Source: a virus
Strand: one strand, 5' to 3'
IMG/VR virus record: IMGVR_UViG_3300046012_000806
Location: 6,385 to 70,384 of that record
Length of the DNA stretch: 64,000 nucleotides
Of this stretch, positions 1 through 64,000 are shown one piece after another (positions within the stretch are counted from its first letter, which is position 1; the number at the start of each line of letters is the position of its first letter). Made by a program: the position numbers and the translations under genes. A model generated the notes under the pieces. It did no database searches. It was not told the origin of the DNA and was given only the letters and a program-made list of their open reading frames with translations.

Positions 1-268
1 TTGTGCCGTGCTCTTTCTGGTTTCCGGAACCATCAACCTGATTGACTAGCGGTTGAACGTCTATCACGCCGGGCGCGGCGACCTCGCCATTGCTGGTGAC
101 CTTCACGACCTTGACGAGCATTGTGGTGCGCGTGCGCCCTAGATGTTGATTTATCACGAATGAGTGTTGATTGTAACTTCCATTCGGGACGAGCGGCCCC
201 ATGTATCCCGCGCCGACAACGGCGCTCGTGCCGCCGCCCGCTGTTGGGTTGACTTGCGGCCCGCTCAT
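1..268 (-). CDS. Baseplate spike / Gp138-like protein, N-terminal part (runs off window)
   Basis: Not in ORF track. ATG at 268 overlaps the upstream stop; reads MSGPQV...TTMLVKVVKV...GVIDVQPLVNQVDG, typical of Gp138/gpV-like N-termini; follows the hub gene. Confidence 0.65.
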   Translation of the reverse strand, partial: MSGPQVNPTAGGGTSAVVGAGYMGPLVPNGSYNQHSFVINQHLGRTRTTMLVKVVKVTSNGEVAAPGVIDVQPLVNQVDGSGNQKEHGT

Positions 269-1161
269 CACGGAGCCAACGCAGGAATGACTGTACCAGC
301 ATTTGACGAATATGCGCTGACCCCGGTGAACCATTGGCCCTTCGGCGTTTCAGATTCCAGGTCCTGCGTCACGCCGCCAATCGTCCAATCGCCATTTGCG
401 CCGTCAATTTGGCTGCCTGTGACGGTCAGCAGTCCGCCGCTGACTATGTTGGGGTTGTATTCCGTTTGCACAATGATGCCTTGCTTAGTGAAAGCTGGAT
501 AACCAACCATGCCGGTCGTTGGAGATATAGTCACATGCTTCCCGGCGCGGAATTTGTCGCGTGGCCAGATCGCCAAAGTGTTGTTCTCGACAATGCCACC
601 TTCTGCCCCGGAGGCATTGATCGCTTCGTATATCTGAGTGCGCAATGTTCCGGAAAAATACGGGTTGGAAATTTGCGCATTAACGCCGTTGTTTTCAAAT
701 TTCATTGGCGGGTTGGCTTGCCCGGCTAGGTTGCTGAGGATGGTTGAAATAGCAACGCCGCCTGGATAGCTGGAAACGGGAATTGGCGTCGCCGCCGCCG
801 CCCCGGCCTCGTTGCCGATGACGCGGAAAGCGACTTGCGGTTGGGATTTGCCGTCGAGCCAGGCGTTGATTATGTTGCCCGAAAACACGGTTGAGAAGTT
901 CGAGTTCTCGTCGCGCACTTGCACCGTTACGACGTTGCTGGTCACATCTCTGACGTGCATTCCGAGAGTGCTCAGCTGATTCATCATCGCCAACGGCATG
1001 CCGTAAATCGTCGCCTCAAGGAGCGACATTGCCGCGCTTCCGGCGCGCACAATCTTGACGGAACACCGCAATCCTTCAAGCGTAACCCCGGCCCCGCCCC
1101 CGGCGAATGAACCGGTCGCAAGGCCGAAGCTGACATTGATGAAGCGCCGGACGAATGCCAC
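268..1161 (-). CDS. Baseplate hub-like protein
   Basis: 297 aa; position after tape measure and two small baseplate genes; ISPTTGMVGYP motif typical of myophage hub proteins. Confidence 0.6.
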   Translation of the reverse strand: MAFVRRFINVSFGLATGSFAGGGAGVTLEGLRCSVKIVRAGSAAMSLLEATIYGMPLAMMNQLSTLGMHVRDVTSNVVTVQVRDENSNFSTVFSGNIINAWLDGKSQPQVAFRVIGNEAGAAAATPIPVSSYPGGVAISTILSNLAGQANPPMKFENNGVNAQISNPYFSGTLRTQIYEAINASGAEGGIVENNTLAIWPRDKFRAGKHVTISPTTGMVGYPAFTKQGIIVQTEYNPNIVSGGLLTVTGSQIDGANGDWTIGGVTQDLESETPKGQWFTGVSAYSSNAGTVIPALAP

Positions 1162-1476
1162 TTAACCAACTCCTGGCGGCAGGTTGGAGGGTTCAAGGTA
1201 ATTAAGAAAGAACCGCGTCGCGATGCCGGAATAAGACGGGTCCGAGTTGCCCGTCACGTCCGTCCATGCGAAATCGCCTTGGAAGCCAAGATAAAGCGAT
1301 TGAACAATGCGCGCGCCGTTCAAGCATTGCACTCCGCCAATCACTAGCGTGTTATTGACCAACAAATCCATGAAAAGTCCATAGAACTTTTGGTAAACGC
1401 GGATCGTGCAAGCCTGGTTAAGGACATTCACATAAACCTGCTGCGCGGGCGTCGGTTGAAGCGGTACGATGAGCAT
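1162..1476 (-). CDS. Small baseplate protein
   Basis: 104 aa, starts IVPLQPTPAQQ, has FxGDF; synteny. Confidence 0.55.
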   Translation of the reverse strand: MLIVPLQPTPAQQVYVNVLNQACTIRVYQKFYGLFMDLLVNNTLVIGGVQCLNGARIVQSLYLGFQGDFAWTDVTGNSDPSYSGIATRFFLNYLEPSNLPPGVG

Positions 1477-2198
1477 CAGTTTGCTCTCGGATGAATGGTC
1501 AATGGCCGCACGCCTTCAAATCCCGTAGCATTAGGGTCAGGGTCCGGAATGAAGTCCGGAACCTGAAACTCGGCAGCGTGTTCCTGTAAAATCTGCGGCG
1601 TGAGCGGCTGAACCGTTCCCCCGGCCACAGGATTGGCCCCGCTGGGCGCGACGGTGCTGCCAGGCGCGTTCTGGTCCGTTGGGGTGAAGGCGGACGTGCC
1701 GCCCGTCGTCGTGGTCGTGAGCGCCGCCCCGACCGGGCGCACCTGCTCAAGCCAAACGTCGATCTTCAAAAGCCCGAGGCTCTTGGCCGCCGCCCGGTTG
1801 AAATCCTGGTGCACCACATTCATGTCAGTCCAAGATTTTTCCGGCGTGGCGACGGAGAACAGTTCTGTCGTGGCGATTATCGCATCAATGGATGCAATCA
1901 TTGCTGCCTTGTCTTCCGACGATCCGCCCGTCGTGAACTGAATGCGAACCGTCGTCGGAAGCTCCACCTTATTGTAACTGGCGAATGCGCCTTGCTCAAT
2001 CGGAAAATCGCTGATGTCGTAATCTTTGCGAAATTCAAATGTCGTTACCGTGTCGCAAACCACGACGGGAACCGCGCCCCGGTAAATCCCCCACAGCGGG
2101 TCCGCCCCGTCAAGAGACGTGACCGCATCCTGCAGAAGCAGGCCGAACTGTTCCGGGACAAACCCCGGAATTACGGGAAGGCCTGGCAGCAGCGCCAT
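1476..2198 (-). CDS. Baseplate / tail tube initiator-like protein
   Basis: ISDFPIEQGAFASYNKV motif; directly after tape measure. Confidence 0.6.
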   Translation of the reverse strand: MALLPGLPVIPGFVPEQFGLLLQDAVTSLDGADPLWGIYRGAVPVVVCDTVTTFEFRKDYDISDFPIEQGAFASYNKVELPTTVRIQFTTGGSSEDKAAMIASIDAIIATTELFSVATPEKSWTDMNVVHQDFNRAAAKSLGLLKIDVWLEQVRPVGAALTTTTTGGTSAFTPTDQNAPGSTVAPSGANPVAGGTVQPLTPQILQEHAAEFQVPDFIPDPDPNATGFEGVRPLTIHPRAN

Positions 2199-4102
2199 TA
2201 ATCAATCCCCGTGTTGGCGTGCACGGCGAAGGTGTTGGCTTGAATTGCTGGCCCGATGTCAGAAACCAACTGTTCGGGGTTGTTAGCTGTCGAGTGAACA
2301 TGCAACGCGCCGATGCTCACATTGCTGTGGCTTTCGTTATGCGTTTGCGGTCCGCCGCCCGCCCCAGCCCCCGGCGCGAGCGCGCCAGGATGGATCGGCA
2401 AGTCAGGGAGGGAAGCGCCCCCGGCCTTGCCACGCGGCGCATAGGGGCCGTTGGGAATGCGCGGGTTGAAGCTGAAGCGATTGCCGCCGACAACGCTGGC
2501 GTTGGGGTGATTTTGGTACCAAGGTCCATGATAAAAGGAGGCGCGATATTCATTCGAACCGCCAGTGTTGTCCGGTTCGGAGCCAGAGGCAATCGCCCGT
2601 ATGCGCGAGCGAATGTATGCGGCGCGTTGCGCGCTGGCGCGCTGATATCCCGTGTATTGTCCGGGCGCATAAGCGACCGCGTGAAGATCGCCGCTCGCGC
2701 CCCACCCGTGCGAGCCGACGCGATTGAGCATGTTGTTGATGACAGCGTCCGTGCTTTGTTGCGTGTTGCGCGCCTCCCCGGCAATCTTGTTGACGGTGGC
2801 GTCGCTGAGATCGTCAGGTGTCAGATTGTAACTCGGACGGTACGTTCCGGGCGCGGCAGAAGGGCCTGTGGTCGGGGGTGTGCCTTCAAATGAGCGGTGC
2901 GCTTTATCCAAATTCCCGAACGGCGACGCATTTGACGGGAACAAGTCATTCCACAGGTCTTTGGCTTTTCCCCACAAACCATTTTCCGCCTTCGCGTGCG
3001 GATCGTATCCTGGGGCGCTGGGGTGCGGCAATTTATCAAAAAGCGCCGTCATGCCGCCGCCAAGCGTGTCGTGAATTATTTTTGCCGAAGCAGCTATCCC
3101 AGCCAGCACGGCGGCAAACGCTCCAAGTTTGGAAGTCATCGCGATGAAGCCGAGCAGCCCGGCCGTGGCCCCGGCAAATGTTGACGCGGCCAGGTTCACG
3201 GTCAACGCAACGCCGAGCGCCGTGACCGCAGCCGCCAATGTCCCCATCACTATCGCAGCAGCTTCCGGATGAGCGTCTATGATCTTGCGAATGCCGTCAG
3301 CGACCGCTATGATCGCCGGCGTGAACGCGGTCAGCACGGTCCGACCAAGACGCTCAAGCGACAGCGCCAATCTTTCAAACACAAACGTGCGCTGGCCAGA
3401 CGCTTCTATGTCCTTTTGCGTCGCGGCGTATTCCTTCGCGACCTTCAGATATTCCTCCAACGCTTTGCCGCCGCGCTCAAACAACGGTATCAAGTCAGGC
3501 GCGATGCCGAGGTTTTGAAGCCAATATGTTGCTTGCGCCGGGTCGCCGCCCTTTTGAATCATGATGCGGGAGGCTTCCGCGATGTTCTTAAGCTCCTCAA
3601 GGACGGTCTTGCCGCGCGTGTGAACAAGGTCTATCCCGGAAGCGTTGCCGAGCGAGCGTAGCCATGGGATGACGGCCGTGCTGCCGGTCGCGTCAAGCTC
3701 CTCCATAGACAGCGTCAACGACCTGATTGCGCCGTCAATGTTGGCGGCGGACGCGCCGGCAAGCCGCGCCGCGCCTTCCCACTCCGAGATATTCTTCGGG
3801 GCCAACCCTAGACTAGCGGAAAAGCGCCCGAGGGCGCTGTCCGCTTGCGTCATGCCCTCCACAAACTCCTTGATTCCCCTGCCGCCAGTGAACACGGCAA
3901 ACAGAGCTAGCGCTTGATTGCGGATTTTATTGATTGCATCGGCCGCGCTGTTGCCGGACTTTTCAATGTCATCGCCGGTCTTCTTGGCTGATTCACGCGT
4001 CTTTTTCAACGACGAATCAACTTCGTCGCTGTGCTTCTTCAAGGCGTCGGTGTCGAACCCGAGCTTAACTATGAATGTGTCAAGGATTGTTGCCCCGGCC
4101 AT
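2198..4102 (-). CDS. Tape measure protein with C-terminal SleB/Hydrolase_2-like cell wall hydrolase domain
   Basis: Helical Ala-rich N-terminus (ILDTFIVKLGFD), hydrophobic stretches, then IAGEARN..NRV..PGQY..DNTGGSNEY..GGNRF. Confidence 0.8.
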   Translation of the reverse strand: MAGATILDTFIVKLGFDTDALKKHSDEVDSSLKKTRESAKKTGDDIEKSGNSAADAINKIRNQALALFAVFTGGRGIKEFVEGMTQADSALGRFSASLGLAPKNISEWEGAARLAGASAANIDGAIRSLTLSMEELDATGSTAVIPWLRSLGNASGIDLVHTRGKTVLEELKNIAEASRIMIQKGGDPAQATYWLQNLGIAPDLIPLFERGGKALEEYLKVAKEYAATQKDIEASGQRTFVFERLALSLERLGRTVLTAFTPAIIAVADGIRKIIDAHPEAAAIVMGTLAAAVTALGVALTVNLAASTFAGATAGLLGFIAMTSKLGAFAAVLAGIAASAKIIHDTLGGGMTALFDKLPHPSAPGYDPHAKAENGLWGKAKDLWNDLFPSNASPFGNLDKAHRSFEGTPPTTGPSAAPGTYRPSYNLTPDDLSDATVNKIAGEARNTQQSTDAVINNMLNRVGSHGWGASGDLHAVAYAPGQYTGYQRASAQRAAYIRSRIRAIASGSEPDNTGGSNEYRASFYHGPWYQNHPNASVVGGNRFSFNPRIPNGPYAPRGKAGGASLPDLPIHPGALAPGAGAGGGPQTHNESHSNVSIGALHVHSTANNPEQLVSDIGPAIQANTFAVHANTGID

Positions 4103-4347
4103 CAGCGCGTCTTCTCTCTGCTTTTGCTGAGAAGATATTCGTTGTTGTCGTTGATGATAGAAATCTCCAGAATATCGTACAAGTCCTCAACCCCGTAAAC
4201 GGAATCAAGCTCCGCCAGCGTCGCCAAGCCGGAAGAAGCGGCGCGACCAATTGTTGGCGGAATATTGGGGTAAGGCCGCAATGTGACTAGGCCGCTTGCG
4301 CCGACGCTGAAGTCCGTTTCGACTCTAGATCGGCCAATAAAAAACCC
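4102..4347 (-). CDS. -1 frameshift extension of tail assembly chaperone (gpT-like)
   Basis: In-frame slippery G-GGT-TTT at 4347-4341. The -1 frame is open to a TGA at 4104-4102 that overlaps the TMP ATG and encodes ...LATLAELDSVYGVEDLYDILEI... Confidence 0.8.
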   Translation of the reverse strand, partial: GFFIGRSRVETDFSVGASGLVTLRPYPNIPPTIGRAASSGLATLAELDSVYGVEDLYDILEISIINDNNEYLLSKSREKTR

Positions 4348-4736
4348 GCGTGGAGCATGAATACCTCCTCGCGCAGCTTGTAGCGCGTCGCCACTTCGTC
4401 AATGTCGCCGTCGTCGCCCTCAATGATTGGGCGCGTGCGGTCCGGCTTGGACGGGTCGGGGACGAACGAGACGCAAGTGAACATCTCGTCAAACAGCGGC
4501 TCCACCGCCTCATAAGGCAAATTGGCCATGGCCCGCAGGCCAAGCGTCGCGAGCGCGCCCATGCCCATGTTCTTGATTTCGTCAAAATCAACGATCGGCA
4601 TTCCGGAATTCGCCAAGGCGACCAAGGCGCGATTTGCCCAGCGCTCCGCCTTCAGCGACGACATCTCCTTGATGAAGAATGCCTTGCCTTTGTCGCGGCC
4701 GTTTGCCTCGACGATAAAAATTTTGGTTTTACGCAT
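4287..4736 (-). CDS. Tail assembly chaperone (gpG-like)
   Basis: Between tube and TMP; GRDKGKxFxI motif; frameshift site near the 3' end. Confidence 0.75.
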   Translation of the reverse strand: MRKTKIFIVEANGRDKGKAFFIKEMSSLKAERWANRALVALANSGMPIVDFDEIKNMGMGALATLGLRAMANLPYEAVEPLFDEMFTCVSFVPDPSKPDRTRPIIEGDDGDIDEVATRYKLREEVFMLHAGFLLADLESKRTSASAQAA

Positions 4737-4763
4737 CTCAAGGCTCTCTCTTTCCTTGGGGGC

Positions 4764-5198
4764 TCAGACGATCGGGCTGGGCGTCAGGCTCTCCCAAACG
4801 ATGTTAAACTTGCGCGCCTGCAGGGTCTTCTTGGCCCCGGAGATCGGTGGATATTTGGTCAAAAAACCTTTGGTAAGAGTGTACTTGATGAGGAGCGAAG
4901 GAAGCGTGATGACGCCATTGGCGACCAGCACATCCTGACTGACCTGCATGGCCCCCCACCACTGGTCAAAGATGGGGATCGACGGGCTGTCCGCCATGAG
5001 GCTGAACCCCTGGGAGATCGGGTTGTTGACCTTGCCCCCAGACAGTTTGCCGTCAACGCCCATCGCCGTCTCGACGACATCAAGCGTGTCCGTATCAAAG
5101 ATGTCGTCCGCAGCGAACGCTTGAAGCTGCTGCGGCGTGTTGAACAGACCAGTCACGGCAATCGTGATGATCGCATTCGCACTTGTGATCGATGCCAT
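4764..5198 (-). CDS. Tail tube protein
   Basis: 144 aa directly after sheath; MGVDGKLSGG and ADSPS motifs. Confidence 0.75.
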   Translation of the reverse strand: MASITSANAIITIAVTGLFNTPQQLQAFAADDIFDTDTLDVVETAMGVDGKLSGGKVNNPISQGFSLMADSPSIPIFDQWWGAMQVSQDVLVANGVITLPSLLIKYTLTKGFLTKYPPISGAKKTLQARKFNIVWESLTPSPIV

Positions 5199-5220
5199 AA
5201 TTTATGCGATCCTTTCTGAA

Positions 5221-6945
5221 TTACTGGACCAGGATAGAAGCGAGGGTGATCTTCTGGATGCTCTGCCCGTCACAGTACCACAAGTTGCACGGGGGCGACC
5301 CGCGCGCCTGGCGAACCGACGGCGAAGCATCAAGCACCTGCAGGTAATACCCCTGCAGCGACAAAATTGGCGCGATGTTTGCGCCCGCCGCCGCGTTCAC
5401 TTCCGCGACCTGCGCCGCCGACAACGTGACGCCCGGACGGTAGATGCCGAACGTGCCGGCCTGAATAATCGGGTCAGCGAGCGCCGCTTCAACCAAAGAG
5501 TAGCCAGCGCGATTATACGGAATGCTCTTGGCATTGCCGAACAGGACCATCAACGCCAGTTGCAGCGCGTTGTTGAACCAGATTTCGTCAATGTACGAAT
5601 CCATCCACTGGAACTGGCCGGAAACCTGTCCGGTGTAAATCCACACGAACTGATCATTGGCCGTCGCATACGCGCCATAGAAGTTGTAACCGTTGGCGAT
5701 CAGGTTGGACGCCACCAGAACATTGGTCACGTCGGCCACCAATCCGTCCTGAGCGCGGAAGGCGAAGGTTGTGCGGCCGTTGCGCGCGTTGAAGTCGATT
5801 GATGCCGCGATCCCGCAAACGAACGCCGCCTTCTGGTATGTCGGGCACCACTGCAGCCAGGTGCCGTCGTATGCTGCCTGCGCGATGAGGTATCCGAGCG
5901 ATTGTGTTGCGGGCACTTGCGTCGTCGGGCTGGCGTCCGCATCCCAGCAGACGTAAGCATAACGATCCAGCTGCGCGCTTGTCCACGCGGCGAACGCCAG
6001 TTTGTTCGTGTTGCCGGAATTGTCCGGGTTGAATATCGTCATGAACGTCGCCCAGTTCTGGATGGTCTGAACGATCATGTCCATGAACGGGCCGGGCGTT
6101 GTGGCCGCCGCGCCTTGCGAGAGGACAGCGCCGGTGGCGCTCGTCAATTTGAGAGATGCGGCCAGCGTGCCGGTGGCGAAGGCGGACGTGGACACGACGC
6201 CCGTGATCCCGGAAGTAAACACGAACGCGCTGCTGACAGAATCATAAGTCACGACGACTGGCGTGGCAGAAGCTGTGATCAATTCGCCGCTGCCGACAGT
6301 GGACGATGCGCTGAGGTTGTACGTCCCCACGCCGCCCGTGCCGGTGCCGAGAGAAATGATCGTCGTGCCGACGGTGACATCGGTTCCGGAGATCGTCTGG
6401 CCGACCTGAAACGTGCCCGAACCGCCGAGCGTACCTGCGACGGTGAGGACCGTGCCGGCAATGGTTCCGGCCGAGCACGTCGCCTGTGACGGGTTGGTCA
6501 ATGCGGCCTGGATCGCGGCGGCCATGGCCGATTGGCTATTGTCGGTGGAAAGATCGATGCTCGCGATGACGTGCGCGTAACCGTCCATCGTGATGGTGAG
6601 CGATCCGCTCAACCCCTGCAGCGTGGCGAGGGAAACCCCGGCCAGCGACCCGCCGCGCAGATAAGCCGCGACAGCCGCCGCAGGGTATTGCACGAACAGA
6701 ACCGAGTCCGGCTTCACGGTTGAATTGTTGAAGCCGAGGAAATAAGTCTGCGCGGCGAAGTATTCATCCGACGACAAGCCGAAATAATTGCCGACCGCCA
6801 GTGCCGTTGTGAACGCCTGCACAACGCCATACGGAACGCGGCTGCTGGTCGTCAGGATGAGAGCCTGGAGATCAAGCGCCGAACCCCCAGCACTGAGGAC
6901 AGACGGAACGACGCGGACGATTTCTGAAGCGGGAATTGTGCTCAC
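5221..6945 (-). CDS. Tail sheath protein (DUF3383-like) with inserted beta-rich module
   Basis: MSTIPASEIVRVVPSVL start, NFYGxY, IPYNxxG, C-terminal YxDGxSIQKI. Confidence 0.85.
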   Translation of the reverse strand: MSTIPASEIVRVVPSVLSAGGSALDLQALILTTSSRVPYGVVQAFTTALAVGNYFGLSSDEYFAAQTYFLGFNNSTVKPDSVLFVQYPAAAVAAYLRGGSLAGVSLATLQGLSGSLTITMDGYAHVIASIDLSTDNSQSAMAAAIQAALTNPSQATCSAGTIAGTVLTVAGTLGGSGTFQVGQTISGTDVTVGTTIISLGTGTGGVGTYNLSASSTVGSGELITASATPVVVTYDSVSSAFVFTSGITGVVSTSAFATGTLAASLKLTSATGAVLSQGAAATTPGPFMDMIVQTIQNWATFMTIFNPDNSGNTNKLAFAAWTSAQLDRYAYVCWDADASPTTQVPATQSLGYLIAQAAYDGTWLQWCPTYQKAAFVCGIAASIDFNARNGRTTFAFRAQDGLVADVTNVLVASNLIANGYNFYGAYATANDQFVWIYTGQVSGQFQWMDSYIDEIWFNNALQLALMVLFGNAKSIPYNRAGYSLVEAALADPIIQAGTFGIYRPGVTLSAAQVAEVNAAAGANIAPILSLQGYYLQVLDASPSVRQARGSPPCNLWYCDGQSIQKITLASILVQ

Positions 6946-6962
6946 GATCTGGGTTCCTTCTC

Positions 6963-7688
6963 TTACAAGGGATAGGTTGTGTCAACCTCAATCAGCCCAA
7001 CACGGACCGTTGACATGAACTGCATCGGGACGATGATGCTTTGGTTGGCCTGCACCACGGCTTCAACAACCCAGCGATTTTCTGCCTGCTGTTCCGCGTT
7101 CATGAACGGCATCTGGCGCGGATCGTCAGCATGCAACGGGTACACGCCGGCCTGGGCTTGCGCAAAATAGCTCGTCGCGTATTCGTCCCGGAACAACGTG
7201 GACAGGATCTGTGCTTTTTCAGCGGACGCCGGCCCGTGCACGTCGCATTGAAATGTAACCTTCGTCGGCTGCAGGAGCATCTCCGCTCCGGACGCCATCA
7301 ATTCATTCGCCAAGGTCTGTGCAACGCTGACGACGTAAGTGCCGGCCCCGCCAGGCGAACCGGAGGTTTGCGAATTGATGATCGTATTGGCCGCTACGTT
7401 CACCCCGAACAGCGTTCGTCCGACCAAGATCGTTCCGAACGTGACGGAAGCCACCTGCAACTCTGTCCCGTCAATGGCCGCCGTGAATAGGCAATCAGCA
7501 TACGTGTCCGCGTTGGTCGAGATGCGCTCGCGACGTATTGGCGTGTAGACAATGAAGTCCTGATTTGAAGGCTCAGGCACGCGGTTCGTCTGACCGATGA
7601 ACACGCTGCCACCAAGATCAGTTATGCTGGCGATGAAGTCGCCAACAACCTTTTGCGTCTGGTCCTGGGTCAAGTCGAGGTAAATCAT
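6963..7688 (-). CDS. Tail completion/neck protein with inserted beta-rich module
   Basis: Start reassigned to ATG 7688 (ATGA overlap); GQxNRVPEP, QCDVHGP, PLHADDPRQ motifs. Confidence 0.65.
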   Translation of the reverse strand: MIYLDLTQDQTQKVVGDFIASITDLGGSVFIGQTNRVPEPSNQDFIVYTPIRRERISTNADTYADCLFTAAIDGTELQVASVTFGTILVGRTLFGVNVAANTIINSQTSGSPGGAGTYVVSVAQTLANELMASGAEMLLQPTKVTFQCDVHGPASAEKAQILSTLFRDEYATSYFAQAQAGVYPLHADDPRQMPFMNAEQQAENRWVVEAVVQANQSIIVPMQFMSTVRVGLIEVDTTYPL

Positions 7689-8059
7689 GACCCGTCCTGG
7701 AGCGTGACGGCCGCACAGCACCAATCCGGCCAATACTCAAGCACCAGTGTGACCAGATAAACCCTGCCGTCCGGAAAGGTGATCAAGTCGCCGCCCTTGT
7801 TTTCGTTCCTGATCAAACCGTCAACCCGCCCATTGATATAGACCTTTTGTTTGACGCCTTGAATGTTCAGCGCGTCAAGCTGGCGAATGTCGTCATATTG
7901 AAGCGCCTGGATTTGGCCCCGCACGACGACCGGCGCGGCGAACGCCGGAACGCGATTGCGGTTGGCGTCCAGCGTTGAGCCGGTGGAAACCTGAATTGAT
8001 ATATTCACGTCCGGATTGACGGCAGACACCGCGCCACGAACGATTTGATGAAGGTTCAT
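7685..8059 (-). CDS. Head closure / head-tail adaptor
   Basis: MNLHxIV start, GGDLI, VLEYWPDWC; synteny. Confidence 0.65.
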   Translation of the reverse strand: MNLHQIVRGAVSAVNPDVNISIQVSTGSTLDANRNRVPAFAAPVVVRGQIQALQYDDIRQLDALNIQGVKQKVYINGRVDGLIRNENKGGDLITFPDGRVYLVTLVLEYWPDWCCAAVTLQDGS

Positions 8060-8685
8060 GCGCCGAAGGACGCCGAATTAATCGCGCCGGTATTTGCTCC
8101 CGCGCTAGACGTGACCAACATGGTCAGCTCAATCAATATGTGCTGCCCAGGCTGCAACCCGCTTCCAGTGACCATGAATGTCAAGGAAGAGGCCGTGACA
8201 GGAGCAATCATCTGCGCCGCAGAAACGGTAAGCGCCGCTTCAACGCCATCCGTCTCGGTGTAAGCATCAACGGTCAACGTGGTGTCGGCATCCGTCAACG
8301 TGCCGTCGCCCGTAACGACCGCGTTGATGACGACAGGAATGTCAGCCCCAGGAATATATGTGCCCGGTAAGTCAAACTCCCACAACGCCTTATCCGTGGC
8401 AGCGTCACCAGACGTTGTTTCGCCAACAAGCTGCAGCGAGGCTCCTGGCGTCCGCGCGACGCCCATCGCGCCATCAGCGGCCGTTGCGCCGAGAGGAATG
8501 CCGGCGTCACTTTTCGCATCAGTGAGTGCTAGGAAACGCGGTTGTGGCGATGCAGAGCCTGGAACAAAGGCTTGAGCCACGCCAACGGGTGCGTTAGCGT
8601 TACCGGGCGTGGCGACGGTGGAAATATAGAGCGTGCCGCCTGGCACTTCCTGCGAAGTCGTGGTGACGTATGGCTGCGGCGTCAT
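8056..8685 (-). CDS. Putative virion structural protein
   Basis: Thr/Ala/Gly-rich beta-type sequence within the neck genes. Confidence 0.45.
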   Translation of the reverse strand: MTPQPYVTTTSQEVPGGTLYISTVATPGNANAPVGVAQAFVPGSASPQPRFLALTDAKSDAGIPLGATAADGAMGVARTPGASLQLVGETTSGDAATDKALWEFDLPGTYIPGADIPVVINAVVTGDGTLTDADTTLTVDAYTETDGVEAALTVSAAQMIAPVTASSLTFMVTGSGLQPGQHILIELTMLVTSSAGANTGAINSASFGA

Positions 8686-8691
8686 TTCTGT

Positions 8692-9141
8692 TCACTCCTT
8701 GTTGACTTGGAAGTCAACGCTATTGATCATCACCGAAGTATCTATCAGCGGCTTGCTGAAGCCCTTACGGGCGATTGTCGCCGGGGCGAGCGGCGGATCA
8801 TTGGTGTCAACAATTGACTGGCGAAGTTGTCCGGCGATTGCCGCGCCGACTTGGGCCAACGTCTTGTCTGCGTCATAATCATTGGCCTTAAAGTTCGCCG
8901 CAATTGCGGCTGGCCATTCGCTCTGCTTCTCCGCCACCATGTTACGGAAAAACGGACGCGGCGGAATGCCCACGGCCGGCGCACCAAAATCCTGAATGGC
9001 CGCAACTGTCGCCACGTGCGTGCCGTCGGGGTAAGTGGCCTTCGGCAGGAAGCCAACGTCAACGGTTTTGGCGTTTGTGGCGCCCACCGCGAACTTTTTG
9101 AGAAGCTTTGTGAGCGCCTCTCCGCCGGTCACCGAAGCCAT
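8692..9141 (-). CDS. Neck protein (HK97 gp10 / Mu gpG-like)
   Basis: IPPRPFFR and PPLAPATIARKGFSKPLIDT motifs. Confidence 0.7.
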   Translation of the reverse strand: MASVTGGEALTKLLKKFAVGATNAKTVDVGFLPKATYPDGTHVATVAAIQDFGAPAVGIPPRPFFRNMVAEKQSEWPAAIAANFKANDYDADKTLAQVGAAIAGQLRQSIVDTNDPPLAPATIARKGFSKPLIDTSVMINSVDFQVNKE

Positions 9142-9584
9142 GGAAAGGCCCCGAAGACTGATCCGATTGGATTTTGGCGCAATGGCCCAGCGACATAAAA
9201 TCCGGTCCGGAATGCCAGCGTTGCCGCGTAAACGGCCGCGCCATATTTTGTCTGGTTCCAGAATGCCTGAACATTGGTTTTCGCGGCAATGAAATCAAAG
9301 GAAGCGTTGACGCTCCCTTCCCCAGCCGAAGCGATCCGGCCGGGCGGTTGCAATGGGCTCGGGACGACGCTCCCGAACGTCGCGAACAGCGCCGCCATAT
9401 GGGCGGTGCCCATATAGAGGATCCATTTGCGCTGCGTCAAATCGCAGAAAGGTGACGTGGCAAGGTTGTCGATGAACAGCGTCGTCCGAAAGAACATGTC
9501 TTTCGCCGATTGCTCGGTGATTCCTCCGAACTCCGGATAAGCAAGAAGCCATTCGGTGAAATCGAACGTGACAACCCCGGCCAT
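9129..9584 (-). CDS. Head-tail connector (DUF4054-like)
   Basis: YPEF, AH, GRIASAGEGSV, QTKYG motifs. Confidence 0.75.
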   Translation of the reverse strand: MAGVVTFDFTEWLLAYPEFGGITEQSAKDMFFRTTLFIDNLATSPFCDLTQRKWILYMGTAHMAALFATFGSVVPSPLQPPGRIASAGEGSVNASFDFIAAKTNVQAFWNQTKYGAAVYAATLAFRTGFYVAGPLRQNPIGSVFGAFPWLR

Positions 9585-10051
9585 CAGTTGCGCGCCGTTT
9601 CGATCTTTGAGGACATATTGCCCAAGCGCTTGCCGATGTTCTCGGGATCAATGCGCTCAAGGCCGGTCTGAACGCCTTCGTGCTCTTTTGCGCTGCCGGT
9701 GATCTTTTGCTCATTTTCATAAGCGAAGATCATCTTGTTGACGACGTAAGGAGCCTTCTCATTTTGCTTCAGCCAAAGGTCCCAGTGGTCCTTCGGGATG
9801 CCGCGCGTCAACGCGAAGCCGTGCTCGATCTGGCAATGGGGAGCCTTGTCCTGCTCAAATGCATTGCCGTTGACCACATAGACTTCTTCGCGCGGGGCCA
9901 TTGATTGAATTTCCCGGTGACCACCACCTGGAACAGGCATCAGCTGCGGCATCTTATCAAAGACGCGCAGCTGAAGTCCGTGGGGAAGTTTGCAAGCGAC
10001 AGTGACGGTGGCCGTGCCTGTCGCGGGCGCGCTGGCCTGATTTGCTGCCAT
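9584..10051 (-). CDS. Virion-associated protein downstream of the capsid gene
   Basis: VACKLPHGL and TGLE motifs; synteny. Confidence 0.55.
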   Translation of the reverse strand: MAANQASAPATGTATVTVACKLPHGLQLRVFDKMPQLMPVPGGGHREIQSMAPREEVYVVNGNAFEQDKAPHCQIEHGFALTRGIPKDHWDLWLKQNEKAPYVVNKMIFAYENEQKITGSAKEHEGVQTGLERIDPENIGKRLGNMSSKIETARN

Positions 10052-10084
10052 GGTAAATCTCTCTCTTCTGTTCGGGTCTTGCGG

Positions 10085-11155
10085 TCAGATGCCGAGCATC
10101 TGCGCGATTGCGAAGGGCTGACGGATGACCGCGCCCCAAGTGCCTTGCGTAAGCTTCTGCTTGAATGCCGAAAGCTCACGCACGACGGTGCCGGCGCGCA
10201 TCTTGACGTTGAATGCGCAAAAGCCCGTTTTCTGGCCTTCAACATTCGGAGCGATTGCCTGCACAAGTTCGCCGGCCGCGATGCCCTGCGGGTTGGAAGC
10301 CGTCAACACGCCATACTGAATGGCCTTCTCGAACCGGATTTTCGGGAAGTTTTCCTTCAGCAGCGCCATCGTGTTGACGCCGAAGGAGTTGGCGGCCGTC
10401 AGTCCCATGGAGCTTTTCGGAGAGAAGGCGATGATGATTTCGTCCTCTTCCTCGATGTTGCCGCTCGACTGCAGGATCAGCTGCGTGATCAACGACTGAA
10501 TATCCGTATAGACCTCGTTGGGCGTGGCCACCAGCACGTTGCCGTTGAACCACCCGACGCCGCCCCAGGCCTTGGGGGCGGGGGCGATTGGCGCCGGTAG
10601 GTTCGGATCGGTCTGCATGCCGTAATTCTGCAGGCCAGAGATGCCCTTGAAATACGACAGGTTCTGAAACTTGTTCAGGCCGATCGTGGCCGCCTCACGC
10701 ACCTCATTCGCCCAATTGATCTTCGCGAGGCCGGCGCGATCCAGCTCAAGCTCGCCATATTCAGGCACCGCCTGATAAAGATATGACTGCCGCTGCGGAA
10801 AGTTCATGTTCGCGTTGCCGCGACCATTGTTGTTCCAATCGCCATACGACGACACTTCCGTCGTCGCCTCAACGATCGGGAACATGGCCGTCTGCTGCGT
10901 CCAATCGCCGCGCCGCTCTTCTCCGAGGATTTCAGCGGCCTTGTTCTTGGCCGTCAAAATCCGCAGGATGTTCGGGTCCACGATCGTGGTGAGAAACGAC
11001 GGAATGCCGGAACTCGCCGTTGTGATCAGCGAGGGCTGAGCGTCCATGGCCAGTTCGTAATTCATTTTCCATGAAGGGTCGGTGAAGGCGACGGCCTCAG
11101 GGAAATGAATCCCGAATTCTTTTTCAAAGTGATCAAAAACAGGATCGCGGTTCAT
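10085..11155 (-). CDS. Major capsid protein (DUF2184-like)
   Basis: 356 aa; ELAMDAQP, GDW, SYGD, YGELE, NYGxxxDPNL. Confidence 0.85.
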   Translation of the reverse strand: MNRDPVFDHFEKEFGIHFPEAVAFTDPSWKMNYELAMDAQPSLITTASSGIPSFLTTIVDPNILRILTAKNKAAEILGEERRGDWTQQTAMFPIVEATTEVSSYGDWNNNGRGNANMNFPQRQSYLYQAVPEYGELELDRAGLAKINWANEVREAATIGLNKFQNLSYFKGISGLQNYGMQTDPNLPAPIAPAPKAWGGVGWFNGNVLVATPNEVYTDIQSLITQLILQSSGNIEEEDEIIIAFSPKSSMGLTAANSFGVNTMALLKENFPKIRFEKAIQYGVLTASNPQGIAAGELVQAIAPNVEGQKTGFCAFNVKMRAGTVVRELSAFKQKLTQGTWGAVIRQPFAIAQMLGI

Positions 11156-11183
11156 GCGTTTGTTCCTTCCTTAAATGAAGCGA

Positions 11184-12326
11184 TCAACCGAGCAGGTGAT
11201 CAGAGATGGTGACGAGTTCGCCGGGCGCGGCGACCGACATGGCTTTCCATTTCGTGGCGACGCCGGCCAGGACCGTGAACGCCGTGTCACCAGCGCCGGT
11301 CGAGGCGTTGGTGCGGTACGTCCCGAGGCCGCCAGTGCCCGAAATGAACTTCGAGATCTGAATGCCGCCCGTGTTGCTGGAACTGGTCACGGAGTCATTC
11401 AGTTCAAGCGTTCCGGACAGGGCGCTGGCGGCGGTGAGCAGCCCGCCAGCGACCACGCCCGTGGACGTATCCGCCACCGTCTGCGCGATGTCCACCGCGT
11501 AGGTCCCCGTGCCGCCCGTGCCGGTGCCGAGGGCAGAAATCTTGGTGCCGGACGTAATGCCGCCACCGCTGAGCCCTGCGCCGACGACGATCGCGCCCGT
11601 GCCGGACGTGAGCGACGTGATGGTGAGGCCACCGCCGCTCATGTTCAGGGTGGTAGAGGCCACCGTCTGCGACACGTTCACCGAGTAAGTGCCGACGCCG
11701 CCAAGCGTGCCACTCAGCTGACCGGTGATGATCGTCGAGGGATCGACGCCCGTGCCGGCGACGGTCTGCCCCGCGCCGAGCACCGCGCCGGACGCAATGG
11801 CCGAAATGGTCATCACCTGACCGGCGATCGAGCCGGTGTTCCCAGTGTTCGGCTTGATGGCCGAAACATTGAGCACAATCGCCGCCAGAGTGCCTGTGAA
11901 CGTCGCGCTCGTCGGGGGCGACGCGCCGAACGTCACGGAGCCATCGCTGGAATCCGCATAAGCTGTATCACCGATGGCGGTCGCCGCAGCGCCAGCATTC
12001 GTGACCAGGAAGTCCCCGCCGTTGTAGATGTTGCCGACGAAAGTGCCGGGAATCATCACATTCGAGGAGGCCTGGAGGTAGACGGTGATGTCAGCGCGCA
12101 AGCCCTGACGGCCAATGAACCCGGTCACTGACCCAGGGCCGAAGTTGTTCAGCGCCCGAGTGTTCACCGCGTCTCGCCAAGCGAACCGGCCAACCGTGAG
12201 GCCAGCAGCGCCCGAAACAAATTCGGACGCTCCAGCGGGAACCGACCAGCGCGGATTGACATTGGCGAAATCGCCGGCAATGCCAATGGCCGGCTGGACA
12301 TTCACCTGAGAGGGAAAGTCACCCAT
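11184..12326 (-). CDS. Head decoration/cement protein with about three inserted beta-rich repeats
   Basis: [32 protein letters not shown] motifs; between scaffold and MCP. Confidence 0.7.
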
Positions 12327-12359
12327 AATTCAATTCTCCTTTTGATTGACTTGAAAGCC

Positions 12360-13244
12360 TCAGACGCTGAGGCGGTCGATGTTGTGCTTTTTCGCGAACT
12401 CGGTCAGCGCGTTGCCGCTGTCGGCCGCCAAAGGCTGGCGATTGGCAGGGCGAGCCTTCAGCTGATTCACGACAAGCTCCACCATCGGCCGCAGGGCCGA
12501 TGGGTGAACGCCTTTGTGCTTGACGCCGGAGTGGTCGAGCGCAGCGACGTAAATCTTTTCTGCCGTGTCCATCGCGATTGTGACCTCGCCGATGATCGGC
12601 CGGACCAGGTTCTGGGCTTCGGTGCGGTCCGCGAACTGCCGTTTCATCTCGGCAATGGTTTCGTCGCGATTTTTCCGCAGCGCCGCGTCCATGGCCGTTT
12701 TGTTGACCATGCCCTTCATCTTCATCTTCTCCTTTTCAGCATCTTCATCTTCGTCGGTCGCGGCCTCCGGAAGATCGTCGGCCATTTCGTCTTTGGCGTC
12801 GCCGTCGCCACTCCTCATGAGCTCAAGCACGCGGTCAATTTCTTCAGGCTGGCACTTCCCTTCGAGAATGGAGCGCAGTTCCTCTTCGCGGCCATCATCG
12901 AAGGAGATGTCGTTGAGCTCTTCCGCGTCATCGTCTTCATTCTTCTTCGCCGACTTGGGCGGCTCTTCCTCGTCCATCGCCTCGTCCGAAGGGCTCAGCT
13001 TGTCGAGAAGCAAGTTGAGATCGTCGAGCGAAGCGTCCTTGGCGAGCTTGCCGGCCGTGGCCTTCTTGAGATCGATGACAAGCGTCGGGCGCACCGTCTT
13101 GAAATTGCGGGCAGTCGTGCCCTTGAGAATGGCGCGCAGGTCGATGCTTGAATCCTTCGCGAGCTTCGGCCCGAGGTACACCATCAATGCGCCCTGGGTG
13201 ATCGCCGCGTGCCGAGACAGCACGGGGTTGGTATGCTTAGTCAT
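12360..13244 (-). CDS. Nested in-frame scaffold protein from an internal start
   Basis: TAAGGAG Shine-Dalgarno followed by in-frame ATG (MTKHTNP) just after the protease domain; same arrangement as lambda C/Nu3. Confidence 0.6.
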   Translation of the reverse strand: MTKHTNPVLSRHAAITQGALMVYLGPKLAKDSSIDLRAILKGTTARNFKTVRPTLVIDLKKATAGKLAKDASLDDLNLLLDKLSPSDEAMDEEEPPKSAKKNEDDDAEELNDISFDDGREEELRSILEGKCQPEEIDRVLELMRSGDGDAKDEMADDLPEAATDEDEDAEKEKMKMKGMVNKTAMDAALRKNRDETIAEMKRQFADRTEAQNLVRPIIGEVTIAMDTAEKIYVAALDHSGVKHKGVHPSALRPMVELVVNQLKARPANRQPLAADSGNALTEFAKKHNIDRLSV

Positions 13245-13964
13245 GGTCTTCTCCTTACTGTCGTTGGCTTGCTTAGTCTCTTTTTTCGGCCCGTTCTTTT
13301 TTTCGTCAAACTGGCCGACATTCCAATTCACCTTCATGCCATTCGGCAGTGAATCTCCGACCACAACGTCTGTTCCGGCGCGGCCGTCCTTCACTATTGC
13401 GACGTGGTTGCCGCGAATGTTGCGCATCACGCCGTCATACCGCTGGCCTTTGTAAGTGCCGGACGTCATGTCCGCGTCGTAACGGTATGACGACGAAAGT
13501 TCATGCTGGCGCTCATTTTCAATCTCTTCGATCATCGCCCCGTCCCAAACGGTGAGCGGCGCATCAAGGTAAGGGTCATTGAACTCAACCTTGTCTCCGA
13601 CCGACCCGACAACATCGTCCCTCGGATGGTCAGCGGCGAAACTGGGCGTGTGCCGCAGCAGCAGCGGCTTACCGACAAACGTGGCCGCGCCCTTGCGCAA
13701 TTCTTCCGGATCACGGAAAAGTTGGTAAACCTTTTCCGGATCAAGGCCCAGGCTCTCGCTGTCCGGGATTTCTTTGCCATAATAAGGGTTCACGCAGGCC
13801 TTTGAGATATGCGACAAGGCCACGCGCAAGTGGCCGTCCTCGTCCTTTGAGCGCACAGAGTTGCGGTCCATGGCCACGCAGTCGTTGGCGGCTCCATCAA
13901 CGAGATGAAGGTCGCCAGACTTATACATGAACCTGTTGTCCTCTTCCTCATCGAGCATCGTCAT
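12360..13964 (-). CDS. Prohead protease-scaffold (DUF2213) with N-terminal RFxYxxGDL leader peptide
   Basis: Start reassigned to ATG 13964 (ATGA overlap with the upstream stop); VNPYYGKEI, ELSSSY, GNHVAIVxxGRAG; acidic helical C-terminus. Confidence 0.85.
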   Translation of the reverse strand: MTMLDEEEDNRFMYKSGDLHLVDGAANDCVAMDRNSVRSKDEDGHLRVALSHISKACVNPYYGKEIPDSESLGLDPEKVYQLFRDPEELRKGAATFVGKPLLLRHTPSFAADHPRDDVVGSVGDKVEFNDPYLDAPLTVWDGAMIEEIENERQHELSSSYRYDADMTSGTYKGQRYDGVMRNIRGNHVAIVKDGRAGTDVVVGDSLPNGMKVNWNVGQFDEKKNGPKKETKQANDSKEKTMTKHTNPVLSRHAAITQGALMVYLGPKLAKDSSIDLRAILKGTTARNFKTVRPTLVIDLKKATAGKLAKDASLDDLNLLLDKLSPSDEAMDEEEPPKSAKKNEDDDAEELNDISFDDGREEELRSILEGKCQPEEIDRVLELMRSGDGDAKDEMADDLPEAATDEDEDAEKEKMKMKGMVNKTAMDAALRKNRDETIAEMKRQFADRTEAQNLVRPIIGEVTIAMDTAEKIYVAALDHSGVKHKGVHPSALRPMVELVVNQLKARPANRQPLAADSGNALTEFAKKHNIDRLSV

Positions 13965-15217
13965 TGAATCAACTCGCAATTGATTATTCTTTTTTTGGCA
14001 TCGATCCCTGTGATTTTCAACTTTGAGCCACGTTGAATGACGATCTCAAATTCATCATCATCGATGTCGGCAGCCTTGATGGCGGCAGCTTTCTGCCCCT
14101 TTTTTATATTGACTTCAAGAATCAAAGACCCATCCCCTTTGGCGAAGGATTTCGCGACCGACTTTGAGGTCGATACGCTAATGAAGCCATTGTCTTGAAA
14201 TTCGTCTCCAATTTTTGCATTCTTGAGAAACTCTTCGGCCATGTCGCCGCTCATTCCCCGATACGTGGACACATCTTTTAACATGGATGATCGATTAAGC
14301 CACTCTTCTATATTTTTTGTCGATACATAGCTTTTGGCGCCTGATTGGTGCTCGCCTGTCTTGCGAAGGTGGCCATTCATTTTTGAGAATTGCGTGCCCT
14401 TGTAATTCACTATTGAAAATATCTCGCCATCGCCTTGTGGCTCCGGGCGATTGGCCGCGACTTCTTTCAGAGCCTTTCCGTGCGGGGAGGCGAAGAACTT
14501 TTCATAACGCTTCTGTTCGCGGGTTTTTTTACCGCCAGAGCCTTTCCCGAACTCGCCATTGTCGGCGCGAGGGTGCTTGCTTTCATCAAACTCACCTGCG
14601 TCGTTGGCCAGCTTTCCTTTGATGATCTTCTCAACGGCAGGATGCATGGGCGCCGGCAAGGCGTCCGGCAAGAACCATCCATGGTCAGAGTGTTCGTTGT
14701 TCAACTTGATCTCAGGCAATGGACCGTGCAGTGGGCAATGAAAGGTTGAAAACTTCATTCCGTTCGGCGTCGTCACTTCGTTGGGGTCTGAAAAGCTCGC
14801 GTCGCCATCAATTGGCGCCCAGCCGATTTCTTCTCGTGATTCGCGCAGCGCGCCTTGCGCAGGCGTTTCGTCCGGCTCAACACCGCCGCCCGGCAGCGCC
14901 CAGTGGCCGACGTAATTGTCCTTGCCCTCTTCGCCAGCTCGCTTGAGCAACAAGACGCGGCCGTCGGGGGCGACGTACATGACGCCTGCAGCGCGCTTGG
15001 CGGGGGCCGCATCGTCTTCCGCATGTTCCGGCTCCGCCGCTTCTTCACGTAGCCACTTCGTGATCAGCATGCCGAGTTGCGACCAGTCCGGGCCGCTCAT
15101 GTCGTGCGACACAAACTCCTTGCCGACCTTCTGCGAAACGCCAGCACGCTTCGCGAATGCCGGGTTATGGGCCACAGCTTCCATGAAACGGTGTTGCTTC
15201 GCAGATTTGGTCGGCAC
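13961..15217 (-). CDS. Nudix hydrolase - ADP-ribosyltransferase fusion, probably head-associated
   Basis: Canonical Nudix box GGVEPDETPAQGALRESREEIG; KHPRADNGEF tag; VIP2-like R-S-E motifs TYRG, GFISVSTS, EFE. Confidence 0.85.
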   Translation of the reverse strand: MPTKSAKQHRFMEAVAHNPAFAKRAGVSQKVGKEFVSHDMSGPDWSQLGMLITKWLREEAAEPEHAEDDAAPAKRAAGVMYVAPDGRVLLLKRAGEEGKDNYVGHWALPGGGVEPDETPAQGALRESREEIGWAPIDGDASFSDPNEVTTPNGMKFSTFHCPLHGPLPEIKLNNEHSDHGWFLPDALPAPMHPAVEKIIKGKLANDAGEFDESKHPRADNGEFGKGSGGKKTREQKRYEKFFASPHGKALKEVAANRPEPQGDGEIFSIVNYKGTQFSKMNGHLRKTGEHQSGAKSYVSTKNIEEWLNRSSMLKDVSTYRGMSGDMAEEFLKNAKIGDEFQDNGFISVSTSKSVAKSFAKGDGSLILEVNIKKGQKAAAIKAADIDDDEFEIVIQRGSKLKITGIDAKKRIINCELIQ

Positions 15218-15229
15218 GGGTCTATGACC

Positions 15230-15622
15230 TCACGAGCACTTCGGATCAACGGCGACGCACATCTGGTAGATGACGCGCGCCGACTGGCCGGTCTTCGGCA
15301 AGAGCGCCTTGATGATCGTCACTTCTTCCGGCGACAGGTCGTTGACGCCATCGCGAAGCTTGTCCGCGAGCTTTGCGCGCTCGACGATGGCGCTCAGCTT
15401 CATGTTCTCTTCGCCTTGGTAGCGCACGTCAACCATTCGCGACAATGCGACGCCAATCTTGAGATCGCCATATTTGTCGCACTTGGTCTTGTCAACGTCG
15501 TTCACCTTGACGCATTCCTGCAGCGGCGTGCCGCTGTCGGTCAGCAGCAGGTCGTCCAGCGACGCAGCAGCGGCAGGAACCGCGCTGAGCGCCAAGACGA
15601 TCACAAAAGCAGATTTAATCAT
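15230..15622 (-). CDS. Signal-peptide protein, possible fibre chaperone
   Basis: MIKSAFVIVLALSAVPAAAA signal; four Cys; follows the fibre gene. Confidence 0.45.
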   Translation of the reverse strand: MIKSAFVIVLALSAVPAAAASLDDLLLTDSGTPLQECVKVNDVDKTKCDKYGDLKIGVALSRMVDVRYQGEENMKLSAIVERAKLADKLRDGVNDLSPEEVTIIKALLPKTGQSARVIYQMCVAVDPKCS

Positions 15623-15674
15623 TTCTCTCTCGCTCTCTCAACATCTCCCGCCGTGAATGGCGGTAAGATTCAGC

Positions 15675-18311
15675 TTAAACACAAGTTCCGCCGACTAGGG
15701 CCGTAACAATCCCGCCCGTGTACGTCACCCCTGTCGGCGCGACTGAACAAACCGCGCTGATGCCGGCCACGCCCCCGGCTTTGTATCCCAAGGCATCGAT
15801 GGTCGCATAACCAGTCTGCGCCGTCGTGCGGATTTTCAGAACCGCGTCGGTGGCGAAGTCAAAACCGACGCCGGCCGTGGCCGCATTGTTCGTCACGTTC
15901 ATCTCGCCGTCTGCCGGCGACGAGACCAAGCTGCGGCCGCTCCATTGATAAGATGAACCGGCCCCGGCCACAACATTGCTGCTAATGGTGACGACGCCCG
16001 CTGAAGAAACAGAAAATCTCGCAACCCCATTCAGCCAAACGCTGAGCAGGTCCCCAGCGAATGCGCTGGGCGCATTGACTCCGAGCATTGTGCCCGCAGT
16101 GTTCCAGATCGTCGTGGTTGCGCCGGCCGTCTCAATCAACGCCAGCGGCTTCGTGGTCGTGGACGTGCCACCTGTTATCGGCGCACCGCTGATCAAAAAT
16201 GTGGAGGAGGACAGCGCATTGCTGCTCGGCAGAGTGAATGAACCGTTCACGGTCAACGACAGCGACGCCGCCAGCAAGTTGCCTTTCATCAACGGTGTTG
16301 AGCCGGTGGTTGAGCAAACCTTAAATTGACTGGCCGTGCTGCTCGCGTCCGCGTCGCAATTCGCGGCGGTGCCCATTATTATGTTGTTTGACCCGGTGGA
16401 AAGCGTGACGGAAGCCACGCTGTACCCCATGATCAAGTTGAAGCTTCCCGAGACGATTGCTGATCCGGTTTGGTATCCAACGCCTATGTTGCCAGTGCCG
16501 GAAGCGTCAGCATCAAGCGATTGAAAGCCCATTGCAACCGAGCCGGTGCCTGTCAGGTGGGCTTTCAGCGCTTGCGCGCCAACGGCCGTGGTCTGGCTGG
16601 CCGTGGTTATGGCTGTAGAGGTCGTGGCCCCAACGGCCGTGTTGCTGGACGCGGCCCCTGCAATATTAAGCAAGGTGTCCTTGCCGAAGCTGGAATTGCT
16701 GCCGCCAGTGTTGGGTGACCCGGTTGAACCTTCTCCCGCGCCGGAACCCATGAACGTGTTGTTGACGCTCGTGACGTTCGCCCCGGCGAACAGTCCGAAC
16801 GCGCTGTTGGATGTCTGCGTCGTGATGGCGGTCAACGTTCCACGACCGAATGCGGCGTTGTTTGACCCCGTAGTCAGGTTCTGCAAAGCATTGACGCCCA
16901 CGGCCGTCGTGGCCACCGTGCCTTGGATCGAACTAGCGGCGTTGTACCCTATGATGACGGCATTTGAGCCGGTATGTGGCACGGCGATGTCGTAAACCGA
17001 AGCGCCAACTGGCACGTCCCCAAATAACAACGTGCTGATGGTTATGGATACATTCGGGTTAACTGAAACGATCGTGGATCCAACTTGTGCGCAGCACAAA
17101 AAGACCGTATCCCCGACGTGATAGATGGTCGTGTCAGTGAAGAACAACGTCGCCGTGCCAGCGGACGAGACGCTGGTGACGGTTGTGGAGGGTGAAGTCC
17201 CGACGCCGGCCGAACGGCCAATTATGACGTTATTCGACCCCATGCCGAACTGATAGGCGTTCTGGCCGATGACGACGTTGCCGTCCGTATCGACAAGCGA
17301 CTGCCCCGCGCCTTGCCCGTAAAGAGTGTTAGCCGATCCGGTGGCGAGGCCATACGCGGCATTGAAACCGATGGCGGTGTTGAAGCTCGCAGTTCCGTGA
17401 ATGTTGATGCATGAAGCCTCGCCCAGGCACGTGTTGTCTACGCCGGTCAGGGCCGGAGATGCGGCGACGCCGGACCCGCCGCGCCCGCTGAACGCGCCGA
17501 TGAAGGTGTTGGACGACCCACCGATTGCCCACTGCCCGGCGACATGACCGACAAAGGTTGAGGACCGCCCATCGATCCAACTCTGCCCGGCCTCGAACCC
17601 GATGGCGACGGTGGAATCGCAAGTCACGCATGCCGCCAGCACGCCGCCTTGGCCGAGCGCCACATTGTTTGACGCGCCGCCCGCGCCGGTCGGGGACGGA
17701 AGCGCCCCGGTCCCGATGACGAGGTTCTGGTTACTGTCCGGAATGGTTTGCGAGATCGGCCCGTTGAATGTTGATGTACCTGTCACGGCCAGCGTGAAGG
17801 AGCCGAGCGTCGCGCCGCCCAGCGCCAGGTTGGCGGCCTCAAGGCCGGCATACCCGCTGTTGTCCGCCAAACGAACTTGGAGCTTGGCGGACGACCGGCG
17901 CAGCGACGGAGAGGAAGACGTTGTGTCGCCAAACGCCACGATGCCGCCCGTGACGACGTTCCCGCTAATCGCCAAGGCAGGAGAGGCCAGAACGCCGGTC
18001 GCGATATTGAATGAGAAATTGGCGTTTTGGTCAAGCGCCGTTTCATTCTGAAACAATACCAACTTGTCCGTGCCGCCCGTGATCGTCGCGCCGATCTCCA
18101 GCGACGCGGCCGGCGCAGAGCCGAGCAAGATTGACGCCGTGACCTTTTTCGACACGCCGTCCTGAACAAGATACAGCAAGTCCGCATCGTTCACGACGCT
18201 GGCGCTTGGGCATGAAGTCAACGTGCCGCAGACCTGCGCCTGTGCGGAGGAAAGCGCCGCCAACTGCGCAATGAAGAGCGCGAATATGATTCGAGGCATC
18301 AACTTCATCAA
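15675..18311 (-). CDS. Fibre/spike-like protein with YadA-type NxAxG beta-roll repeats and a signal peptide
   Basis: Many NTAIG/NTFIG/NNAAFG repeats at roughly 14-aa spacing; hydrophobic N-terminus ending AQA. Confidence 0.7.
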   Translation of the reverse strand: MMKLMPRIIFALFIAQLAALSSAQAQVCGTLTSCPSASVVNDADLLYLVQDGVSKKVTASILLGSAPAASLEIGATITGGTDKLVLFQNETALDQNANFSFNIATGVLASPALAISGNVVTGGIVAFGDTTSSSPSLRRSSAKLQVRLADNSGYAGLEAANLALGGATLGSFTLAVTGTSTFNGPISQTIPDSNQNLVIGTGALPSPTGAGGASNNVALGQGGVLAACVTCDSTVAIGFEAGQSWIDGRSSTFVGHVAGQWAIGGSSNTFIGAFSGRGGSGVAASPALTGVDNTCLGEASCINIHGTASFNTAIGFNAAYGLATGSANTLYGQGAGQSLVDTDGNVVIGQNAYQFGMGSNNVIIGRSAGVGTSPSTTVTSVSSAGTATLFFTDTTIYHVGDTVFLCCAQVGSTIVSVNPNVSITISTLLFGDVPVGASVYDIAVPHTGSNAVIIGYNAASSIQGTVATTAVGVNALQNLTTGSNNAAFGRGTLTAITTQTSNSAFGLFAGANVTSVNNTFMGSGAGEGSTGSPNTGGSNSSFGKDTLLNIAGAASSNTAVGATTSTAITTASQTTAVGAQALKAHLTGTGSVAMGFQSLDADASGTGNIGVGYQTGSAIVSGSFNLIMGYSVASVTLSTGSNNIIMGTAANCDADASSTASQFKVCSTTGSTPLMKGNLLAASLSLTVNGSFTLPSSNALSSSTFLISGAPITGGTSTTTKPLALIETAGATTTIWNTAGTMLGVNAPSAFAGDLLSVWLNGVARFSVSSAGVVTISSNVVAGAGSSYQWSGRSLVSSPADGEMNVTNNAATAGVGFDFATDAVLKIRTTAQTGYATIDALGYKAGGVAGISAVCSVAPTGVTYTGGIVTALVGGTCV

Positions 18312-18398
18312 AGCTCTCGCGCTTCGTCAGCCATGCACAGCACAATGGCCAAGCAGAATAAGCAGAAGTCCAAAGCGGTCATTATCATGAACTGGCGC

Positions 18399-19763
18399 TC
18401 ATTGGATGAGTTGCAGAACGGCGTTATCGACATCGAACGTCTGACCGGCAGTCCCGAGTGTTTGCAGCGCCATCGCATAGGTCGTTGTCTGCGTCCCCAA
18501 AAAGAGCGCATAGAAGCCGCCAGCGTTTGGCACGGGAGTTGCGGCAAATGCAGGCGCGGGCGACGACGTTGAGCCGTTGCTGTTGCTGGTCGCCGCAAGC
18601 GACGCGCCATTCACTGCGGAATAATTAAATCCGACGAGATAATAAGCGCCGACCGTCGTAGAGACGCCCTGCATCATCCGGTTCTCGCCGCTGGCCGAGC
18701 GCGTGAAGCGCGCCACGCCGCCCGATGCGGCATTCCAGGCAATCGAGCCGGACGCTATGGGCGTCGCCCACCCCGTAAGGCTTGTGGCGAAATCGGCGTT
18801 TGTAAGAAGATTCGCGTTGAACGATGGGCTTGTCGCATCCGTACCGAAGCTGACGGTCCAAGCGAAAGCCTTGGTTCCAAGCGTGCCGTTGGCCTGCTCA
18901 AAATAGATTTTTGTCCGCACGTCATCGCGAACAATCACGAAGCGCCGACCAGGGGCGCTCGTGCTGTGCCAACGCATTGTGCGCCCCGAAGACGAGTCAC
19001 GGATTTGCACGTCAGGTGACGTAAGCAAATATGTATAGCTCAATGCTGCTATCGGCACACTTAGGCGCGAGGCCCCGTCAGTCGGGGCGACAGACGCCGA
19101 GTCGGCAAGGTGGCTGAATATACCCATTCCAATGTAAGTCGTGGTGTACGATTGGCTCGAAGAAATAGACGGGGCGTTGAATGCGATCGTTCCGTCGGTG
19201 CTTGCCGTTTCCGAAAACCCCGTCACCGTCACGGTATTGGACGAATTTACGATAGACGAGTCGTGGGTTACGACAAGCTGTGTGCCAATCGGCGCATCCG
19301 TCATCGGGTTGAACGCCACGCCGTCCATCTTGAGCGTTTCTGCCGTGACTGTCTCGCCGCCGTGATACGAACCGGCAAAGAGGCCGTTCGCGCTGAAGGC
19401 ATAGTCCTGCGCGCCGACATCGCTTGAATAGGTGTATGTCGCGTCGGCTGGCGCGGAAGCAAACGTCGGCAAAACGCTCGTGCCAACGTAACGCCACGGC
19501 TGAAACGGCGAACCAACCGATCCGGGTGGCGTGCTGGAGTCGCCATTGTTGTTGCGGATGAAATGATGGCAGAGGATGACGCCAGATGTTGTTGTATTGA
19601 CGACCGCATAGAAGCTGTTGGCCGTGTCTATAACAATGCGGATTGACGGCGGGGCAGCGCCGCTGGCCCCTGCGCCCAACAAAAGCAGCGATTGCGCAAA
19701 TGCGACCGACGACGCAAAAACGAATGCGGCTACAGCTACAAAGTATTTTGAAAAGCGGTTCAT
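18399..19763 (-). CDS. Exported beta-rich protein with C-terminal carbohydrate-binding-like domain
   Basis: Start reassigned to MNRFSKYF (signal ending AFA); NLLTNADF..GW...DN typical of CBM-like jelly rolls. Confidence 0.5.
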   Translation of the reverse strand: MNRFSKYFVAVAAFVFASSVAFAQSLLLLGAGASGAAPPSIRIVIDTANSFYAVVNTTTSGVILCHHFIRNNNGDSSTPPGSVGSPFQPWRYVGTSVLPTFASAPADATYTYSSDVGAQDYAFSANGLFAGSYHGGETVTAETLKMDGVAFNPMTDAPIGTQLVVTHDSSIVNSSNTVTVTGFSETASTDGTIAFNAPSISSSQSYTTTYIGMGIFSHLADSASVAPTDGASRLSVPIAALSYTYLLTSPDVQIRDSSSGRTMRWHSTSAPGRRFVIVRDDVRTKIYFEQANGTLGTKAFAWTVSFGTDATSPSFNANLLTNADFATSLTGWATPIASGSIAWNAASGGVARFTRSASGENRMMQGVSTTVGAYYLVGFNYSAVNGASLAATSNSNGSTSSPAPAFAATPVPNAGGFYALFLGTQTTTYAMALQTLGTAGQTFDVDNAVLQLIQ

Positions 19764-19764
19764 C

Positions 19765-20289
19765 TTATTTATAAACAAAGTTGATAGCCACACCCGTTGC
19801 GGCGTTTGTGTTGTCGTTGTCGGCTAAACCGCCCGTCAGGCAAAAGCCAATGCCGGCGCTGAAGCTCATGCCGACATTGAGCGGCAAGACGAAGCCCGCG
19901 CCTGCCGTGGAAGCTGGCACGGGATACGTCTGCAAGACCGCATCGCTATTGCATGTCGGCGCGGTCGCCTTATCATACAATTTCAGATAGTAGAGCGTGG
20001 CCGTCGTGTTAATAACGGCCAGCGCGTAGACGTTGCCGGCAGACGCTTTGACGTTCGTTGCGTTTGTGGACGCCGCCGACAGGTAATGCGCTGGCGTCGC
20101 GCCGCCGCTCGTAGCTCCAGAGCCGGAAACCACCAGCGGATTGGCCGCCGTCCCGCAAGGGCCAACGCCGACACAGATCAGCCCGACGCCGGGCACCGCC
20201 TTGCCCGCGCCGTTGGGATAATCCTGGGCGAGCGACGGAGAGGCCGACGCCCAAACGAGCGCCAGCAGAAAGAGCGAAAGCAATTTCAT
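19765..20289 (-). CDS. Exported head-spike/fibre base-like protein
   Basis: Start MKLLSLF at 20289 (signal ending SLA); TNATNVKASAG..YLKLYDKATAPT..FSAGI. Confidence 0.5.
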   Translation of the reverse strand: MKLLSLFLLALVWASASPSLAQDYPNGAGKAVPGVGLICVGVGPCGTAANPLVVSGSGATSGGATPAHYLSAASTNATNVKASAGNVYALAVINTTATLYYLKLYDKATAPTCNSDAVLQTYPVPASTAGAGFVLPLNVGMSFSAGIGFCLTGGLADNDNTNAATGVAINFVYK

Positions 20290-21086
20290 GAAAACCCCAC
20301 CACGACGGGCCGTGATACGCATCGGCAGTTGATCAATTCCCCAGGGAAGATGTGCCGGCCCTCATGCGGGTCAAACCACCCTTCGCTGCATTTGTACCGC
20401 GTCTTCGCCATGCCGGCCGCGAGATGAGTCGGGCGCGGCTCCTTGCCGGCCGTCGAATGAACCCATATCGCTTCCGCAATGCCGACTTCCTGATAACGCG
20501 CGTTGATCAGCGCAGACGTGGCCTTGTTGTTCTGGTCGCGGGCGATTAGCGCGGCGCGACGCTTGGTGACGCCGAATTGCTTGCGCAGGTCGTCGGACAA
20601 TTGGCCGAGATCGCGGCCGGTCTGCACGGAGCGCATCACCATGCCTTCAACTTCACCAAGAAACTTCTGCGGAATTGACTTGATCAGCGCGACGTTCTGG
20701 TTGACTGTGGCGTTGATAATGTCGCGTTGCGCGCGGGTCATTGCGAAGTTGTTGAGCGTGAAACCGCCATCGCGCAAAATCTTGGCCAGTTGCGCGTCGG
20801 TGCGCTTCGAAATCGACATCGCGAAATGCTTCGCCATCTTCTTGCTCATGTCGCCGAAGCGCCGTTGCCACTGGCGCGTCAGCCTATCAATCACAGCCTT
20901 CAATGCTGAAGCCGGAAGTTCATCTTGCGCAATCACGGGCTCATTGGCGTTGTAGGCTGACCGCACCCAATGCATGACTGACTTGAACATTTCATTGACG
21001 AGCGCCTTGAGCTTCTTACGGTACACCGCTTCAATGCCCGCGTTCGGGCGCACTGTGCCGAGCGATTTAAGGGTGACGGCGATCAC
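20286..21086 (-). CDS. Head morphogenesis protein (MuF / SPP1 gp7 family)
   Basis: Start reassigned to GTG 21086; RAALIARDQ, WxHS..PRPTH, PGELINCRC. Confidence 0.85.
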   Translation of the reverse strand: MIAVTLKSLGTVRPNAGIEAVYRKKLKALVNEMFKSVMHWVRSAYNANEPVIAQDELPASALKAVIDRLTRQWQRRFGDMSKKMAKHFAMSISKRTDAQLAKILRDGGFTLNNFAMTRAQRDIINATVNQNVALIKSIPQKFLGEVEGMVMRSVQTGRDLGQLSDDLRKQFGVTKRRAALIARDQNNKATSALINARYQEVGIAEAIWVHSTAGKEPRPTHLAAGMAKTRYKCSEGWFDPHEGRHIFPGELINCRCVSRPVVVGFS

Positions 21087-21098
21087 AGAATTTCGCCC

Positions 21099-21127
21099 TT
21101 TCCAAGCGCCGGACGAAGGCGCATAAT
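21099..21127 (+). promoter_or_regulatory. Promoter for the antisense mini-gene
   Basis: TTTCCA-N17-CATAAT, a variant of the phage TTTCTT-N17-CATAAT motif. Confidence 0.55.
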
Positions 21128-21160
21128 GGCCGGCCGTCCATGGCGAAGAGGAGAGCGAAG

Positions 21161-21319
21161 ATGAGCGACGAAAAAGAGCCCAAGCCTGAAGCGACAAAAG
21201 AAGAAAGCGAGCAGGCCGCTGCAAGAGAGCGCTTTGAATACAAGGAGGGCGACCTTCAAATAATCAAGGTCGGAGAGCCCAAGCCCCCGGCTGATAAAGA
21301 AAAAGAAGAAGATCACTGA
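21161..21319 (+). CDS. 52-aa acidic peptide carrying RFEYKEGDL (candidate ART inhibitor)
   Basis: Not in ORF track. GAGGAG RBS; MSDEKEPKPEATKEESEQAAARERFEYKEGDLQIIKVGEPKPPADKEKEEDH; its stop overlaps the portal stop convergently. Confidence 0.7.
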   Translation: MSDEKEPKPEATKEESEQAAARERFEYKEGDLQIIKVGEPKPPADKEKEEDH

Positions 21320-24300
21320 ACCAATTCACATTTCATGTGACTTTTCTCGAAGTCGAACGACACGACCCGCAGCATCGATCCGCACTGCACGATGATTTCG
21401 TTTTCACCGTCAGAGTCGTCATGAGCGCGAATTGCTGCGGCCTTTTGTCCTTTCTTCATGGCGATGTCCATTGTCATTCCATCATACCCATCTTCGCCCC
21501 AATTTTTGGCAAAATCTGGGCTTGTTGTGGTGCTGATGAACCCACGGTCCATGAATATTGATCCTTCAAACGCCATCGAGCGCAGGAACTTTGCGTATGC
21601 GCCTTTGATTCCTCGATGGACCGTTACATCAATAGGCAGTTCCGCTCTGTCCAGCCAGGCCTCTACATACTTCGTTTCATGGCTGTGCTTGCCAGAATGA
21701 CGAAGTTTGTCGTTCATGCTTATATAGCCAGAACCTTTATAAAAACTGATGGCGCTGGCCTCTTCCTGCGTGGGAGTGGGCCGCGCTTTGGCGATCTCTT
21801 TGCGGGTGGCGACATGAACGGGGACTGCGGGTTTCGGCTGCAGGTGGTCTGGAATCTGCTCCATAGTATTCTTGACGCCGAGGCTTTCAAACTTCGCTTT
21901 GTCGCCGTCCAGGAGCGCTTGCAGCGCTTCGCTGCCTTGACCCTTCTTCGTCTGGAAGCTGGGCGTTTGCAGCGTCCAGCTTCCAGACTTTTCTAGGGCG
22001 AGGAGCGATTTGCCCTTTTGCAGGATCGTCGGGTCTTCACCATTGGCTGAAGACAATAAGGTGAACCCGGCATTCAACATTGTGGCATAAATGTGAGCTT
22101 TTGCCGGTTCGACTTTTGCCGGTTCGGCTTTTGCCGGTTCGGCTTTTGCCGGTTCGGCTTTTGCCGGCAGGTGCTTTTCTATGACCGCTTTGGCTTGATC
22201 AAAGAACTTTTGCTTATCCGCGCCTTTCAGCTGCGTGACGAGCTTCTTGAGTTGATCAAGACTCTTGGGTCCTTTTTCCCCGGCCGCATTGTTTATGGCC
22301 GTGTGCAAGTCTTGATAGATGTTTTTCTTCACTTCATTGGGCAATTCAACGATGCCCTTGAACAACTGGCCCTTTTGCGTGATCGGGGCGATACCACCGC
22401 CAGACCCTTTCGAGAATTGACCGCCCTTGTCGCGCGGGTGCTTGCTTTCCTCGAACTTGGCCTCGTCGAGCGCCCACAGCAGTTCATGAAAGTCAGCGTC
22501 CGAAGCGAGAAAAGGGACCACGCTGTCCTCAGCTGCCTCCGGACCGCCAACTCCTGTTTGGACGACGTGCACGACTTTCATAGTCTTAGTTTTCTTTTTA
22601 CCTGATAACCTGTCTTTGTACGTCACCGACTCTTTGCTAACTTTCAATACGTTGAACTTGCCGCTTGAAGTTAACTCTCTGTCGGTATCAATCCCGATGC
22701 TGAACCCATGGCCCACCCCGCGCGGGTGAATCTTGTTTTCGCTACGAGACCAAAACGCAGGCACCGTGGCGTGCTCGTCTTCGCGTCGAGAGCCTTCCAT
22801 GGCCCGTGTTGGCAGCATACGTGCGCCAGGATCAACTTTAATAAGGACGCCGCCAGCATACGTCATGGCTGAATCTTGATCCGCCGAGAATGCCACAGGG
22901 CCGCCAAGCTCAAAAGAGCCGCCTTCCTTAACTGAAAAGGACTTACACCCACGATATGTGGTCTCTGAAGTTTTCGGCGCGTGCTGTAAGGTTTCAAAGT
23001 ATCCAGCAGTATCATGGGATACTTTGCGTAAATCATCATGACTAAGCCCGCTCGCATTAAGCAATTCCTGGATGTTGGGATTAGATGCCAACTCGCTTAT
23101 CTGCGTCCCCTTGCGCGTCTGATTGACGATTTCTCTTATGGCCAATGACTTCTTGTTATCGGCAGCATACAAGCTTACGATATCAGCGGCGCTCTTAAAA
23201 GACGGATTGGAAGCGTACTCCTCGTGCAATTCCTTTGCTAATTTCTTATTGTCTTCGTAGGATAGCTGGTCAATGCCTCGATGCGACGCAAACTCATTTA
23301 ATTTTGTTGTCCCAGGGCCTTCGCCAAATTGACCATTCTTTGCTCGTGGGTGTTTCGCTTCGTCAAAATCACCAATATCATCAAAAGACAAATCGTCGCT
23401 TAACCGCGAAAAAGGGATCACGCTGTCTTCAGCTGCCTCCGGACCGCCAGCGTCCTCGTCCTGCGGCTGCGGCCGTCCGCCTTCCGGCTCAAGGCCGGTT
23501 TCTTCCTCGCCTTGTAAGTCCGGAACGTTCTCCACGTCAATGGACGAGTAAGCCGAGTTCTCGTCAGCCGCCACGGCGGCGCGCACCTCTTCCGGAGCGA
23601 GAACGCCTTTGTCGATATAAACGCCGGCCGTGTCGGCCTCTTGCTTCCGGACCGCCGCGCGCTTTTCCTCGTCCAATGACCAAAGCGGCTCCCACCGCCA
23701 GACAATGTCGTCGTCGATGTCGCCCCACAGCGTCATCATCAAGACTTTGGCGAGCTTGGTTATGTTCGGAGTGCCGATGCGCTCCTGCTCTGATTTGATC
23801 GTGTCGTAGAAGGCGCGAATTTCCCCGTCCGACGAAGCGTTCAGGCCTGATGGCGTAATGCCGAACAATTTGACGAGCGGGATGCCCGCGATGCCGGCCA
23901 TTTGCTCCTGGGCCTGCGCCTGCAGTTTGTCCAGCGAACCGAGCGGCGCAGAGACGTTGGTGAAGCCCTCGCTGTCCTTATCCACCATGAACAAGCCGAG
24001 GTTGTTGCGCGCATCATTGTAAAACGCACCGCGCGCTCTCAACAACTCCATTCCGCCAGGCTCCATCATTGCGTCCATTTGAATGGACATCACCATGGTC
24101 GAAAAGTTGCTGATCAAGCTCGACACAGACTGTCGCGTCTCAAGCCAGTTCTGCACATAAGGGAAAAGCAACTGCGTGAGCGAAACACCACCGAACAAAT
24201 ACTGCGGCTTCAGCATGTCCGGAACCGGACGCGAGTTGAACGACAAAAGGCGCGAGGAGTTCACCTGATTGGACAAAATGAACCAAGTTTGCGGCCGGTA

Positions 24301-25038
24301 AAAGTCGTCAGCCAGCGGATCGATGGCGTTGTACTGATTTGGGTACATCCATATCGGCTCAATGCACCGCAGAGCTTTCAGCGGATCGCCCTTTTTAATT
24401 TTCGCACGCAGCAACCGGTCACCGAGCGGGGCGGTCAGTTCATCGCCCTTCGCGCCGGTATCGATCAAGATGTGACCAATGCCGAAGAAGTTATCAAGCT
24501 CGTAGCTGCGGCGAAAGGTCTCTTGAACATTCAGCCGATCAAACTCGTCCATGAGAGCATTGATCTTGTCCGTCTTGCTTTCGTCTTCAGACTTGCTGAC
24601 GAACTTGCCCCATTCCCGCGTCATCTCATTCGCGAGAATGGAGCTTGGTCGGCGGAACTCCGGAATTTGCGCGAGGTCGCTGAGCAACGCATAACCCATG
24701 AAGCCATAGCCGCCCCAGGCGTGTTGCGCTGCGAAATTTCTGACGCTGACGATTTGCGAATCAGCGGCCAACATCGGCTTGCCGTGCCCGGCCGGAATCA
24801 CACCGGGCGACGGCGCAGGGATGCTCTCCTGAAAAACCAGAGAGGGGCGTCCGCCCTCCGCCCCTGGTAAACGTACCAGCGGGGCGCGCGAGGCCCTCAG
24901 CCGCCCAGCGGCCTCGGAGAAAACCCGTGCCCGCTCCAGGTTCGCGGCCCTGAGCTCGCTGTCCGTCTTGGCGCGCACCTGCGGCGGGGGCGTGAGGCCC
25001 CAGTTCGCCAGCTTGTGCAGCGCCGTCCGCAGGCTCAT
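21313..25038 (-). CDS. Portal protein (DUF1073 type) fused to two tandem ART-like domains
   Basis: Follows TerL; IPLVKLFGITPSGLNASSDGE portal motif; ART1 TYRG/AFS/DRE; ART2 VHRG/GFISTT/ENE; start reassigned to ATG 25038. Confidence 0.85.
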   Translation of the reverse strand: MSLRTALHKLANWGLTPPPQVRAKTDSELRAANLERARVFSEAAGRLRASRAPLVRLPGAEGGRPSLVFQESIPAPSPGVIPAGHGKPMLAADSQIVSVRNFAAQHAWGGYGFMGYALLSDLAQIPEFRRPSSILANEMTREWGKFVSKSEDESKTDKINALMDEFDRLNVQETFRRSYELDNFFGIGHILIDTGAKGDELTAPLGDRLLRAKIKKGDPLKALRCIEPIWMYPNQYNAIDPLADDFYRPQTWFILSNQVNSSRLLSFNSRPVPDMLKPQYLFGGVSLTQLLFPYVQNWLETRQSVSSLISNFSTMVMSIQMDAMMEPGGMELLRARGAFYNDARNNLGLFMVDKDSEGFTNVSAPLGSLDKLQAQAQEQMAGIAGIPLVKLFGITPSGLNASSDGEIRAFYDTIKSEQERIGTPNITKLAKVLMMTLWGDIDDDIVWRWEPLWSLDEEKRAAVRKQEADTAGVYIDKGVLAPEEVRAAVAADENSAYSSIDVENVPDLQGEEETGLEPEGGRPQPQDEDAGGPEAAEDSVIPFSRLSDDLSFDDIGDFDEAKHPRAKNGQFGEGPGTTKLNEFASHRGIDQLSYEDNKKLAKELHEEYASNPSFKSAADIVSLYAADNKKSLAIREIVNQTRKGTQISELASNPNIQELLNASGLSHDDLRKVSHDTAGYFETLQHAPKTSETTYRGCKSFSVKEGGSFELGGPVAFSADQDSAMTYAGGVLIKVDPGARMLPTRAMEGSRREDEHATVPAFWSRSENKIHPRGVGHGFSIGIDTDRELTSSGKFNVLKVSKESVTYKDRLSGKKKTKTMKVVHVVQTGVGGPEAAEDSVVPFLASDADFHELLWALDEAKFEESKHPRDKGGQFSKGSGGGIAPITQKGQLFKGIVELPNEVKKNIYQDLHTAINNAAGEKGPKSLDQLKKLVTQLKGADKQKFFDQAKAVIEKHLPAKAEPAKAEPAKAEPAKVEPAKAHIYATMLNAGFTLLSSANGEDPTILQKGKSLLALEKSGSWTLQTPSFQTKKGQGSEALQALLDGDKAKFESLGVKNTMEQIPDHLQPKPAVPVHVATRKEIAKARPTPTQEEASAISFYKGSGYISMNDKLRHSGKHSHETKYVEAWLDRAELPIDVTVHRGIKGAYAKFLRSMAFEGSIFMDRGFISTTTSPDFAKNWGEDGYDGMTMDIAMKKGQKAAAIRAHDDSDGENEIIVQCGSMLRVVSFDFEKSHMKCELVQ
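22097..22167. repeat. 15-bp tandem repeat (~4.7 copies) encoding a PAKAE linker
   Basis: gcttttgccggttcg units. Confidence 0.9.
22510..23449. repeat. 40-bp direct repeats (22510-22549, 23410-23449) flanking the ART1 cassette
   Basis: 38/40 identical, exactly 900 bp apart, encode GGPEAAEDSV(I/V)PF. Confidence 0.9.
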
Positions 25039-25274
25039 CGGCCGCGCAAGCTCCGCGTCATGCTGAAAACACCAACCGCACACGTGATCAAAATCAAGGC
25101 TCCAAGCAAGACGTTAATCATTTCCGCTCACCCCTTCCCAAAAAAGGGCGCGACGTTCACAAGCTGTTACTTGTCGCGCCCAAAGTTGCGGGAGGAAACG
25201 CCCAGGTTGGGCAGCGTCCGACGGAAATCCGCCGAACAATTTTCCGGCGCGCAAGCGGCCGGGTCCCTGAAAGG

Positions 25275-26711
25275 TCACCGCCCCAGTGACCTGAACACAG
25301 AATGATAATCGTTCGCGTGCGCCACCAAGGCGCTGTAATCAAGCTTCTTCGTTTCGGTCAAATGGTTGAAGGCCCGCGAAGAAGCGTCAATCTGGTCGTC
25401 GTGCTTGCCGAAAGGAAAGTTGCGCAACTCTTGCACGTAAGCGTTGTTCCATTCAGCGCGCACCATGCCGACATTGCCGACGTTCATCTGAGAAGCGAAC
25501 GGTTCGGCCCGCGTCACCTTGTCTCCGGATTCCAGCGAAGACACGACGCGGAATCCGCTCAGGGCCTTGGTCAAATAAAACACCGCCGACTTGCCGGCGG
25601 CACCAGGGTCTTGCGGCAGCGAGATTGTGACGCTCTTGCCGTCTCGCTGCGCATTAGTGACGACCATGCGCTCAACCGCTTCTGGCGACCCTTGCAGCGT
25701 GTCCACGTCCTCGACGATGTACTTCCCGTTCCCGGTGACGCCCATCAACAAGCCGACCGTCGGGTCGCCATCATTGTGCGTCGCGCCGAGATCGTAAGCC
25801 CGCACCTTGCGCTTCACATCACGCGCCGAAGCGTCATAGCTCAGTGAGCGCTCGTCAAAGAACCCGCCTTCCCCCGGCGTGGGCCGCTGCTGATACTGAC
25901 CGCTGAACGTGTACGGCATGGCCTTTTCCATGCGCCGCAGTTCCGCGACCGAATGCTTATCCGCCCACAATGCCGTTCCATCGGGTTGGAGCGCCGGCAG
26001 ACAAATGAGCTTCCAGCTTTCCCCGGACCCTCCAGCAAGCAGCCAGCCGGCTAAGTCCTCTTCGTGCAAACGCTGCATGATCAATATGATTGGCGTCTTG
26101 GGGTCGTTGGTGCGGGACTGAAGGGTGCTTTTGTACCATTCAATCACGCCGTTGCGGACCTTGTCGCTGCGCGCTTCTGTCGGCTTGATCGGATCGTCGA
26201 TTATGATCGCGCCGCCGAAGCCTTCACGCATTGCGCCCGCGCCGAAGCCTGTGATCGTGCCTTCTGTGGACGAAGCGTAAACGCCCCCGCCATTGAGTAT
26301 GTGCCACTTGTGGCGAGCGCTGCTGGTCGTATTGATCATCGTTTCCGGAAAGACGCCATGATAAAATTCCGAACGCACCATCTCGCGCGTTTCCCAAGAA
26401 TTTTGCTCCGCCAATTCGCTGGAATACGAAGTCATGATGAAGTTTGAATGCCTTGATTTGCCGAGCGACCAAGCCACAAAGCTCTTGCACAGATGGGTCT
26501 TGCTGTAACGCGGCGGGATATTTATGATCAATCTTTTGCATTGACCATTGAACACTTCTTCCAAAGCGTTGCAAATCAACTCATGATGCGCCGCGCGCTG
26601 CCACAATGCTCCGGTCAAGTGGATGAACATGTAGCGCGTGAAATAATAAAGGTTGTTGCTCGCCATCCTTTGATGGACGTAAAGCTGCTTGAGGTCGTGA
26701 GCCACAGTCAC
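25275..26711 (-). CDS. terL: Terminase large subunit
   Basis: NIPPRYSKT Walker A, IIIDDP Walker B, QRLHEEDLAG, YDLG, HDDQIDA. Confidence 0.95.
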   Translation of the reverse strand: MTVAHDLKQLYVHQRMASNNLYYFTRYMFIHLTGALWQRAAHHELICNALEEVFNGQCKRLIINIPPRYSKTHLCKSFVAWSLGKSRHSNFIMTSYSSELAEQNSWETREMVRSEFYHGVFPETMINTTSSARHKWHILNGGGVYASSTEGTITGFGAGAMREGFGGAIIIDDPIKPTEARSDKVRNGVIEWYKSTLQSRTNDPKTPIILIMQRLHEEDLAGWLLAGGSGESWKLICLPALQPDGTALWADKHSVAELRRMEKAMPYTFSGQYQQRPTPGEGGFFDERSLSYDASARDVKRKVRAYDLGATHNDGDPTVGLLMGVTGNGKYIVEDVDTLQGSPEAVERMVVTNAQRDGKSVTISLPQDPGAAGKSAVFYLTKALSGFRVVSSLESGDKVTRAEPFASQMNVGNVGMVRAEWNNAYVQELRNFPFGKHDDQIDASSRAFNHLTETKKLDYSALVAHANDYHSVFRSLGR

Positions 26712-26717
26712 GCGCGT

Positions 26718-26936
26718 TCAATCGATCCGGAAGCGGTGCCACTCGCGCGCCACCTTTGCGCGCAGGCTGTCCAGCGGTTCATCCTCGAACAAGCCAACAG
26801 AAGCTGCGGTCAACAATCCGCCGGGCGCTGACGTTCCGTCGCCTTCCATCAAGCGGCGCTGATGATCCTGCGTGTGTTTGGCCACAATAGCGTCGATCAT
26901 TGCTTCCGGGAAGATGATGGCGCGAACCTCGATCAT
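26718..26936 (-). CDS. Hypothetical protein
   Basis: Fills the gap between terS and terL; ATGA overlap. Confidence 0.45.
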   Translation of the reverse strand: MIEVRAIIFPEAMIDAIVAKHTQDHQRRLMEGDGTSAPGGLLTAASVGLFEDEPLDSLRAKVAREWHRFRID

Positions 26937-27466
26937 ATCTGGTCCTTGATCTTCTTGGCGATCTCAAGAAACTCTTCTTGCGTCATCGTCGTCGTGACGA
27001 CCGGGCTGGCTTGATCACCGGAGATGATCGTCTTGTCGCCATAACGGTTTGGCCGCATCTTGCTCGCGAACCACTTGCGGCTGTCTACGCGCAAACGCGA
27101 GCGCTGAATGTGCTCGTGATCGACGACCTCTTGCTCTTCGCCATCCTTGTCGAGCCGCGTGACGAAGTCGGAAGAGCCATCATCAGAAATATCAATGATC
27201 TCTTCGGCAAGCACGTCTGCTTGAATTTCACGCGCACGCGCGTATGATTTTGCGAACTCTGGGTCTTTGTCGATATGAGCGTACACTGAATAGATGCAAG
27301 GTAGTCGCGGGTCCTTACAAATCTTGGTGAGGCTCTCGCCGCCAACCAGCCGCTTCAACACTTCGGCTTTGGCTTCCGCCGTTATCGTCGTCGGCGCACC
27401 AACACGCCGCTTCGGAGCTTTGGCTGCCGCCGCTATCGTCGTCGGCGCACCAACACGCGAGCCCAC
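26933..27466 (-). CDS. terS: Terminase small subunit (Sf6 gp1-like)
   Basis: GESLxKIC, YARARE, RLRVDSRKW..SKMRP.RYGDK. Confidence 0.85.
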   Translation of the reverse strand: MGSRVGAPTTIAAAAKAPKRRVGAPTTITAEAKAEVLKRLVGGESLTKICKDPRLPCIYSVYAHIDKDPEFAKSYARAREIQADVLAEEIIDISDDGSSDFVTRLDKDGEEQEVVDHEHIQRSRLRVDSRKWFASKMRPNRYGDKTIISGDQASPVVTTTMTQEEFLEIAKKIKDQI

Positions 27467-27589
27467 CGCAAAAATCTCCGTGGTTTGCTACTCCGGCCCC
27501 TCATCCATTTCTGGGAGGCCGATCCGGGATTCACTTTGATCGTTGCTCTGTCAAGAGACCGCTACGGATCATCAAAATGAAAGCCCAAC

Positions 27590-28150
27590 TCACGCAGGCG
27601 CAAAGTCCCCCACCGGAACGCGCACCTGCGCAGTGCCCGCCTCAACCAACACTGATCGCGCGCCAATCTTCGCGTTTTGCGCAACGCGCACTTCCTGCCC
27701 GGCGAGAAAGCCGCCTTGCACAATCAACAATTTGCCGCTAACAAAGCGCACTTCCGCGCCATCAGGCAACGCCTCCAACGCGCCAGAAGCTTCCCACGCC
27801 TTCAGCCTTGTGATTTCTTCATCACACAATGCGGCGATTTCTTCATGGCGTTTGTTGTCACGAAATTCAACACAACGCAACAAACGACAATTCATCACCC
27901 GCTCAGGCATTGAAAACAATTCAAGCTGGCGCTCAACATTGGTGAAGTGAATGAACACATAGCGTGAGAATGCAACCTTCTCACTCATGATGAAGCGCCG
28001 CGCCTTGCGCAACCATTGCTGCGCCCTCCGCATCGGCACATACACGTCAGGCGCATCAACTCCGGCCAGCGACAAAGCCGCAAAGCGATCACGCAAAGCG
28101 ATCTCTCGCCCGCCGCTCAACTCGCCAATGCCCCAGAAGCGCTCAACCAA
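27590..28150 (-). CDS. NusG/RfaH-family antiterminator (NGN + KOW)
   Basis: VYVP..AFSRYVFI (NGN) and IVQGGFLAG (KOW-like); first gene of the late operon. Confidence 0.65.
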   Translation of the reverse strand: MVERFWGIGELSGGREIALRDRFAALSLAGVDAPDVYVPMRRAQQWLRKARRFIMSEKVAFSRYVFIHFTNVERQLELFSMPERVMNCRLLRCVEFRDNKRHEEIAALCDEEITRLKAWEASGALEALPDGAEVRFVSGKLLIVQGGFLAGQEVRVAQNAKIGARSVLVEAGTAQVRVPVGDFAPA

Positions 28151-28833
28151 AGTTTTCCGCCGCCCCAGCCAATGTGTGTTTGATTAAAAAAAATCGCCAA
28201 GAGCCAGGACTATGCCCTGCCACCGCCAAAAAGAAAACTGTTTTTTCTGGCCACCGCGCCGGCCCCCAAACCGATCCCAAAACCAAAACCGTTTGGATCC
28301 CAACTTCCCGCGTTCCCCCTCTTTTATCTCTTCTTCTCCTTTCTTTCTCTTTTATTTTCTTTCTCTTTTACTTTTCTTAACAGGGAAAGGAAGGGGAGTA
28401 AAAAAGAAAAGTGGTTTTGAGCCCAGCCCAGCTTGTTTCCGCTTCCATAACAGAGCGTTATTTTTTTTGAAAGTTTCCATGCTTCGCGGACCGTTTGGCT
28501 TTGGTTTTTGGCGCTCGCCGGAAAATCCCAAAAACATCACTCCGTGCCTTTTCTTGACTTGATCAATTGACCACGGACCATTTCCCAAAACCCAATGGCC
28601 AAGCTTCCATAAGGCCAAGCTTAAAATCGTCGCCCCGCCGCTTTCTTTCTCTCCGTTTTAGGCGGCTGAGGAGAGGCGGACCGCCCGGCCCCGGCCCAAA
28701 CCCCGGCCCGCCGAGGGGCGGCGCTCTCCGGCCAACCCTGCCCCGGCAAGCCCCAAACCCCGGCCCAAAAGGCCCGCGAAAAACACCCCAAAATCAGCCC
28801 CAAAAATCACCGCGCTGACCCCAATAATTTCAC

Positions 28834-28862
28834 TTTCTTTTTCTTTTGAATGGGCGCATACT
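28834..28862 (+). promoter_or_regulatory. Phage promoter
   Basis: TTTCTT-N17-CATACT. Confidence 0.65.
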
Positions 28863-29011
28863 CCTCTTGCCCCGGCGACGGGGCGCGGGCCGGACGCCCC
28901 CAAGCATAAGGCGTCCCCCAGCCGGTAGGCAGGCGAATTGCGGACCGAAGGCTCTTGGTCCTCGCGCAATCCCTCTGAGGCCGCCCCCTTCCAAACGGGG
29001 CGCGCCAAGCC

Positions 29012-29088
29012 TGGTTTCCGGTGGGCAATGTCGAAACGCAAAAGCGTCTGCGACGGGGCGGTACCCCACGCACTGAAGAGACAAACCA
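29012..29088 (+). ncRNA. Hammerhead ribozyme, type II
   Basis: tgtc-GAAA-cgc-aaaa-gcg-TC-tgcg...cgca-CTGAAGA-gaca: complete core with three stems; predicted cleavage after C29048 (GUC). Confidence 0.9.
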
Positions 29089-29114
29089 ATCACCAACAAA
29101 ACAGGAGCGCAGAA

Positions 29115-29315
29115 ATGAAATCGCAAATCTCCATCCGGAAGGAAGCCGCCAAGGCCGACGAGCCGACGGCACGAGTCTACAAAAACACTTCCGATAACGC
29201 GGCTGCCATTGGCTGGGACCGTCTCCCGGAATACTGCATTGGCGACAGCGCACTGCCCTACGTCATCCACGATCACCGTCGGGGCTTGTTCATCTTCTCC
29301 GCAAGCCCCGCCTGA
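29115..29315 (+). CDS. First early gene, hypothetical 66 aa
   Basis: AGGAG RBS and ATG 29115. Confidence 0.55.
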   Translation: MKSQISIRKEAAKADEPTARVYKNTSDNAAAIGWDRLPEYCIGDSALPYVIHDHRRGLFIFSASPA

Positions 29316-29386
29316 CCCTTCGCAGCGCCGACCTCCGGGCCGGCGTCACGAAGCGCCATCACCAACGCTTCAAATAGGAGCAACTA

Positions 29387-29710
29387 ATGACCGGATTTGA
29401 TCAAGCCATAATCCGCCCACGCCCGCCATCGGACTTTACGCGTTTCCTTATGGCGAAAGGCTATTCGCAACATTGGTGCGTCGCGAAACGCATGACGCCT
29501 CACTTACGCGCCAAAGGAACCGAAAGCGCGATCCATCCTACCACATACAAAAAGCTCGAAATCCAATACGAGCGCATCACTGGCCGAGAAGCGTGGCGCA
29601 TCGCGAAACGCTATGAGCAAGACTATGGAATAACCATGCAACAAGCGCTCTCACGCGGGCGCGCACTCGACTACATTGGAGACGTTATCAGAGAAACCGC
29701 GCCCGCGTGA
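29387..29710 (+). CDS. Hypothetical early protein
   Basis: AGGAG RBS. Confidence 0.55.
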   Translation: MTGFDQAIIRPRPPSDFTRFLMAKGYSQHWCVAKRMTPHLRAKGTESAIHPTTYKKLEIQYERITGREAWRIAKRYEQDYGITMQQALSRGRALDYIGDVIRETAPA

Positions 29711-30201
29711 CGCTACATGGCCGTGGCGGTCTCGGCACCGGCAAAGGGCAAAAGTATGTTATGCAAGCGGACGGGCGCTGGCTGAAGATGGAGGGCTGAA
29801 ATGGAAACCGTCGTCGGAACCTATGCCGCCGCAGCGTTCTTCTTCGTGTTGACGCTGTTCTTGATCTCTCGCCAGAAGTGAGGAGAAGCCAAATGAAAAC
29901 GCATTTCGTGATCGGCAACAGAAAAGCCAAAGACGCAATTGAAAGCTTGTTGCGCAATCTAGCCATCAAGGCAGAGTATCGCGCCAAAATGGCTCTCAAG
30001 GCGCAATTGGCGGCAAAAACGCAGAAGGATGGCGCGCGCTATGCCGCCGAAATGTCGGTATGGAAAGAAATCGAAGGCTTGTACAATGAAATGGTTGTTC
30101 TTGAATAATCAATGACGCTGCTCGATTAGGCCGGTGACGCGGCCTAATCAGGAAGCGCCAGGGCTTCATAGTGCAATATCTAACCTAATGGGAGATTTCG
30201 G

Positions 30202-30441
30202 ATGACAGCTTATGCAACATTAACCGGCAAACGCAATCGGATTGCCGAAGGAAATTATGTTAGCGTCGGTTACAAACTGATAACTGTACAGCAATCACCT
30301 ACGGTTCGTAAGGATCATTTCAGCTTTTCAGTAGGTAGCTACCCTTGCGCAACTATCATAATGGACCGCGAGCAAGCTACTACGCTCGCAAAGCGTCTAA
30401 ATGATGCGCTTATCAATCCTGAGTTTATGCAAGGGGCATAA
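30202..30441 (+). CDS. Hypothetical early protein
   Basis: GGGAG RBS. Confidence 0.5.
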   Translation: MTAYATLTGKRNRIAEGNYVSVGYKLITVQQSPTVRKDHFSFSVGSYPCATIIMDREQATTLAKRLNDALINPEFMQGA

Positions 30442-30736
30442 CACCAAGACACAAGAGAGGGCGAGCGTGCATAAAAGTGAGGCTATGATGAACTACAAAA
30501 CCGAAGTCTACGACACATTTGACGGTGGCGCCTCATTCGGCTGCGCCTTTGTCCAGGACGCCACCAATGGCCGGTGGCTTGAGATCGGCCGCACGTGCAA
30601 CTTCCGCACTCACCCTTGCGCTGTGCGCGCCCGCAAGGCGGCGGACAACCTCTGCAAGCGCCACGCAAAGGCGCACGGCAAAGGCCCATTCACTCTCGTC
30701 CGCGCCTGAACAACCCATCATCAAAAGGAGCAACCC

Positions 30737-32251
30737 ATGCCAACCCACAAAGACACCGCCCAACAAGTCGCATTCCTCAACGCGCTGACCGCGACCAACC
30801 GCAACATCGCTCTGATCGCCCGCGCGGGCTGCGGCAAGACGACCGCCATTCTCCGCGCCGTGGACGAACTCGTCAAGACCCGACCCGCCGCCGAGATCAC
30901 CGTCTGCGCTTATAACAAGGCCATCGCGGAGGAAGTGAAAGCCAAGTTGATCAAGGCCGGCCACACCAACTGGAAAACGGTGCAGGCCGCGACGCTGCAC
31001 TCCATGGGCTTCGGCTTGATTAAGTTCGCGTTCAAGTCCGCCATTGACGACAAGAAAGTTCAAAAGCTGGTGGAAGGGCTGAACACCGACCTCGCGCGGT
31101 CTTACGCGCCTCAAATCGCCACTCTGGTGCGCTACGCGAAGCAAGCCGCTTTCGGCTTCTTTCCCGACAAGCCGATTGGCGACGTCACCGCCTGGCATGC
31201 GCTGGCTGATCACTTCGACGTTAACGGCCTGGACGACACGTCTGAAATGGACGAAATCGTCGGCTATGCGCAAACGGTCTACCGCGCCAGCCTGCTGAAA
31301 ACAGACGTCATTGACTTTGACGACATGATCTTGTTTCCTTTGATCAAGAACATGCGCGTCAAGTTCGGCCGTGACTATTTGTTTCTGGATGAGGCGCAAG
31401 ACCTCTCTCCGGCCCGGCAGGCCTTGGCGCGCAAGTTTCTGAAGACCGGAACCGGCCGCATGATAATCGTCGGCGACGACCGGCAGGCCATCTACGGTTT
31501 CTCTGGAGCCGATGCCGATGCGCTGCCGAACATGATCGCGCAACTCAACGCGCTCTCGCTGCCGCTCTCGGTTACTTGGCGTTGCCCAGTGGCCGTGGTC
31601 AAGGAGGCGCAACGCTTCGTGCCCGACATAACCGCCGCGCCCACTGCGCCGGAAGGCGCGGTCAACCGCTCTCCGGCCTGGACGCCGGAAGCCTTAAGCG
31701 CCTTGACCCCGCGCGACGCAATTCTTTGCCGGAACACTGCGCCGCTGATCAAGCTGGCTTACACGCTGATCCGCTCAGGCAAGCCCTGCAAGGTGGAAGG
31801 CCGCGCCGTGGGCGAAGGCTTAAAGAAGCTCACGCAGCGTTGGAAGATCAAGACCATTGACGCGCTGATCAACCGCCTGAAGGATTACCGAGAGCGCGAG
31901 ATCCAAAAGGCCAACGCAAAAGGGCAGGAAAACAAGGCCGAAGAGGTGGCCGACAAGGTTGACACGCTGCTGGAGATTTGCAGCGCCGTGCTGGCCACGT
32001 CGGCGACGAAGACGGTGGCGGACGTTGACGCCTTCATCGACAACCTATTCGCCGACGGCGCGACAAATGTGACCACCTTGGCCACGTACCACCGCGCCAA
32101 GGGCCGTGAGTGGGAGCACGTCTTTCTGTTTGAGCATGCTCAGCGTTGCCCGGCCAAGGCCGCTCGTCAGGCCTGGCAGATCAATCAAGAAAACAATCTC
32201 GCTTACGTCGCCATCACCCGCGCCATGAACACGCTCACTTACGTGGGCTAA
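30737..32251 (+). CDS. UvrD/Rep-like SF1 helicase
   Basis: ARAGCGKT, DEAQD, GDDRQAIY, TWRCP, HRAKGREW, YVAITRA. Confidence 0.9.
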   Translation: MPTHKDTAQQVAFLNALTATNRNIALIARAGCGKTTAILRAVDELVKTRPAAEITVCAYNKAIAEEVKAKLIKAGHTNWKTVQAATLHSMGFGLIKFAFKSAIDDKKVQKLVEGLNTDLARSYAPQIATLVRYAKQAAFGFFPDKPIGDVTAWHALADHFDVNGLDDTSEMDEIVGYAQTVYRASLLKTDVIDFDDMILFPLIKNMRVKFGRDYLFLDEAQDLSPARQALARKFLKTGTGRMIIVGDDRQAIYGFSGADADALPNMIAQLNALSLPLSVTWRCPVAVVKEAQRFVPDITAAPTAPEGAVNRSPAWTPEALSALTPRDAILCRNTAPLIKLAYTLIRSGKPCKVEGRAVGEGLKKLTQRWKIKTIDALINRLKDYREREIQKANAKGQENKAEEVADKVDTLLEICSAVLATSATKTVADVDAFIDNLFADGATNVTTLATYHRAKGREWEHVFLFEHAQRCPAKAARQAWQINQENNLAYVAITRAMNTLTYVG

Positions 32252-32267
32252 GCCAAAGGAGCAACCA

Positions 32268-32504
32268 ATGGCCGACAACCTGCCACAAGAATATGCGAAA
32301 TATGCGGCGAAAATAGCAGCGGCCAATCCGACGGCGTTCGCAACAAAATTTGATGCTTATAGGGCCATGAAGGAGGCCTACTCAAGGCTGAACAGTTATG
32401 AAGCGATTTATAGTTCAGGAACTGGAGGCTTTGTCTTTTACAAGGATGGCGACGGCAACATCGATCTGCTCATTTGTCCATCAATCGTATGGAGGGATTT
32501 ATGA
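32268..32504 (+). CDS. Hypothetical protein
   Basis: AAGGAG RBS. Confidence 0.5.
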   Translation: MADNLPQEYAKYAAKIAAANPTAFATKFDAYRAMKEAYSRLNSYEAIYSSGTGGFVFYKDGDGNIDLLICPSIVWRDL

Positions 32505-32673
32505 CCGCCAAGAAAACCGTCTTCATCCTTGAAACGCTCACAGCCCGGCGCTGCGAAAATTGCGGCTGTCCGCTGTGGATCGTCACGGCGGACCGCGACC
32601 TGCAGTGCCTGGACTTTTTCAGAAAGGTCTGCGCGCAGCGCCGGCCGTTGCCGGAATGCCTGGAGATTGAACA

Positions 32674-33726
32674 ATGACCAACGAATACGACGAAGCCACC
32701 CAAAAGGCCATGGACAAGATCGAGAAGCTCATGCGGCTCGCTTCGTCCAACCCCAACGAGGCCGAAGCCGCCAGTGCCCTCAGCAAGGCGCAAGAGCTTT
32801 TGGCCGCGTACAATCTTGACCTCTCAGCCATCGAGGCCAACTCCGGCGCGAGCGGCAAGCGGCTGGACGCTATGGTGACGGGCGGGATGCACCGTTACCA
32901 ACGCTCCCTCATGAAGTCAATTGCGCAGCTCAATTTCTGCATGTACTGGACTATGAAAGTTCCGGTCAAGGCCGGTTCTGCGCAGGCCAAGCGCGGTCGC
33001 CAGTTCACCCACGAGCACCGGCTCGTGGGCCGGCAGGTGAACGTCATTCAAACGCGCAACATGGCCGATTACCTGAACTCCACGATTGAGCGTTTGTGCC
33101 GCGACAAGTTGCGGGACGATGGCTTGAGTCCTCAGAGCCAGTTCTATTCGGCCTGGGCCATTGCCTTCCGCGAAGGCATCGCCGACCGGGTGATTGAAAA
33201 GCTCGTGCGCCGTCGGCGCGCAAACGTGGACGAGGAGGCGCAAAAGGCGGCGGAAGCCGCGCGGGCCGCTTCTGCGGCGGGCACGTCCTCCGCCACCGGG
33301 CTCACACTCGCTTCCCTGGTCAAGCGCGAAGAGGCCGCCAATTACGACTTCCTCCATGGGGAAGGCGCATGGGCGCGGCGCGAGGCCGAATGGGCAAGCA
33401 GCGAAAAGCTCTGGGCAGAGCGCCGCGTGCAGGAGGCCGCAGCCCGCGCGGCGGCGGAAAAGAGCTATGCCGAATGGGCCGTTGCGCACCCGGCCGAAGC
33501 TGCCCAGGCGGAAGCCGAACGCGCCGCCGCCGCCCGCAAGGCTGAGAAGGCCGAAGCCGCGAAGGCCGCGCGCCGCTCCGGCCGGCGTTACAGCTTCCGC
33601 CAAACGGGCGAGGAGTTGCGCCGCAACTCCGGCGGTTACGCGGCCGGCTACGAAGCCGGCAAGCACATCTCCATAGACCCGCAGACCAGCAACCAGAAAT
33701 CAGGAGCGCTCTCCGATGGCCGATGA
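32674..33726 (+). CDS. DUF2786-domain protein
   Basis: KIEKLMRLA..NEAEAASALSKAQELL; AFREG; GYAAG. Confidence 0.75.
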   Translation: MTNEYDEATQKAMDKIEKLMRLASSNPNEAEAASALSKAQELLAAYNLDLSAIEANSGASGKRLDAMVTGGMHRYQRSLMKSIAQLNFCMYWTMKVPVKAGSAQAKRGRQFTHEHRLVGRQVNVIQTRNMADYLNSTIERLCRDKLRDDGLSPQSQFYSAWAIAFREGIADRVIEKLVRRRRANVDEEAQKAAEAARAASAAGTSSATGLTLASLVKREEAANYDFLHGEGAWARREAEWASSEKLWAERRVQEAAARAAAEKSYAEWAVAHPAEAAQAEAERAAAARKAEKAEAAKAARRSGRRYSFRQTGEELRRNSGGYAAGYEAGKHISIDPQTSNQKSGALSDGR

Positions 33727-34078
33727 TCGTTTCATGTATGACGCGGGCGACTTATCAATCGTTTACGGCAAGCCGCGCGCCGCGCGCAACGCTAGGAGCA
33801 AACCAATGAGTGAACGCAATCAAATGTTCATCAACTTTGACCAATGGGTTTGCATGGCAAGCTCTTGGCTGACGCGCCATCCGCAATATGACAAAACGGA
33901 ATTTCGCGCAATATGTTTTGATTCGCGCGGGCGCATTTGCGCGTGCGGCAAGGACTTCATGCGGGCGCGCGACGAAAATGCATTCCCTGTCATGTGGGTC
34001 TGGCCGGACCAAGTCGCAGAATTTCTGGCCAGGTCTGAGGTGTTTTTTGATGAAGTTGTTAGGGTTGGCCCCCGATGA
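33716..34078 (+). CDS. Hypothetical protein with N-terminal RFMYDAGDL module and internal start at 33806
   Basis: AGGAG RBS before both 33716 and 33806. Confidence 0.6.
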   Translation: MADDRFMYDAGDLSIVYGKPRAARNARSKPMSERNQMFINFDQWVCMASSWLTRHPQYDKTEFRAICFDSRGRICACGKDFMRARDENAFPVMWVWPDQVAEFLARSEVFFDEVVRVGPR

Positions 34079-34953
34079 GCGCCGGCCACTTCGTCCGCTA
34101 TGTGGACAAGAACTTTTCGACGCCTAGCCTGCTCATCATTCGGCAGGCGAGCGAGATCATCGAAGAATATAAGGACATGGCGATCACGCTGCGTCAGCTG
34201 TATTATCAGTTCGTCGCGCGTGGCGTCATCCCCAACTCCGTGGCGAGCTACAATAAGCTCGGTGCATTGATCAATGACGGGCGGATGGCCGGCCTAATCT
34301 CCTGGACCGCCATCGAGGACAGAGGCCGCAACCTTATGGGCCTCAATCACTTCCCCACGCCCGAAGCCGCCATCTCCGCCGCCCGCGCCGAATACCGCAT
34401 TGACCTTTGGGCGGATCAGCCTTTCCGTCCGGAGGTGTGGGTTGAAAAGGCGGCGCTGGAAGGCGTCATCGGTTCAATCTGCAACGCCTTGCGCGTTGAC
34501 TTCTTCGCTTGCCGTGGCTACAATTCCCAAAGTGAACAATGGCGCGCCGGCCGGCGCTTCGCTCGTTACATCGCGAAGGGCCAGCGGCCGATCGTTTTCC
34601 ACCTTGGCGACCACGACCCTTCGGGCATAGACATGACGCGCGACAACCGCGAACGTCTCAGCCTATTCGCTGGTACGCCGGTGACGGTTGTGCGGCTGGC
34701 GCTCAATATGCCGCAGATTGAAGAGCTCAAGCCTCCGCCCAACCCTGCCAAGAACACGGACAGTCGCTACGCTGATTACCGCGCCGCCTTCGGCGATGAA
34801 AGTTGGGAGCTTGACGCGCTCAACCCGCGCGCCATTCAGGCGCTCATTGAAGAGGCGATAATCAAAATTCGTGACAACGCAAAGTGGGACGCGCAACTGC
34901 GGCAAGAAGCCGAAGACAAGATTTACCTTGACGAACTGATCGGGAGAGAGTGA
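34075..34953 (+). CDS. Topoisomerase VI-A/Spo11-like WHD-Toprim protein
   Basis: TLRQLYY, VWVEK, GDHDPSG, ELDAL. Confidence 0.75.
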   Translation: MSAGHFVRYVDKNFSTPSLLIIRQASEIIEEYKDMAITLRQLYYQFVARGVIPNSVASYNKLGALINDGRMAGLISWTAIEDRGRNLMGLNHFPTPEAAISAARAEYRIDLWADQPFRPEVWVEKAALEGVIGSICNALRVDFFACRGYNSQSEQWRAGRRFARYIAKGQRPIVFHLGDHDPSGIDMTRDNRERLSLFAGTPVTVVRLALNMPQIEELKPPPNPAKNTDSRYADYRAAFGDESWELDALNPRAIQALIEEAIIKIRDNAKWDAQLRQEAEDKIYLDELIGRE

Positions 34954-35099
34954 TGTGGCTCGTCAGTATTGTTGCAGGGTTGGGGAATGCGCTCCTCGGT
35001 GGAGTCGCCGTGGGGGAGGCGCAATTCGCATTGGGGGCATGGCTCATAGCTTCCGGCGCATTACTGATTATTTGGGCGCTTGAATAAGGGAGGACGAAA

Positions 35100-35258
35100 A
35101 TGAATAAGCCTGCTGATCCGCCAAAAAATAAACCTTTACCCAAGGCGCGAAGAGAGGAATTAGTTCGCCAAGCGAACGCTTCCGCCGCCCGCGCCCTGCG
35201 CCAAGGTTACAGCCGCAAGCCAACCCTCGCCAAATTGAAGTTCATGGGAGAGAAATGA
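35100..35258 (+). CDS. 52-aa basic peptide ending PTLAKLKFMGEK
   Basis: Not in ORF track; GGAGG RBS; ATGA coupling to the Fic gene. Confidence 0.6.
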   Translation: MNKPADPPKNKPLPKARREELVRQANASAARALRQGYSRKPTLAKLKFMGEK

Positions 35259-35740
35259 TGAACCCAATGCCTGACCGCACGACATACGATGACATCATTG
35301 ATTTTGTCCGGGAGAGCAATCGGATCGAAGGGATACACCGCGATCCGTCGCGCGCCGAAGTCGAGGCGACTAGAGATTTTGTCGCGTTGCCAGCACTGAA
35401 CATTCTCAATGTCTGCAACCTCGTGACCGTCTATGCGCCGGGCAACCGCCTTCGCGATATGGTGGGTATAAACGTCCAAGTTGGCGACCATGTTGCGCCC
35501 CCAGGTGGCCCGGAGATACGCGTAGCGCTGAATCGCCTTCTCGTCCGCGCCATAGTTGCTGACGATCCGTGGGCGGTCCATTGCGATTATGAAAATCTGC
35601 ATCCTTTCACTGACGGCAACGGCCGATCCGGCCGCGCGATTTGGCTTTGGCAAATGCGTAAAGCGCCAATCGGGTTCCTTCACGCCTTCTATTACCAGAC
35701 GCTTGAACATCTCTCCTCGCCAAAGGACTCTCCCCGATGA
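35255..35740 (+). CDS. Fic-domain AMPylase
   Basis: Canonical HPFTDGNGRSGR; N-terminal ESNRIEG (SxxxEG inhibitory motif). Confidence 0.9.
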   Translation: MMNPMPDRTTYDDIIDFVRESNRIEGIHRDPSRAEVEATRDFVALPALNILNVCNLVTVYAPGNRLRDMVGINVQVGDHVAPPGGPEIRVALNRLLVRAIVADDPWAVHCDYENLHPFTDGNGRSGRAIWLWQMRKAPIGFLHAFYYQTLEHLSSPKDSPR

Positions 35741-36096
35741 TTGAACTCGATCCGAAAGCGCTGGAAGCTGCTGCGCGAGCAATTTGTCCCATGCCGATGA
35801 GCGGTAAGCGCGAAGATCAACAATGGGAATTGTACATTGACGACGCTCGCGCCGCTATTTCCGCCTATCTGGCAGAGCGGGAGACGCAGGGGTGGCCGGA
35901 GGAAATGAAACACATGCCGCGTATGTCTGCGGTCCGCGTTCAGGCAACGGACTATTCCTACGAGGGTCGCATGGTTACAGCTTTTGCTAAGATTCCAAAA
36001 GAATGGCATCGCGTCTCTGTCATCCGATGTGTTGTCGAAGATGATCGTGGGCGGTTGTTTATTCACAACCCTGCGCAGCTTTCGCTTCTCGCCTAA
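35737..36096 (+). CDS. Hypothetical protein
   Basis: ATGA overlap with the Fic gene. Confidence 0.5.
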   Translation: MIELDPKALEAAARAICPMPMSGKREDQQWELYIDDARAAISAYLAERETQGWPEEMKHMPRMSAVRVQATDYSYEGRMVTAFAKIPKEWHRVSVIRCVVEDDRGRLFIHNPAQLSLLA

Positions 36097-36157
36097 CGAG
36101 CGAAGGCTGATCCGACCACGATCTCGATAACCCTTAGGCCATGGATGGAGCATTGTC

Positions 36158-36379
36158 ATGAATCGTGATCGCAACCGAATCAGGGGCGTCGCTGCCCGCG
36201 CTGTATTGCATGGCGTGGGGTTTAAGAACAGACACGAATTAAATCCTCGCATTAGTGAGGCCGAGCGTATTGCTTTGTTGATGTTGGAGTCACGTAAGCA
36301 TCGGGCATCGATCCGTAAACCCAAACCCCCAACACTAGCCAAATTAAAATTTATGGGTGAACTAACCGGGGACAAGTGA
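36158..36379 (+). CDS. Basic peptide with PTLAKLKFMGE motif
   Basis: GGAG RBS; motif shared with the 35100 ORF. Confidence 0.55.
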   Translation: MNRDRNRIRGVAARAVLHGVGFKNRHELNPRISEAERIALLMLESRKHRASIRKPKPPTLAKLKFMGELTGDK

Positions 36380-36709
36380 TGCGGGTGCATTTCCAGTGGG
36401 CAACCGAGCGGAGAGCCGCGTGAGCGATCAGCACTTTCAAATCGGCGCAACGACTTATTCGGTCAACGAGCACGGCGTGCGGATCGAGCACACAGCATGG
36501 CGGCCGTCTCGGCTGGACGAACATGGCCGATGCTGCGGCAGGAAGCCGCTTGAATACAAGACCGGCGGCAGGCATTTTATCTGCATCAGGTGCGACCGCG
36601 AATACAAGCCAACCGGAGCGCAGCGGCCGAATTGGGTCTACGCGCTCGACGACATGTACGTCTATACGCGCAACAAGCTTATTCCGGCCTGATAAGGGAG
36701 GCTCTTTCG

Positions 36710-37117
36710 ATGAATGACGCAGCCAACGACAAATCTCCGCCAGAGAAGGCGGCAATAGAGGCGCTGATTGAGCGGTTGCGTGGCAGCGCCATCACGTTAC
36801 GCGACAATATGTACGACTACGACTCAGAATCCTCCGTAATGGAGGAAGCCGCCGACGCACTCTCCCGCATGGCCGGGGAGGCGAGGATCGTGGTGCGGTG
36901 GGAGGATGCTGGCGATCCTGTGCCAGGGCAACTTTATGCGTTTGTTGGTAGCATCGAAGTCGGACGGATAAGCGAGACGGCATACGACCATTGGAATGCA
37001 ACATTAACGATTGGCAAGAGCGAAAAATATCTTGGCGTGTTCCCGGACGAATCCACCGCCCGCGCCGCCGTCGCCCATGCCGCGATAGAAGCCCTGACGA
37101 AGGGAGGGGAGAAATGA
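36710..37117 (+). CDS. Hypothetical protein
   Basis: GGAGG RBS, ATG 36710. Confidence 0.5.
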   Translation: MNDAANDKSPPEKAAIEALIERLRGSAITLRDNMYDYDSESSVMEEAADALSRMAGEARIVVRWEDAGDPVPGQLYAFVGSIEVGRISETAYDHWNATLTIGKSEKYLGVFPDESTARAAVAHAAIEALTKGGEK

Positions 37118-37316
37118 GACGGAACGAACTCTGCCAATGCTGCAAGCGCGAATGCGTCGAAATCATTGACGGATGGAATTCAAGCCAATGCGGACGCTGT
37201 AACGACCGCGATATAGAGTACTCCAACAAACGACGCGAATGGGATTACTACCACCCCGGCCAGCCATGTCCTAAGTCAGAACTGCCGATAGAAGCCCTGA
37301 CGATGGGAGGGGAGAA
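37083..37316. repeat. 31-bp direct repeats (37083-37113, 37286-37316) flanking a small gene
   Basis: cgatagaagccctgacga(a/t)gggaggggagaa, one mismatch. Confidence 0.9.
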
Positions 37317-37326
37317 CAATGGCTGA
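37114..37326 (+). CDS. Small Cys-rich (zinc-finger-like) protein
   Basis: CQCC..C..CGRC; RBS supplied by the repeat. Confidence 0.55.
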   Translation: MRRNELCQCCKRECVEIIDGWNSSQCGRCNDRDIEYSNKRREWDYYHPGQPCPKSELPIEALTMGGENNG

Positions 37327-37657
37327 TTTTGACCCTGATGAATGCGAGGCCGTTTTCGCGAAAGCATTTGGCCCAAAGATGACCGACCCCAAAGACGCCT
37401 ACATAGCCGAACTCGAAAGCCACCTTGGCGAAATGCAAGCTACGGTTGCGCACGGAATGACACGAGAGCAATCCCTCCGCGCCCAACTCGCCGCAACACA
37501 GCAACAGTTACGCGAGGCGGTTGATGTCATCGACGGCCTGTGTCGCTATGCCGACGAATACAATGTTGACGCACGCACTTACGCGGCTCTCGGTAAAGCG
37601 CGGGCCATCCGTTCCCGCGCCACTGTCGAGCGCGAAGCCAAGATAGAGGGGAAGTAG
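37319..37657 (+). CDS. Hypothetical coiled-coil protein
   Basis: RBS lies in the second repeat copy. Confidence 0.5.
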   Translation: MADFDPDECEAVFAKAFGPKMTDPKDAYIAELESHLGEMQATVAHGMTREQSLRAQLAATQQQLREAVDVIDGLCRYADEYNVDARTYAALGKARAIRSRATVEREAKIEGK

Positions 37658-37988
37658 GATGTACGGAAATCAATTACCGTGGCTTATGCTCATAGGTGGG
37701 TCGTTTGGTTTTGGCATCGGTGTATTCGGAATGCTGATAGCCTACCTATGCGGCTTTCGTCTGTAAGAAATCAGGAACCTGCAAATCCACGACTGGATAA
37801 TAAGGAGAAAGAAAAATGAAATGGTTGTGCAAGATATTCGGCCACACATGGGCATTCGATCGCAACGAACCGGGGCCAAACGGCTGGTGGTGGGAATTTT
37901 CAAAATGTGATCGCGAATGCGGAGCAGAAAGCCGCATGCTGGTAGCGAGTCCTCGTGGGTGATACTTCGAGTTAGAAAGGACAAACCA

Positions 37989-38492
37989 ATGAACAAGTCA
38001 TATCTCAAGGCCCTCGCATTCGTCGGACTGTTGGCGCAGCTTCATTCCGCCAAAGCGGACGATGTGACGGTCACAAACGGTTGGATCGTCTTGCACGGCA
38101 GGGACCGCGCGGCCATTTACTATCTCCGCAAGGATCAGGTGGAGAGCGTAACAACGCAGTGGGAGAAATATTGCGGCGCCAACACCGTGTGCATCTCCGT
38201 GCCAACAACAGTGACCACCAAGAGCGGAAAAGAATTGGCGGTGAGCGACGACGCTGCGTCCATCTTGAAGCAGATAAAAGCGGGAGTAGTTCCCAGTTAC
38301 GACCCAAGTCTTTATAGCGGCCATTGCAGCGGCTTTTACATCACGTCACCACCTATCACTTACACTTGCATCGGACCGCCCGGTGCCGGCGCTTACAACA
38401 GTCTATTGCCAGGCGTTAAGGCTGGCCGCGATTACAACACCCTATTGCCAGGTTGTATTGGCTGTGTGCTAGGTTACAAGGAAAACCCATGA
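37989..38492 (+). CDS. Exported Cys-containing protein
   Basis: Signal MNKSYLKALAFVGLLAQLHSAKA; AAGGA RBS. Confidence 0.5.
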   Translation: MNKSYLKALAFVGLLAQLHSAKADDVTVTNGWIVLHGRDRAAIYYLRKDQVESVTTQWEKYCGANTVCISVPTTVTTKSGKELAVSDDAASILKQIKAGVVPSYDPSLYSGHCSGFYITSPPITYTCIGPPGAGAYNSLLPGVKAGRDYNTLLPGCIGCVLGYKENP

Positions 38493-39118
38493 GCAGCAAT
38501 TTCGCAATGGTGATCGGTTTAGCCGGGAGCTTCGGCTTACTATTGGTCGCCTGGGGGTGCAGCCGAAAATCGGCTTCGTGGCAAATCATCGGCTTCGCCT
38601 TCGTCATCGGCACGGTAGTGGCGCTCTTCCTTGGCTTGGTGGCAAAGCTTAGCGAAGAAAGCGCAACAATCTACAGCCCATACGACAACGTCGCCCGTGG
38701 CGACGGCGCGTTGGCGAAAAGCTACGGTGTGAATAACATCATCGCCATAGGCGACGGCGCATTAACGAATCTTGAAGACGGGGCGCGCGACATCGCCATC
38801 GGCCGCAAGGCTTGTATCTCGCTCAAGCATGGCGACGAAAACATCTGCATCGGTGACAACACCGACGTCCCGCAGGCGACGATCAGCGGGTTCACCAACT
38901 TCCGCAACACAGTCTGCTTCACGCGGCTGGATCGTGAACCCGTTCTGACTCTGTGCCCCGGCCAGCATACATTGCCCGACAAAACGATTGCGGGAATGGT
39001 GCGCGAAGCCGTCGAAAGCACGCGGCGCATTGAAGCCCCAAAGCCGATCGTCGGCGGCGAGCAAAATACTTGTTTCGGACCGCCAGGCTACTGCGATACA
39101 AAAGAGGAAGACAAATGA
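38489..39118 (+). CDS. Membrane protein with YadA-type repeats
   Basis: Two TM segments, then ARGDGAL/AIGDGAL/AIGRKAC/CIGDNT repeats. Confidence 0.55.
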   Translation: MSSNFAMVIGLAGSFGLLLVAWGCSRKSASWQIIGFAFVIGTVVALFLGLVAKLSEESATIYSPYDNVARGDGALAKSYGVNNIIAIGDGALTNLEDGARDIAIGRKACISLKHGDENICIGDNTDVPQATISGFTNFRNTVCFTRLDREPVLTLCPGQHTLPDKTIAGMVREAVESTRRIEAPKPIVGGEQNTCFGPPGYCDTKEEDK

Positions 39119-39534
39119 CCATCAACGCAATCTTGCGCGGCGCGAACGTGTTCATCCCGGACGCCGCGCCGGAACTGACCGGAATCGTCTTGACCGTCAG
39201 AATGTGGAACACCGCCGAACCCACATTCGTCGTCGATTTTAGTTTGACGATTGAGGTTGAAGGCCATCAGCCCGTCAAGGCTCAACTGACCGATATGCCT
39301 GAAACTCTGCGGCTGAACGGCGAGTCGTCAACCGTTCTGACGGCCGGCATGTCGCTCGAAAGAAAATCCGCTGCGACGCCGCTCGGAGCCGCGCCCATGG
39401 ACGGTACGTTGTTGTTCTACGCGAAGATCAAAAAGGCAGACGTTCTCAGGCCGTCAACGGTTCTCAAGATGACGATCTTGGACGGCAACAACCAGAAGCA
39501 TATCGTTGCTCACGAAGTGAAGGACTGGCTATGA
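39115..39534 (+). CDS. Hypothetical protein
   Basis: GAGGA RBS, ATGA overlap. Confidence 0.5.
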   Translation: MTINAILRGANVFIPDAAPELTGIVLTVRMWNTAEPTFVVDFSLTIEVEGHQPVKAQLTDMPETLRLNGESSTVLTAGMSLERKSAATPLGAAPMDGTLLFYAKIKKADVLRPSTVLKMTILDGNNQKHIVAHEVKDWL

Positions 39535-39661
39535 TCAACCACAGCGACGACGACATCTTGTTCATGGAAACGAAGTGGCCTTGCTACGGGGCGCATAATG
39601 ACGGGAAGCGCGCCACTTCACTCTGGCGTCGGGGCCGCGCAGCGTTGGCCGATATTTTCAC

Positions 39662-39690
39662 TTTCTTTTTTCGCCGCGCCGAGGGATAAT
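39662..39690 (+). promoter_or_regulatory. Phage promoter
   Basis: TTTCTT-N17-GATAAT. Confidence 0.65.
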
Positions 39691-40131
39691 CTCCTTGCAG
39701 CCTTTAACAGCGCCAGCGCGAAAAGGAGGAAGCTATGAATTGAGGAGAGGCCAAAACCTTTCCGGCACGACGGGCAGGCGCAACACTGCCCGTCGCTTCC
39801 CATCATCAAATAAAAGGAGCTTAAAAGTGTTCAACAAAAAAGCCTGCAATTGCGACAAATTCGGCCGTTCTTATGCGCGGCTGAAAACGCTCAAATTCGG
39901 TGACACCGTTCAAGTTGACGAAGGCTTCACATGCTTACCGGCCGGCGCGATGCGCGTCGTCCTGGAAGACAAGTTCGGCTTATTCATCCTTTGCAGCGGC
40001 GAAGCCGAAGCATCCTCAGCAGCCTTTGAGAAGCATTATCTGGACGGCCAAGCGTCATTTGAGATGAGTGGCTGGAAAGTCGTTCGAATGTTTCAAAACC
40101 CGCCATTGATCGGCATTTATCCGGTGCTCTC

Positions 40132-40560
40132 TTGAAATGCCCTTGCTGCGCCGGCCAAGGCCGGCTTTTCTCAGCAGGAGAACTGCCCGGCCTTTTCATT
40201 CAAAGGGTCCGCCTCGCCAAAGGCCTGAGCTTGAAGCGCTTGTCTCGGCTGACCGGCATCCATTACACCTCAATCTCTCAGATTGAGAACGGAAAAGAAA
40301 ATGCAGGCCCTGAACGCTTGCGGCGCATCGCCGAAGCGCTCGAAATCCCGGAGGACGAACTTGCCTCCGGCGAACTGCCGGGGCGTCGCCTGTGGCGCAT
40401 GCGCGTAATGGCCCGCCACAGCCAGAGCGAAGCCGCTCAAGCCTTAAACCTGGCCAGAGAGACCGTCAGCGCCCTGGAGAATGGCCGCAAGGCCGTGACG
40501 AATTACTACTCGGCAATTTACGCAAGAACCTACGGCTCACATTCCGCCCAGCATTCTTAG
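40132..40560 (+). CDS. XRE-family regulator with two HTH domains and CxxCxGxG
   Basis: GLSLKRLS..ISQIENG; SQSEAAQAL..VSALENG. Confidence 0.75.
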   Translation: MKCPCCAGQGRLFSAGELPGLFIQRVRLAKGLSLKRLSRLTGIHYTSISQIENGKENAGPERLRRIAEALEIPEDELASGELPGRRLWRMRVMARHSQSEAAQALNLARETVSALENGRKAVTNYYSAIYARTYGSHSAQHS

Positions 40561-42795
40561 ATCGAGTGGCTTGCGGCGTTCTTCCATCATCAGCCTCTCG
40601 CCCCCTATGTCGCCTGGGCTCTTTTCGGCCAAGCCGCGTTCAAGCGCGATGACTCTTGAGCCGAAGGTGCTCGGACCCCAGAGTTTGACCTGCGCCTTGG
40701 TCTCGCCAATGAACCAGCCGCAAGCCTTCGCCACGCCCCGCACCGTGGCCGGCCGCTCCAGCTTATCATTGTGGCGACCGTCGTAAAGCGTGTCCTTTAT
40801 CAATTCAACCATCTCAAGGTCCGTGGTGAAGGCATCCGCCTTCTTCATTCTCCCGCTTTCCACAAGCTCCTTGATTGTGTCTAGCGTTCGGACGACCAAG
40901 TTCTGGCCGGGCGAGTAATTCTCTTCCACGATCGTCCGCTTCAGCGCTGTCCAAGGCGCAACGGCCCCGCGCTGAACAGCACCGTGTTTTTTCACGAACT
41001 CTCCGGCCCAGAATTTAATCATCTGTAAGCCGCCTTCAAAACTCAGCCAGGTGTTGAACTGTTCCCAGAATTTTGCCGGCCTGACTTCCTCGCTCAGTTT
41101 CGGCACGAGCCAGCGGCGATCGTCCATGGAGAGCTTGATAGCGCGCAGGGAGTTTGAGCAAGCGAATACGTGCACCCAGTTTTCCATTTCATAGTTGGGT
41201 TGGTATTTCTTTTGCACCGTGACGTTCTTGTCGGTGATTATGCTCTTCAGGCGATTGTAGGCTTTTGAGCTTTGTCCTTGGTAAATTTCATGGACCACGG
41301 CCAACCGCTTATGCGCAAGCCAGTAATTGAAATTGCTGTCCACGATCTCCTGTTCGGAAGGGTAAGACACATTCAATTCTCCGATCAACGGCGCCAGTAT
41401 GCGTTCGCCGAGGGTGCCTTTCCCTATGCCTTGGGCTTCCGAGATGAGTAGCACGCCGTAAAGCATCCTGATGTCAGGCCGCGCGATGAGCGTTGCGCAC
41501 CACCGCAAAATCTCTTCTCGGTCGCCTTCGTCTGGGATCATCGTCTCCATGAAATCCAGCCAAGGCGTTACGTCGCCTTTCTCCGCCACAACGGTTGAAG
41601 GGGCGAAGGTGTTGATGTACATGCCGCTCTTCGACCCGGCATAAATCCCTGGCGGATCGCTGGGGATATATTTGATCACGGCAGCTTTTGAGCCGAACGC
41701 CTTCTTGAGCAAGCGCCCCGTGTCGTCCACATGGGAGAATGGGGAAACGCGACTATTGAACTCCCCAAGAGTTAAGAGCCGGTTCGGCCATTCGCGATGC
41801 ACAAACACTTCGGGAGTGATGCAATGCAGCCACTCTTCCGCGAACTCAGAACGCAGCACCGTTGTTGAGCGGCCCTTTTTCCCGTCCTCCGGAGGGATCA
41901 CCTCCGTCGCCAACGTGGCTGGCTCCAATAAGTCCGCGAGGCAAGGCCCTATGTAGCGGCCCTTTTGAAATAACTCCACCGGCATTTTGTCGGCCATGTC
42001 CCAGGACGGCGGAAAACGCTTCCCGAACAATATGCCCTTGAGCGACTTTCCCCAACCCTTGGAAACCTTTTGCAAAGCCGAAGTGCCGGGCGCATCGTTG
42101 TCACAGACGTAAACGACCTCTGTCGGCGATTCGCGGCGCAATTCCTCGTAGTCGGAGCGGTGAGGCGCGAGCGCCCCGCCGATCATGCCCCAGTGCTCAT
42201 AGCCGGCAAGCTCCTCGCGCCAAGGATGGTCGGGCTCAATGACTCCGGTGGCGATTTTTTCGGCATAGTCAGCGGCCTTCGCGCCTTCATGAATCATGAT
42301 GCGGGCGCTGCGGCTCTCTCTCGGTTTGAAGAACGGCAGGTCGCCTTCTGGCTCCATGGCGACCCAATCGCCGGAAGAGAGAAAGACCCATGGGATATAA
42401 TTCTTCAGGCCGTTGGCGCTCATGCGCCGTTCCTGCACCATGGTGATTTCGCCGTTGCGCCGGTCGGTGAAAGAATAGATCTCGCCCTTGACCAGCCGCT
42501 TCAGGCCGTCTGTTGTTTTGGCGGTTATGGTTTTCGGGAACTCAACGCCCTTGAGATCTTCCATCATCATCTCAGCTTCTGAGTCCGTGGGCGCGAACTC
42601 CTTAACAGAAGAGGAGACGGTTCCGTCCGCGTTGATCTTAATCAGCGCGCGTTCAATGTAGTAACTGCCCTTGTGGATCTTCACCATGGCCCGGCGGAAA
42701 TGTAACACCTCCGCGCCAATGCGTTCAAAATAACTCAACACAGACTTCGGATGCTTGAATGCTTTCGTGGTGGCCACGCGGTTCTCCGCCCCCAT
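40537..42795 (-). CDS. Primase-helicase (Toprim-like domain + SF3/DUF5906-type NTPase)
   Basis: IHEGAK, CDNDAPG, QGIGKGT Walker A, VVHE, CSN, DDRR; start at ATG 42795 or GTG 42777. Confidence 0.8.
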   Translation of the reverse strand: MGAENRVATTKAFKHPKSVLSYFERIGAEVLHFRRAMVKIHKGSYYIERALIKINADGTVSSSVKEFAPTDSEAEMMMEDLKGVEFPKTITAKTTDGLKRLVKGEIYSFTDRRNGEITMVQERRMSANGLKNYIPWVFLSSGDWVAMEPEGDLPFFKPRESRSARIMIHEGAKAADYAEKIATGVIEPDHPWREELAGYEHWGMIGGALAPHRSDYEELRRESPTEVVYVCDNDAPGTSALQKVSKGWGKSLKGILFGKRFPPSWDMADKMPVELFQKGRYIGPCLADLLEPATLATEVIPPEDGKKGRSTTVLRSEFAEEWLHCITPEVFVHREWPNRLLTLGEFNSRVSPFSHVDDTGRLLKKAFGSKAAVIKYIPSDPPGIYAGSKSGMYINTFAPSTVVAEKGDVTPWLDFMETMIPDEGDREEILRWCATLIARPDIRMLYGVLLISEAQGIGKGTLGERILAPLIGELNVSYPSEQEIVDSNFNYWLAHKRLAVVHEIYQGQSSKAYNRLKSIITDKNVTVQKKYQPNYEMENWVHVFACSNSLRAIKLSMDDRRWLVPKLSEEVRPAKFWEQFNTWLSFEGGLQMIKFWAGEFVKKHGAVQRGAVAPWTALKRTIVEENYSPGQNLVVRTLDTIKELVESGRMKKADAFTTDLEMVELIKDTLYDGRHNDKLERPATVRGVAKACGWFIGETKAQVKLWGPSTFGSRVIALERGLAEKSPGDIGGERLMMEERRKPLDLRMLGGM

Positions 42796-42829
42796 GATCG
42801 TCCAAAACCATTTCTTGGACGAATCCGCT

Positions 42830-42920
42830 ATTCTTCCTCTTTTTATAAACGAAAGAAAATTGATTATTTTTGTGACCACCAATAAAAACAGTTTTCTTTT
42901 TCTAATTTTCAAGGCAGACT
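42830..42920. promoter_or_regulatory. Divergent pair of phage promoters
   Basis: Minus strand TTTCTT-N17-AAGAAT (42858-42830); plus strand TTTCTT-N16-CAGACT (42893-42920). Confidence 0.55.
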
Positions 42921-42945
42921 CGTAACTCCATCAAGGAGCGCAATC

Positions 42946-43599
42946 GTGAAACCTTCAAAAAAACCGCCAAGTGGACCGTCGGCCGCGTTGCTGGCTGCTA
43001 TAGAAGCCGCCCCAGAGCGCGTGCGCGATGCCGGCCAGTTTGAAAAACTCAAGAGCGAGATCGGCATTTTTCGCGACTTGAAGTTTGAAAAGAATCATCT
43101 TGAGGAGCGCCTCAAAGAGATCAACAAAAAGCTGGAGGAATACAAGTTCAAGAACCTGCCGGAACTGATGGACAATCTCGGCGTGGCAGCGCAAACGCTT
43201 GAAGCGGCAGGCAATCTTCCGCGCGGCGAAATTGAAGTGAAGCCTTATTACCGCGCCAACATTCCGGCCGACTGGGACCCGGAAAAGCGCGCAGAGAGCT
43301 TCAGTTACCTCGACGCCATCGGCGAAGGCGAACTCATCAAGACTGAAGTGGTGGTGAGCTTTCCTCGCGAGGCCCGTAAAAAAGCGCTTGACTACATGAA
43401 GCGCGTTGAGAAGGCCGGCTTCGCGCCAATCGTCAAGGAGGCCGTGCACCACGGCACATTGACATCATGGCTTAAATTCATCATGGAAAGCCCCACGCCG
43501 TTCATGGTCGAGCGCGGCGGCAAAAAGGAAAAGCTTGATCTTGAAAAGATCGGCGGAACCGTTGGCCGTATAGCGGACTTCAAGGAGAAATTGAAGTGA
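42946..43599 (+). CDS. Conserved phage replication-module protein
   Basis: Coiled coil, LPELM, GELIK, VHHGTL; AAGGAG RBS. Confidence 0.55.
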   Translation: MKPSKKPPSGPSAALLAAIEAAPERVRDAGQFEKLKSEIGIFRDLKFEKNHLEERLKEINKKLEEYKFKNLPELMDNLGVAAQTLEAAGNLPRGEIEVKPYYRANIPADWDPEKRAESFSYLDAIGEGELIKTEVVVSFPREARKKALDYMKRVEKAGFAPIVKEAVHHGTLTSWLKFIMESPTPFMVERGGKKEKLDLEKIGGTVGRIADFKEKLK

Positions 43600-43886
43600 A
43601 GACGTATCCGATCGGGCCGATCACGGCCCCGTTCGTCGTGCTCTTCGTCAAGCAAGGCCGCAAGCGGCTCGCCCGGCACCTCGCGCAAGCGAAAAAGACC
43701 TTCCCGAACGGCCGACGATTCGTCCCGAAGGCCGCGCAAATCCCGGTGAAGCTTGAAGGATTCATCTACGATGCGCGTTCTGTTGACGACGGCGAAATCC
43801 AGGAGTTTTGTTTGCGCGTCACGCGCGTCAGCATGAGGGAAGTCAAGCCCATTGCTATGAAGGTCGAAAAAATCGCTTTCGACTGA
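43596..43886 (+). CDS. Hypothetical protein
   Basis: GTGA overlap. Confidence 0.45.
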   Translation: MKTYPIGPITAPFVVLFVKQGRKRLARHLAQAKKTFPNGRRFVPKAAQIPVKLEGFIYDARSVDDGEIQEFCLRVTRVSMREVKPIAMKVEKIAFD

Positions 43887-43950
43887 GCTTTTGAAAAGCG
43901 CGGATGATGAGGCGCTGAAAAACAAACTCATCTGAGAGGAGCGAAGACCA

Positions 43951-44829
43951 ATGGCGAAAGTTGCATTGAACACAAAAGGCAAGGCCGCGCCCCCGGCCCG
44001 GCCCCCGGAAGACGAAAAGCCGAAAGCCGGCGCGTTGGTGAAGGGCGGCGGCGCAGTCGGCGCGTTGCCGGCGCATCTCGCTGAGATGATGGAAAAGGAT
44101 GCCGAGAAAGGCGTCAGCAAGCTGGCCGAAGACAACATCGTCCCGCTGATTTATATCCTTCAGTCCAACAGCCCCACGGTGAATGAGCGGCGCCCCGAAT
44201 ACATAAAAGGCGCCAAGCCTGGCATGATCTGGCTGCGCAACGCGCCGTCACCGCTGGTGGACGGGGAAACCGGCTTCGTCTTTCAGGCCTGCTATGCCTA
44301 CAAGGACTGGGTTGAGTGGCGGCCGAACCGGCAAGGCTACGCCGGCCGGCACGACAAGCTTCCGGAGGAAGCTGAAGAGGTTGAGTTCACCACGGACAGC
44401 GGCAAAAAGAAGAAGCGCTGGGTTCTGCCCAATGGCAATGTCGTCGTTGAAACGCGCTACCGCGTCGGCTTCGTCATGGACGACGAGCTCAGGAACGGCA
44501 TGCCCTACGTCATTCCGTTCTCGTCTTCCGGCCACACGGTCGCCAAGACCTGGAACACCATGGCAGCGCAAAAAATGCTGCCGAGCAAGAAGACTGCGGC
44601 GTTGTTCGCCTATTATTACCGGCTCACTCTGCGCGAAAAAAGCAATGCGGACGGCACATGGTTCGTGTTTGACGTGACGGACGAAGGGTGGGTCTCGGAC
44701 GCTGAAGGCTACAACCGTGGCCTGGCGCTTCACAACGCCTTCGCTTCGGGGGCCAAGGTGGCTGAGAACATGGCCCCTGACGAGGACGATGAAGACGACG
44801 CCGGAGACGACCCCAACAAAAGAATGTGA
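43951..44829 (+). CDS. Putative ssDNA-binding protein
   Basis: IVPLIYILQSNSP, WVEW, aromatic beta core, acidic tail DEDDEDDAGDD. Confidence 0.6.
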   Translation: MAKVALNTKGKAAPPARPPEDEKPKAGALVKGGGAVGALPAHLAEMMEKDAEKGVSKLAEDNIVPLIYILQSNSPTVNERRPEYIKGAKPGMIWLRNAPSPLVDGETGFVFQACYAYKDWVEWRPNRQGYAGRHDKLPEEAEEVEFTTDSGKKKKRWVLPNGNVVVETRYRVGFVMDDELRNGMPYVIPFSSSGHTVAKTWNTMAAQKMLPSKKTAALFAYYYRLTLREKSNADGTWFVFDVTDEGWVSDAEGYNRGLALHNAFASGAKVAENMAPDEDDEDDAGDDPNKRM

Positions 44830-44965
44830 CGCTTTTCTCACCTGCCGCGCTCAACCCGGCAAGTGAGGACAGAGAGCGGTGGGTTGGTTCGGCGCTCCTG
44901 AACCGGCCCCGCAAGCGGGAGTGATGGCCCGGCCGCTTTTCATTCATGCCAAGAGAACGGGAGCG

Positions 44966-45889
44966 ATGGAACCCAAAATGATTAAGATCGTGGGCGCAGG
45001 AATGGCCGGCTTGTTGGCGGCAAATCTTCTCTCGAAGCGCGGCCCGACTGTTATCGAGGCCCAGCCAAAAGTCCCCAATAACCATTCGGCAGTGCTGCGG
45101 TTCCGCTCGTCCATTGTCGGCGACTCCCTCGGCATTCCGTTCCGCAAGGTGCAGATGATCAAGGCGGCGTTGCCTTGGAAAAATCCAGTTGCGGACGCCT
45201 TGGCTTATTCATTCAAGAACACCGGCGTCAGCCGCTCTGACAGGTCTATCATATCCGGCTTAACAGTCGCCGAACGCTTCATCGCGCCCCATGATCTCAT
45301 TCCCCGTATGGTCGCTGGGGCCGCGCCGACGACGGCCTTTCAGTTCAATGAAGAGTTTGCGTTCACTGCCGGATGGCCGGTTATTTCCACAATCCCGATG
45401 CCGGCGCTGATGAAGCTGCTGGGCTATGAATGCGACCAAAATATATTTCAGGCCAGTTCAGGCATCAACTTTCGTGCCAGGATTGCCGGGTGCGATGCTT
45501 ACGTTTCGCTGATGATTCCGGATCCATGGAGCGACGTTTACCGGATTTCAGTGACTGGCGATGAGCTGATTGTTGAATGCGTCGCAGCAGGAGGCTCGAA
45601 TGAGCTATATATCGGCTCCATTGTCGAGGAGTATTTAGGCATAAGCAGCAGCCGTATCTTGGACGTTCAGGCTCACCGCATGCAGTATGCCAAGATACTG
45701 CCGATCGATGAAGCTGTCCGCAAGGACTTCCTGTTTTGGGCGACGGACAAGTTCAATGTGTTTTCGCTCGGGAGGTTCGCAACTTGGCGGCCAGACTTGC
45801 TGATGGACGATCTCGTGAACGACATTCGCAAAATTGACGGGTGGATCGATCGCGGCAACCGCTACAACGCCATGAGGAGCAGGTCATGA
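44966..45889 (+). CDS. FAD-dependent oxidoreductase (UDP-galactopyranose mutase-like fold)
   Basis: IVGAGMAGLLAA Rossmann motif; C-terminal SLGRFATWR..MDD. Confidence 0.7.
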   Translation: MEPKMIKIVGAGMAGLLAANLLSKRGPTVIEAQPKVPNNHSAVLRFRSSIVGDSLGIPFRKVQMIKAALPWKNPVADALAYSFKNTGVSRSDRSIISGLTVAERFIAPHDLIPRMVAGAAPTTAFQFNEEFAFTAGWPVISTIPMPALMKLLGYECDQNIFQASSGINFRARIAGCDAYVSLMIPDPWSDVYRISVTGDELIVECVAAGGSNELYIGSIVEEYLGISSSRILDVQAHRMQYAKILPIDEAVRKDFLFWATDKFNVFSLGRFATWRPDLLMDDLVNDIRKIDGWIDRGNRYNAMRSRS

Positions 45890-46077
45890 GCGAACGTCTC
45901 ATAGACTTAACCCTCGTCGAGAAGCGCCGGACAGCGGATGCCATCCTGGTGACCGACGCGGAAAGGTCCGTTTGGCTTCCGCTTTCGCAAATTGAGATCA
46001 ATGAGGCGCACCCGAAGACGAACGTCATCGAAATTACCTTGCCGGAATGGCTGGCGAAGAAGCGTGAATTGATTTGA
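45886..46077 (+). CDS. Small conserved phage protein
   Basis: VWLPLSQIE..ITLPEWLA. Confidence 0.55.
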   Translation: MSERLIDLTLVEKRRTADAILVTDAERSVWLPLSQIEINEAHPKTNVIEITLPEWLAKKRELI

Positions 46078-46181
46078 AAGGAAAGCGCCAGAAGACGCGC
46101 CCGGCCGTAATCTAGCGACAGGGCTTGGGAGGCGCTGGGCCGTAAGCCTCCCATGACCGACATCACAAAAAGGAGCGCAGC

Positions 46182-46934
46182 ATGCAAATTAGCTTGGTTG
46201 ACTTCACCGGCTCCGGCCATCCCGACCCGGCCGATTACGCGGCCACCGTTTTGCTGTTCACGAAGAACACGCGGCTGACCATGTCGCCGGGCTTGCGGGC
46301 GGAGATCGCGGCGTGGCCGGCAGAAAAAAAGCTTGAAGGCTTGGCGGCCATGGCCAAGACCATTCCAAGCTCCTGGGAGTTCGTTGATTACACGTTTCTG
46401 GTTGAAGGCGTGAGCCGAGGCTTCACCCATCAATTCGTGCGCTCAAGGCACATGTCCTTCGCGCAGCAGACCATGCGCGTGTTGAATGTTTCGGAAGGCG
46501 ACGCGCGCGGCTGGAAATTTTACACCGGTCCATCCGTCGTCAATGACGAGGTGCGATGGGCGCTTTACAATGAGGCCATGGACAGCGCTGACGAGTTCTA
46601 CAAGCTGCTGATCGAAACCGGCGCGGAAATAGAAGATGCGCGCGGCGTCTTGCCGACGAACATCAAGACCAACATCGTAGCGAAAATGAACATGCGCACG
46701 CTTGTTGAGCTTGTGCGCAAGCGGTCCTCAATCCGCGTGCAAGGGGAATACCGCGACGCGCTGTTGGCCCTGCGCACGGCGGCCACGGACGTTCACCCAT
46801 GGCTGACTATGTTCATCGCGACGGACGCCTTCAAGGCCAGCCAGGAGCTTGAGGCGCGCATCCTTGCGCTCGGTCTGCCCAAATCCGAGGCCATCGACCT
46901 CATCAAGCTCATAGACATCATGAGGACGCAATGA
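46182..46934 (+). CDS. thyX: ThyX-like flavin-dependent enzyme with altered motifs
   Basis: EGVSRGFTHQFVRSRHMSFAQQTMR, EDARGVLP, NMRTL, QGEYR. Confidence 0.8.
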   Translation: MQISLVDFTGSGHPDPADYAATVLLFTKNTRLTMSPGLRAEIAAWPAEKKLEGLAAMAKTIPSSWEFVDYTFLVEGVSRGFTHQFVRSRHMSFAQQTMRVLNVSEGDARGWKFYTGPSVVNDEVRWALYNEAMDSADEFYKLLIETGAEIEDARGVLPTNIKTNIVAKMNMRTLVELVRKRSSIRVQGEYRDALLALRTAATDVHPWLTMFIATDAFKASQELEARILALGLPKSEAIDLIKLIDIMRTQ

Positions 46935-47389
46935 ACCATCATCAACGGAACTGCGTCCTCATTGACATAGACCACAGCCTGAGCAACGCCTTTCATCGAG
47001 ACCCGATGATCGGAGTGAGCACATGGGACGAGTATCATGCGGCGTCTGGCGAAGATGCGCCGCTTCACGACACCGTGAAGCTCGTCAATGCGCTACGCTC
47101 TCATGGGTTCACGCTCATCGGTCTCACCGCCCGGCCAGAGAAGTGGCGCGGCCTCACGATGAATTGGTGCGTTGAGCACGGCATTGACCTGGACGAACTG
47201 CTGATGCGCCCGAATGAAGGGTTTCAGCCGGCCCCGGAGCTCAAGCTCATTTTGGCGAAAAAGCGGTTCGGCGATGAGCAAGGCTTACGCGACCATGTGG
47301 CCTTCATCATTGACGACCGCGAGGACGTTGTCGCCGCGTTCTGGGGGATAGGCGTCAGTTGCCTGCAAATCTTCGCGAGAAGGGATTGA
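46931..47389 (+). CDS. HAD phosphatase (T4 PNKP phosphatase-like)
   Basis: IDIDHS, LTARP, LMRP, K, IDDR. Confidence 0.8.
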   Translation: MNHHQRNCVLIDIDHSLSNAFHRDPMIGVSTWDEYHAASGEDAPLHDTVKLVNALRSHGFTLIGLTARPEKWRGLTMNWCVEHGIDLDELLMRPNEGFQPAPELKLILAKKRFGDEQGLRDHVAFIIDDREDVVAAFWGIGVSCLQIFARRD

Positions 47390-47431
47390 ATTTGCAGATG
47401 CGTTTTAATCGTAGAAAAGGAGCAGCAAGCC

Positions 47432-47887
47432 ATGAACTATAGCACAGCAATCTTCCTCGTCAATGACGACGTGCGCGCGGTCGGCGTAACCTACGAGCCT
47501 GGCGACCCGAACGAAAAGACCAAGGACTACAGTTTCAAAACTTTTGAAAAAAGTCTTGCGGTTGGGGATTATGTCGTCGTTCCGACCGGCACGCGCCACG
47601 GCATGACGGTCTGCCGCGTCAAAGAGATCAATGTCAACATCGATCTCAACTCCACCATCGAGTTCAAGTGGATCGTCGGCCGTGTGGACAAATCAGAATA
47701 TGATCGGATCATTGAGCTCGAAAAGAAAGTCATCGACGCCGTCAAGGTCGCTGACTTTGAGACCAAGCGCGATGAACTGCGGCGTGCCATGACGAACACG
47801 CGCATGAACGCGCTTAGGCATCTTGAGCTCACATCGATCAAGGAACCGGCTATCGCGCCGGCCGCCGACGAGAATCAGCCGAAATAA
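47432..47887 (+). CDS. Conserved hypothetical phage protein
   Basis: YSFK..GDYVVVP; strong RBS. Confidence 0.55.
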   Translation: MNYSTAIFLVNDDVRAVGVTYEPGDPNEKTKDYSFKTFEKSLAVGDYVVVPTGTRHGMTVCRVKEINVNIDLNSTIEFKWIVGRVDKSEYDRIIELEKKVIDAVKVADFETKRDELRRAMTNTRMNALRHLELTSIKEPAIAPAADENQPK

Positions 47888-48269
47888 GCCGTTCGGTTGT
47901 TTGTCCTGAGTGAACTCCCCTTTGCCTTCAGGATTTTCCGGAGCATCATTCAGGGAAGAAAGCATTCGCTTTCTTCTTTTAAGGATAGAATAGAAGCCCG
48001 CAAGACTGGGCGCGCAGTGAAAATTGGAAAGGCCGGTGCGCGTCCGGTCTGAAAGGCTCAAAAGGATTTAAGCCATGGCCTCTTGCCTCAGGTGCGGACA
48101 GGCGAAGCTTCCCAGAGACAAAGCCGGGCGTCGAAGATGCAAACGCTGCGGCGTCATGCCCAGCGCCAAATGCCTCGACAGAGGCGGCAACAGGAGCGAC
48201 CCGTTGCCTAAGCCGTTGCCGCCAGAGGCGGATGCATCGCTGATGGCATTTGAACAGGGCTGATTTCAT

Positions 48270-50102
48270 ATGCGCATAGTTGGGATAAAATACAACCACG
48301 ATGCCTCTGTCGCGATGATTGAGGACGGCAGGCTCGTGTTCTCTTTTGAGATGGAAAAAATCAACAATCGAAAAAGATACACCGTCATGGAAGACAAGCT
48401 CTGGATTGATGAAGCGCTATCCGAGGCTGGCTATTCGGCGGCAGACGTTGACCGATGGGCAGTTGATGCGTTCAATGCCCCAGAGAACCATTCATTTTTT
48501 GGCCTGCCTCTCGCTCCATACACCGAAGACGAGCGGCTCACAAAGCGGTTCAAGTTTCCGCCTTCTTCCATCCTGGCCAATGGCCGCCGCCCATATTCCA
48601 GCTTTCATCACACATACTCCCATGTCGCTGGCGCTTATGCGATGAGCGATTACGAGGATTGTTATTGCCTGGTCTGGGATGGGGGAATGTGGCCACGGCT
48701 ATATGAAAAAGCCAAGGTCGGCTGGCGGTTTATAGGGGAATTGCTCGGGCTGAGCGGCTCGATCTATGGCATCATGGGCCATTATTGGGGGCCGTTTCGG
48801 TCTGATGCGATCAGGGCATTGCCGTTCAACCCTTGCGTCGATGGCGGCAAGCGGTTCGCTCCATATGAGTGGCCTGGAAAGTTGATGGCCTATATAGGCC
48901 TGGGGCGGCCAAATGCCGGCCTTTCTTCGCAGATAAGAAGCATTGCCGATCGGCTCCCGAAGAGCCCAGACGCCAGGCGTGGATATATTGAGCACGCCTT
49001 TTGCCGGGAAATATTGTACAGCATTCCGGCCGCTCCGGACGAAGATGTTTTGTTGGCGGTCCATGATGCATTGAAAGATGCCATCATCGCCAGTTTGACT
49101 AAGCTGACACGCAGCGGTTCATCCATAATTTTCACTGGCGGAAGCGCTCTCAATATAAAGTGGAATTCTGCCATCAGAGCATGCGGCCATTTTCTATCAG
49201 TCTTTGTCCCGCCTGTCCCGAACGATGCCGGGACCGCGATCGGCGCGGCGGTTGCTGAGCGAATATATCAAACCGGCATCGAAAAAATCAATTGGCGCTT
49301 ATTCAGCGGACCGGCATTCGTTATTGATGAAGCCAATGACGGTTGGACGAAGAAGGCCGTGACGCCAGAAGCGGTGGCGCTAATATTGGTTAATGAGCCG
49401 GTGCTGTCTCTTTTTGGCCCCTCGGAAATAGGCCCCAGAGCCTTGGGCCATCGCTCTATATTGGCCAACCCAGGCCTCTTCGGCAACAAGGCTCTGCTCA
49501 ATAGGCTCAAGGGCCGTGAGAATTATCGCCCGGTTGCGCCGATTTGCTTGGAGGCAGAGGCCCCGAACTTTTTCTGTCCAGGGACCAAAGACCCATTCAT
49601 GCTTTTTGATCATGCCGCCATACCGCGTGTCGCTGATCTCATCCCGGCCGTTCTTCACATAGACGGCACCGCCCGGCTTCAAACGGTCTCCGCTAGCGAC
49701 CCAATCATCTGCGCGTTACTCAATGAGTTCCGCAAATTGACCGGACTGCCAATGCTTTGTAACACATCGGCCAACGAGTCGGGGGCCGGCTTTTTCTCGC
49801 GCCTGTCTCATGCCATGGCCTGGGCAGAGCGCGTCGGCATTCGCAAAATATGGATAGGCGACAGCGCGTCGCTCTGGGAGAGAGAAAATGAGCAAGGAAC
49901 AAGTCTCCGCTTCTTATATGGCTTCAATGAAAACGTATCACGACGCCGCCCTTTCACGCACGAGCAGCGTCAGGTTGGCGTTCATAACGGGCGCGGAAAA
50001 GCCCAGGTCAATCGGAAGGGCAATTCTGGACAATTTGCCGTTCAAGGCCACCGCTCCCTCCTCTTCGGATTACGATGTGACGGTTCCACCGGCCGATTAT
50101 GA
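48270..50102 (+). CDS. O-carbamoyltransferase (NodU/CmcH/TobZ family)
   Basis: HDAS, HHxxxH, DGG, GKLM, GGSALN, NDAG, EIGPRALGHRS, RPVAP, HIDGTARLQTV, NTS. Confidence 0.9.
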   Translation: MRIVGIKYNHDASVAMIEDGRLVFSFEMEKINNRKRYTVMEDKLWIDEALSEAGYSAADVDRWAVDAFNAPENHSFFGLPLAPYTEDERLTKRFKFPPSSILANGRRPYSSFHHTYSHVAGAYAMSDYEDCYCLVWDGGMWPRLYEKAKVGWRFIGELLGLSGSIYGIMGHYWGPFRSDAIRALPFNPCVDGGKRFAPYEWPGKLMAYIGLGRPNAGLSSQIRSIADRLPKSPDARRGYIEHAFCREILYSIPAAPDEDVLLAVHDALKDAIIASLTKLTRSGSSIIFTGGSALNIKWNSAIRACGHFLSVFVPPVPNDAGTAIGAAVAERIYQTGIEKINWRLFSGPAFVIDEANDGWTKKAVTPEAVALILVNEPVLSLFGPSEIGPRALGHRSILANPGLFGNKALLNRLKGRENYRPVAPICLEAEAPNFFCPGTKDPFMLFDHAAIPRVADLIPAVLHIDGTARLQTVSASDPIICALLNEFRKLTGLPMLCNTSANESGAGFFSRLSHAMAWAERVGIRKIWIGDSASLWERENEQGTSLRFLYGFNENVSRRRPFTHEQRQVGVHNGRGKAQVNRKGNSGQFAVQGHRSLLFGLRCDGSTGRL

Positions 50103-50643
50103 TTTCTCAAACTTTGACACATTGATTATGTCACACGGAGCAAATCACCTTGATTGGGTTGAGGACGCGCCAATCGACAAGAACAACAACACGATTGATG
50201 TGAACTTAAAAGGCTCAATAAATCTCGCGCAACGCTTCGTTCGCGGCACGATCGATAGGCCATACAAGAAGACTATAATTGCCATCGGGTCCATGGCCTA
50301 TCGCAGCGTCCTCAATGGGTCGGCCGCTTATTGCGCATCCAAGGCCGGCTTAGCCATGTTCATGCGTTGCCTCGCCTGGGAGTTGGCCCCGAAGGGATTT
50401 GGCGTTTACACAATTCATCCATCCAACACTCTTGGCGCGCCCATGAGCGAAGAGACCATCGTCGGCCTTATGCGCTATCGCGGGTTGAGTCGGGAGGAGG
50501 CGCGAGATTATTGGGGGGCGAGCTTGCCGAAGAAACAATGGTTGACTCCGGAGAATATATCCGATATGGTCAATTTCATTTTGTCTGGCAAGGCGGAATA
50601 TCTCTCCGGCTCCAATATAGAACTTCCCGGAGGCCAACGATGA
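49888..50643 (+). CDS. SDR-family oxidoreductase
   Basis: FITGA..SIG, VNL, IGS, YCASK catalytic motif, YLSG. Confidence 0.85.
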   Translation: MSKEQVSASYMASMKTYHDAALSRTSSVRLAFITGAEKPRSIGRAILDNLPFKATAPSSSDYDVTVPPADYDFSNFDTLIMSHGANHLDWVEDAPIDKNNNTIDVNLKGSINLAQRFVRGTIDRPYKKTIIAIGSMAYRSVLNGSAAYCASKAGLAMFMRCLAWELAPKGFGVYTIHPSNTLGAPMSEETIVGLMRYRGLSREEARDYWGASLPKKQWLTPENISDMVNFILSGKAEYLSGSNIELPGGQR

Positions 50644-50945
50644 AGACTGATGCGGCTGAAATCCTGGCCCTTGCGGCCAACACATTTCGCGAGCGCAACG
50701 CGATGGCTCGCGACAATTACAAAGTGGTCGGGAGGCTTCTTGAGGCATTGTTTCCGGAGGGCCTTAAAGTTGAATCCGCTCACGATTGGGAGCGGCTCAA
50801 CATTCTCCTCAGCATCCTCGGCAAGCTCACTCGATACACCCAGTCTTGGAAGGAAGGAGGTCACGAGGCGTCCTTGTTGGATATTCCAACCTATGCGGCT
50901 ATTCTGGCCATGATAGACGCAAACAAGAATGAGGCTCCATTTTGA
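50640..50945 (+). CDS. DUF6378/Nmad-like helical protein, degenerate paralogue
   Basis: Start reassigned to ATG 50640; FRERNA..LFPEGLKVE..K.TRY..GGH..D..Y. Confidence 0.6.
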   Translation: MKTDAAEILALAANTFRERNAMARDNYKVVGRLLEALFPEGLKVESAHDWERLNILLSILGKLTRYTQSWKEGGHEASLLDIPTYAAILAMIDANKNEAPF

Positions 50946-51424
50946 AGTTTCATCAAGTCTCTACTTACTGTTTCAACAAGATGCAAGAACTTGCCATCAT
51001 GGAAACTCTCGGTTTAACCACGGCCGACCATCCCTGGATCAAGGACCACGTCACCGGCCGCGCCCGTGTCCTGCGGCCGGACGGTACGCATTGGGAAGGC
51101 GAATCTGTCGCCAACAATATGTTCAATCGAAAGTTCGGAATTGAGTACGAAATAATTACTTTCAGATCAGGCCGCCACTGGCACATGGGCCATGATTATT
51201 TCGATGCGCGCCAACCATTCGTCTCTCATGTCGGCTTCCGCCTGGAAGACGAAGAGCCGTTCCCGGCGCTGAAAGCGCCCCTTGTCCAGGAGCTTTGGAC
51301 AACCCACCACACGAATGAATACCTGATCGCGAAGAGGCGAACATATCACTATCAGATCTTTGATACGCGGCCATTGACCGGCTTTTATTCAAAATACATC
51401 AAGAGGGTGCACGCCGATGGATAA
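50942..51424 (+). CDS. VOC/glyoxalase-superfamily protein
   Basis: FHQV, EYEII, SHVGF pattern. Confidence 0.55.
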   Translation: MKFHQVSTYCFNKMQELAIMETLGLTTADHPWIKDHVTGRARVLRPDGTHWEGESVANNMFNRKFGIEYEIITFRSGRHWHMGHDYFDARQPFVSHVGFRLEDEEPFPALKAPLVQELWTTHHTNEYLIAKRRTYHYQIFDTRPLTGFYSKYIKRVHADG

Positions 51425-51749
51425 TAGGAAATCCCTTTCGCACGCCAGCGCCGCCGTTTCTGCCGCCGATATTCTTGAGGAAGCGGCCACGACCTTTCGC
51501 GACCGGAACGCTGTGTATGGCGACAATTTCAAGCACGTCGGAGAGGTCATGATGGGCCTTTTCCCGGAAGGTCTGAAGGTGGAAACGGCGCACGACTGGA
51601 ACCGTCTGCACATCTTGCTGCTCTGCGTGGTGAAGCAAACGCGATACACCTTCAACTGGTCGAAGGGCGGCCACCACGACTCAATCCGAGACAACACGGT
51701 CTATTCGGCCATGCTGGAAATGATCGACGCGAATGGGCCGGAAAAATGA
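51417..51749 (+). CDS. DUF6378/Nmad-like helical protein (possible nucleotide pyrophosphatase)
   Basis: RNAVYG..K.TRY..HHDSIRD..Y. Confidence 0.6.
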   Translation: MDNRKSLSHASAAVSAADILEEAATTFRDRNAVYGDNFKHVGEVMMGLFPEGLKVETAHDWNRLHILLLCVVKQTRYTFNWSKGGHHDSIRDNTVYSAMLEMIDANGPEK

Positions 51750-51982
51750 GGAATGTGAAAAAAGAGAAAAAAGAGGCTTACAAAGGCGTCTTGACATGGC
51801 CTGAGTTGAAAAAGTTGATTGAAGACCACGCCAAGAAATCCTGCGGCCTTCCGATATCCCAAGAATTAGCCGTCAAAATAAATATAAAACAACTCTCAGA
51901 AGGGTCTCCGGCTTATTCCATTTCAAGGTGGGAAGCTGATGTTGAAATCATAATTGTGGACGAAGCGGACCTGTTTTCATGA
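51746..51982 (+). CDS. Hypothetical protein
   Basis: ATGA-coupled on both sides. Confidence 0.5.
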   Translation: MRNVKKEKKEAYKGVLTWPELKKLIEDHAKKSCGLPISQELAVKINIKQLSEGSPAYSISRWEADVEIIIVDEADLFS

Positions 51983-52515
51983 TCGCCTATTTGTTTGACA
52001 CGGAGACGAGCGGCTTGCTTGATAACCACTCAATCCCGCTCGACAAGCTGCCGGAGGTGATAGAGTTTTATGGCGCTGCCATCAATCTTTCAACCGGCGA
52101 ACTGACGCGCGAAATAAACACCTTGATCAAGCCGAAGAAGCCGGTCAGCGAAGAGATCACGCGCATCACCTCAATCACCAATGAGATGCTGGCGGATGCG
52201 CCCGTGTTTCGCGAAGTGGCCGGCAGCATCAAGTCAGCGCTGGAGATGACGCCTTGCGTCATTGCCCACAATCTGTCGTTCGACATGGAAATGATCGAAA
52301 CGGAATTTGAGCGCTTGGGAGAAAAAATAGCCTGGCCTGCCAGGAGGCTTTGCACCGTCGAAGCCACGATTCATCTGAAAGGGTTCCGGTTGCGGTTGAA
52401 TGATATGCATGAGCTTTTGTTCAATGAGCGCTTCGCCGAAGCCCACCGGGCGAAGAATGACGTGATGGCGCTCAAGCGCTGTTGCGAGGAGCTTTTCAAA
52501 AGAGGGGAGATATGA
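51979..52515 (+). CDS. DEDDh 3'-5' exonuclease (DnaQ/epsilon-like)
   Basis: FDTETSG, AHNLSFD, AHRAKND. Confidence 0.9.
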   Translation: MIAYLFDTETSGLLDNHSIPLDKLPEVIEFYGAAINLSTGELTREINTLIKPKKPVSEEITRITSITNEMLADAPVFREVAGSIKSALEMTPCVIAHNLSFDMEMIETEFERLGEKIAWPARRLCTVEATIHLKGFRLRLNDMHELLFNERFAEAHRAKNDVMALKRCCEELFKRGEI

Positions 52516-52841
52516 TTGAAGCCACGCCGGAGGAGATCGCCAGGTTCCTCAGTTATGTGGAAAAGCTGCCGAATGGCTGCCATTTTTGGACAGGCGGACG
52601 CTCTCGTGGCAAAGGCAACAAAAAGTGGTATGGGTCGTTCTGGTTTCGCGGGCAGTCAATAAGAGCCCATCGCTTTTCTTGCGAAGTGTTCGGGCACAAA
52701 CATTGCCCGCCGGAGCACGATCGCGACCACATATGCGAGTTTTCTTTATGTGTGAATGATGAACACATTGAAATCGTTCACAAGGACATTAACCAACAAC
52801 GCAAAATTGCGCGGCGCACAGCCAGAGGATTGCGGCCATGA
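52512..52841 (+). CDS. HNH endonuclease
   Basis: CHFWTG, AHR, DHICxxxLCVNxEH; start ATG 52512. Confidence 0.75.
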   Translation: MIEATPEEIARFLSYVEKLPNGCHFWTGGRSRGKGNKKWYGSFWFRGQSIRAHRFSCEVFGHKHCPPEHDRDHICEFSLCVNDEHIEIVHKDINQQRKIARRTARGLRP

Positions 52842-55684
52842 CAGTGCGGGTCCGCACAGGGTACTCTTTCAAGACGGCCATTGGCCATTTGCCTGACGTG
52901 ATGAAGCGCGTGCAGGAGATCGGCCTTGAAGCGGCCCCGATAACCGACAGGCTCTCCACGTTCGGTTTCAACCGCTGGACAAAGCTGGCCAAGGCCGCTG
53001 GCCTCAAGCCGATTTACGGGGTGGAGATCCCGGTGGTGGCGGAACTCGGAGCCGCCAAGCCGATTGTGGACGTGTGGACATTCCTGGCGATGGACGCCCT
53101 GCGCCCGCTTCACGAGGCCTTGGGCCTCGCCACCAGCAACCCCGGCCGCGAGCCTTCACTCACCATGACCCAGGCGCTACGCACCGAAGGCCTGATCAAG
53201 ATCGCCGGATCAAACTTCCTCATCGACCAGTTCCCCGCAGAACTTGAAGACGAGACGTTCTTCGTGGCGCTCAGCCCTTCAACGCCGAAAGGCTTGCTGC
53301 GGCGCGCTGTGAAGGCCGGGTTCAATCTCGTGGCGGCCAGCGAAAACTTTTACCCGAATGCCGCCGACAAGGAGCTTTACCGCGTCGCCCTTGGGCGCCG
53401 GTCCGCCACGCAGACTTACCCGATGCACTTGCTGACGGACGATGAGCATAAGGCCGCGCTCGCCTTCGTCGCCTCAGAGGAGGAAATTGAGGAAGCGCTG
53501 TTCAATCGTGGGGCGATATTTGCGGCTTGCAATGCGGAGATGAAAAAAGCAAGGCTTCTGGTGCCGGAGAAGCCGTTGTCGCTGCGGGCGATGTGCGAGC
53601 AAGGCGCGCAAACCAAGAGCGTTGACCTGAATGACGACATCTACAAGGCTCGTCTTGAGCGTGAGCTGGAATTGATCAAGGAGAAGGATTTTGAGGATTA
53701 TTTCTATATCCTCTCCGACACGATCCGTTGGGCAAAGAAGCGTATGGTGGTGGGTCCGGCGCGCGGCTCTTCGTGCGGGTCGTTGGTTTGTTACTTGCTT
53801 GACATCACAGAGATAGACCCTATTCCTTACAATTTGATTTTTGAACGCTTCATCGACATCAACCGCACTGATTTGCCGGACATCGATGTTGACTTCTCTG
53901 ACGTCAATCGCAACAAGGTTTTTGAATACGTCGAGGCGCGCTATGGGAAAGACCGCGTCGCGCGGCTGGGCACCGTTGGGACGTTCGGTTCACGCGCGGC
54001 GGTTAATGAAGCAGGCAAGTCGCTGCGCATTCCAGCCTGGCGAACCGCGAAGGTCATGGACTCAATCATTGAGCGATCGTCCGGTGACGCGCGAGCCATG
54101 CTGACGCTAGAAGATACATTGAACGAAACGGAAGCCGGACGTCTACTGCTCACGGAGCATCCGGAGATCAGAATTGCCGCGCGTATGGAAGGCCACCCTC
54201 GCAATGCCGGGCAGCACGCGGCCGGCGTCTTGATCACCGAAGACCCGATCGCGGAATATGTCGCCGTTGATAGCCGCACCAATGGCGCCATGGCGGACAA
54301 AAAAGATTCCGAAGACCTCAACCTGCTCAAGATTGACGCCTTGGGCCTCACGCAACTTTCCGTGTTTGAGCGCACGCTCGAACTCATCGGCGAAAAACCA
54401 ATCAGCGGCTGGCTAGAAAAAATTCCGTTGCACGACACGGCGGCATTCAAAGTCCTTAATGATAGGAAATATTCCGGCATCTTCCAATTCACCGGAACAT
54501 CTATGCGCACACTCAGTTCGCAAATTGAATTTACCGGCCTAGAAGACATCATCGCCATGACAGCCTTGGCACGCCCTGGGCCGCTGGGTTCCGGCGGCAC
54601 AACCTCCTGGATCAAGCGCAAGAATGGCGTGGAAGCGGTCTCAACCGCGCACCCCATGCTGACCGAACTCACCAAGGAGACATTCGGCATTGTCATTTAC
54701 CAAGAAACCGTTATGCGCATCGTGCGCGAAATGGGCAAGATGTCTTGGGAAGACACAAGCGCCATCCGCAAGGCAATGAGCGGCCGGCTTGGGGATGAGT
54801 TCTTCGCAAAGTTCTGGATCAAATTCAGAGACGGCGCAAAAGAGAATGGCGTTGAAGAAGCGGTGGCAAAGGGCATATGGGAGCAAGTGAACACTTTTGG
54901 CTCGTGGTCATTCAATCGTTCGCACGCGGTGGCTTACGGAATTGTATCTTATTGGTGCTGTTGGCTGAAGGCGCATCATCCTCTTGAATTTGCGGCGGCC
55001 ACGCTCGACGCGCAAAACGACCCGGCGAAGCAGATCGCGGTCCTTCGTGAATTGGCCGTGGAGGGAATTGATTATGTGCCGGTTGACGTTGAGCATTCCA
55101 GCGACCGATGGACGCCGGTCAAGAAAGGCAATCAACAATTCCTCGTCGGTCCGTTGACCGCGATCAAGGGCATAGGCCCCGCGACCGTCAGAGAAGTCAT
55201 GGATGCACGCAGGGCCGGTTCCGCCTTGCGCCCGGCAATTCTCAAGCGCTTGCAGAACGCGCAGACGGAAATTGATTCGCTGTTCCCGATCGCTGATAAG
55301 ATCAAAGCGCTGCATCCTGACTTGACGAAACTGAATATCTTTTCTGACCCGACGCCAATTTTCCAGGTGCAACCCGGTGTCCGTGGCGAGGTGATGATAT
55401 TCGCCTTGATCAAGAAGATTGCGCCGCGCGACGAGAATGAATCCATCAATGTTCAGAAGCGCGGTTACGCGCTTAAAGGGCCGACAAACGCTTTGAACAT
55501 GTTTTTCATGGACGATACAGAGGAGATTTTTTGCAAGATTGATCGTTTCAATTTTGAACGATGGGGGAAAAAGGTGATAGAAGAGGGCAAGGCGGGCAAA
55601 AGCCTTTATGCGGTCAAAGGCACTGTGCCGTCTTACTTCAGAATGATCAAGGTTTCAGCAATTCGTTATCTTGGCGAACTGTGA
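52838..55684 (+). CDS. dnaE: DNA polymerase III alpha subunit
   Basis: GPARGSS, PDIDVDF, HAAG, LKIDALGL, FNRSHAVAY. Confidence 0.95.
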   Translation: MTVRVRTGYSFKTAIGHLPDVMKRVQEIGLEAAPITDRLSTFGFNRWTKLAKAAGLKPIYGVEIPVVAELGAAKPIVDVWTFLAMDALRPLHEALGLATSNPGREPSLTMTQALRTEGLIKIAGSNFLIDQFPAELEDETFFVALSPSTPKGLLRRAVKAGFNLVAASENFYPNAADKELYRVALGRRSATQTYPMHLLTDDEHKAALAFVASEEEIEEALFNRGAIFAACNAEMKKARLLVPEKPLSLRAMCEQGAQTKSVDLNDDIYKARLERELELIKEKDFEDYFYILSDTIRWAKKRMVVGPARGSSCGSLVCYLLDITEIDPIPYNLIFERFIDINRTDLPDIDVDFSDVNRNKVFEYVEARYGKDRVARLGTVGTFGSRAAVNEAGKSLRIPAWRTAKVMDSIIERSSGDARAMLTLEDTLNETEAGRLLLTEHPEIRIAARMEGHPRNAGQHAAGVLITEDPIAEYVAVDSRTNGAMADKKDSEDLNLLKIDALGLTQLSVFERTLELIGEKPISGWLEKIPLHDTAAFKVLNDRKYSGIFQFTGTSMRTLSSQIEFTGLEDIIAMTALARPGPLGSGGTTSWIKRKNGVEAVSTAHPMLTELTKETFGIVIYQETVMRIVREMGKMSWEDTSAIRKAMSGRLGDEFFAKFWIKFRDGAKENGVEEAVAKGIWEQVNTFGSWSFNRSHAVAYGIVSYWCCWLKAHHPLEFAAATLDAQNDPAKQIAVLRELAVEGIDYVPVDVEHSSDRWTPVKKGNQQFLVGPLTAIKGIGPATVREVMDARRAGSALRPAILKRLQNAQTEIDSLFPIADKIKALHPDLTKLNIFSDPTPIFQVQPGVRGEVMIFALIKKIAPRDENESINVQKRGYALKGPTNALNMFFMDDTEEIFCKIDRFNFERWGKKVIEEGKAGKSLYAVKGTVPSYFRMIKVSAIRYLGEL

Positions 55685-55705
55685 GCCCAGGGGAGAGATT
55701 GCCCA

Positions 55706-56137
55706 ATGGGCACGGACGGCGATCTGAGAAAACTTTTCAAAGACCATATCCCCGGCGACTGGCAGGCCGTGGAGACATGGTCAACCGGCCAAGGCGTTCC
55801 TGACGCGAATTTTTGCATTGAGGGGGCGGAAGGCTGGATTGAGATGAAAAAAACCGCTGGCTGGGCGGTGAACATTGACGCGAATCAGGTCGGCTGGGCG
55901 GAGCGCCGCCTGCGGCATGGCGGGCGGGTGTTCCTCGCGGTGCGCCGGATGGCCGACGCCGGCCCGCGCCGGGTGGCGGCGGACGAGTTGTGGCTATTCC
56001 CAGGCAACCTGACGCGGGACGTGCTCGTCTCCGGCCTCAAGGCCACCGCAAGCCCCATGGGCGTTTGGTCAGGGGGGCCGAAAAAATGGGAGTGGGGAGC
56101 GGTGAAGAATATGCTAACTGCCTGGAAATTCAAGTGA
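55706..56137 (+). CDS. PD-(D/E)xK nuclease (VRR-NUC/resolvase-like)
   Basis: E..GVPD..WIEMK..Q..W. Confidence 0.7.
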   Translation: MGTDGDLRKLFKDHIPGDWQAVETWSTGQGVPDANFCIEGAEGWIEMKKTAGWAVNIDANQVGWAERRLRHGGRVFLAVRRMADAGPRRVAADELWLFPGNLTRDVLVSGLKATASPMGVWSGGPKKWEWGAVKNMLTAWKFK

Positions 56138-56147
56138 ATTTTTCTGC

Positions 56148-56176
56148 TTTCTTTTTATTCATTTTGGGTGCATAAT
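56148..56176 (+). promoter_or_regulatory. Phage promoter
   Basis: TTTCTT-N17-CATAAT. Confidence 0.7.
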
Positions 56177-56223
56177 CAGTTCTCCGGGCAATTTGCCCGG
56201 CCATCACTGAAGGGACGCCCGCC

Positions 56224-56880
56224 ATGAATGCCTTCCCGATCATCACGACCAACCTGCTTTCCATAGAGGAGGAGAATGCCTCCAAGGAAGTCTTCACGGC
56301 AATGAAGGAAGAAGACGCCCGCAAGGCGCGGCAGGCGAGGTTTGAGGAGCAATGCCGCAAAGAGCAGGCGGCGCGCGCAAAGGTTGAATTGCCGCACCTC
56401 AGGGCAATCGTCGCTGCCGGCGGAAAAGATTTCGCGCTTCAAGGCGACCCGCTGCAGTTGACGGTTTGTGGCGCCGACGCCAATTATTTAACAATCAAGG
56501 AAGAGCGAACGACCAGCGGCTGGCGCTCGGTCCCGACAGGAAAGCTTCGCATCTCTGTTTCTTGCATCTACGAAACCAAGTCCTTTCCTCAACGCAAGGA
56601 CGGAACTTTCAATTACCCCGAGATAGCCGCGCTCTTACGCGCTTGCTGCGAAAGGTCATTGGCCAGCGCCGCCAGGCGTTCCGTGGAAAATGGAAACAAG
56701 CCCGTGGCTGATGATTTCAAGGCGCAGCAAGGCATCGGGCAGTATTCTTCCGCCATCCGCCCTTCCGCTTCTGGGCCGAAGATGCTGGATTTCAACTTCA
56801 CGGTCAGCAAAACGCTCAACGCTGATGAAGCCGCAAAATTGATTGCCGGCCTGCGGTCGCTTGGTCTGCGGGTTGACTGA
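56224..56880 (+). CDS. Hypothetical protein
   Basis: First ORF after the promoter. Confidence 0.55.
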   Translation: MNAFPIITTNLLSIEEENASKEVFTAMKEEDARKARQARFEEQCRKEQAARAKVELPHLRAIVAAGGKDFALQGDPLQLTVCGADANYLTIKEERTTSGWRSVPTGKLRISVSCIYETKSFPQRKDGTFNYPEIAALLRACCERSLASAARRSVENGNKPVADDFKAQQGIGQYSSAIRPSASGPKMLDFNFTVSKTLNADEAAKLIAGLRSLGLRVD

Positions 56881-56973
56881 CCTTTCGGTCTGCGGGCGGC
56901 GGTTAGCCGCCCGTCTTCCGAAGGGCCAATCGGCCTTTCAAAAAAAGCAACCATCAGGAGCTAAAGAGCAAAA

Positions 56974-57666
56974 ATGGAAACCGCAGAGAACAATTACGGC
57001 ACCATGAAGCCGGCCGACCTGGTCGTGCACTTCAACGACCTGGTCGATCAAATCCACGAGACTGGACGCGGCGAAGCGTTCAAAAAGGTGACGCGCTTCG
57101 CCGACCTGGCCACCGGCATCAAGCGCTGCGAAGCGCTGGAAAAGGCGCTGGCGGTCGCGCAGGAAAACCCCAACCCCGATGGGCCGCTGACCGAGGAAAA
57201 AGACACGAACGGCACTTCCGCCGTTGGTGCGGACGACAACAAGGAGAGCGAACCGATGAGTGAAGAAAAGAAGAAGCCTGCCGGCAAAAAGGCCGCTGGC
57301 AAAAAGGCCGCTGGCAAAAAGGCCGCTGGCAAAAAGGCCGCCAAGCCCGCCGCTGCCGGCCCGGCCAAGAAGCGCACCGCCGCCACGGCCGGCGACGGAC
57401 CGTTCCCCATGGTGCGCGCCGGCACCAATCGTGACCTGGCGATCAAGCGGTTGCTGAAGGCCGATGGCGCGCCGGTGAAGCTGACGACCATTGTGACGGC
57501 CGTTTATGGCGCGGACGCAGCGGCCTCCGGCGAAGCGAAGGGCCAGATCAACATGGTGCTGAAGGGCATCGCGAACGTGATCGCCGAAAACAAGCTGCCC
57601 TTCAAGCTCGACAAGGTCAAGGAAGACGGAAAGGAAATCTCCTTTGCCCTCATCGCAAAAAAGTAG
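56974..57666 (+). CDS. Histone H1-like (KKAAG repeats) DNA-binding protein
   Basis: KKPAGKKAAGKKAAGKKAAGKKAAK; internal RBS and ATG at 57256. Confidence 0.6.
   Translation: METAENNYGTMKPADLVVHFNDLVDQIHETGRGEAFKKVTRFADLATGIKRCEALEKALAVAQENPNPDGPLTEEKDTNGTSAVGADDNKESEPMSEEKKKPAGKKAAGKKAAGKKAAGKKAAKPAAAGPAKKRTAATAGDGPFPMVRAGTNRDLAIKRLLKADGAPVKLTTIVTAVYGADAAASGEAKGQINMVLKGIANVIAENKLPFKLDKVKEDGKEISFALIAKK
57283..57341. repeat. 15-bp tandem repeat x4
   Basis: ggcaaaaaggccgct units. Confidence 0.9.
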
Positions 57667-57934
57667 GCCCGTCAAGCTTTCTCCGCAGGAGCGTCGCCTT
57701 TTGGCGCTCCTGCCGCAGGACGGGACGTGGCTGACGACGCATCAGCTTGCCAGCAAGATTTACGCAGAGGACAATGGCCGGCCGCTCAATGCGCGTCAGG
57801 CCATTGTTGCGCGCGTCAGGTCCATCATAGAAAAATTGCAGTTGATGGACGACCCGCGAACCATTGAGCGCACCACCAGAAGCGGTCCGCACGCTGGCCG
57901 CTTCCGGTTGAATATTCAAACGCGGCGCAAATAG
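57644..57934 (+). CDS. Small winged-HTH-like protein
   Basis: LSPQERRLLALL..LASKIY..VRSIIEKL; start uncertain. Confidence 0.5.
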   Translation: MPSSQKSRPVKLSPQERRLLALLPQDGTWLTTHQLASKIYAEDNGRPLNARQAIVARVRSIIEKLQLMDDPRTIERTTRSGPHAGRFRLNIQTRRK

Positions 57935-58207
57935 CCCCATGCCGACTTTTGAACTCCTGATGCAATCGACCGCAGCGAAGGCCGACGTGTTCTATCGCTC
58001 ATTCACGACCTCACCGGCCACGGCCGATTTGTTCGGGCGCGCGGTTAAGCGCATCCCGTTCACCGACTCTGGCCACGGCATTGTCGCTTCCGTCAGAGAA
58101 CTTGCTCCGGGCGAAAAGCGCAAGCCGAAGGTGACGACATTGATCGGCCATGTGCATTCTTGCATGCATCCGCCCGGTGGGCGCGGCAAAGTGAAAAAGA
58201 AGCGTTA

Positions 58208-59680
58208 GTGAAAAAGATTTACAGTCCCCCATTCAAGCCGCGTGAAAAGCAGTCCGTGGGCTTCTTGAAGATGCGCCAAGGCAACGCGCAAGGGCCGTCG
58301 ATGCGCAACTTTGCGCTTTTGATGGCGATGCGCGTCGGCAAGACGAAGCTGTCGCTGGACGATTTTGGGCAGATTGAACTTGATGGCGAGGCGCGGGATT
58401 TCTTCTTGCTTGCGCCAGGTGGCGTTTACCGGGAATGGGAGGCCGCGATCAAGGAGCACATCTCCGCCGATCTCAAAGGCCGCATGATCCTCAACCTTTG
58501 GGAAAGCGGCCCATCAAGCGGCGAGCGCAAGGCGCGCGACAAGTTTCTCAACACGACCGATCGTCCCCGATTCTTCTTGATGAATATAGAAGCCTTGTCC
58601 TCCGTCGCAGAAGCGCGCGAAGCGGCCGTCAGGTTTTTGAAGGAAGGGAAGACTTACTTCAACATTGACGAAAGCACGATCATCAAGAACCAAGGATCAA
58701 AGCGTACCAAGTTCGTCAACACCAAGCTCTCAGACATGGCGGCGTTCCGTCGGATCATGAGCGGCTTGCCGACGCCGCGCTCGCCGATGGACCTTTATTC
58801 ACAATTTGAGTTCCTGGACTGGCGCATCCTTGGGTTCAAGTCGTTTTTCGCTTTCAGGAATCGTTATGCTATCATCGAGCGCGTCAACTTTGGTGGCCGC
58901 TCAAATGTCCCGATCATCAAAGGTTATCGCGACATTGATAGTTTGTACGAGAAAATCGAACCGCATTCTTATCGGGTGCTGCTTGAAGATTGTTACGACC
59001 TGCCACCGAAGCTCTGGACATTCCGCGATGTCGAGATGACAGCTGAACAAAAGCGCATTTACAAGGAGATGAAAACCTTTGCCACGGCGCAAATCGCTGA
59101 ACAGAGCTATGTGACTGCAACAATCGTCATTGCGCAGATAATGCGGCTTCATCAGATAGTCTGCGGCTTCACGAAAGACGAAGACGGATGCACCCATGAA
59201 ATTCCCGAAAACCGCACAAGCTCGCTCATTGACTTGCTGAACGACTATGATGGCAAGGCAATTATATGGGCTTCGTATGATTACTCAATCCACAAGGTTC
59301 ATGCGGCGATCGAAAAGGAATTTGGGGCCGGTTCATGCGCGCGTTTTTGGGGCGGCAACGTCAAGACCAGAGAAGCCGAGGAGCGGCGGTTCAAGTGCGA
59401 TCCTGGCTGCCGCTTCATGCTGGCGACACCTGACGCGGGCGGACGCGGGCGAGAATGGTCGGTCGCGAAGCTGGTCGTTTATTACTCGTCCAAGAACAAC
59501 CTTGAGCACCGGAACCAAAGCGAAGAGCGCGCGCAAGCGGTCGGCAAGACTGATTCCGTTTTGTATGTTGACATGCGCTGCAAAGGAACCGTCGAAGAGC
59601 CTATCATCGCGGCTTTGAGAGAAAAGATCGACATGGCCTCAGCCATCAATGGTGATTCTTACCGCGAATGGCTGATCTGA
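58208..59680 (+). CDS. SNF2-family helicase
   Basis: MRVGKT, IDES, SGLP, QSEERA; start reassigned to GTG 58208. Confidence 0.85.
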   Translation: MKKIYSPPFKPREKQSVGFLKMRQGNAQGPSMRNFALLMAMRVGKTKLSLDDFGQIELDGEARDFFLLAPGGVYREWEAAIKEHISADLKGRMILNLWESGPSSGERKARDKFLNTTDRPRFFLMNIEALSSVAEAREAAVRFLKEGKTYFNIDESTIIKNQGSKRTKFVNTKLSDMAAFRRIMSGLPTPRSPMDLYSQFEFLDWRILGFKSFFAFRNRYAIIERVNFGGRSNVPIIKGYRDIDSLYEKIEPHSYRVLLEDCYDLPPKLWTFRDVEMTAEQKRIYKEMKTFATAQIAEQSYVTATIVIAQIMRLHQIVCGFTKDEDGCTHEIPENRTSSLIDLLNDYDGKAIIWASYDYSIHKVHAAIEKEFGAGSCARFWGGNVKTREAEERRFKCDPGCRFMLATPDAGGRGREWSVAKLVVYYSSKNNLEHRNQSEERAQAVGKTDSVLYVDMRCKGTVEEPIIAALREKIDMASAINGDSYREWLI

Positions 59681-59688
59681 GAAAACAC

Positions 59689-59717
59689 TTTCTTTTTTAG
59701 AATAAATCAGGCAAACT
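59689..59717 (+). promoter_or_regulatory. Phage promoter
   Basis: TTTCTT-N17-CAAACT. Confidence 0.6.
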
Positions 59718-60175
59718 TTCAGCATGGGGATTTTGCGCAAAACAACAAGAGCGACGTTCGCGTCTGAAGCGATATTCCTCATTGTTTTGCCTGATGTCCT
59801 TTATCCTTTTTATGAGATTGTCCGTCGTCGGCCCTTGAAAAGGTCTCGCGTGCAAGGCCGGTGGCGGACAGCCCTTCTCTCAACAAGAGAGGATTTGAGC
59901 CGCGCGCGTAAGATGACTTGGCGACAGCCCGTGCCTGGGCGAGCCAGGCCGGCAATAAAATCATGAGATCATCAGAGTCTATTGTTGTGTGAAAAAGCAC
60001 CTTGAAAGTCCAACTGATGGCACGCTCCGTGCCGGCGCTTTGCGCCTTATGACGTTGGCGAACCGCCCGGTGCGGCGGGATACAAAACAGCCCAAGACGA
60101 GCGGCGGGGTGCCGTGCATGAGCCACTTCGCCGCTCGTCTTTCATTCATCAAACCCATCCAATGGAGCGAAGCAA

Positions 60176-60637
60176 ATGGCCGAATGCAGCAACCCCCGAC
60201 GAGACGACATAAATTTCAAATATGATCCGGATCGAAGCGTCACAATTCAGTTCAAAGAGCTGATGATGAATTTTGATGTCGGCTTCATGACGACGTCTGC
60301 GAAATTCGCTGAGAGATTTGGTCTGCCTGCGGACGCCATCAGCGCCGCTTTTTCCAAATCAGCCGCGAAGGGATTTTTCGATCGCGCCGCCAACGGCCGG
60401 ACAAATAGCTACCGGCTAATCAAGCCGATAGAAGGCCTGATCGTCCGCGATGCGCCTTGCCGGGGGCTCAGGCCAAGGACGCAAAAGCCAAAGACCATTG
60501 ACCACAAATCCTGGAAAGATAAGTTTTTGACGCTGGCGGCGGACATCGAGACGCTGCTCGATGAGCCGCCAAGCCTCTCCGGCGTTCCGACGGCGGAACT
60601 CGTCAGAGAACTTTACCGACGCGAAGGGAAGAAATAA
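60176..60637 (+). CDS. Putative DNA-binding protein
   Basis: wHTH-like N-terminus; C-terminal LSGVPTAELVRELYRR. Confidence 0.45.
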   Translation: MAECSNPRRDDINFKYDPDRSVTIQFKELMMNFDVGFMTTSAKFAERFGLPADAISAAFSKSAAKGFFDRAANGRTNSYRLIKPIEGLIVRDAPCRGLRPRTQKPKTIDHKSWKDKFLTLAADIETLLDEPPSLSGVPTAELVRELYRREGKK

Positions 60638-60640
60638 AAC

Positions 60641-61120
60641 ATGAGTGCAAATTGTCCGCTTTGCCTTGGCGAAGGCACAATCGCCGGCATGGAGACCGGC
60701 GCCCAAGTCAGGGCAATGCGGATGATAAAAGGATTGTCGCTGAAACGCGCCGCAGAAGAAATCGGCATTTCGATTTCTTATCTGCATTCCGTCGAGCGCG
60801 GGGGCAACAAGCATTCAAGACGCGCCTTGGAGACCGTTCGAGCTTTTCTCGGCGGCGGACTGGCGTTTCCGGACGGAATGGTGATCCCGCTCAATGATCC
60901 TGTTTTGCCGAATGCGCCGACGAGCCGTCCGAGTGTGCTGATGCTTCTTGAACGCTTCATTTTGGCGGAAAGATTCTTGCGCACGCCGGAGGCCGTCGTG
61001 ACGCGCGAGACGGCCTTGAGCTTGATCAGTGCCGGCCGCGCGGAATTGCAACGCGCCTGGGGCTTGGCCGTCACGGCCAAGGCGCAACAAAAGCGGAACA
61101 TGGCCATTGAGGCGGAATAA
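60641..61120 (+). CDS. XRE-family HTH regulator with CxxCxGxG
   Basis: CPLCLGEG; GLSLKRAAEEIGISISYLHSVERG. Confidence 0.75.
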   Translation: MSANCPLCLGEGTIAGMETGAQVRAMRMIKGLSLKRAAEEIGISISYLHSVERGGNKHSRRALETVRAFLGGGLAFPDGMVIPLNDPVLPNAPTSRPSVLMLLERFILAERFLRTPEAVVTRETALSLISAGRAELQRAWGLAVTAKAQQKRNMAIEAE

Positions 61121-61364
61121 AGTTGCGCAAGCTTGCCTGCGGTGCGGGCTGACTGTGCCGGCGAACTGCGGCGTGGCGCTTGATTTTGACCGCGCGAGCC
61201 ACGTGAAACGCCCCGACCGCAAGGGCTTCACCTGCCGCGAAACGCGCAATGCGGCGGCGCAACTCACCTTCGATTGGCCGCCGCCCGCTGGCCAGGGAGC
61301 GGCCGGGGCGGCCGGGGGCGGCCCTTTCCCCCCGGAAAAGTCCTGAATTGGCTCTCCTGCCAAC

Positions 61365-61934
61365 CTATTGGCCGGGGCGAGGCTCCGGCGAGGCCGGCGA
61401 GGCCGGCTCAGGCCGGGGGCGCTCGACCCGGAACGGGACTTCTGCGGCGTAGTACATGCGCTTCAAAACGTCGTCAAGCAGATTGCAATGATACCGCGAC
61501 AAGCTGAACGCGATGTATTGGCCAGACTGCATGGTTTCAGGCAGCGTGATCGGGTAGCCGGAAGCGAATGGCTTTTTGTCGCCAATGAATGACTGGTCAC
61601 GCTCGTCTATGAGCGCGTCGATCGTCTCGCCAGTGGGGCCGTCTGTCCGGCGGATGTAACGCCGCACGTCCAGATCACAATCGTGAAAGCGCGTGGCGGT
61701 GAACGCGACGAAGAAGGTGTCCCCCGGCGCAAACACCGGGTTGGGGGGCTGATCGCGGATGTGCGTGTTTTCCACCAGGCTGCTAGGGCCGTCCAGGTAA
61801 TTTCGCCAAGACATGTAGCCGATGTACGCGATGAACCCGATGCCGAGCACCGCCAGAACCGACAAGGCTACGTTGACGATGTAAGTTCGTAGCTGAAGAC
61901 CGCGAATCACCGCTTTGGTTTCTTCATTGGTCAT
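61365..61934 (-). CDS. Single-TM membrane protein
   Basis: Start ATG 61934; one TM segment followed by a beta domain. Confidence 0.5.
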   Translation of the reverse strand: MTNEETKAVIRGLQLRTYIVNVALSVLAVLGIGFIAYIGYMSWRNYLDGPSSLVENTHIRDQPPNPVFAPGDTFFVAFTATRFHDCDLDVRRYIRRTDGPTGETIDALIDERDQSFIGDKKPFASGYPITLPETMQSGQYIAFSLSRYHCNLLDDVLKRMYYAAEVPFRVERPRPEPASPASPEPRPGQ

Positions 61935-62302
61935 TTTGGGTTGCCTCCAATGTACTTCTGCAAGAGCAGGGCAATCAGCGGTATCGCCACGGCCGTGGCG
62001 AAGAACCCCGCCGCCCATCGGATTACTCTGATGAACGGCCGAACCGAAAGCTCCAGTCTTTGAAGGTCGGCCTTGCGAGCGAAATGATCAGGATTGAAAT
62101 TCGCCATCCTGAACTCAATCGCTGAAATGCGGTCAATTTCAATTTGCTGTTGAATGGTCTGACGCGCCTCAATTTCTCGCAACTGAGCCTTGAACTCAGA
62201 AAATTGAGTTTGGAAGACGTTGCGCAAATCGCCAAGATCATTCCTGATGTCGTGGCGGAGTTCCTGACGCAAGCGGTCAATCTTAGAGCCAATATCGTCC
62301 AT
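61931..62302 (-). CDS. Coiled-coil protein with C-terminal TM (XhlA/holin-like)
   Basis: Topology and location. Confidence 0.45.
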   Translation of the reverse strand: MDDIGSKIDRLRQELRHDIRNDLGDLRNVFQTQFSEFKAQLREIEARQTIQQQIEIDRISAIEFRMANFNPDHFARKADLQRLELSVRPFIRVIRWAAGFFATAVAIPLIALLLQKYIGGNPK

Positions 62303-62389
62303 CGCTGCGCCTTCAGATCAGGATTCCAGTCATTTTGTAGAATTTCCGGCTTGCAAAGTGGCCATCGCTCGCAAGCCGGACGCTATTTT

Positions 62390-62641
62390 TTAGCGGTGAA
62401 ATATGAAACCCGTCCCGAGGCAATTCAGGAGCGCGAAGCAAATCACCACGACGACGATCGCCACTATCGCCCAAAGGACGATGTTGACGACGGAGGCCAC
62501 GAGGCCCCCGGCAACCCCGAGTTGGGCCATCGCCCAAGGCACGATGAGCCGGATGACGGCCACGACGGCGCAAAGGATGATCAGCCGAATGATGAGGTAT
62601 TCGATCCATTCAGTGGAGAGGCACATGGCTTTCCCTTTCAC
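62390..62641 (-). CDS. Small two-TM membrane protein (holin candidate)
   Basis: Two long hydrophobic helices. Confidence 0.5.
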   Translation of the reverse strand: MKGKAMCLSTEWIEYLIIRLIILCAVVAVIRLIVPWAMAQLGVAGGLVASVVNIVLWAIVAIVVVVICFALLNCLGTGFIFHR

Positions 62642-62979
62642 TCGCGGCTGGTGAACCCGGTGTCGCCGGTGTCTTCCTTGAAGGGAACATAGTTCAAGGC
62701 GTCGGCCGGCGCAAAATGGGCGACAGCGCCGATGTATTGAATGGTCGCCCAGTGCTCGACGCCGAAGTCAAGCAAATCGACGACAGCGATGGTCGTCCCG
62801 ATGCCAGGGATCACGGCCGCGAGCTTCTCCGCCAGCGGCGCGAGCTTCGGCTCTGCCGCCACCAGCGCCTTCAGCATGTCGCCATCCCGCAGGGCGGTTA
62901 GGCCCTGGATGAGATAGCCGCCGACGCTCTCCGCCCGCGTGAAGACGGAATGCGCCATTTCCTGCCACGTTGCCATCAT
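62638..62979 (-). CDS. Hypothetical protein
   Basis: Translationally coupled to neighbours. Confidence 0.45.
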   Translation of the reverse strand: MMATWQEMAHSVFTRAESVGGYLIQGLTALRDGDMLKALVAAEPKLAPLAEKLAAVIPGIGTTIAVVDLLDFGVEHWATIQYIGAVAHFAPADALNYVPFKEDTGDTGFTSRE

Positions 62980-63272
62980 TTCACCTGCGCCACGTCAACT
63001 GCGCCCGTGATCACCTTGACCAGCGGATCTTTCAGCAACGGGCAGGCGTCCGTCGCCAGCTTCGCATTCGCGGCCAGAGCATTCTGAACGCGCTGCGACG
63101 CCTTGACATCAACCGCGATTACCTGAACCAGGTTCTGTGCCGACGGCGAACATTCAATGTTCACGATGTCGGTGCCGATCACTTCAGCCAGCCGGGCGGA
63201 AGCGTCAATCTGCGCGGGCGAACAAGCGCCCAGCGACGTAGCGAGAATGGCACAAGAAAAGAATATTTTCAT
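62976..63272 (-). CDS. Lipoprotein (o-spanin candidate)
   Basis: Lipobox LGAC. Confidence 0.55.
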   Translation of the reverse strand: MKIFFSCAILATSLGACSPAQIDASARLAEVIGTDIVNIECSPSAQNLVQVIAVDVKASQRVQNALAANAKLATDACPLLKDPLVKVITGAVDVAQVK

Positions 63273-63883
63273 TTTTTCTCTCCAATGTTGACGACTGGCG
63301 TGGTGATTACGGGGGCGACGGTCGGCGCGGAAGCTTGCAGCTTGCCGATTTCTCCGACAAGCATGTCCGCCAGCTTCTCCGGCGTTGCGCCGACCTTTGC
63401 CGCTTCGTCCGGCAAACGGGCCAGCACCTTGTTTGCCGCTTCAGCTATGCCTGGAGACTTCACGTCAATCGAAGCATTGATTGCGTTGCCGTCCAGTTTA
63501 GCGATCACGACGCCGGCTTGCGTTTTGATGAAGGTTTGCAACAAGGCCAAGGCTCGGTCCTTGTCGTCATTATTCATTTTAACGCCAAGCCAAGCAAGGA
63601 CCTTTTGCGCTGCGAGGCTAACCACACCAACGACCACTAGCGCTACGAATGTCGCCAAATATTCATTGATCTGATCGATCAGAGACTTCGTGAACACGAT
63701 CGTGCCGTCCGATTGGGGCACAGCCGAAGTCGCCCCCGGAGGCGCGACGACCTGCGCCATCAATCCCAGGCCAGGAACCGTTGGCGACGCGCCAAGGCTG
63801 GACATGGTCGGCGGCGGAACGTCCGCCAAGACCGGCGAAGCCGCCAGACCCAGCAGCACAATCATCCATGCAAAAATTTTCAT
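63269..63883 (-). CDS. Exported/membrane protein (holin or spanin-associated)
   Basis: Start ATG 63883; signal peptide, one TM, helical tail. Confidence 0.5.
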   Translation of the reverse strand: MKIFAWMIVLLGLAASPVLADVPPPTMSSLGASPTVPGLGLMAQVVAPPGATSAVPQSDGTIVFTKSLIDQINEYLATFVALVVVGVVSLAAQKVLAWLGVKMNNDDKDRALALLQTFIKTQAGVVIAKLDGNAINASIDVKSPGIAEAANKVLARLPDEAAKVGATPEKLADMLVGEIGKLQASAPTVAPVITTPVVNIGEKK

Positions 63884-63901
63884 CTGTAGTCCCTCTCTTG
63901 A

Positions 63902-63947
63902 GGCCGCCAGAGTTGAGAGAGCTTCCCCGGAGCTAACTCTGGCGGCC
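63902..63947. repeat. Intergenic hairpin, 13-bp perfect inverted repeat
   Basis: ggccgccagagtt ... aactctggcggcc. Confidence 0.75.
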
Positions 63948-64000
63948 AGTCTTGCTCTGGGAAAGTCAGGAAGTAGCCGCCAGCAAAATCGCATCGTCAT

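Follow-up and report, generated by a model that had tools for sequence, protein, structure and literature searches.

ADP-ribosyltransferase domains fused to head proteins of a soil phage, with a junction motif and short peptides that may serve their release and silencing

How a phage might carry enzymes to a new host as parts of its own head proteins, separate them from their carriers, and keep them silent in the cell that makes them is the question raised by a head module in a soil-phage virus record of 70,384 bp, most of which is covered by the window analyzed here (64,000 nucleotides). The record is rated 100% complete, and no integrase or resolvase was found in it above the cut-off. Its head module includes a portal protein to which two ADP-ribosyltransferase (ART)-like domains are appended and a Nudix hydrolase fused to a third. 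We propose that this tailed phage of about 70 kb may load enzymes into its capsid via fusion to prohead components, the cargo being three ARTs of the R-S-E type, that a protease would release them, and that short peptides with an RF motif would plug their catalytic clefts. Taken whole, this explanation has in our judgment about an even chance of being right, and the system it describes would vary in a new way the known injection of enzymes along with phage DNA. An earlier note on this DNA, which had proposed much the same, is partly supported; its claim of a “new system” was too strong, as ART and Nudix fusions to head proteins (PMC5512222, PMC9503650) and ORFs following MuF toxins (PMC5576092) are already described in the available text of published papers.

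Transferase domains on portal and Nudix proteins

The portal gene (Table 1) encodes, in order, the portal domain, a module composed of a repeat, a KHPR motif, and a divergent ART, and a second module composed of the repeat, the motif, linker domains, and an ExE-type ART. Its start at M16 is also that of a gene call in a public collection (P0007), and the portal domain is matched by the portal family phrog_146 (E 1.6e-96). The MuF-type protein matches phrog_324 (E 1.2e-77) in an alignment that begins at residue 53. The N-terminus of the Nudix-ART fusion matches phrog_16759, phrog_22033, and phrog_25121, the last two of which carry the label “virion structural protein,” and Nudix proteins of the same type are elsewhere fused to portal or protease. 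That the ARTs sit on proteins built into the prohead, the portal and the Nudix protein, is supported by these assignments; the Nudix hydrolase may itself be a recurrent cargo of this type of head module.

Table 1. Positions in the window of the features discussed in the text
Feature	Position	Strand	Basis or remark
DUF2213 prohead protease-scaffold gene	12360..13964	-	Pfam DUF2213, E 1.7e-47
QFDEKKNG, after protease domain	13290..13313	-	possible worn-down junction motif
DUF2213 protease domain	13350..13853	-	AF2 model, pLDDT 86.9; invariant His 13650-13652, Ser 13494-13496, His 13404-13406
RF copy A, RFMYKSGDL	13908..13934	-	N-terminal extension of DUF2213 protease-scaffold protein (canonical M at 13871)
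Nudix-ART fusion, 418 aa	13961..15217	-	40-aa conserved N-terminal module, NUDIX, junction motif, ART
ART of Nudix-ART fusion	13994-14416	-	Pfam ADPrib_exo_Tox, aa 268-408, E 4.6e-16; YRG 14255-14263, SVSTS 14165-14179, EFEI 14042-14053
Junction motif 3, EFDESKHPRADNGEFGKG	14540..14593	-	motif search; in Nudix-ART fusion
NUDIX domain	14621-14998	-	Nudix ORF aa 74-199, Pfam E 7.9e-18
MuF-type head morphogenesis protein	20286..21086	-	Pfam Phage_Mu_F; GTG start at 21086 likely
Competing 77-aa ORF	21083-21316	-	shares copy B DNA
59-aa ORF with RF copy B, RFEYKEGDL at 21230-21256	21140..21319	+	fills portal-MuF gap; promoter-like site at 21099-21127
Portal gene with two appended cargo modules	21313..25038	-	1241 aa from M16
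C-terminal R-S-E ART of portal	21337..21801	-	Pfam PF03496 ADPrib_exo_Tox, ORF aa 1095-1249, E 4.9e-13; HRG 21610-21618, STTT 21523-21534, ENEI 21394-21405
Linker region ahead of C-terminal ART	21802..22386	-	(PAKAE)n + small domain; 15-nt tandem repeats at 22097-22171
Junction motif 2, KFEESKHPRDKGGQFSKG	22405..22458	-	motif search
Repeat copy 2, GGPEAAEDSVVPF	22510..22548	-	direct repeat D4
Middle divergent ART-like domain	22549..23298	-	portal ORF aa ~596-845; custom ART profile; YRG 22948-22956, FSAD 22879-22890, EDEH 22771-22782
Junction motif 1, DFDEAKHPRAKNGQFGEG	23317..23370	-	motif search, profile A1
Repeat copy 1, GGPEAAEDSVIPF	23410..23448	-	direct repeat D4; A-A-E and A-E-D inside
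Portal domain proper	23626..24681	-	Pfam PF06381 Phage_portal_3, ORF aa 135-486, E 3.4e-76
RF copy C, RFMYDAGDL at 33728-33754	33716..33805	+	30-residue in-frame extension, replication module; fronts conserved early gene 33806-34078

The earlier count of three ART-like domains, two on the portal and one on the Nudix protein, is borne out by Pfam for two of them and by a custom profile for the middle one. The C-terminal portal ART is also matched by phrog_802, “Alt-like RNA polymerase ADP-ribosyltransferase,” over portal residues 1094-1223. The middle domain has no Pfam match, even at E<=10, and no tblastn match among 50,697 phage records. An ART profile that draws only on proteins other than the window's own, and so is not circular, scores the domain at 17.8 bits (E 1.5e-7 for a single target) versus 6.9 for the best of 500 shuffles, and the alignment puts its YRG, Ser, and E-D-E at the R, S, and ExE positions. 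Likewise, a language-model look-up led to ART clusters (0.94; 171 of 256 features). Judged from its residues, with A-F-S replacing S-T-S and an insertion after E-D-E, this domain may be inactive. R, S, and ExE are kept by all four related ARTs of alignment A2, and the mutually most similar ARTs are those of the window phage and of two other lineages, represented by loci L032/33/34 and L065.

The two portal modules share the GGPEAAEDSV[IV]PF repeat, present in two copies of 40 nt that are 95% identical. The (PAKAE)n stretch of the linker is encoded by tandem repeats (family D2). As an observation by eye on unscored translations, the small linker domain also precedes the ARTs of L033 and L065.

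A junction motif and a prohead protease

Each of the three ARTs is preceded by F-[DE]-E-x-K-H-P-R-x3-G-[QE]-F, as the earlier note had reported. All three copies lie on the minus strand, and HPR...G.[FWY] occurs three times in the 70,384-bp genome versus a mean of 0.23 and a maximum of 2 in 200 mononucleotide shuffles. The A-x-D sites described as standing upstream are found ahead of all three motifs, but at no fixed distance, and A.D is present in 36% of all 40-aa windows of the three proteins concerned. As a shared upstream feature, the GGPEAAEDSV[IV]PF repeat of the two portal modules is the stronger one.

The further idea that the motif is a tag of ARTs holds in that it precedes all three, but its distribution shows that it is special neither to ARTs nor to this phage and stands at junctions of multi-module phage proteins in general. 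Its profile matches 2,187 of 1,835,955,588 cluster representatives at E<=1e-3 and, at the stricter E<=1e-10, 221. Proteins among the best 150 of the 2,187 are 189 to 7334 aa long with 2-17 matched stretches each; 148 of them hold 435 regex instances at a median spacing of 269 aa, with Glu at -3 in 97%, Phe or Trp at -5 in 95%, and a tail rich in Gly. R-S-E ARTs (E<=1e-5) occur in 47 of these best 150, up to at least nine per protein, and Pfam ART-PolyVal in 2 of 10 motif-bearing proteins scanned. Across 78 IMG/VR loci, the arrangements include portal-motif, MuF-motif, DUF2213-motif-scaffold, Nudix-motif-DUF2213, and motif-ART, and the motif accompanies at least three portal families (Phage_portal_3, Portal_Mu, and Phage_portal); among 19 loci found via the portal, it is present in one. 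The HPR motif goes unmentioned in the main texts of PMC5512222 and PMC9503650, and we found neither the junction motif nor the plug peptide described in the literature.

A candidate for the releasing enzyme lies next to the Nudix-ART gene, whose stop is overlapped by the ATG of the DUF2213 gene (ATGA). The DUF2213 protein, with a 31-residue N-terminal extension ahead of its canonical start, matches phrog_2229, “head maturation protease” (E 7.8e-122). That it has the fold of a prohead protease is supported by a structural model, which superposes on T4 gp21 (VIA-align Z 10.8, rmsd 2.7 Å over 129 residues) and on herpesvirus assemblin-type proteases (Z 8-9.9). Foldseek ranks herpesvirus and T4 proteases first for the model, with E no better than 2.6e-3, and a His, a Ser, and a second His, the putative catalysts, are invariant among 37 sequences (alignment A4). 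Sequence similarity to the T4 gp21, gp245, and assemblin proteases is undetectable.

Each cargo module opens with [FW]-[DE]-E-x-x-H-P-R-x3-G-x-F and a Gly-rich stretch, and the motif could serve phage “polyvalent” cargo proteins in general as the boundary sign between modules. Its most likely role is to mark where carrier is separated from cargo, by the gp21/assemblin-fold DUF2213 protein or by another protease, with a candidate cut possibly behind the near-invariant Glu. The SPN3US protease gp245, according to the available text of PMC10052503, cleaves behind A-X-E and favors Ser at P1', and the junction motif has a comparable [FW]-[DE]-E-[SA]. To judge from sequence, the motif is not a general autocleavage site of DUF2213 proteins: it occurs in 2 of 22 distinct DUF2213 tails, and any [FWY][DE]E in 3 of 22, with the full motif at the post-protease position in L013 and L059. 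Because it accompanies both Mu-type and HK97-type portals, moreover, it is not linked to any one family of proteases.

These last observations also suit a different reading, unlikely in our view but a serious contender, in which the motif is a small folded or binding element without any cleavage signal, such as a hairpin whose ligand is DNA, the inside of the capsid, or the exit channel, and that spaces cargo modules or aids their exit with the DNA while the ARTs remain covalently on the portal. Phages with at least three portal families conserve its H, P, R, G, and F, which suggests a shared partner and not one particular protease; 20 of 22 DUF2213 protease-scaffold junctions do without the motif; and conservation extends about 12 residues beyond the candidate scissile Glu, more than the SPN3US A-X-E sites need. 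The motif stands, however, exactly at borders between carrier and cargo and between modules, in proteins so long (up to 7334 aa) that such chains on 12 portal subunits would be hard to fit in a capsid. Its near-invariant Glu with Ser behind it is reminiscent of known sites of the gp21 type, and in 58 of 148 proteins a copy lies within 70 residues of the N-terminus, like a removable leader.

Short RF peptides and the catalytic cleft

RF.Y..GD occurs three times in the genome versus a mean of 0.02 and a maximum of 1 in shuffles. The earlier note had placed an RF peptide directly behind both ExE ART genes. The proximity stands, copy A lying 27 nt past the Nudix-ART stop, where it extends the DUF2213 gene in frame at its 5' end, and copy B 60 nt from the portal stop; but copy B is antisense, on the plus strand in an ORF convergent with the portal gene, and there is a third copy. 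Copy C belongs to an extension found in none of 33 homologues, all of which begin at the equivalent of M31, and its neighbors match PHROGs for a helicase, a topoisomerase-like protein, and a primase. Neither copy A nor copy C is a free-standing peptide; each extends another gene in frame.

Among 100 loci, further copies are confined to the two lineages with the most similar ARTs. There it again neighbors ARTs of the same subfamily. In L032/33/34 the RF motif lies in a 55-aa ORF on the same strand, 70 nt after the stop of a portal-motif-ART gene; in L065 it lies upstream, in the C-terminal tail of a Nudix protein about 100 nt before a motif-ParB-like-motif-ART gene. ART-like domains and RF copies number 3:3 in the window phage and 1:1 in each of the records L033 and L065. 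These copies score 37-41 bits (copy B, 39) and the next-best match 8 bits, with a model trained on the same copies that it recovers. No RF motif was found, within the flanks covered, in the 17 further loci of 21 ART-bearing sources, which include several copies of one contig family. The association, limited to three lineages, could be explained by shared ancestry of their head modules.

What the peptide might do is suggested by a predicted complex of ART and RF peptide, which scored 0.84, a value that is the model's own confidence, versus 0.02 for the best of three controls. Solved complexes attained this mark in 58 of 80 cases and mismatched pairs in 2 of 110, a benchmark that is only rough since the analysis's own alignments were used. 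Runs had at least 84% of contacts in common, with partner pLDDT of at least 61. In the model, peptide residues 28 and 30-48 face ART residues R73, S100-T102, E143, and E145 and strand 88-96, so that the RF motif is predicted to sit on the catalytic Arg, Ser, and ExE; binding in the catalytic cleft is supported to that extent. The RF profile has no relative in the PDB (best E 0.96). The A2 ART profile weakly matches PDB chains 6dre_B/6drh_B (E 1.5e-5 to 2e-5), labeled “PAAR repeat-containing protein,” which we take to be Tre1 solved with Tri1; the presence of ART-immunity complexes in the PDB is a caveat on the score. In Tre1-Tri1 the immunity protein occludes the ART active site, and the predicted partner segment likewise occupies the NAD/catalytic cleft of an R-S-E ART. 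The RF peptide differs in being a short linear motif rather than a folded immunity protein with a second enzymatic activity.

While the sequence itself shows the domains, motifs, counts, protease fold, and co-occurrence, it is from these that we infer that the ARTs are packaged, cut free, injected, and inhibited. The RF-x-[YW]-x-x-G-D-[LI] peptides would be cognate partners of one ART subfamily, filling the NAD/catalytic cleft so that the ART is inactive in the producing cell. On the protease-scaffold N-terminus, copy A could tether the free Nudix-ART to the scaffold, a tether lost on scaffold digestion; the active ART would then enter the new host with the DNA, where the early-region copy C could turn it off again.

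It is unlikely, and more so than not cleaving at the junction, that the peptide is no inhibitor but a docking handle gripped by the ART cleft for loading onto scaffold or Nudix protein, an acceptor whose invariant Arg is ADP-ribosylated, or a neighbor of ARTs by accident of cassette insertion. Two copies lie within assembly or cargo proteins (the protease-scaffold N-terminus and the L065 Nudix tail), which suits a tether. ExE ARTs are typically arginine-specific, and the invariant Arg that begins the motif is modeled near R73 and S100. As Nudix and DUF2213 form one polypeptide in relatives, the RF segment could also be an old linker beside ART insertions. Against this, Nudix-DUF2213 fusions without an ART show no RF motif, copy C is located in the replication module, and copy B and its L033 counterpart are small free ORFs after portal-ART genes with no Nudix or protease attached. 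A peptide that fills the cleft would, moreover, inhibit even as a tether, so that this version overlaps the inhibitor explanation.

Copy B might alternatively be a dead inverted remnant, the gap product being the 77-aa minus-strand ORF or nothing and copy A alone functional. The minus-strand ORF is co-directional with the operon, its GTG overlapping the portal stop and its TGA the MuF GTG (GTGA at both ends) in a pattern of translational coupling, and the homologous small ORF of L033 is on the sense strand. Codon log-odds make this improbable, however, at 0.43 per codon for the plus ORF versus 0.03-0.06 for the minus frames (12 correctly framed genes, 0.24-0.45). The plus ORF is also intact, has a gene call of its own in the public collection (P0002), retains its strong RF match, and has GAGGAG ahead of its second ATG and one promoter-like site nearby versus 0.3 expected; the Phe/Leu-rich minus product is what reading a Lys/Glu-rich gene on its opposite strand should give.

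Relation to known phage effectors

T4 Alt is processed by gp21 via an N-terminal targeting sequence. It is a packaged and injected ART, as stated in the available text of PMC5512222, and the window phage resembles it in having R-S-E ARTs of the Alt/VIP2 clade that would be made late and carried in the head. The window ARTs differ in being fused to portal or Nudix protein, preceded by the KHPR motif, and accompanied by RF peptides, and no sequence likeness to Alt was found beyond the ART core. Very improbable is the view that these ARTs act only late in the producing cell, on host or phage proteins, with fusion providing late timing alone: T4 ModA and ModB are a precedent for non-packaged phage ARTs (same source), but a domain translated as part of the portal is necessarily carried into the prohead, many phages attach these kinds of cargo to portal, MuF, and protease, and a paired, predicted cleft-binding peptide suggests that ART activity in the producer is unwanted.

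MuF toxins, ARTs included, are proposed to be delivered with the DNA, are reported only in temperate phages, and are followed in 89.4% of 191 genes by a small putative immunity ORF, according to the accessible portion of Jamet et al. 2017 (PMC5576092). The window shares with them an effector domain on a head-module protein and a small ORF behind it. In contrast, its carriers are portal and Nudix proteins while its own MuF protein is short, its record lacks an integrase or resolvase above the cut-off, and the partner is a motif of about 20 residues that is free, antisense, or fused to a neighbor.

Fusions of Nudix, ART, and 2H domains to portal, MuF, or the capsid-processing head peptidase are likewise described in the available text of PMC5512222 and PMC9503650, both of which consider ART and Nudix fusions of this kind probably packaged and injected. 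The polyvalent proteins treated there (Iyer et al. 2017, 2022) combine unrelated effector domains in one packaging-module polypeptide, with ART the commonest enzyme. The window phage likewise has effector domains joined in one chain; the difference lies in the HPR junction motif and in the R-S-E ARTs that 47 of the 150 best motif-bearing proteins carry.

The same type of head module with Nudix cargo is present in the Burkholderia phages Bcep781/Bcep43/Bcep1, in BcepB1A, and in Shewanella vB_Sb_QDWS, in all of which the KHPR motif, ART, and RF motif are absent. Nudix is joined to the portal in the Bcep781/Bcep43/Bcep1 group (gp17 of Bcep781) and to DUF2213 in BcepB1A gp26 and Shewanella QDWS_44, and QDWS_44 shares the conserved N-terminal “MP[TS]xSxxQHR” module.

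Head module and its ART-like domains

The virus record is a single contig of 70,384 bp, of which bases 6385-70384 make up the window, and it is rated 100% complete and linear by the collection's own assessment. The finding covers the head module, which lies on the minus strand; its parts are listed in transcription order below, followed by smaller features of the window.

Parts of the head module in transcription order, then smaller features (window coordinates)
Feature	Position	Strand	Remark
Small terminase (TerS)	first of the head module	-	phrog_1482
Large terminase (TerL)	25275-26711	-	
Portal gene	21313-25038	-	1241 aa
MuF	20286-21086	-	
Four ORFs	15230-20322	-	signal-peptide-like N-termini
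Nudix-ART gene	13961-15217	-	
DUF2213 protease-scaffold gene	12360-13964	-	
Decoration protein and major capsid protein	end of the head module	-	decoration protein XM1-gp53-like
Junction motif, three copies	23317-23370; 22405-22458; 14540-14593	-	
RF copy A	13908-13934	-	
RF copy B	21230-21256	+	
RF copy C	33728-33754	+	
77-aa ORF	21083-21316	-	antisense to the RF ORF
(PAKAE)n repeat	22097-22171		
QFDEKKNG	13290-13313		
Nudix N-terminal module	15098-15217		
Weak integrase-like match	37731-38009		44115-44393 of the whole record

The earlier note had described three ART-like domains in this module, a middle and a C-terminal domain on the portal and a third on the Nudix protein, and all three are borne out. 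Two of them match Pfam PF03496 (ADPrib_exo_Tox; cut-off 23.4 bits): residues 1095-1249 of the portal (E 4.9e-13, 49.3 bits) and residues 268-408 of the Nudix protein (E 4.6e-16, 59.2 bits). The catalytic motifs of R-S-E ARTs are an arginine, S-T-S and [EQ]-x-E; these positions are kept as HRG, STT and ENE in the C-terminal portal domain and as YRG, SVS and EFE in the Nudix fusion. As judged from sequence, both belong to the R-S-E (Alt/VIP2/C3-like) ADP-ribosyltransferases of PF03496, and transferase activity is predicted for them. The closest solved ART structure is 8za7_B ("Lmo0066"), for which no structural paper was found in the literature. Relatives of the single protein joining the junction motif to an ART were not found among the viral loci, and a homologue search with residues 196-418 of the Nudix-ART scored none of 904 candidates. 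The linker ahead of the C-terminal portal ART contains a (PAKAE)n repeat encoded by 4-5 tandem 15-nt units.

Assignment of the middle portal domain depends on profile comparison. Pfam does not recognize the domain at E<=10, tblastn against phage records returned nothing, and phmmer against the PDB gave nothing usable (best E 0.45, a ribosomal protein); without its linker, the domain retrieved itself only from the best 150 of the 2,187 proteins that match the junction motif. A single-sequence AF2 model reached a pLDDT of only 44.7, with no useful structure, and a language-model look-up that places the domain among ART clusters (0.94, 171/256 features) is a lead only. The claim of three ART-like domains stands because an ART profile built without the window's own protein gives the middle domain 17.8 bits (E 1.5e-7 for a single target) against 6.9 bits for the best of 500 shuffles, and because its alignment sets YRG, A-F-S and E-D-E at the R, S-T-S and ExE positions. 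The first serine of S-T-S is replaced, and the middle ART is a divergent and possibly inactive member. A BLASTP likeness between this domain and the Nudix-ART (E 2e-4, one comparison) was set aside, as it comes partly from shared linker and misaligns the YRG.

The junction motif within the window and beyond

The three copies of the junction motif, built around KHPR, are real and stand in the order first reported. The motif is counted three times in the genome, whereas 200 mononucleotide shuffles average 0.23, and the DNA of the three copies is 63-73% identical across 73 nt. The A-x-D sequences placed upstream of the motif are present, but they are not supported as a specific site, since they keep no fixed register and A.D falls in 36% of the 40-aa windows of these proteins. 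A clearer upstream element is GGPEAAEDSV[IV]PF, which opens both portal cargo modules. Directly after the DUF2213 protease domain stands QFDEKKNG, at a position where the viral loci L013 and L059 have the full motif; from its sequence it looks like a decayed copy.

A profile of 40 columns, made from the three window copies and two copies of the related contig L013, was searched against 1,835,955,588 cluster representatives and gave 2,187 matches at E<=1e-3, 221 at E<=1e-10 and 5 at E<=1e-30. The best 150 of these 2,187 proteins range from 189 to 7334 aa and contain 2-17 matched stretches each; by regular expression, 148 of them have the motif. The logo, drawn from 435 instances with sufficient flanking sequence, reads [AL]-A-x-[DE]-[FW]-D-E-S-K-H-P-R-D-x-x-G-[KR]-F-G-x-G-G-G, with glutamate at -3 in 97% and phenylalanine or tryptophan at -5 in 95%. 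Neighbouring copies are separated by a median of 269 aa (309 gaps), and in 58 of the 148 proteins a copy lies within 70 aa of the N-terminus.

The partners of the motif in these proteins are varied. Local profiles (E<=1e-5) place R-S-E ARTs on 47 of the best 150 of the 2,187, a proportion at odds with one published statement; among the same 150, the window's portal type is found on 13, Nudix on 9, MuF on 5 and DUF2213 on 3, and 95 have no ART, portal, Nudix, MuF or DUF2213 domain at this threshold. Pfam, applied to ten motif proteins, recognizes ART-PolyVal in two and ADPrib_exo_Tox in one and has no match for seven. Two very large proteins of the public collection, P0005 (7334 aa) and P0118 (5313 aa), share one 409,570-bp contig; the motif is matched by regex 15 and 16 times in them, and they hold at least nine and at least six R-S-E ART domains, respectively.

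Scanning IMG/VR with a pattern yielded 380 stretches, of which 103 were confirmed and 80 kept, representing 78 distinct loci; these contain the window's portal type (43), MuF (38) and DUF2213 (31). In them the motif is found after the portal domain, after MuF, at the border of the DUF2213 protease and its scaffold, at the border of Nudix and DUF2213, and before ARTs. Seven more motif proteins pair it with, among others, Portal_Mu and a type IB topoisomerase, Phage_portal (HK97 type), MuF and a 2H phosphoesterase, or a zeta toxin; the junction motif is not tied to the head-module type of the window. Among cultured phages, the Pseudomonas syringae phages Orimi01 and Orisa01-03 and the Xanthomonas phages PhiXhv-5 and -7 have motif matches in their portals or in genes next to them. 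Single loci illustrate the range of cargo behind the motif: a topoisomerase IB-like domain, identified by eye, on a portal (L013:583-3000), a Pfam Topoisom_I domain on a Mu-type portal (L093:8255-13732), a zeta toxin (L043:7478-10927), a 2H phosphoesterase on MuF (L088:7931-10144), and a domain named ParB-like by one source that precedes an ART (L065:9506-11470).

Two narrower roles for the motif can be set against this distribution. Under the first, put forward in the earlier note, KHPR would tag ARTs, and copies do stand before ARTs; the motif also borders portal, MuF, Nudix and DUF2213 modules, however, and only 20 of the 78 motif loci hold an ART, so that the tag reading fails. Under the second, the motif would be a general cleavage site between the DUF2213 protease and its scaffold. 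This role was rejected, as only 2 of 22 distinct DUF2213 tails have the motif. DUF2213 is encoded in 20 of the 21 motif loci that have the window's portal type and at least 7 kb downstream. Among loci retrieved by their portal alone, 1 of 19 has the motif, and it is absent from Bcep781, BcepB1A and QDWS. Such a distribution makes it a motif of module junctions that is widespread among the cargo ("polyvalent") proteins of phages, and neither an ART tag nor the standard autocleavage site of DUF2213.

RF peptides and their predicted contact with the ART cleft

The regular expression RF.Y..GD finds three copies in the genome where 0.02 are expected. The earlier note had such DNA immediately behind both ExE-type ART genes, which holds for position, with copy A starting 27 nt past the Nudix-ART stop and copy B lying 60 nt from the portal stop; but copy B is antisense to its ART gene, and there is a third copy, C, elsewhere. 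Copy A is an in-frame N-terminal extension of the protease-scaffold protein, whose ATG overlaps the ART stop and whose canonical methionine falls at residue 37 of the ORF as listed; the candidate long and short starts are at 13964 and 13871. In the replication module, copy C stands at the head of an ORF of 120 aa, with candidate starts at 33716 and 33806. The extension is missing from all 33 homologues found for this ORF, which begin at the equivalent of its Met31.

Copy B lies in an intact ORF of 59 aa that fills the 226-nt gap between portal and MuF. Its codon log-odds are 0.43 per codon; 12 correctly framed genes range over 0.24-0.45, and the minus frames reach 0.03-0.06. It has GAGGAG ahead of its second ATG and one promoter-like site; a homologue search with the ORF retrieves itself only. 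A Phe/Leu-rich ORF of 77 aa on the minus strand is its rival as the product of the gap. The GTG of this ORF overlaps the portal stop and its TGA the GTG start of MuF (GTGA at both ends), and its codon score is low, at 0.06 per codon. A cause of the RF repeat at the level of DNA rather than peptide was rejected, as conservation of the DNA is limited to the motif codons, and so was an inversion of copy B flanked by inverted repeats, for which only short, weak repeats were found.

Co-occurrence of the RF motif with ARTs in other phages, which the earlier note had proposed as a check, was found in two further lineages, in a sample that is small and made up of related lineages. In the loci L032, L033 and L034 the motif lies in a 55-aa ORF, 70 nt past the stop of a gene joining portal, junction motif and ART and on the same strand. 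In L065 it forms part of the Nudix protein's C-terminal tail, some 100 nt ahead of a gene in which junction motifs precede both the ParB-like domain and the ART. These lineages hold the ARTs closest to those of the window, and copies of ART and RF are matched one to one in the L033 and L065 records and three to three in the genome of the window. The motif is thus found in all three lineages with the window's ART subfamily, and within about 100 nt of an ART gene in four of five distinct copies; in the other ART-bearing loci that were fetched, none was found within the flanks covered. An RF profile was built after the regular expression had revealed the two additional lineages, and it was trained on the copies it recovers (37-41 bits). 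Run over 30,675 six-frame segments of the genome and 100 loci, it has no match apart from these copies; the score that follows is 8 bits.

Prediction of the complex, from alignments of 4 rows for the ART and 5 rows for the RF peptide, gave a score of 0.84 compared with 0.02 for the best of three controls. Of solved complexes 58 out of 80 attain this mark, as do 2 out of 110 mismatched pairs; the calibration applies only roughly here, since the alignments were made for the present analysis. Three runs have at least 84% of contacts in common, with partner pLDDT of at least 61. On the peptide side, the confident predicted interface comprises residues 28 and 30-48, that is, the RF motif; in the 172-residue ART construct it takes in Arg73 (HRG), Ser100-Thr102, Glu143 and Glu145 (ExE), the strand of residues 88-96 and residues of the N-terminal helices. 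Phe32 and Tyr34 are predicted to lie on Arg73 and Ser100, and D-L-Q-I-I-K to pair with the strand S-I-F-M-D-R. The RF profile has no relative in the PDB, so reproduction of a complex of like sequence by the predictor is unlikely; ART-immunity complexes (Tre1-Tri1) are present there. The model supports a putative occlusion of the ART cleft by the RF peptide. Binding of the peptide to the ART is accordingly predicted as the probable case; that its role is inhibition is an evenly balanced proposition.

The predicted DUF2213 protease and a proposed route to injection of the ARTs

Release of the ARTs in the prohead was proposed on the premise that DUF2213 is a prohead protease. Among 37 aligned DUF2213 domains, from the window and the fetched loci, His74, Ser126, His156 and Arg164 are invariant, the serine and the two histidines being candidate catalytic residues. 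With an AF2 model of the domain (pLDDT 86.9), Foldseek returns herpesvirus proteases and T4 gp21 first (probability ~1, E only 2.6e-3 to 1e-2), and VIA-align superposes it on T4 gp21 (5jbl_A) with a Z of 10.8 and an rmsd of 2.7 A over 129 residues, compared with Z 8-9.9 for herpesvirus proteases and near 5 for unrelated rows. The modelled domain thus shares the fold of the gp21/assemblin prohead serine proteases, and the premise is supported by this fold and by the invariant residues.

As a side result, a domain on which there is scarcely any literature has a prohead-protease fold, in the model, and is present in a phage protein of the PDB: the DUF2213 profile matches the first 168 residues of 9b40_G, the "scaffolding protein" gp24 of Pseudomonas phage Pa193 (E 1.9e-33). 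In the accessible text of the Pa193 paper, gp24 is modelled for residues 286-326 only, the question whether it is cleaved is raised, and the word protease is absent. Given the profile match and the gp21/assemblin-fold model, gp24 is probably a protease-scaffold fusion. The accessible literature on DUF2213 / COG3566 holds almost nothing, and nothing on mechanism.

The guide to a defined cleavage site is analogy to SPN3US gp245, which cleaves after A-X-E with serine preferred at P1' (PMC10052503). The junction motif here has [FW]-[DE]-E-[SA], and the GGPEAAEDSV repeat has A-A-E; by this analogy DUF2213 might cut at either.

These observations confirm what was first seen in the sequence and partly support the interpretation placed on it. 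In the proposed mechanism, cargo would enter the prohead together with its carrier, and the protease would then split the modules at or near their junctions. RF peptides would silence the ARTs in the producer cell, and the copy borne by the scaffold might also tether the free Nudix-ART and be removed along with the scaffold. Active ART would then be injected, and the early RF copy might quench it later. Loading of the ARTs into the capsid is highly likely; it is the portal fusion by itself that suggests packaging in the virion and injection. Cleavage at the junction could go either way, and the mechanism as a whole, from loading through module separation and silencing to injection, has an even chance of being right.

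A broader joint reading, which is doubtful, would make the junction motif, as [FW]-D-E-x-x-H-P-R-x3-G-[KR]-F, a near-universal "cargo tag" of tailed phages and the RF peptides a new class of ART plugs. Such a tag may mark any enzyme for prohead processing and release, perhaps with exit along with the DNA; it may work across several portal and protease families, and giant polyproteins with as many as 17 modules may by its means yield sets of effectors for injection. The RF peptides may be active-site plugs of about 20 residues for arginine-type ARTs, and the copy on the scaffold protease may be loading tether, safety catch and self-destructing antidote at once.

What happens in the first minutes of an infection is decided by the phage proteins that are injected; only for very few phages is it understood how these are selected, loaded and prevented from harming the producer. 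Should the junction motif serve as a processing or loading signal, capsid cargo could be recognized in metagenomes by a simple rule of sequence, and chosen proteins could be put into phage heads with the motif as a handle. Thousands of proteins have the motif, and in many of them there are domains outside every known family. RF, if it plugs the active site, would be a natural inhibitor of R-S-E ADP-ribosyltransferases of very small size and an example of an antidote within a scaffold that is destroyed on maturation.

Parts of this arrangement have precedents. Earlier studies describe head-packaged T4 Alt, fusions of ART, Nudix and 2H domains to portal, MuF and head peptidase, and multi-domain polyvalent proteins (PMC5512222, PMC9503650), as well as small ORFs, putatively for immunity, that come after MuF toxins (PMC5576092). 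Like the polyvalent proteins (Iyer 2017), those of the window combine portal, ART-like domain and ART, or Nudix and ART, in single polypeptides, and the packaging-gene setting is alike, with TerS, TerL, MuF, protease and capsid genes adjacent. In the MuF toxins (Jamet 2017) the toxin is on the MuF C-terminus, whereas here the ARTs are on portal and Nudix proteins, and the MuF protein ends with its MuF domain (Pfam residues 192-303 of 312). The small ORF (<150 aa) after the toxin in MuF modules has a likeness in the 59-aa ORF after the portal-ART, although on the other strand, and in the RF extension that starts at the stop of the Nudix-ART. MuF modules are found in temperate phages; in this record, rated 100% complete, neither an integrase nor a resolvase scores above its cut-off, PF00589 reaching 17.3 bits (cut-off 27.1) in the weak match listed in the table, which has two stops inside, one TGA and one TAA, and PF00239 giving none, and an HTH regulator is encoded. 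Capsid cargo fusions and small ORFs behind MuF toxins are therefore already published; the junction motif, for all its thousands of carriers, the RF peptide with its predicted cleft binding and the protease fold of DUF2213 were not found in print. A term search of the accessible text of PMC5512222, PMC5576092 and PMC3482391 gave no mention of the junction motif, which supplementary alignments may show, and in the literature searched its letters turned up in no relevant context.

The four ORFs between MuF and Nudix-ART, with signal-peptide-like N-termini, encode 130, 878, 464 and 185 aa; the 878-aa ORF matches the PHROGs "tail spike" and "virion structural protein", the 130-, 185- and 464-aa ORFs have no PHROG match, and the 130- and 185-aa ORFs have no Pfam match either. 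In L033 a 249-aa ORF with a similar N-terminus directly follows the RF ORF. On the Nudix proteins, an N-terminal module of about 40 aa, MP[TS]xSxxQHR, is conserved in the window, in L065 (8829-8945) and in Shewanella phage QDWS_44 (L003:6001-6120). PHROGs labelled "virion structural protein" have N-termini that match this module, which is possibly a capsid-targeting one.

What the first reader, a model, noticed from the sequence alone, without database searches (positions are those of the whole stretch)
13890..13964. RFMYKSGDL leader fused to the prohead protease, directly after Nudix-ART
Seen: the protease ORF is ATGA-coupled to the Nudix-ART stop and begins MTMLDEEEDNRFMYKSGDLHLVDG, followed by AAND and VAMD before the DUF2213 core (RNSVRSKDEDG). 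The motif, acidic context and position relative to an ART match the antisense peptide. Inference: a captured inhibitor peptide on the protease/scaffold that is cut off during head maturation, which would arm the ART only in the mature capsid.
Basis: partly seen in the sequence, partly recalled or inferred. Interest (0 to 1): 0.82.

Follow-up and report, generated by a model that had tools for sequence, protein, structure and literature searches.

The report
ART-binding hairpin leader on prohead protease
The first two dozen residues of this phage's head protease carry a 12-residue motif from an apparently undescribed family of tiny peptides that accompany capsid-packaged ADP-ribosylating enzymes and are predicted to plug their active site, which may be how the phage keeps the enzyme harmless until it is delivered.

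Summary
On the minus strand, the DUF2213 protease/scaffold ORF (12360-13964) starts with an ATGA overlap on the Nudix-ART stop. It opens MTMLDEEEDNRFMYKSGDLHLVDG.

RFxYxxGDLx[LI][VI] occurs three times in this 70-kb phage and in none of 100 shuffles. The other copies are a plus-strand mini-ORF after the portal-ART fusion and the N-terminus of a replication-module ORF.

The leader is not part of the DUF2213 family: 0 of 119 relatives carry it, including 45 Nudix-DUF2213 fusions. It belongs to a wider motif, [DS][RK]Fx[WY]xx[GDE][DE][LIV]x[LIVF], that travels with VIP2/Alt-type ART domains. In other phages the motif sits in linkers after ART domains, heads whatever ORF follows an ART (MuF, Zeta-toxin, DUF7178), or forms an 18-58-aa mini-ORF.

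In 72 ART loci, 13 motif matches fell within 330 nt downstream of ART ends and 2 fell anywhere else. A co-folding test with controls placed leader residues 8-22 on the catalytic Arg, STS and ExE residues.

The inhibitor reading is therefore supported by comparison and by modelling, but not proven. Cleavage at maturation is untested. Most ARTs of this family lack the motif.

I found no Pfam or PHROG family for it, and no paper describing it.

The parts
13899..13934 (-). Hairpin motif RFMYKSGDLHLV (residues 11-22 of the DUF2213 protein), preceded by the acidic run LDEEEDN
   Evidence: Predicted interface residues are 8-22.
13890..13964 (-). Leader as given in the finding (residues 1-25). It is lineage-specific and predicted to be a free tail.
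   Evidence: Absent from 119 DUF2213 relatives. The PHROG alignment starts at residue 27. pLDDT is 46-52 over residues 1-30.
13961..13964 (-). ATGA overlap of the Nudix-ART stop and the DUF2213 start
   Evidence: By my reading of the 20 bases printed before each start, the ART stop overlaps the hairpin-ORF start the same way in L041 and L058.
12360..13964 (-). DUF2213 head maturation protease (N-terminal domain) with a charged scaffold-like C-terminal half; 534 aa
   Evidence: PF09979 E 1.7e-47. phrog_2229 'head maturation protease' E 7e-122. Best fold matches are herpesvirus assemblins and T4 gp21. H105, S157 and H187 are invariant in 55 sequences.
13961..15217 (-). Nudix-ART protein (418 aa). 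The ART domain is residues about 232-418 (13961-14522), with R/STS/ExE.
21161..21318 (+). Mini-ORF of 52 aa (59 aa from the ATG at 21140) with hairpin RFEYKEGDLQII. It is antisense to the head operon. AGGAG lies about 7 nt before the ATG at 21161.
   Evidence: A positional counterpart in the sense orientation is present in relative G002.
21313..25083 (-). Portal protein fused to a C-terminal ART (residues about 1078-1256), a paralogue of the Nudix-ART domain (39% identity)
33716..34078 (+). ORF120 in the replication module. Residues 5-16 are the hairpin RFMYDAGDLSIV. The internal M31 has its own AGGAG.
   Evidence: Homologues in two rhizobial phages lack the leader.
20286..21224 (-). MuF-type head morphogenesis gene. 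The true start is probably near codon 50 of the listed ORF.
   Evidence: PF04233. The phrog_324 alignment starts at residue 53.

Best explanation
The leader is one copy of a portable peptide of about 12 residues with a strand-turn-strand pattern, [DS][RK]Fx[WY]xx[GDE][DE][LIV]x[LIVF]. This peptide is the partner of VIP2/Alt-type, Arg/STS/ExE ADP-ribosyltransferases that phages package into their heads.

Most likely it binds in the NAD+/catalytic cleft of the ART and keeps the enzyme silent in the cell that is producing virions. In this phage one copy is grafted, by translational coupling, onto the N-terminus of the prohead protease/scaffold right after the Nudix-ART gene. A second copy is a free mini-protein encoded next to the portal-ART fusion. 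A third heads a replication-module protein.

On the protease/scaffold the peptide would also hold Nudix-ART on the assembling core. Loss of the scaffold/protease at maturation, or stripping of a non-covalent partner during ejection, would then free the enzyme.

Shown: the motif, its three copies, its absence from the DUF2213 family, and its statistical and syntenic link to ART domains in other phages.

Modelled: binding to the catalytic cleft.

Inferred: inhibition, tethering, and release at maturation or ejection.
For: (1) The motif is present three times and never in 100 shuffles. Conservation is at the peptide level only.

(2) It is not a DUF2213 feature. 0 of 119 relatives have it, 45 of which are Nudix-DUF2213 fusions by my count of the Pfam column. 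The PHROG and Pfam alignments start at residues 27 and 38.

(3) The leader is translated. The family-conserved segment just before the core (our residues 25-33) lies downstream of the motif, with no start codon in between.

(4) ART link, from the protein side. Among the top 149 ART homologues (171,833 aa; the window's own protein excluded) a relaxed pattern hits 16 times in 10 proteins. Twenty shuffles gave 0-1 hits, and 67,672 aa of DUF2213 relatives gave 0. In the multi-ART proteins where it was measured (P0131, P0171, P0189) the motif starts 18-35 residues after an ART domain end, e.g. after 5 of 6 ART domains of P0131.

(5) ART link, from the motif side. An IMG/VR scan for DRFxWxxGD[LIVFM]x[LIVFM] returned 33 loci. 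In 11 of them an ART domain ends 9-157 nt upstream on the same strand. The motif then heads a mini-ORF of 18-52 aa or the next ORF, which is Zeta_toxin, DUF7178 or MuF.

(6) ART link, from the ART side. 72 loci with 104 ART C-termini were sampled. 13 relaxed matches fell inside the 330-nt downstream windows (35,465 nt) and 2 fell in the other 665,533 nt.

(7) Relatives of this phage. G002 has a portal-ART followed by a sense mini-ORF ...RMEYQPGDIEVM... before MuF. G001 and G003 have portals without an ART and no such ORF at that junction.

(8) Co-fold of the ART domain with leader residues 1-40. The score was 0.80 and the best of 3 controls was 0.17. That mark was reached by 58 of 80 solved complexes and 2 of 110 mismatched pairs; the counts hold only roughly because my own alignments were used. 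The runs agree in at least 77% of contacts, and the partner's pLDDT is at least 53. The interface is leader residues 8-22 against R83, S110-112, E152 and E154, which are the invariant catalytic residues in 47 ARTs.

(9) No solved chain matches the hairpin profile, so the pass is unlikely to be recall of a like peptide.

(10) The leader is a low-confidence free tail on a well-folded assemblin-like domain.
Against: There is no experiment, and the co-fold supports binding but does not show it.

An AlphaFold2 model of a natural cis arrangement (P0189, ART-hairpin-ART) left the hairpin region at pLDDT below 50 to 59, so it was not docked. The alignment was thin over that stretch.

Most ARTs of this family have no such motif. 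It was found at 3 of 104 C-termini by the strict pattern and at 13 by the relaxed one, and in 10 of 149 ART proteins. It therefore cannot be a general requirement.

In G001 an ART precedes DUF2213, but the 38-aa leader there lacks the canonical motif.

In P0156 and G003 the hairpin lies beside Nudix, hundreds of residues upstream of the ART.

The third window copy and G001's copy are in the replication region, not next to an ART. Two mini-ORF loci (L040, L052) show no ART in the DNA held.

Lys replaces the Arg in several copies, so an Arg pseudo-substrate is not obligatory.

Nothing shows that the protease cuts the leader off.
Confidence: 0.5

Rival explanations
1. Packaging adaptor rather than inhibitor. 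The hairpin binds the ART, possibly in the cleft, mainly to carry free Nudix-ART into the procapsid on the scaffold/protease N-terminus. This would replace the covalent Nudix-DUF2213 fusion seen in relatives.
For: 45 of 119 DUF2213 relatives have Nudix fused to the protease, so cargo delivery by this protein is the family habit. Here a stop codon separates them. In L058 the hairpin heads MuF, another head-internal protein. Binding is supported by the co-fold.
Against: Free mini-ORFs of 18-58 aa with no head-protein part could not carry anything into a capsid. The portal-ART is already anchored yet keeps its own hairpin ORF. The modelled contacts cover the catalytic residues.
Confidence: 0.2
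2. Generic punctuation of head polyproteins. On this view the hairpin is a linker, propeptide or capsid-targeting element, or a recognition site for maturation cleavage, that marks the start of the next cargo unit. Its nearness to ARTs would then only reflect that ARTs are the commonest cargo.
For: In polyvalent proteins it sits in linkers beside other recurrent linker motifs (KHPRxxxGxF-like, GTSxGAxKAW, GRPG-rich). It is N-terminal to varied cargo: DUF2213, MuF, Zeta_toxin, DUF7178 and ORF120. In P0156 it lies between Nudix and later domains. My protein sets were chosen through ART or DUF2213, so polyproteins without ARTs were barely sampled.
Against: Hairpin-only mini-ORFs have no cargo. 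The element upstream of it is the constant one (an ART) while the downstream one varies. There are 0 copies in 45 Nudix-DUF2213 fusions, which also need processing. The mini-ORF can sit on the opposite strand and still be kept. The co-fold passes its controls on the ART.
Confidence: 0.2
3. The ATGA junction hides a single Nudix-ART-protease polyprotein. It would be made by -1 slippage at the A7 run (13990-13996), 9 codons before the ART stop, and the 'leader' would simply be an internal linker.
For: The DUF2213 frame is open for 27 codons upstream of its ATG, and the A7 run lies inside that stretch. Relatives make Nudix-DUF2213 as one chain.
Against: The zero-frame ART C-terminus CELIQ is conserved with the paralogue (CELVQ) and with other ARTs. 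There are 9 runs of 7 or more A or T in the genome, two more of them in these same two genes. No canonical X XXY YYZ heptamer lies in frame. Slippage would not change the motif's link to ARTs.
Confidence: 0.05
4. Chance resemblance, or untranslated sequence.
For: Scans of bacterial genomes and metagenomes with the narrow pattern returned only unrelated internal strand-turn-strand segments of globular proteins. This sequence shape therefore arises independently.
Against: There are three copies and 0.00 expected. All three lie at or near ORF starts. Synonymous divergence is seen between them. Positional counterparts exist in relatives. Enrichment downstream of ARTs is about 98-fold.
Confidence: 0.02

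Closest known systems
Tre1-Tri1 (Serratia T6SS ART toxin and its immunity protein)
   Same: Tre1 is an R-S-E ART that is neutralised when an N-terminal extension of the partner occludes the active site (review PMC8120803, passages read). Tre1 chains (6dre_B, 6drh_B) are distant sequence matches of this ART profile (E about 1e-9).
   Different: Tri1 is a full DraG-like ADP-ribosylhydrolase that also reverses the modification. Here the conserved part is about 12 residues, no hydrolase domain is present, and the hairpin profile matches no solved chain. The setting is a phage head, not a secretion system.
MuF/portal-borne polymorphic toxins with a small downstream ORF (Jamet et al. 2017, PMC5576092, passages read)
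   Same: A toxin-type domain sits at the C-terminus of a head protein next to portal/MuF, and a small ORF follows it. [quoted passage not shown] ARTs are among the toxin domains.
   Different: That paper defines no sequence family for the small ORFs. Here the partner is one recognisable motif that also occurs in cis and as the N-terminus of structural or effector genes, and once on the opposite strand.
Head-packaged ART, Nudix and polyvalent proteins (Iyer et al. 2017 PMC5512222; Iyer et al. 2022 PMC9503650, passages read)
   Same: Alt/VIP2-type ARTs and Nudix domains are fused to portal, MuF or the capsid-processing protease and are predicted to be injected. This matches the architecture seen here.
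   Different: In the 2022 text, 'inhibitor' and 'antidote' have 0 occurrences. In the 2017 text, 'linker' and 'conserved motif' have 0 occurrences. No ART-associated hairpin is mentioned in the passages I saw. Supplements could not be read.
T4 Alt and the T4 capsid-targeting sequence with gp21 processing (recalled, not read here; Alt is tabulated in PMC8120803)
   Same: A packaged R-S-E ART is delivered with the DNA, and short N-terminal leaders on head-internal proteins are removed by an assemblin-fold prohead protease. T4 gp21 (5jbl_A) is among the fold matches of this DUF2213 domain.
   Different: The T4 leader targets cargo to the core and is not known to bind Alt's active site. Here the motif is on the protease itself and on free mini-proteins.

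Membership tests
VIP2/Alt-type R-S-ExE ADP-ribosyltransferase (PF03496) | Pfam match above the gathering score | tested here: met
   59.2 bits against a cut-off of 23.4 (Nudix-ART). 49.3 bits (portal-ART). Also.
VIP2/Alt-type R-S-ExE ADP-ribosyltransferase (PF03496) | Catalytic Arg, Ser-Thr-Ser and Glu-x-Glu are present | tested here: met
   R83, S110, E152 and E154 are invariant in 47 aligned ARTs. The local sequences are YRG, SVSTS and EFEIV in Nudix-ART, and HRG, STTTS and ENEII in portal-ART.
Assemblin-fold prohead protease (DUF2213 / phrog_2229) | Family profile match | tested here: met
   PF09979 E 1.7e-47. phrog_2229 E 7e-122.
Assemblin-fold prohead protease (DUF2213 / phrog_2229) | Fold like herpesvirus assemblin or T4 gp21, with a conserved His/Ser/His | tested here: inconclusive
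   Top Foldseek hits are EBV, HCMV and HSV proteases and T4 gp21 (probability 0.97-1.00), but TM is only 0.32-0.49. H105, S157 and H187 are invariant in 55 sequences. Their placement as a triad was not checked in the model.
Toxin-immunity pair of the polymorphic-toxin kind | A small partner gene lies immediately next to the toxin domain's 3' end | tested here: met
   Window: ATGA-coupled leader, and a mini-ORF abutting the portal-ART stop. Elsewhere: 11 of 33 motif loci, and 13 matches in downstream windows against 2 elsewhere.
Toxin-immunity pair of the polymorphic-toxin kind | The partner binds the toxin domain | tested here: inconclusive
   The co-fold passes its mark: score 0.80, best of 3 controls 0.17. 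The mark was reached by 58 of 80 solved and 2 of 110 mismatched pairs; these counts hold only roughly with my own alignments. Contacts agree in at least 77%, and the partner's pLDDT is at least 53. This is a model, not a measurement. The cis model did not dock the hairpin.
Toxin-immunity pair of the polymorphic-toxin kind | The toxin is harmful when made alone and the partner neutralises it | not testable with these tools
   Needs expression and enzyme assays.
Tri1-type bifunctional ART immunity | An ADP-ribosylhydrolase (DraG-like) domain follows the occluding extension | tested here: not met
   No such domain was found in DUF2213, the mini-ORFs, ORF120 or G001's 168-aa ORF.
Capsid-targeting propeptide cleaved by the prohead protease | N-terminal position on head-internal proteins | tested here: inconclusive
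   The motif is N-terminal on the protease and on MuF in L058. It is central in the mini-ORFs and also present on replication-module ORFs.
Capsid-targeting propeptide cleaved by the prohead protease | Removed in mature virions | not testable with these tools
   Needs virion N-terminomics.

The most novel reading that the evidence does not exclude
Phages that inject VIP2/Alt-type ARTs carry a previously unnamed class of 'mini-immunity'. It is a 12-residue active-site plug that works as a movable short linear motif, and it can be written in three ways. In cis it follows each ART of a polyprotein. In trans it heads whichever head gene comes next, so that scaffold loss or ejection frees the enzyme. 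It can also be an 18-58-aa free peptide. A further copy on a replication-module gene (ORF120 here, a 168-aa ORF in relative G001) would act as a timed off-switch for the injected enzyme in the new host.
Probability: 0.3. Interest if true: 0.85.

Novelty: new variant of a known kind. Interest (0 to 1): 0.72.

Why it matters
Head-packaged ARTs are among the commonest injected phage effectors. How the producing cell and the phage's own late programme are shielded from them has not been addressed in the surveys I read.

A sequence-recognisable, 12-residue partner would do three things. It would give a handle for finding active injected ARTs and annotating many unannotated mini-ORFs. It would give a minimal peptide scaffold that targets the NAD+ cleft of the VIP2/C3/iota-type fold. 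It would also give a concrete, testable link between capsid maturation and effector activation.

The finding also shows a short linear motif being moved between genes, and even between strands, as an independent evolutionary unit.

Tried and rejected
- The search for related loci with the single DUF2213 protein found no relative in IMG/VR.
- A too-strict motif pattern found nothing in IMG/VR and only 1 of the 3 window copies.
- The narrow RF[ME-like]Y pattern returned only unrelated proteins in which the motif is an internal strand-turn-strand: 3 loci in IMG/VR, 9 in genomes and 14 in metagenomes. I had first read this as 'motif unique to this phage'. The wider W/Y pattern overturned that reading.
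- Word-index protein searches with the ART region and with the P0205 hairpin region found nothing beyond the query.
- Pfam and PHROGs gave no hit below E 0.01 for the eight mini-ORFs scanned; only isolated chance-level hits (E 0.025-0.04) to unrelated families appeared.
- The PDB profile search with the hairpin alignment gave no significant match.
- The Atlas search for ORF120 gave only sub-threshold leads.
- Only 12-13-nt weak inverted repeats flank the antisense mini-ORF, so no inversion site was identified.
- One promoter-like site lies upstream of it, which is not above the shuffles.
- The AlphaFold2 cis model of P0189 did not place the hairpin.
- The idea that Met32 is the true start was rejected. 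The 'M' sits in a conserved LA[MFL]D segment that is F or L in most relatives.
- The idea that the conserved Arg is the ADP-ribose acceptor was set aside, because Lys replaces it in several copies.
- Sequencing-run tools were not used.
Full report
**What is there**

The window is 64 kb of a 70,384-bp virus record. Its head module runs on the minus strand in this order:
- terminase (25275-26711);
- a 1256-aa portal protein with a C-terminal ADP-ribosyltransferase domain (21313-25083; PF06381 + PF03496);
- a MuF gene (20286-about 21070);
- several unassigned genes;
- a Nudix-ART protein (13961-15217; PF00293 + PF03496);
- the DUF2213 protein (12360-13964);
- a minor capsid protein and the major capsid protein.

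The DUF2213 ORF begins MTMLDEEEDNRFMYKSGDLHLVDGAANDCVAMDRNSVRSKDEDG, and its ATG overlaps the Nudix-ART TGA as ATGA.

**The motif is real and repeated**

A six-frame scan of the whole genome finds RFxYxxGDL three times:
- in the DUF2213 leader;
- in a plus-strand mini-ORF (21161-21318, ...RERFEYKEGDLQIIKVG...) that fills the gap between the portal-ART stop and MuF;
- at the N-terminus of ORF 33716-34078 (MADDRFMYDAGDLSIVYG...) in the replication module.

A degenerate DNA pattern covering the 12 residues hits exactly these three places and none in 100 shuffles. The copies differ at synonymous sites, and DNA similarity ends at the motif. Selection therefore acts on the peptide.

**The leader is foreign to the protease family but is translated**

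Among 119 relatives of the DUF2213 protein, none has the motif. By my count of the Pfam column, 45 of them are Nudix-DUF2213 fusions.

Profile alignments begin at residue 27 (PHROG) or 38 (Pfam). tblastn matches to known phages mostly begin at residues 26-31.

Just before the core, the family conserves [AQ]NDxLA[MFL]D. In our protein this is residues 25-33, AANDCVAMD. The Met of 'AMD' is F or L in most relatives, and no start codon lies between the motif and this segment. A start downstream of the motif is therefore unlikely.

An AlphaFold2 model gives the domain pLDDT above 90 and leaves residues 1-32 as a low-confidence tail. The domain's best fold matches are herpesvirus assemblins and T4 gp21, at modest TM-scores. 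H105, S157 and H187 are invariant. 'Prohead protease' is thus reasonable.

**The same grafting happened at the third site**

Homologues of ORF120 in two rhizobial phages start about where our Met31 lies and lack the leader. Met31 keeps its own AGGAG.

**The motif belongs with ARTs**

The two ART domains of the window are paralogues (39% identity) with Arg, STS and ExE. A profile of them retrieved 5110 proteins at E up to 0.001.

In the best 149 (the window's own protein excluded; 171,833 aa) a relaxed pattern, [RK]Fx[WY]xxx[DE][LIVF]x[FWLIVY], matches 16 times in 10 proteins. Shuffles gave 0-1 matches, and the DUF2213 set gave 0.

In the multi-ART polyvalent proteins where I measured it (P0131, P0171, P0189), the motif starts 18-35 residues after an ART domain end. 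In P0131 this holds for 5 of 6 ART domains. It usually precedes other linker motifs.

P0156 is a single 946-aa chain with Nudix, an acidic stretch carrying RFTYSPGDLQL, and an ART.

*From the motif side.* An IMG/VR scan for DRFxWxxGD[LIVFM]x[LIVFM] gave 33 loci. I searched them with an ART HMM built from 141 domains.
- In 11 loci an ART domain ends 9-157 nt upstream on the same strand.
- In those loci the motif heads a mini-ORF of 18-52 aa with K/E/P-rich tails (L032, L035, L044, L047, L049, L054, L059; L043 similar). Otherwise it is the N-terminus of the next ORF: Zeta_toxin in L041, DUF7178 in L042, MuF in L058. By my reading of the printed upstream bases, L041 and L058 repeat the overlapping stop/start.
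- Five further loci have N-terminal, C-terminal or mini-ORF copies without an adjacent upstream ART: L040, L051, L052, L055 and L060. L055 and L060 have ARTs elsewhere in the locus, and L051's contig has one in the next ORF.
- In the other 17 loci the match was inside a larger ORF, in a short frame with no ART context, or out of frame, which looks like chance.

*From the ART side.* 72 IMG/VR loci with 104 usable ART C-termini were sampled.
- The strict pattern gave 3 matches downstream of ART ends.
- The relaxed pattern gave 13 matches in the 330-nt downstream windows (35,465 nt) and 2 in the remaining 665,533 nt of both strands.
- A few of these loci are near-duplicates: L080/L081, and L110, which is the L054 contig.

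The motif is thus rare among ARTs, but when present it sits almost always just after one.

**Relatives of this phage**

Three IMG/VR records share its head genes, with MuF 47-54% identical.
- G002 has a portal-ART followed by a mini-ORF in the sense orientation, MPKSK...QQRMEYQPGDIEVMTPEE..., before MuF. Its Nudix is fused directly to DUF2213 with no ART and no hairpin.
- G001 (complete, 74.5 kb) and G003 have portals without an ART and no such ORF at the portal/MuF junction.
- G001 has Nudix...ART before DUF2213, with a 38-aa leader that lacks the canonical motif. It also has a 168-aa ORF near the helicase gene starting MSQDRFTIKEGDLIV.
- G003 has a Nudix protein ending in ...DDRFTWKEGDIEI..., followed by a 659-aa open frame with an ART.

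The hairpin mini-ORF at the portal/MuF junction therefore appears with the portal ART (2 of 2 records) and is absent without it (0 of 2). Its orientation can flip, which marks it as a gene of its own. All four records have at least one ART and one hairpin (G002's copy was seen by eye).

**Mechanism**

I co-folded the ART domain of Nudix-ART (47-row alignment) with leader residues 1-40 (15-row alignment of hairpin peptides).
- Score: 0.80. Best of 3 controls: 0.17.
- The mark was reached by 58 of 80 solved complexes and 2 of 110 mismatched pairs. These counts hold only roughly because my own alignments were used.
- The runs agree in at least 77% of contacts, and the partner's pLDDT is at least 53.
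- The confident interface is leader residues 8-22 against ART residues that include R83, S110-112, E152 and E154.
- By lowest expected error, F12 and Y14 contact the R83-M85 and STS segments, D18 contacts R48 and D105, and L19-L21 contact strand 101-105.
- Those ART residues are the invariant catalytic ones.
- No solved chain matches the hairpin profile.

The known precedent is Tri1, whose N-terminal extension occludes the Tre1 active site (PMC8120803, passages).

Against this, an AlphaFold2 model of a natural cis case (P0189) did not place the hairpin. Nothing here measures inhibition.

My reading is active-site occlusion of the ART in the producer cell. The protease-borne copy would double as a tether, and release would come when the scaffold/protease is lost or when non-covalent partners are stripped at ejection. 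The last two steps are inference only.

**Rivals**

- A pure packaging-adaptor role and a generic linker or propeptide role both remain possible.
- The generic role is weakened by the cargo-less mini-ORFs, by the constant upstream ART with variable downstream genes, and by the motif's absence from Nudix-DUF2213 fusions.
- A -1 slip at the A7 run that would fuse Nudix-ART to the protease is conceivable. It is disfavoured because the zero-frame CELIQ end is conserved.

**Novelty**

The architecture (portal-, MuF- and protease-linked ART and Nudix) is described in PMC5512222 and PMC9503650 (passages). Small ORFs after MuF toxins have been proposed as immunity genes (PMC5576092, passages).

I found no family model for the hairpin. 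I found no paper on it in three full-text searches and in term searches within those papers. Supplements were closed and might list such ORFs.

I rate it a new variant of a known kind: toxin plus adjacent neutraliser, with active-site occlusion by an N-terminal extension.

Noticed in passing
window 14531-14603, 22396-22468, 23308-23380 (minus-strand genes): Three copies of a D/E-x-[SA]-KHPR-xxx-G-x-F-x-x-G-x-GG linker motif, one in Nudix-ART and two in the portal polyprotein. KHPR-like patterns of the same kind matched 66 times in the top 150 ART homologues and 4 times in the DUF2213 set.
   Followed up: partly
window 22765-23137 (portal protein residues about 649-773): A weak second ART-like stretch inside the portal polyprotein (domain E 8.8e-4, partial). 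It has YRG but FSADQDS in place of STS and no clear ExE, so it may be a degenerate ART domain.
   Followed up: partly
window 13990-13996: A run of seven A (on the coding strand) lies 9 codons before the ART stop. The protease frame is open for 27 codons upstream of its ATG, so a -1 slip would give a Nudix-ART-protease fusion like the single-chain relatives.
   Followed up: partly
window 33791-33808: An AGGAG lies 7 nt before the in-frame Met31 of ORF120, so the protein may be made both with and without the hairpin leader.
   Followed up: no
window 15230-20322 (minus strand): Four ORFs without Pfam matches sit between MuF and Nudix-ART, inside the head module. They include an 878-aa Gly/Ser/Thr/Ala-rich protein and at least two with signal-peptide-like N-termini. 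This is an odd insertion for this position.
   Followed up: no
window 22097-22171 and 57271-57345: Tandem 15-nt repeats. The first encodes (P)AKAE repeats in the portal polyprotein. The second encodes K/A/G/P-rich repeats in another ORF.
   Followed up: no
window 15095-15217 (Nudix-ART residues 1-40): The N-terminal motif MPTKSAKQHRFMEAVAH...VGKEFV matches PHROGs whose members are annotated as virion structural proteins. It recurs at the start of P0156 and of the G003 Nudix protein, so it may be a head-protein leader of its own.
   Followed up: partly
L139:764-1270 (-) in relative G001: A 168-aa ORF next to the helicase gene starts MSQDRFTIKEGDLIV. This is a hairpin variant with Ile in place of Trp/Tyr on a cargo unrelated to ORF120, and it has no Pfam match.
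   Followed up: partly
L041:7978-9138 (+): A hairpin-led 387-aa ORF carrying a Zeta_toxin kinase domain lies directly after an ART. It is another likely injected effector behind the same motif.
   Followed up: no

Follow-up and report, generated by a model that had tools for sequence, protein, structure and literature searches.

A mini-ORF convergent with a phage portal–ADP-ribosyltransferase gene may encode a peptide that covers the enzyme's active-site cleft

The portal–MuF junction and its convergent mini-ORF

The window analysed here is a 64-kb stretch of a 70,384-nt IMG/VR virus record that is rated complete and 'linear'; the only sequencing run that contains the phage sequence is a soil-metagenome DNA run, a possible source. 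The − strand carries all long open reading frames (ORFs) from ~268 to 27466, and the ORFs of this left half include those for the small and large terminase, a portal protein fused to an ADP-ribosyltransferase (ART) domain, a MuF-like head protein, a Nudix-ART protein and a DUF2213 prohead protease. Replication functions, among them a UvrD-like helicase, Pol III alpha and an SNF2 helicase, are encoded in the right half. A search for Phage_integrase gave a sole match of 17.3 bits that falls under the cut-off and contains two internal stops. That search turned up no convincing integrase, and we saw no sign of a lysogenic lifestyle.

In this phage, 226 nt separate the portal stop from the MuF start, and this gap is filled by a mini-ORF on the + strand. 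We placed the MuF start at GTG 21086 because the alignments of 80 relatives begin 3–14 residues past it. The features of the junction are as follows.

21161..21319, + strand: mini-ORF of 52 aa, starting at ATG 21161; K/E-rich, with a central hairpin-like motif
21148-21153, + strand: Shine-Dalgarno sequence GAGGAG, 7 nt before ATG 21161
21099..21127, + strand: sigma-70-like hexamers TTTCCA-N17-CATAAT (candidate promoter), 9 of 12 matches
21950..21998, + strand: terminator-like hairpin (21950-21988; 18 pairs including 2 G-U, loop of 3), then TTTTCT
21313..25083, − strand: portal-ART fusion gene, 1256 aa; Phage_portal_3 at 3.4e-76 (residues 135-486) and ADPrib_exo_Tox at 4.9e-13 (residues 1095-1249)
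21313..21831, − strand: ART2, the C-terminal ADP-ribosyltransferase domain (R-S-ExE) of the portal fusion; ADPrib_exo_Tox match
20286..21086, − strand: MuF-like head protein gene, with a GTG start inferred from the alignment of relatives

A sequence-only reading of this DNA had proposed that the mini-ORF encodes an inhibitor of ART2. The elements that it described at the junction are present: a 52-aa + strand ORF within a minus-strand operon, a GAGGAG ribosome-binding site, and a mini-ORF stop (TGA, 21317-21319) that overlaps the portal-ART stop (21315-21313, − strand), giving a tail-to-tail overlap of 7 nt. The same reading had regarded the ORF as unlisted, which is incorrect, since the JGI/IMG protein collection includes, as a called gene, a 59-aa form that starts at the alternative ATG 21140 (21140..21319, +). 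Of the 743 ATGs in the window that could start an ORF of 50 aa or more, only 19 have a strong 6-mer Shine-Dalgarno sequence; ATG 21161 is among the 19, most of which are evident gene starts. The Shine-Dalgarno sequence of the mini-ORF is an informative signal for a real gene. No Pfam family matched the 59-aa form of the mini-protein.

By contrast, the openness of the mini-ORF alone is not beyond chance, since the gap can be read without a stop in at least three − strand frames as well. One of these offers another candidate for the real gap gene, a 77-aa, F/L-rich ORF on the − strand (21316..21083) whose product would be a small membrane protein made by translational coupling. The ORF has a GTGA overlap with each neighbour, its GTG with the portal stop and its TGA with the GTG start of MuF, and relatives with a gap hold small same-strand ORFs at this place; those in the eight relative loci that we inspected are unrelated. 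The exact 77-aa sequence is absent from a 15-bn protein collection and has no PHROG match, and the pyrimidine-rich strand is open by composition. Synonymous-codon scores are 0.10 for this frame and −0.047 for the mini-ORF; in long genes of the phage, windows of 59 codons score 0.135 ± 0.092. On the full codon score, the mini-ORF reaches 0.215 against 0.23 ± 0.09 for real genes. Thus, codon statistics are ambiguous and do not decide between the + strand 52/59-aa and the − strand 77-aa frames. The poor synonymous-codon score of the mini-ORF counts against its encoding an inhibitor.

The candidate promoter consists of TTTCCA at 21099-21104, a 17-nt spacer and CATAAT at 21122-21127; on the other strand, its −35 hexamer overlaps the purine-rich stretch that precedes the GTG start of MuF. 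The density of promoter-like sites is that expected by chance, with 3 observed against 2.3 ± 1.7 expected in 6.5 kb, and 9 against 7.0 ± 2.5 in shuffles in a further scan. Because of this, we argue for the candidate promoter from its position alone, and the chance density also counts against an inhibitor gene. The sequence-only reading had described the hexamers as resembling a phage consensus; the hexamers are there, but the consensus is unsupported. TTTCCA-N17-CATAAT with at most two mismatches is matched 6 times, where 3.36 ± 1.82 matches are expected and 11 shuffles in 100 have at least 6. We therefore rejected a recurrent 'phage consensus' promoter, the match count being within the shuffle range.

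No hairpin in the window is longer or stronger, on either strand, than the one at 21950, which folds at −38.5 kcal/mol on the + strand and is terminator-like on that strand only. On the − strand, mismatches replace the G-U pairs and the energy is −33.5 kcal/mol. The hairpin is located within the coding sequence of the portal-ART protein, 631 nt past the mini-ORF stop. Promoter hexamers upstream and a hairpin with a T-run downstream are thus present on the same strand, as consensus matches only. Together they would delimit an RNA of ~860 nt that contains the mini-ORF and is antisense to all of ART2. Separate transcription and timing would be plausible. The choice of the JGI caller, the strong Shine-Dalgarno sequence, the placed promoter-like site and the downstream hairpin are gene-like signals that we count in favour of an inhibitor gene.

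That the two signals enclose all of the ART2 coding sequence, on the strand opposite to it, would also be expected if the RNA itself were the functional product. An antisense RNA from ~21134 to ~21995 would pair with the ART2 3' part of the late portal mRNA and control its stability or translation, with the peptide being secondary. Such a function would be compatible with the peptide's being an inhibitor. Conservation of a motif at the peptide level, with synonymous changes (see below), argues for translation, and we consider an RNA whose peptide is secondary to be improbable.

A twelve-residue motif shared by three proteins

The following features of the window are associated with a motif in the mini-protein and with the second ART of the phage.

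21230..21265, + strand: motif copy 1, R-F-E-Y-K-E-G-D-L-Q-I-I, in the mini-ORF; predicted ART2-binding segment
13854..13964, − strand: motif copy 2 leader (motif at 13934..13899), the 37-residue leader of the DUF2213 prohead protease
33716..33805, + strand: motif copy 3 leader (motif at 33728..33763), a 30-codon in-frame leader of an early-region protein
13961..14497, − strand: ART3, the ART domain of the Nudix-ART protein; an ART2 paralogue

The peptide motif RFEYKEGDLQII that the sequence-only reading had pointed out in the mini-ORF is encoded at 21230-21265 (+). In a six-frame translation of the 70,384-nt genome, the pattern R-F-x-Y-x-x-G-D-L-x-[IL]-[IV] has exactly three copies. We observed no copies in 200 codon-block shuffles and none in 505,578 nt of 80 related loci, and a looser core pattern of the motif is expected 0.035 times. 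Recurrence of the peptide motif is far beyond chance. A degenerate DNA pattern of the motif, covering only CGN Arg and CTN Leu codons, matched 13 stretches in IMG/VR; all were rejected because of their unrelated contexts, examples being capsid-like proteins and closed frames.

Copy 2 precedes the core of the prohead protease, whose DUF2213 domain begins at residue 38 and whose ATG overlaps the Nudix-ART stop (ATGA). A BLASTP comparison of the mini-protein with the protease gave 7 of 13 identical residues, with an E value of 5e-4 for that pair. Copy 3 heads a 120-aa early-region ORF that was matched at E 0.005 when its own genome was searched with the mini-protein. The conserved start of the 90-aa early protein is ATG 33806 (M31), which has its own AGGAG. 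Among 19 aligned homologues (of 33 non-self matches), 18 start at the equivalent of M31 and one has an unrelated extension. From these starts and the separate AGGAG, we conclude that the copy-3 leader is an addition specific to this phage.

The codons used for the invariant residues differ between copies: Arg is encoded by CGC/AGG/CGT, Phe by TTT/TTC/TTC, Tyr by TAC/TAT/TAT and Leu by CTT/CTT/TTA, such that four of the six invariant motif residues show synonymous differences. Similarity among the copies at the DNA level ends at the motif. Hence, conservation is in the peptide, and the + strand frame is the meaningful one. This also argues against the 77-aa − strand ORF, in which the synonymous changes that preserve the + strand motif would be non-synonymous; we consider that ORF very improbable as the real gene of the gap.

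ART2 belongs to the ADPrib_exo_Tox family by its Pfam match (4.9e-13) and its R, S-T-T and E-x-E motifs, and the portal-ART protein thus carries a toxin-type domain at the C-terminus of a head-module protein. A relative of ART2 in the PDB is 8za7_B (E 5.5e-4). ART2 and ART3 are paralogues with 68 of 174 identical positions (39%; E 2e-29), including invariant R73, S100, E143 and E145, and both terminate in C-E-L-[VI]-Q. They are the only PF03496 matches in the genome. Motif copies 1 and 2 each lie at most 90 nt from an ART stop, and the association of the motif with both ExE-type ARTs is real. Copy 3 adjoins no ART. A copy away from any ART was outside the picture drawn by the sequence-only reading, and counts against an inhibitor function.

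Pattern searches of IMG/VR recovered no ART2 homologues, and we found none of near length at E ≤ 1e-5. PF03496 is present in none of the five closest complete relatives. Two relatives have an ART fused directly to the protease (L074 and L075), and another has a portal-side ART followed by other small same-strand ORFs (L030). These ART-carrying relatives are without the motif, which counts against an inhibitor function. In many relatives, the region before the DUF2213 core resembles, in the protease frame, the C-terminus of a Nudix domain or of some other domain, which suggests that cargo is fused to the protease at that junction, continuity of the frame being presumed. A piece consisting of tag, ART3, stop and motif leader appears to occupy, in this phage, the place of the relatives' plain junction.

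We searched for relatives of the mini-protein in several collections. It matched only itself among 5.8 bn clusters, and only itself in an exhaustive search of 1.84 bn representatives. Peptide-pattern searches of IMG/VR found none, a phage DNA collection gave no match, and the 80 MuF-related phage loci have no homologue of the mini-protein at the expected place. The mini-ORF is an orphan, yet is unlikely to be noise. The lack of a homologue outside this genome counts against an inhibitor function.

An orphan of this kind could be a relic, that is, an inverted, decaying copy of the peptide piece of an ART cassette in a non-coding spacer, with a Shine-Dalgarno sequence and hexamers that arose by chance. 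The poor synonymous-codon score and the chance density of promoter-like sites are both consistent with decay, as is the distance between the portal and MuF genes, which varies from ~0 to ~800 nt across the 80 relatives. The mini-gene is also oriented opposite to the arrangement at copy 2, an observation that counts against an inhibitor function as well; a search for flanking inverted repeats that would explain an inversion gave weak pairs only. By contrast, the frame is intact from the Shine-Dalgarno-preceded ATG through the stop, all six invariant motif residues are retained, strong Shine-Dalgarno sequences are as rare as described above, and the strongest + strand terminator-like hairpin of the window lies downstream. 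We conclude that the mini-ORF is probably a real gene, and regard a relic as unlikely.

Predicted binding of the peptide to ART2

The sequence-only reading had called for a structure prediction of the peptide with ART2. We modelled a complex of ART2 (172 aa, in alignment with ART3) and the 52-aa peptide (in alignment with the motif segments of copies 2 and 3), using alignments of 2 and 3 rows only. The score of the complex was 0.85 in all three runs, as compared to 0.01 for the best of three controls, among them one with ART2 replaced. Among solved complexes, 58 of 80 attain that mark, as do 2 of 110 mismatched pairs, a calibration that is only roughly valid for this complex because we used our own alignments. 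The three runs have at least 87% of contacts in common, and the partner pLDDT is at least 65.

The peptide contributes residues 27-29 and 31-48 (numbered as in the 59-aa form) to the interface, corresponding to the motif and a few flanking residues. On the ART2 side, the predicted interface comprises residues 32-44 (Y-K-G...N...L-R), 72-76 (H-R-G, including R73), 88-96, 100-102 (S-T-T) and 141/143/145 (ExE). The lowest-error pairs join peptide residues 38-43 to ART2 residues 92-96, in a contact that looks like strand pairing, and F32 and Y34 to R73/G74/I75, S100/T101 and M121. Binding is thus predicted to occur through the motif that had been named from the sequence, with contacts to R73, S100-T102 and E143/E145, and the model supports a placement of the motif across the R-S-ExE cleft of ART2. 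Occlusion of an ART active site by a short segment would be a feature in common with Tri1. The sequence-only reading had further suggested that the invariant Arg mimics a substrate of the ART. R31 is in the interface list and is outside the 25 best pairs; hence, the model speaks neither for nor against an Arg mimic.

Between ART2 and ART3, conservation at the interface is no higher than elsewhere in the domain (14 of 38 versus 54 of 134 positions), which counts against an inhibitor function. Overall, conservation of the interface between the two ARTs is uninformative.

We also asked whether the motif leaders dock in cis on the proteins that carry them, and AlphaFold models showed no such docking. 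The protease leader is unstructured and undocked, with a pLDDT of ~30 as compared to >90 for the core, and the early-protein leader is likewise unstructured and undocked, with a pLDDT of 46–58. The undocked leaders argue against a role in cis and would fit a motif that acts in trans.

Flexible, exposed leaders would also suit a docking tag for a partner that is not an ART (a scaffold, the portal or a host factor, for example), in which case the mini-protein would serve as packaged cargo or as a competitor. Consistent with a docking tag, the motif is on the prohead protease, which must enter the procapsid, and on an ART-unrelated protein (copy 3), and relatives load cargo by fusion to the protease or portal. 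By contrast, the predicted complex with ART2, the partner that we modelled, far outscores its controls, including that with ART2 replaced, and two of the three motif copies abut the only two PF03496 ARTs of the genome. We consider a docking tag for a non-ART partner to be distinctly unlikely.

An ART2 inhibitor and its relation to known systems

Independent sequence logic and one controlled structure prediction support the idea that the mini-ORF product inhibits an ART. Taken as a whole, that the mini-ORF is a real gene for a peptide that binds ART2, covers its cleft and thereby inhibits it has, in our estimate, a probability of about 0.55. With respect to the earlier interpretation, the part that has gained support, in silico, is a peptide that binds ART2 through the named motif.

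The product, a peptide ~52 residues long, would have a hairpin-like motif at its centre and charged flanks that are probably disordered. The motif would bind ART2 at the C-terminus of the portal protein, whose gene is tail to tail with the mini-ORF, and the peptide would lie across the NAD/active-site cleft and keep the enzyme silent. Transcription of the mini-gene would start at its own promoter (21099-21127), end at the hairpin (21950-21998) and be independent of the late operon, such that the peptide could be present before, or apart from, the portal-ART protein. The motif in the protease leader would act likewise on the Nudix-ART protein made just upstream.

A wider proposal, which we regard as doubtful, is that the motif is a portable 'ART lock' used in three ways. 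First, as a free peptide from its own convergent promoter, it would silence the twelve portal-borne ART2 domains in the producing cell. Second, as a protease leader that is ATGA-coupled to the Nudix-ART gene, it would silence that enzyme and tether it non-covalently to the protease-scaffold, leading to its packaging; cutting of the leader at A-x-D sites in the closed, NAD-free capsid would then arm the enzymes only for injection. Third, as the leader of the early protein, it would turn the injected ARTs off again upon early expression.

According to the parts of the literature that we consulted, head-packaged ARTs are common in phages (PMC9503650), and the handling of packaged ARTs by phages during virion building is largely unaddressed. 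If the peptide does inhibit ART2, then a phage would inhibit its own injected ART with nothing larger than a peptide and with no need of a folded domain, and the prohead protease would carry the motif again as a modular leader. A zymogen-like mechanism of arming inside the capsid could then be tested with one peptide and one domain. It would also follow that an orphan antisense mini-ORF within a late operon can be functional, and a defined 12-residue motif might inhibit ARTs of the Alt/VIP2 type.

The closest parallel in genome layout is with MuF toxins. In the parts of Jamet et al. (2017, PMC5576092) consulted, a small ORF taken as the immunity gene follows the toxin in 89.4% of 191 cases, and MuF toxins are reported in temperate phages only. 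As in those systems, an enzyme domain is on a head-module protein by the portal gene, and a small domainless ORF is beside the toxin-coding end. By contrast, the carrier here is the portal protein (and a Nudix protein) rather than MuF, the small ORF runs convergently on the strand opposite to the toxin gene instead of lying downstream, and its product has 52 residues with a single short motif that is also the N-terminal leader of two other proteins. Moreover, unlike the temperate phages reported to carry MuF toxins, this phage yielded no integrase in our search.

For the mode of inhibition, the sequence-only reading had cited Tri1, whose N-terminal extension occludes Tre1, and this precedent is given as such in the consulted part of a review (PMC8120803). 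[quoted passage not shown] As in the Tre1-Tri1 pair of the Serratia T6SS, in which an R-S-E ART is blocked by a short segment in its active site, the mini-protein segment is predicted to lie on an R/S-T-T/ExE cleft. Unlike Tri1, which has a DraG-like ADP-ribosylhydrolase domain, the mini-protein is domainless and, at 52–59 aa, too short for such a domain.

Comparative genomics has established that ARTs occur as fusions to portal or MuF proteins, which presumably are packaged and injected (Iyer et al., 2022, PMC9503650, in the part consulted). ART2 resembles T4 Alt and other head-packaged ARTs of the Alt/VIP2 family described there in being an ADPrib_exo_Tox-type ART in the head module. The consulted part of that paper and the literature listings mention no partner inhibitor for T4 Alt-type head-packaged ARTs, and at the level of literature listings we found no published inhibitor of a phage's own packaged ART. 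Relative to these systems, what would be new here is the small size of the peptide, the convergent layout with its own signals, and the reuse of one motif in three proteins, all in a phage with no sign of lysogeny.

The gap between the portal and MuF genes

Opposite the mini-gene, the K/E-rich 52-aa ORF on the + strand that is a candidate inhibitor of ART2 (the C-terminal ADP-ribosyltransferase domain of the portal fusion), we observed a second reading frame that overlaps both neighbouring genes.

21083-21316, - strand: 77-aa F/L-rich ORF with a GTGA overlap at each end, between its GTG and the portal stop and between its TGA and the GTG start of the head protein gene MuF

This ORF is probably a composition artefact, being the antisense of the K/E-rich ORF. 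The start regions of the mini-gene and MuF lie back to back within at most 75 nt. A candidate MuF ribosome-binding site, G-G-A-A-A-G-G-G on the - strand, and the -35-like hexamer of the mini-gene on the + strand overlap within 21095-21104.

Repeats and tags around the ART-like modules

Three sets of repeated sequence are associated with the ART-like modules.

22510-22549 and 23410-23449: 40-nt direct repeats within the portal gene, 95% identical, spaced exactly 900 nt apart
22097-22171: linker preceding ART2, where four or more tandem units of 15 nt specify A-E-P-A-K repeats
14531-14603, 22396-22468 and 23308-23380: three copies of a 73-nt stretch, 63-73% identical

The 40-nt repeats flank the first ART-like module of the portal gene, which is divergent and negative for PF03496 (the ADPrib_exo_Tox profile), and the 73-nt copies encode a K-H-P-R...G-Q/E-F tag ahead of each ART-like module. 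Separately, the coding strand of the large-terminase ORF contains a terminator-like hairpin (11 pairs and a T-run; 25579-25604, - strand).

The early protein carrying motif copy 3

The third genome copy of the R-F-x-Y-x-x-G-D-L-x-[IL]-[IV] motif is in the leader of an early-region protein.

33806-34078, + strand: 90-aa core downstream of motif copy 3; unnamed family with 33 other matches

A 20-row alignment that includes this protein shows no variation at W44, W51, C67, W94 and W96 and almost none at C75. The gene is flanked by a DUF2786 gene on one side and a topoisomerase-like gene (phrog_6247) on the other.

ART arrangements in relatives

In the related phage locus L074 (3831-5648), an ART is fused directly N-terminal to the DUF2213 protease-scaffold. 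In L030 (2-1597), the ART is at the end of a long upstream ORF whose 5' end lies beyond the locus edge, and is preceded by H-P-R-G-P-G-G-K-F, a tag similar to the K-H-P-R...G-Q/E-F one described above. A 68-aa acidic ORF on the same strand (1582-1788) overlaps the stop of the ART ORF, and is followed by three further small genes and then MuF.
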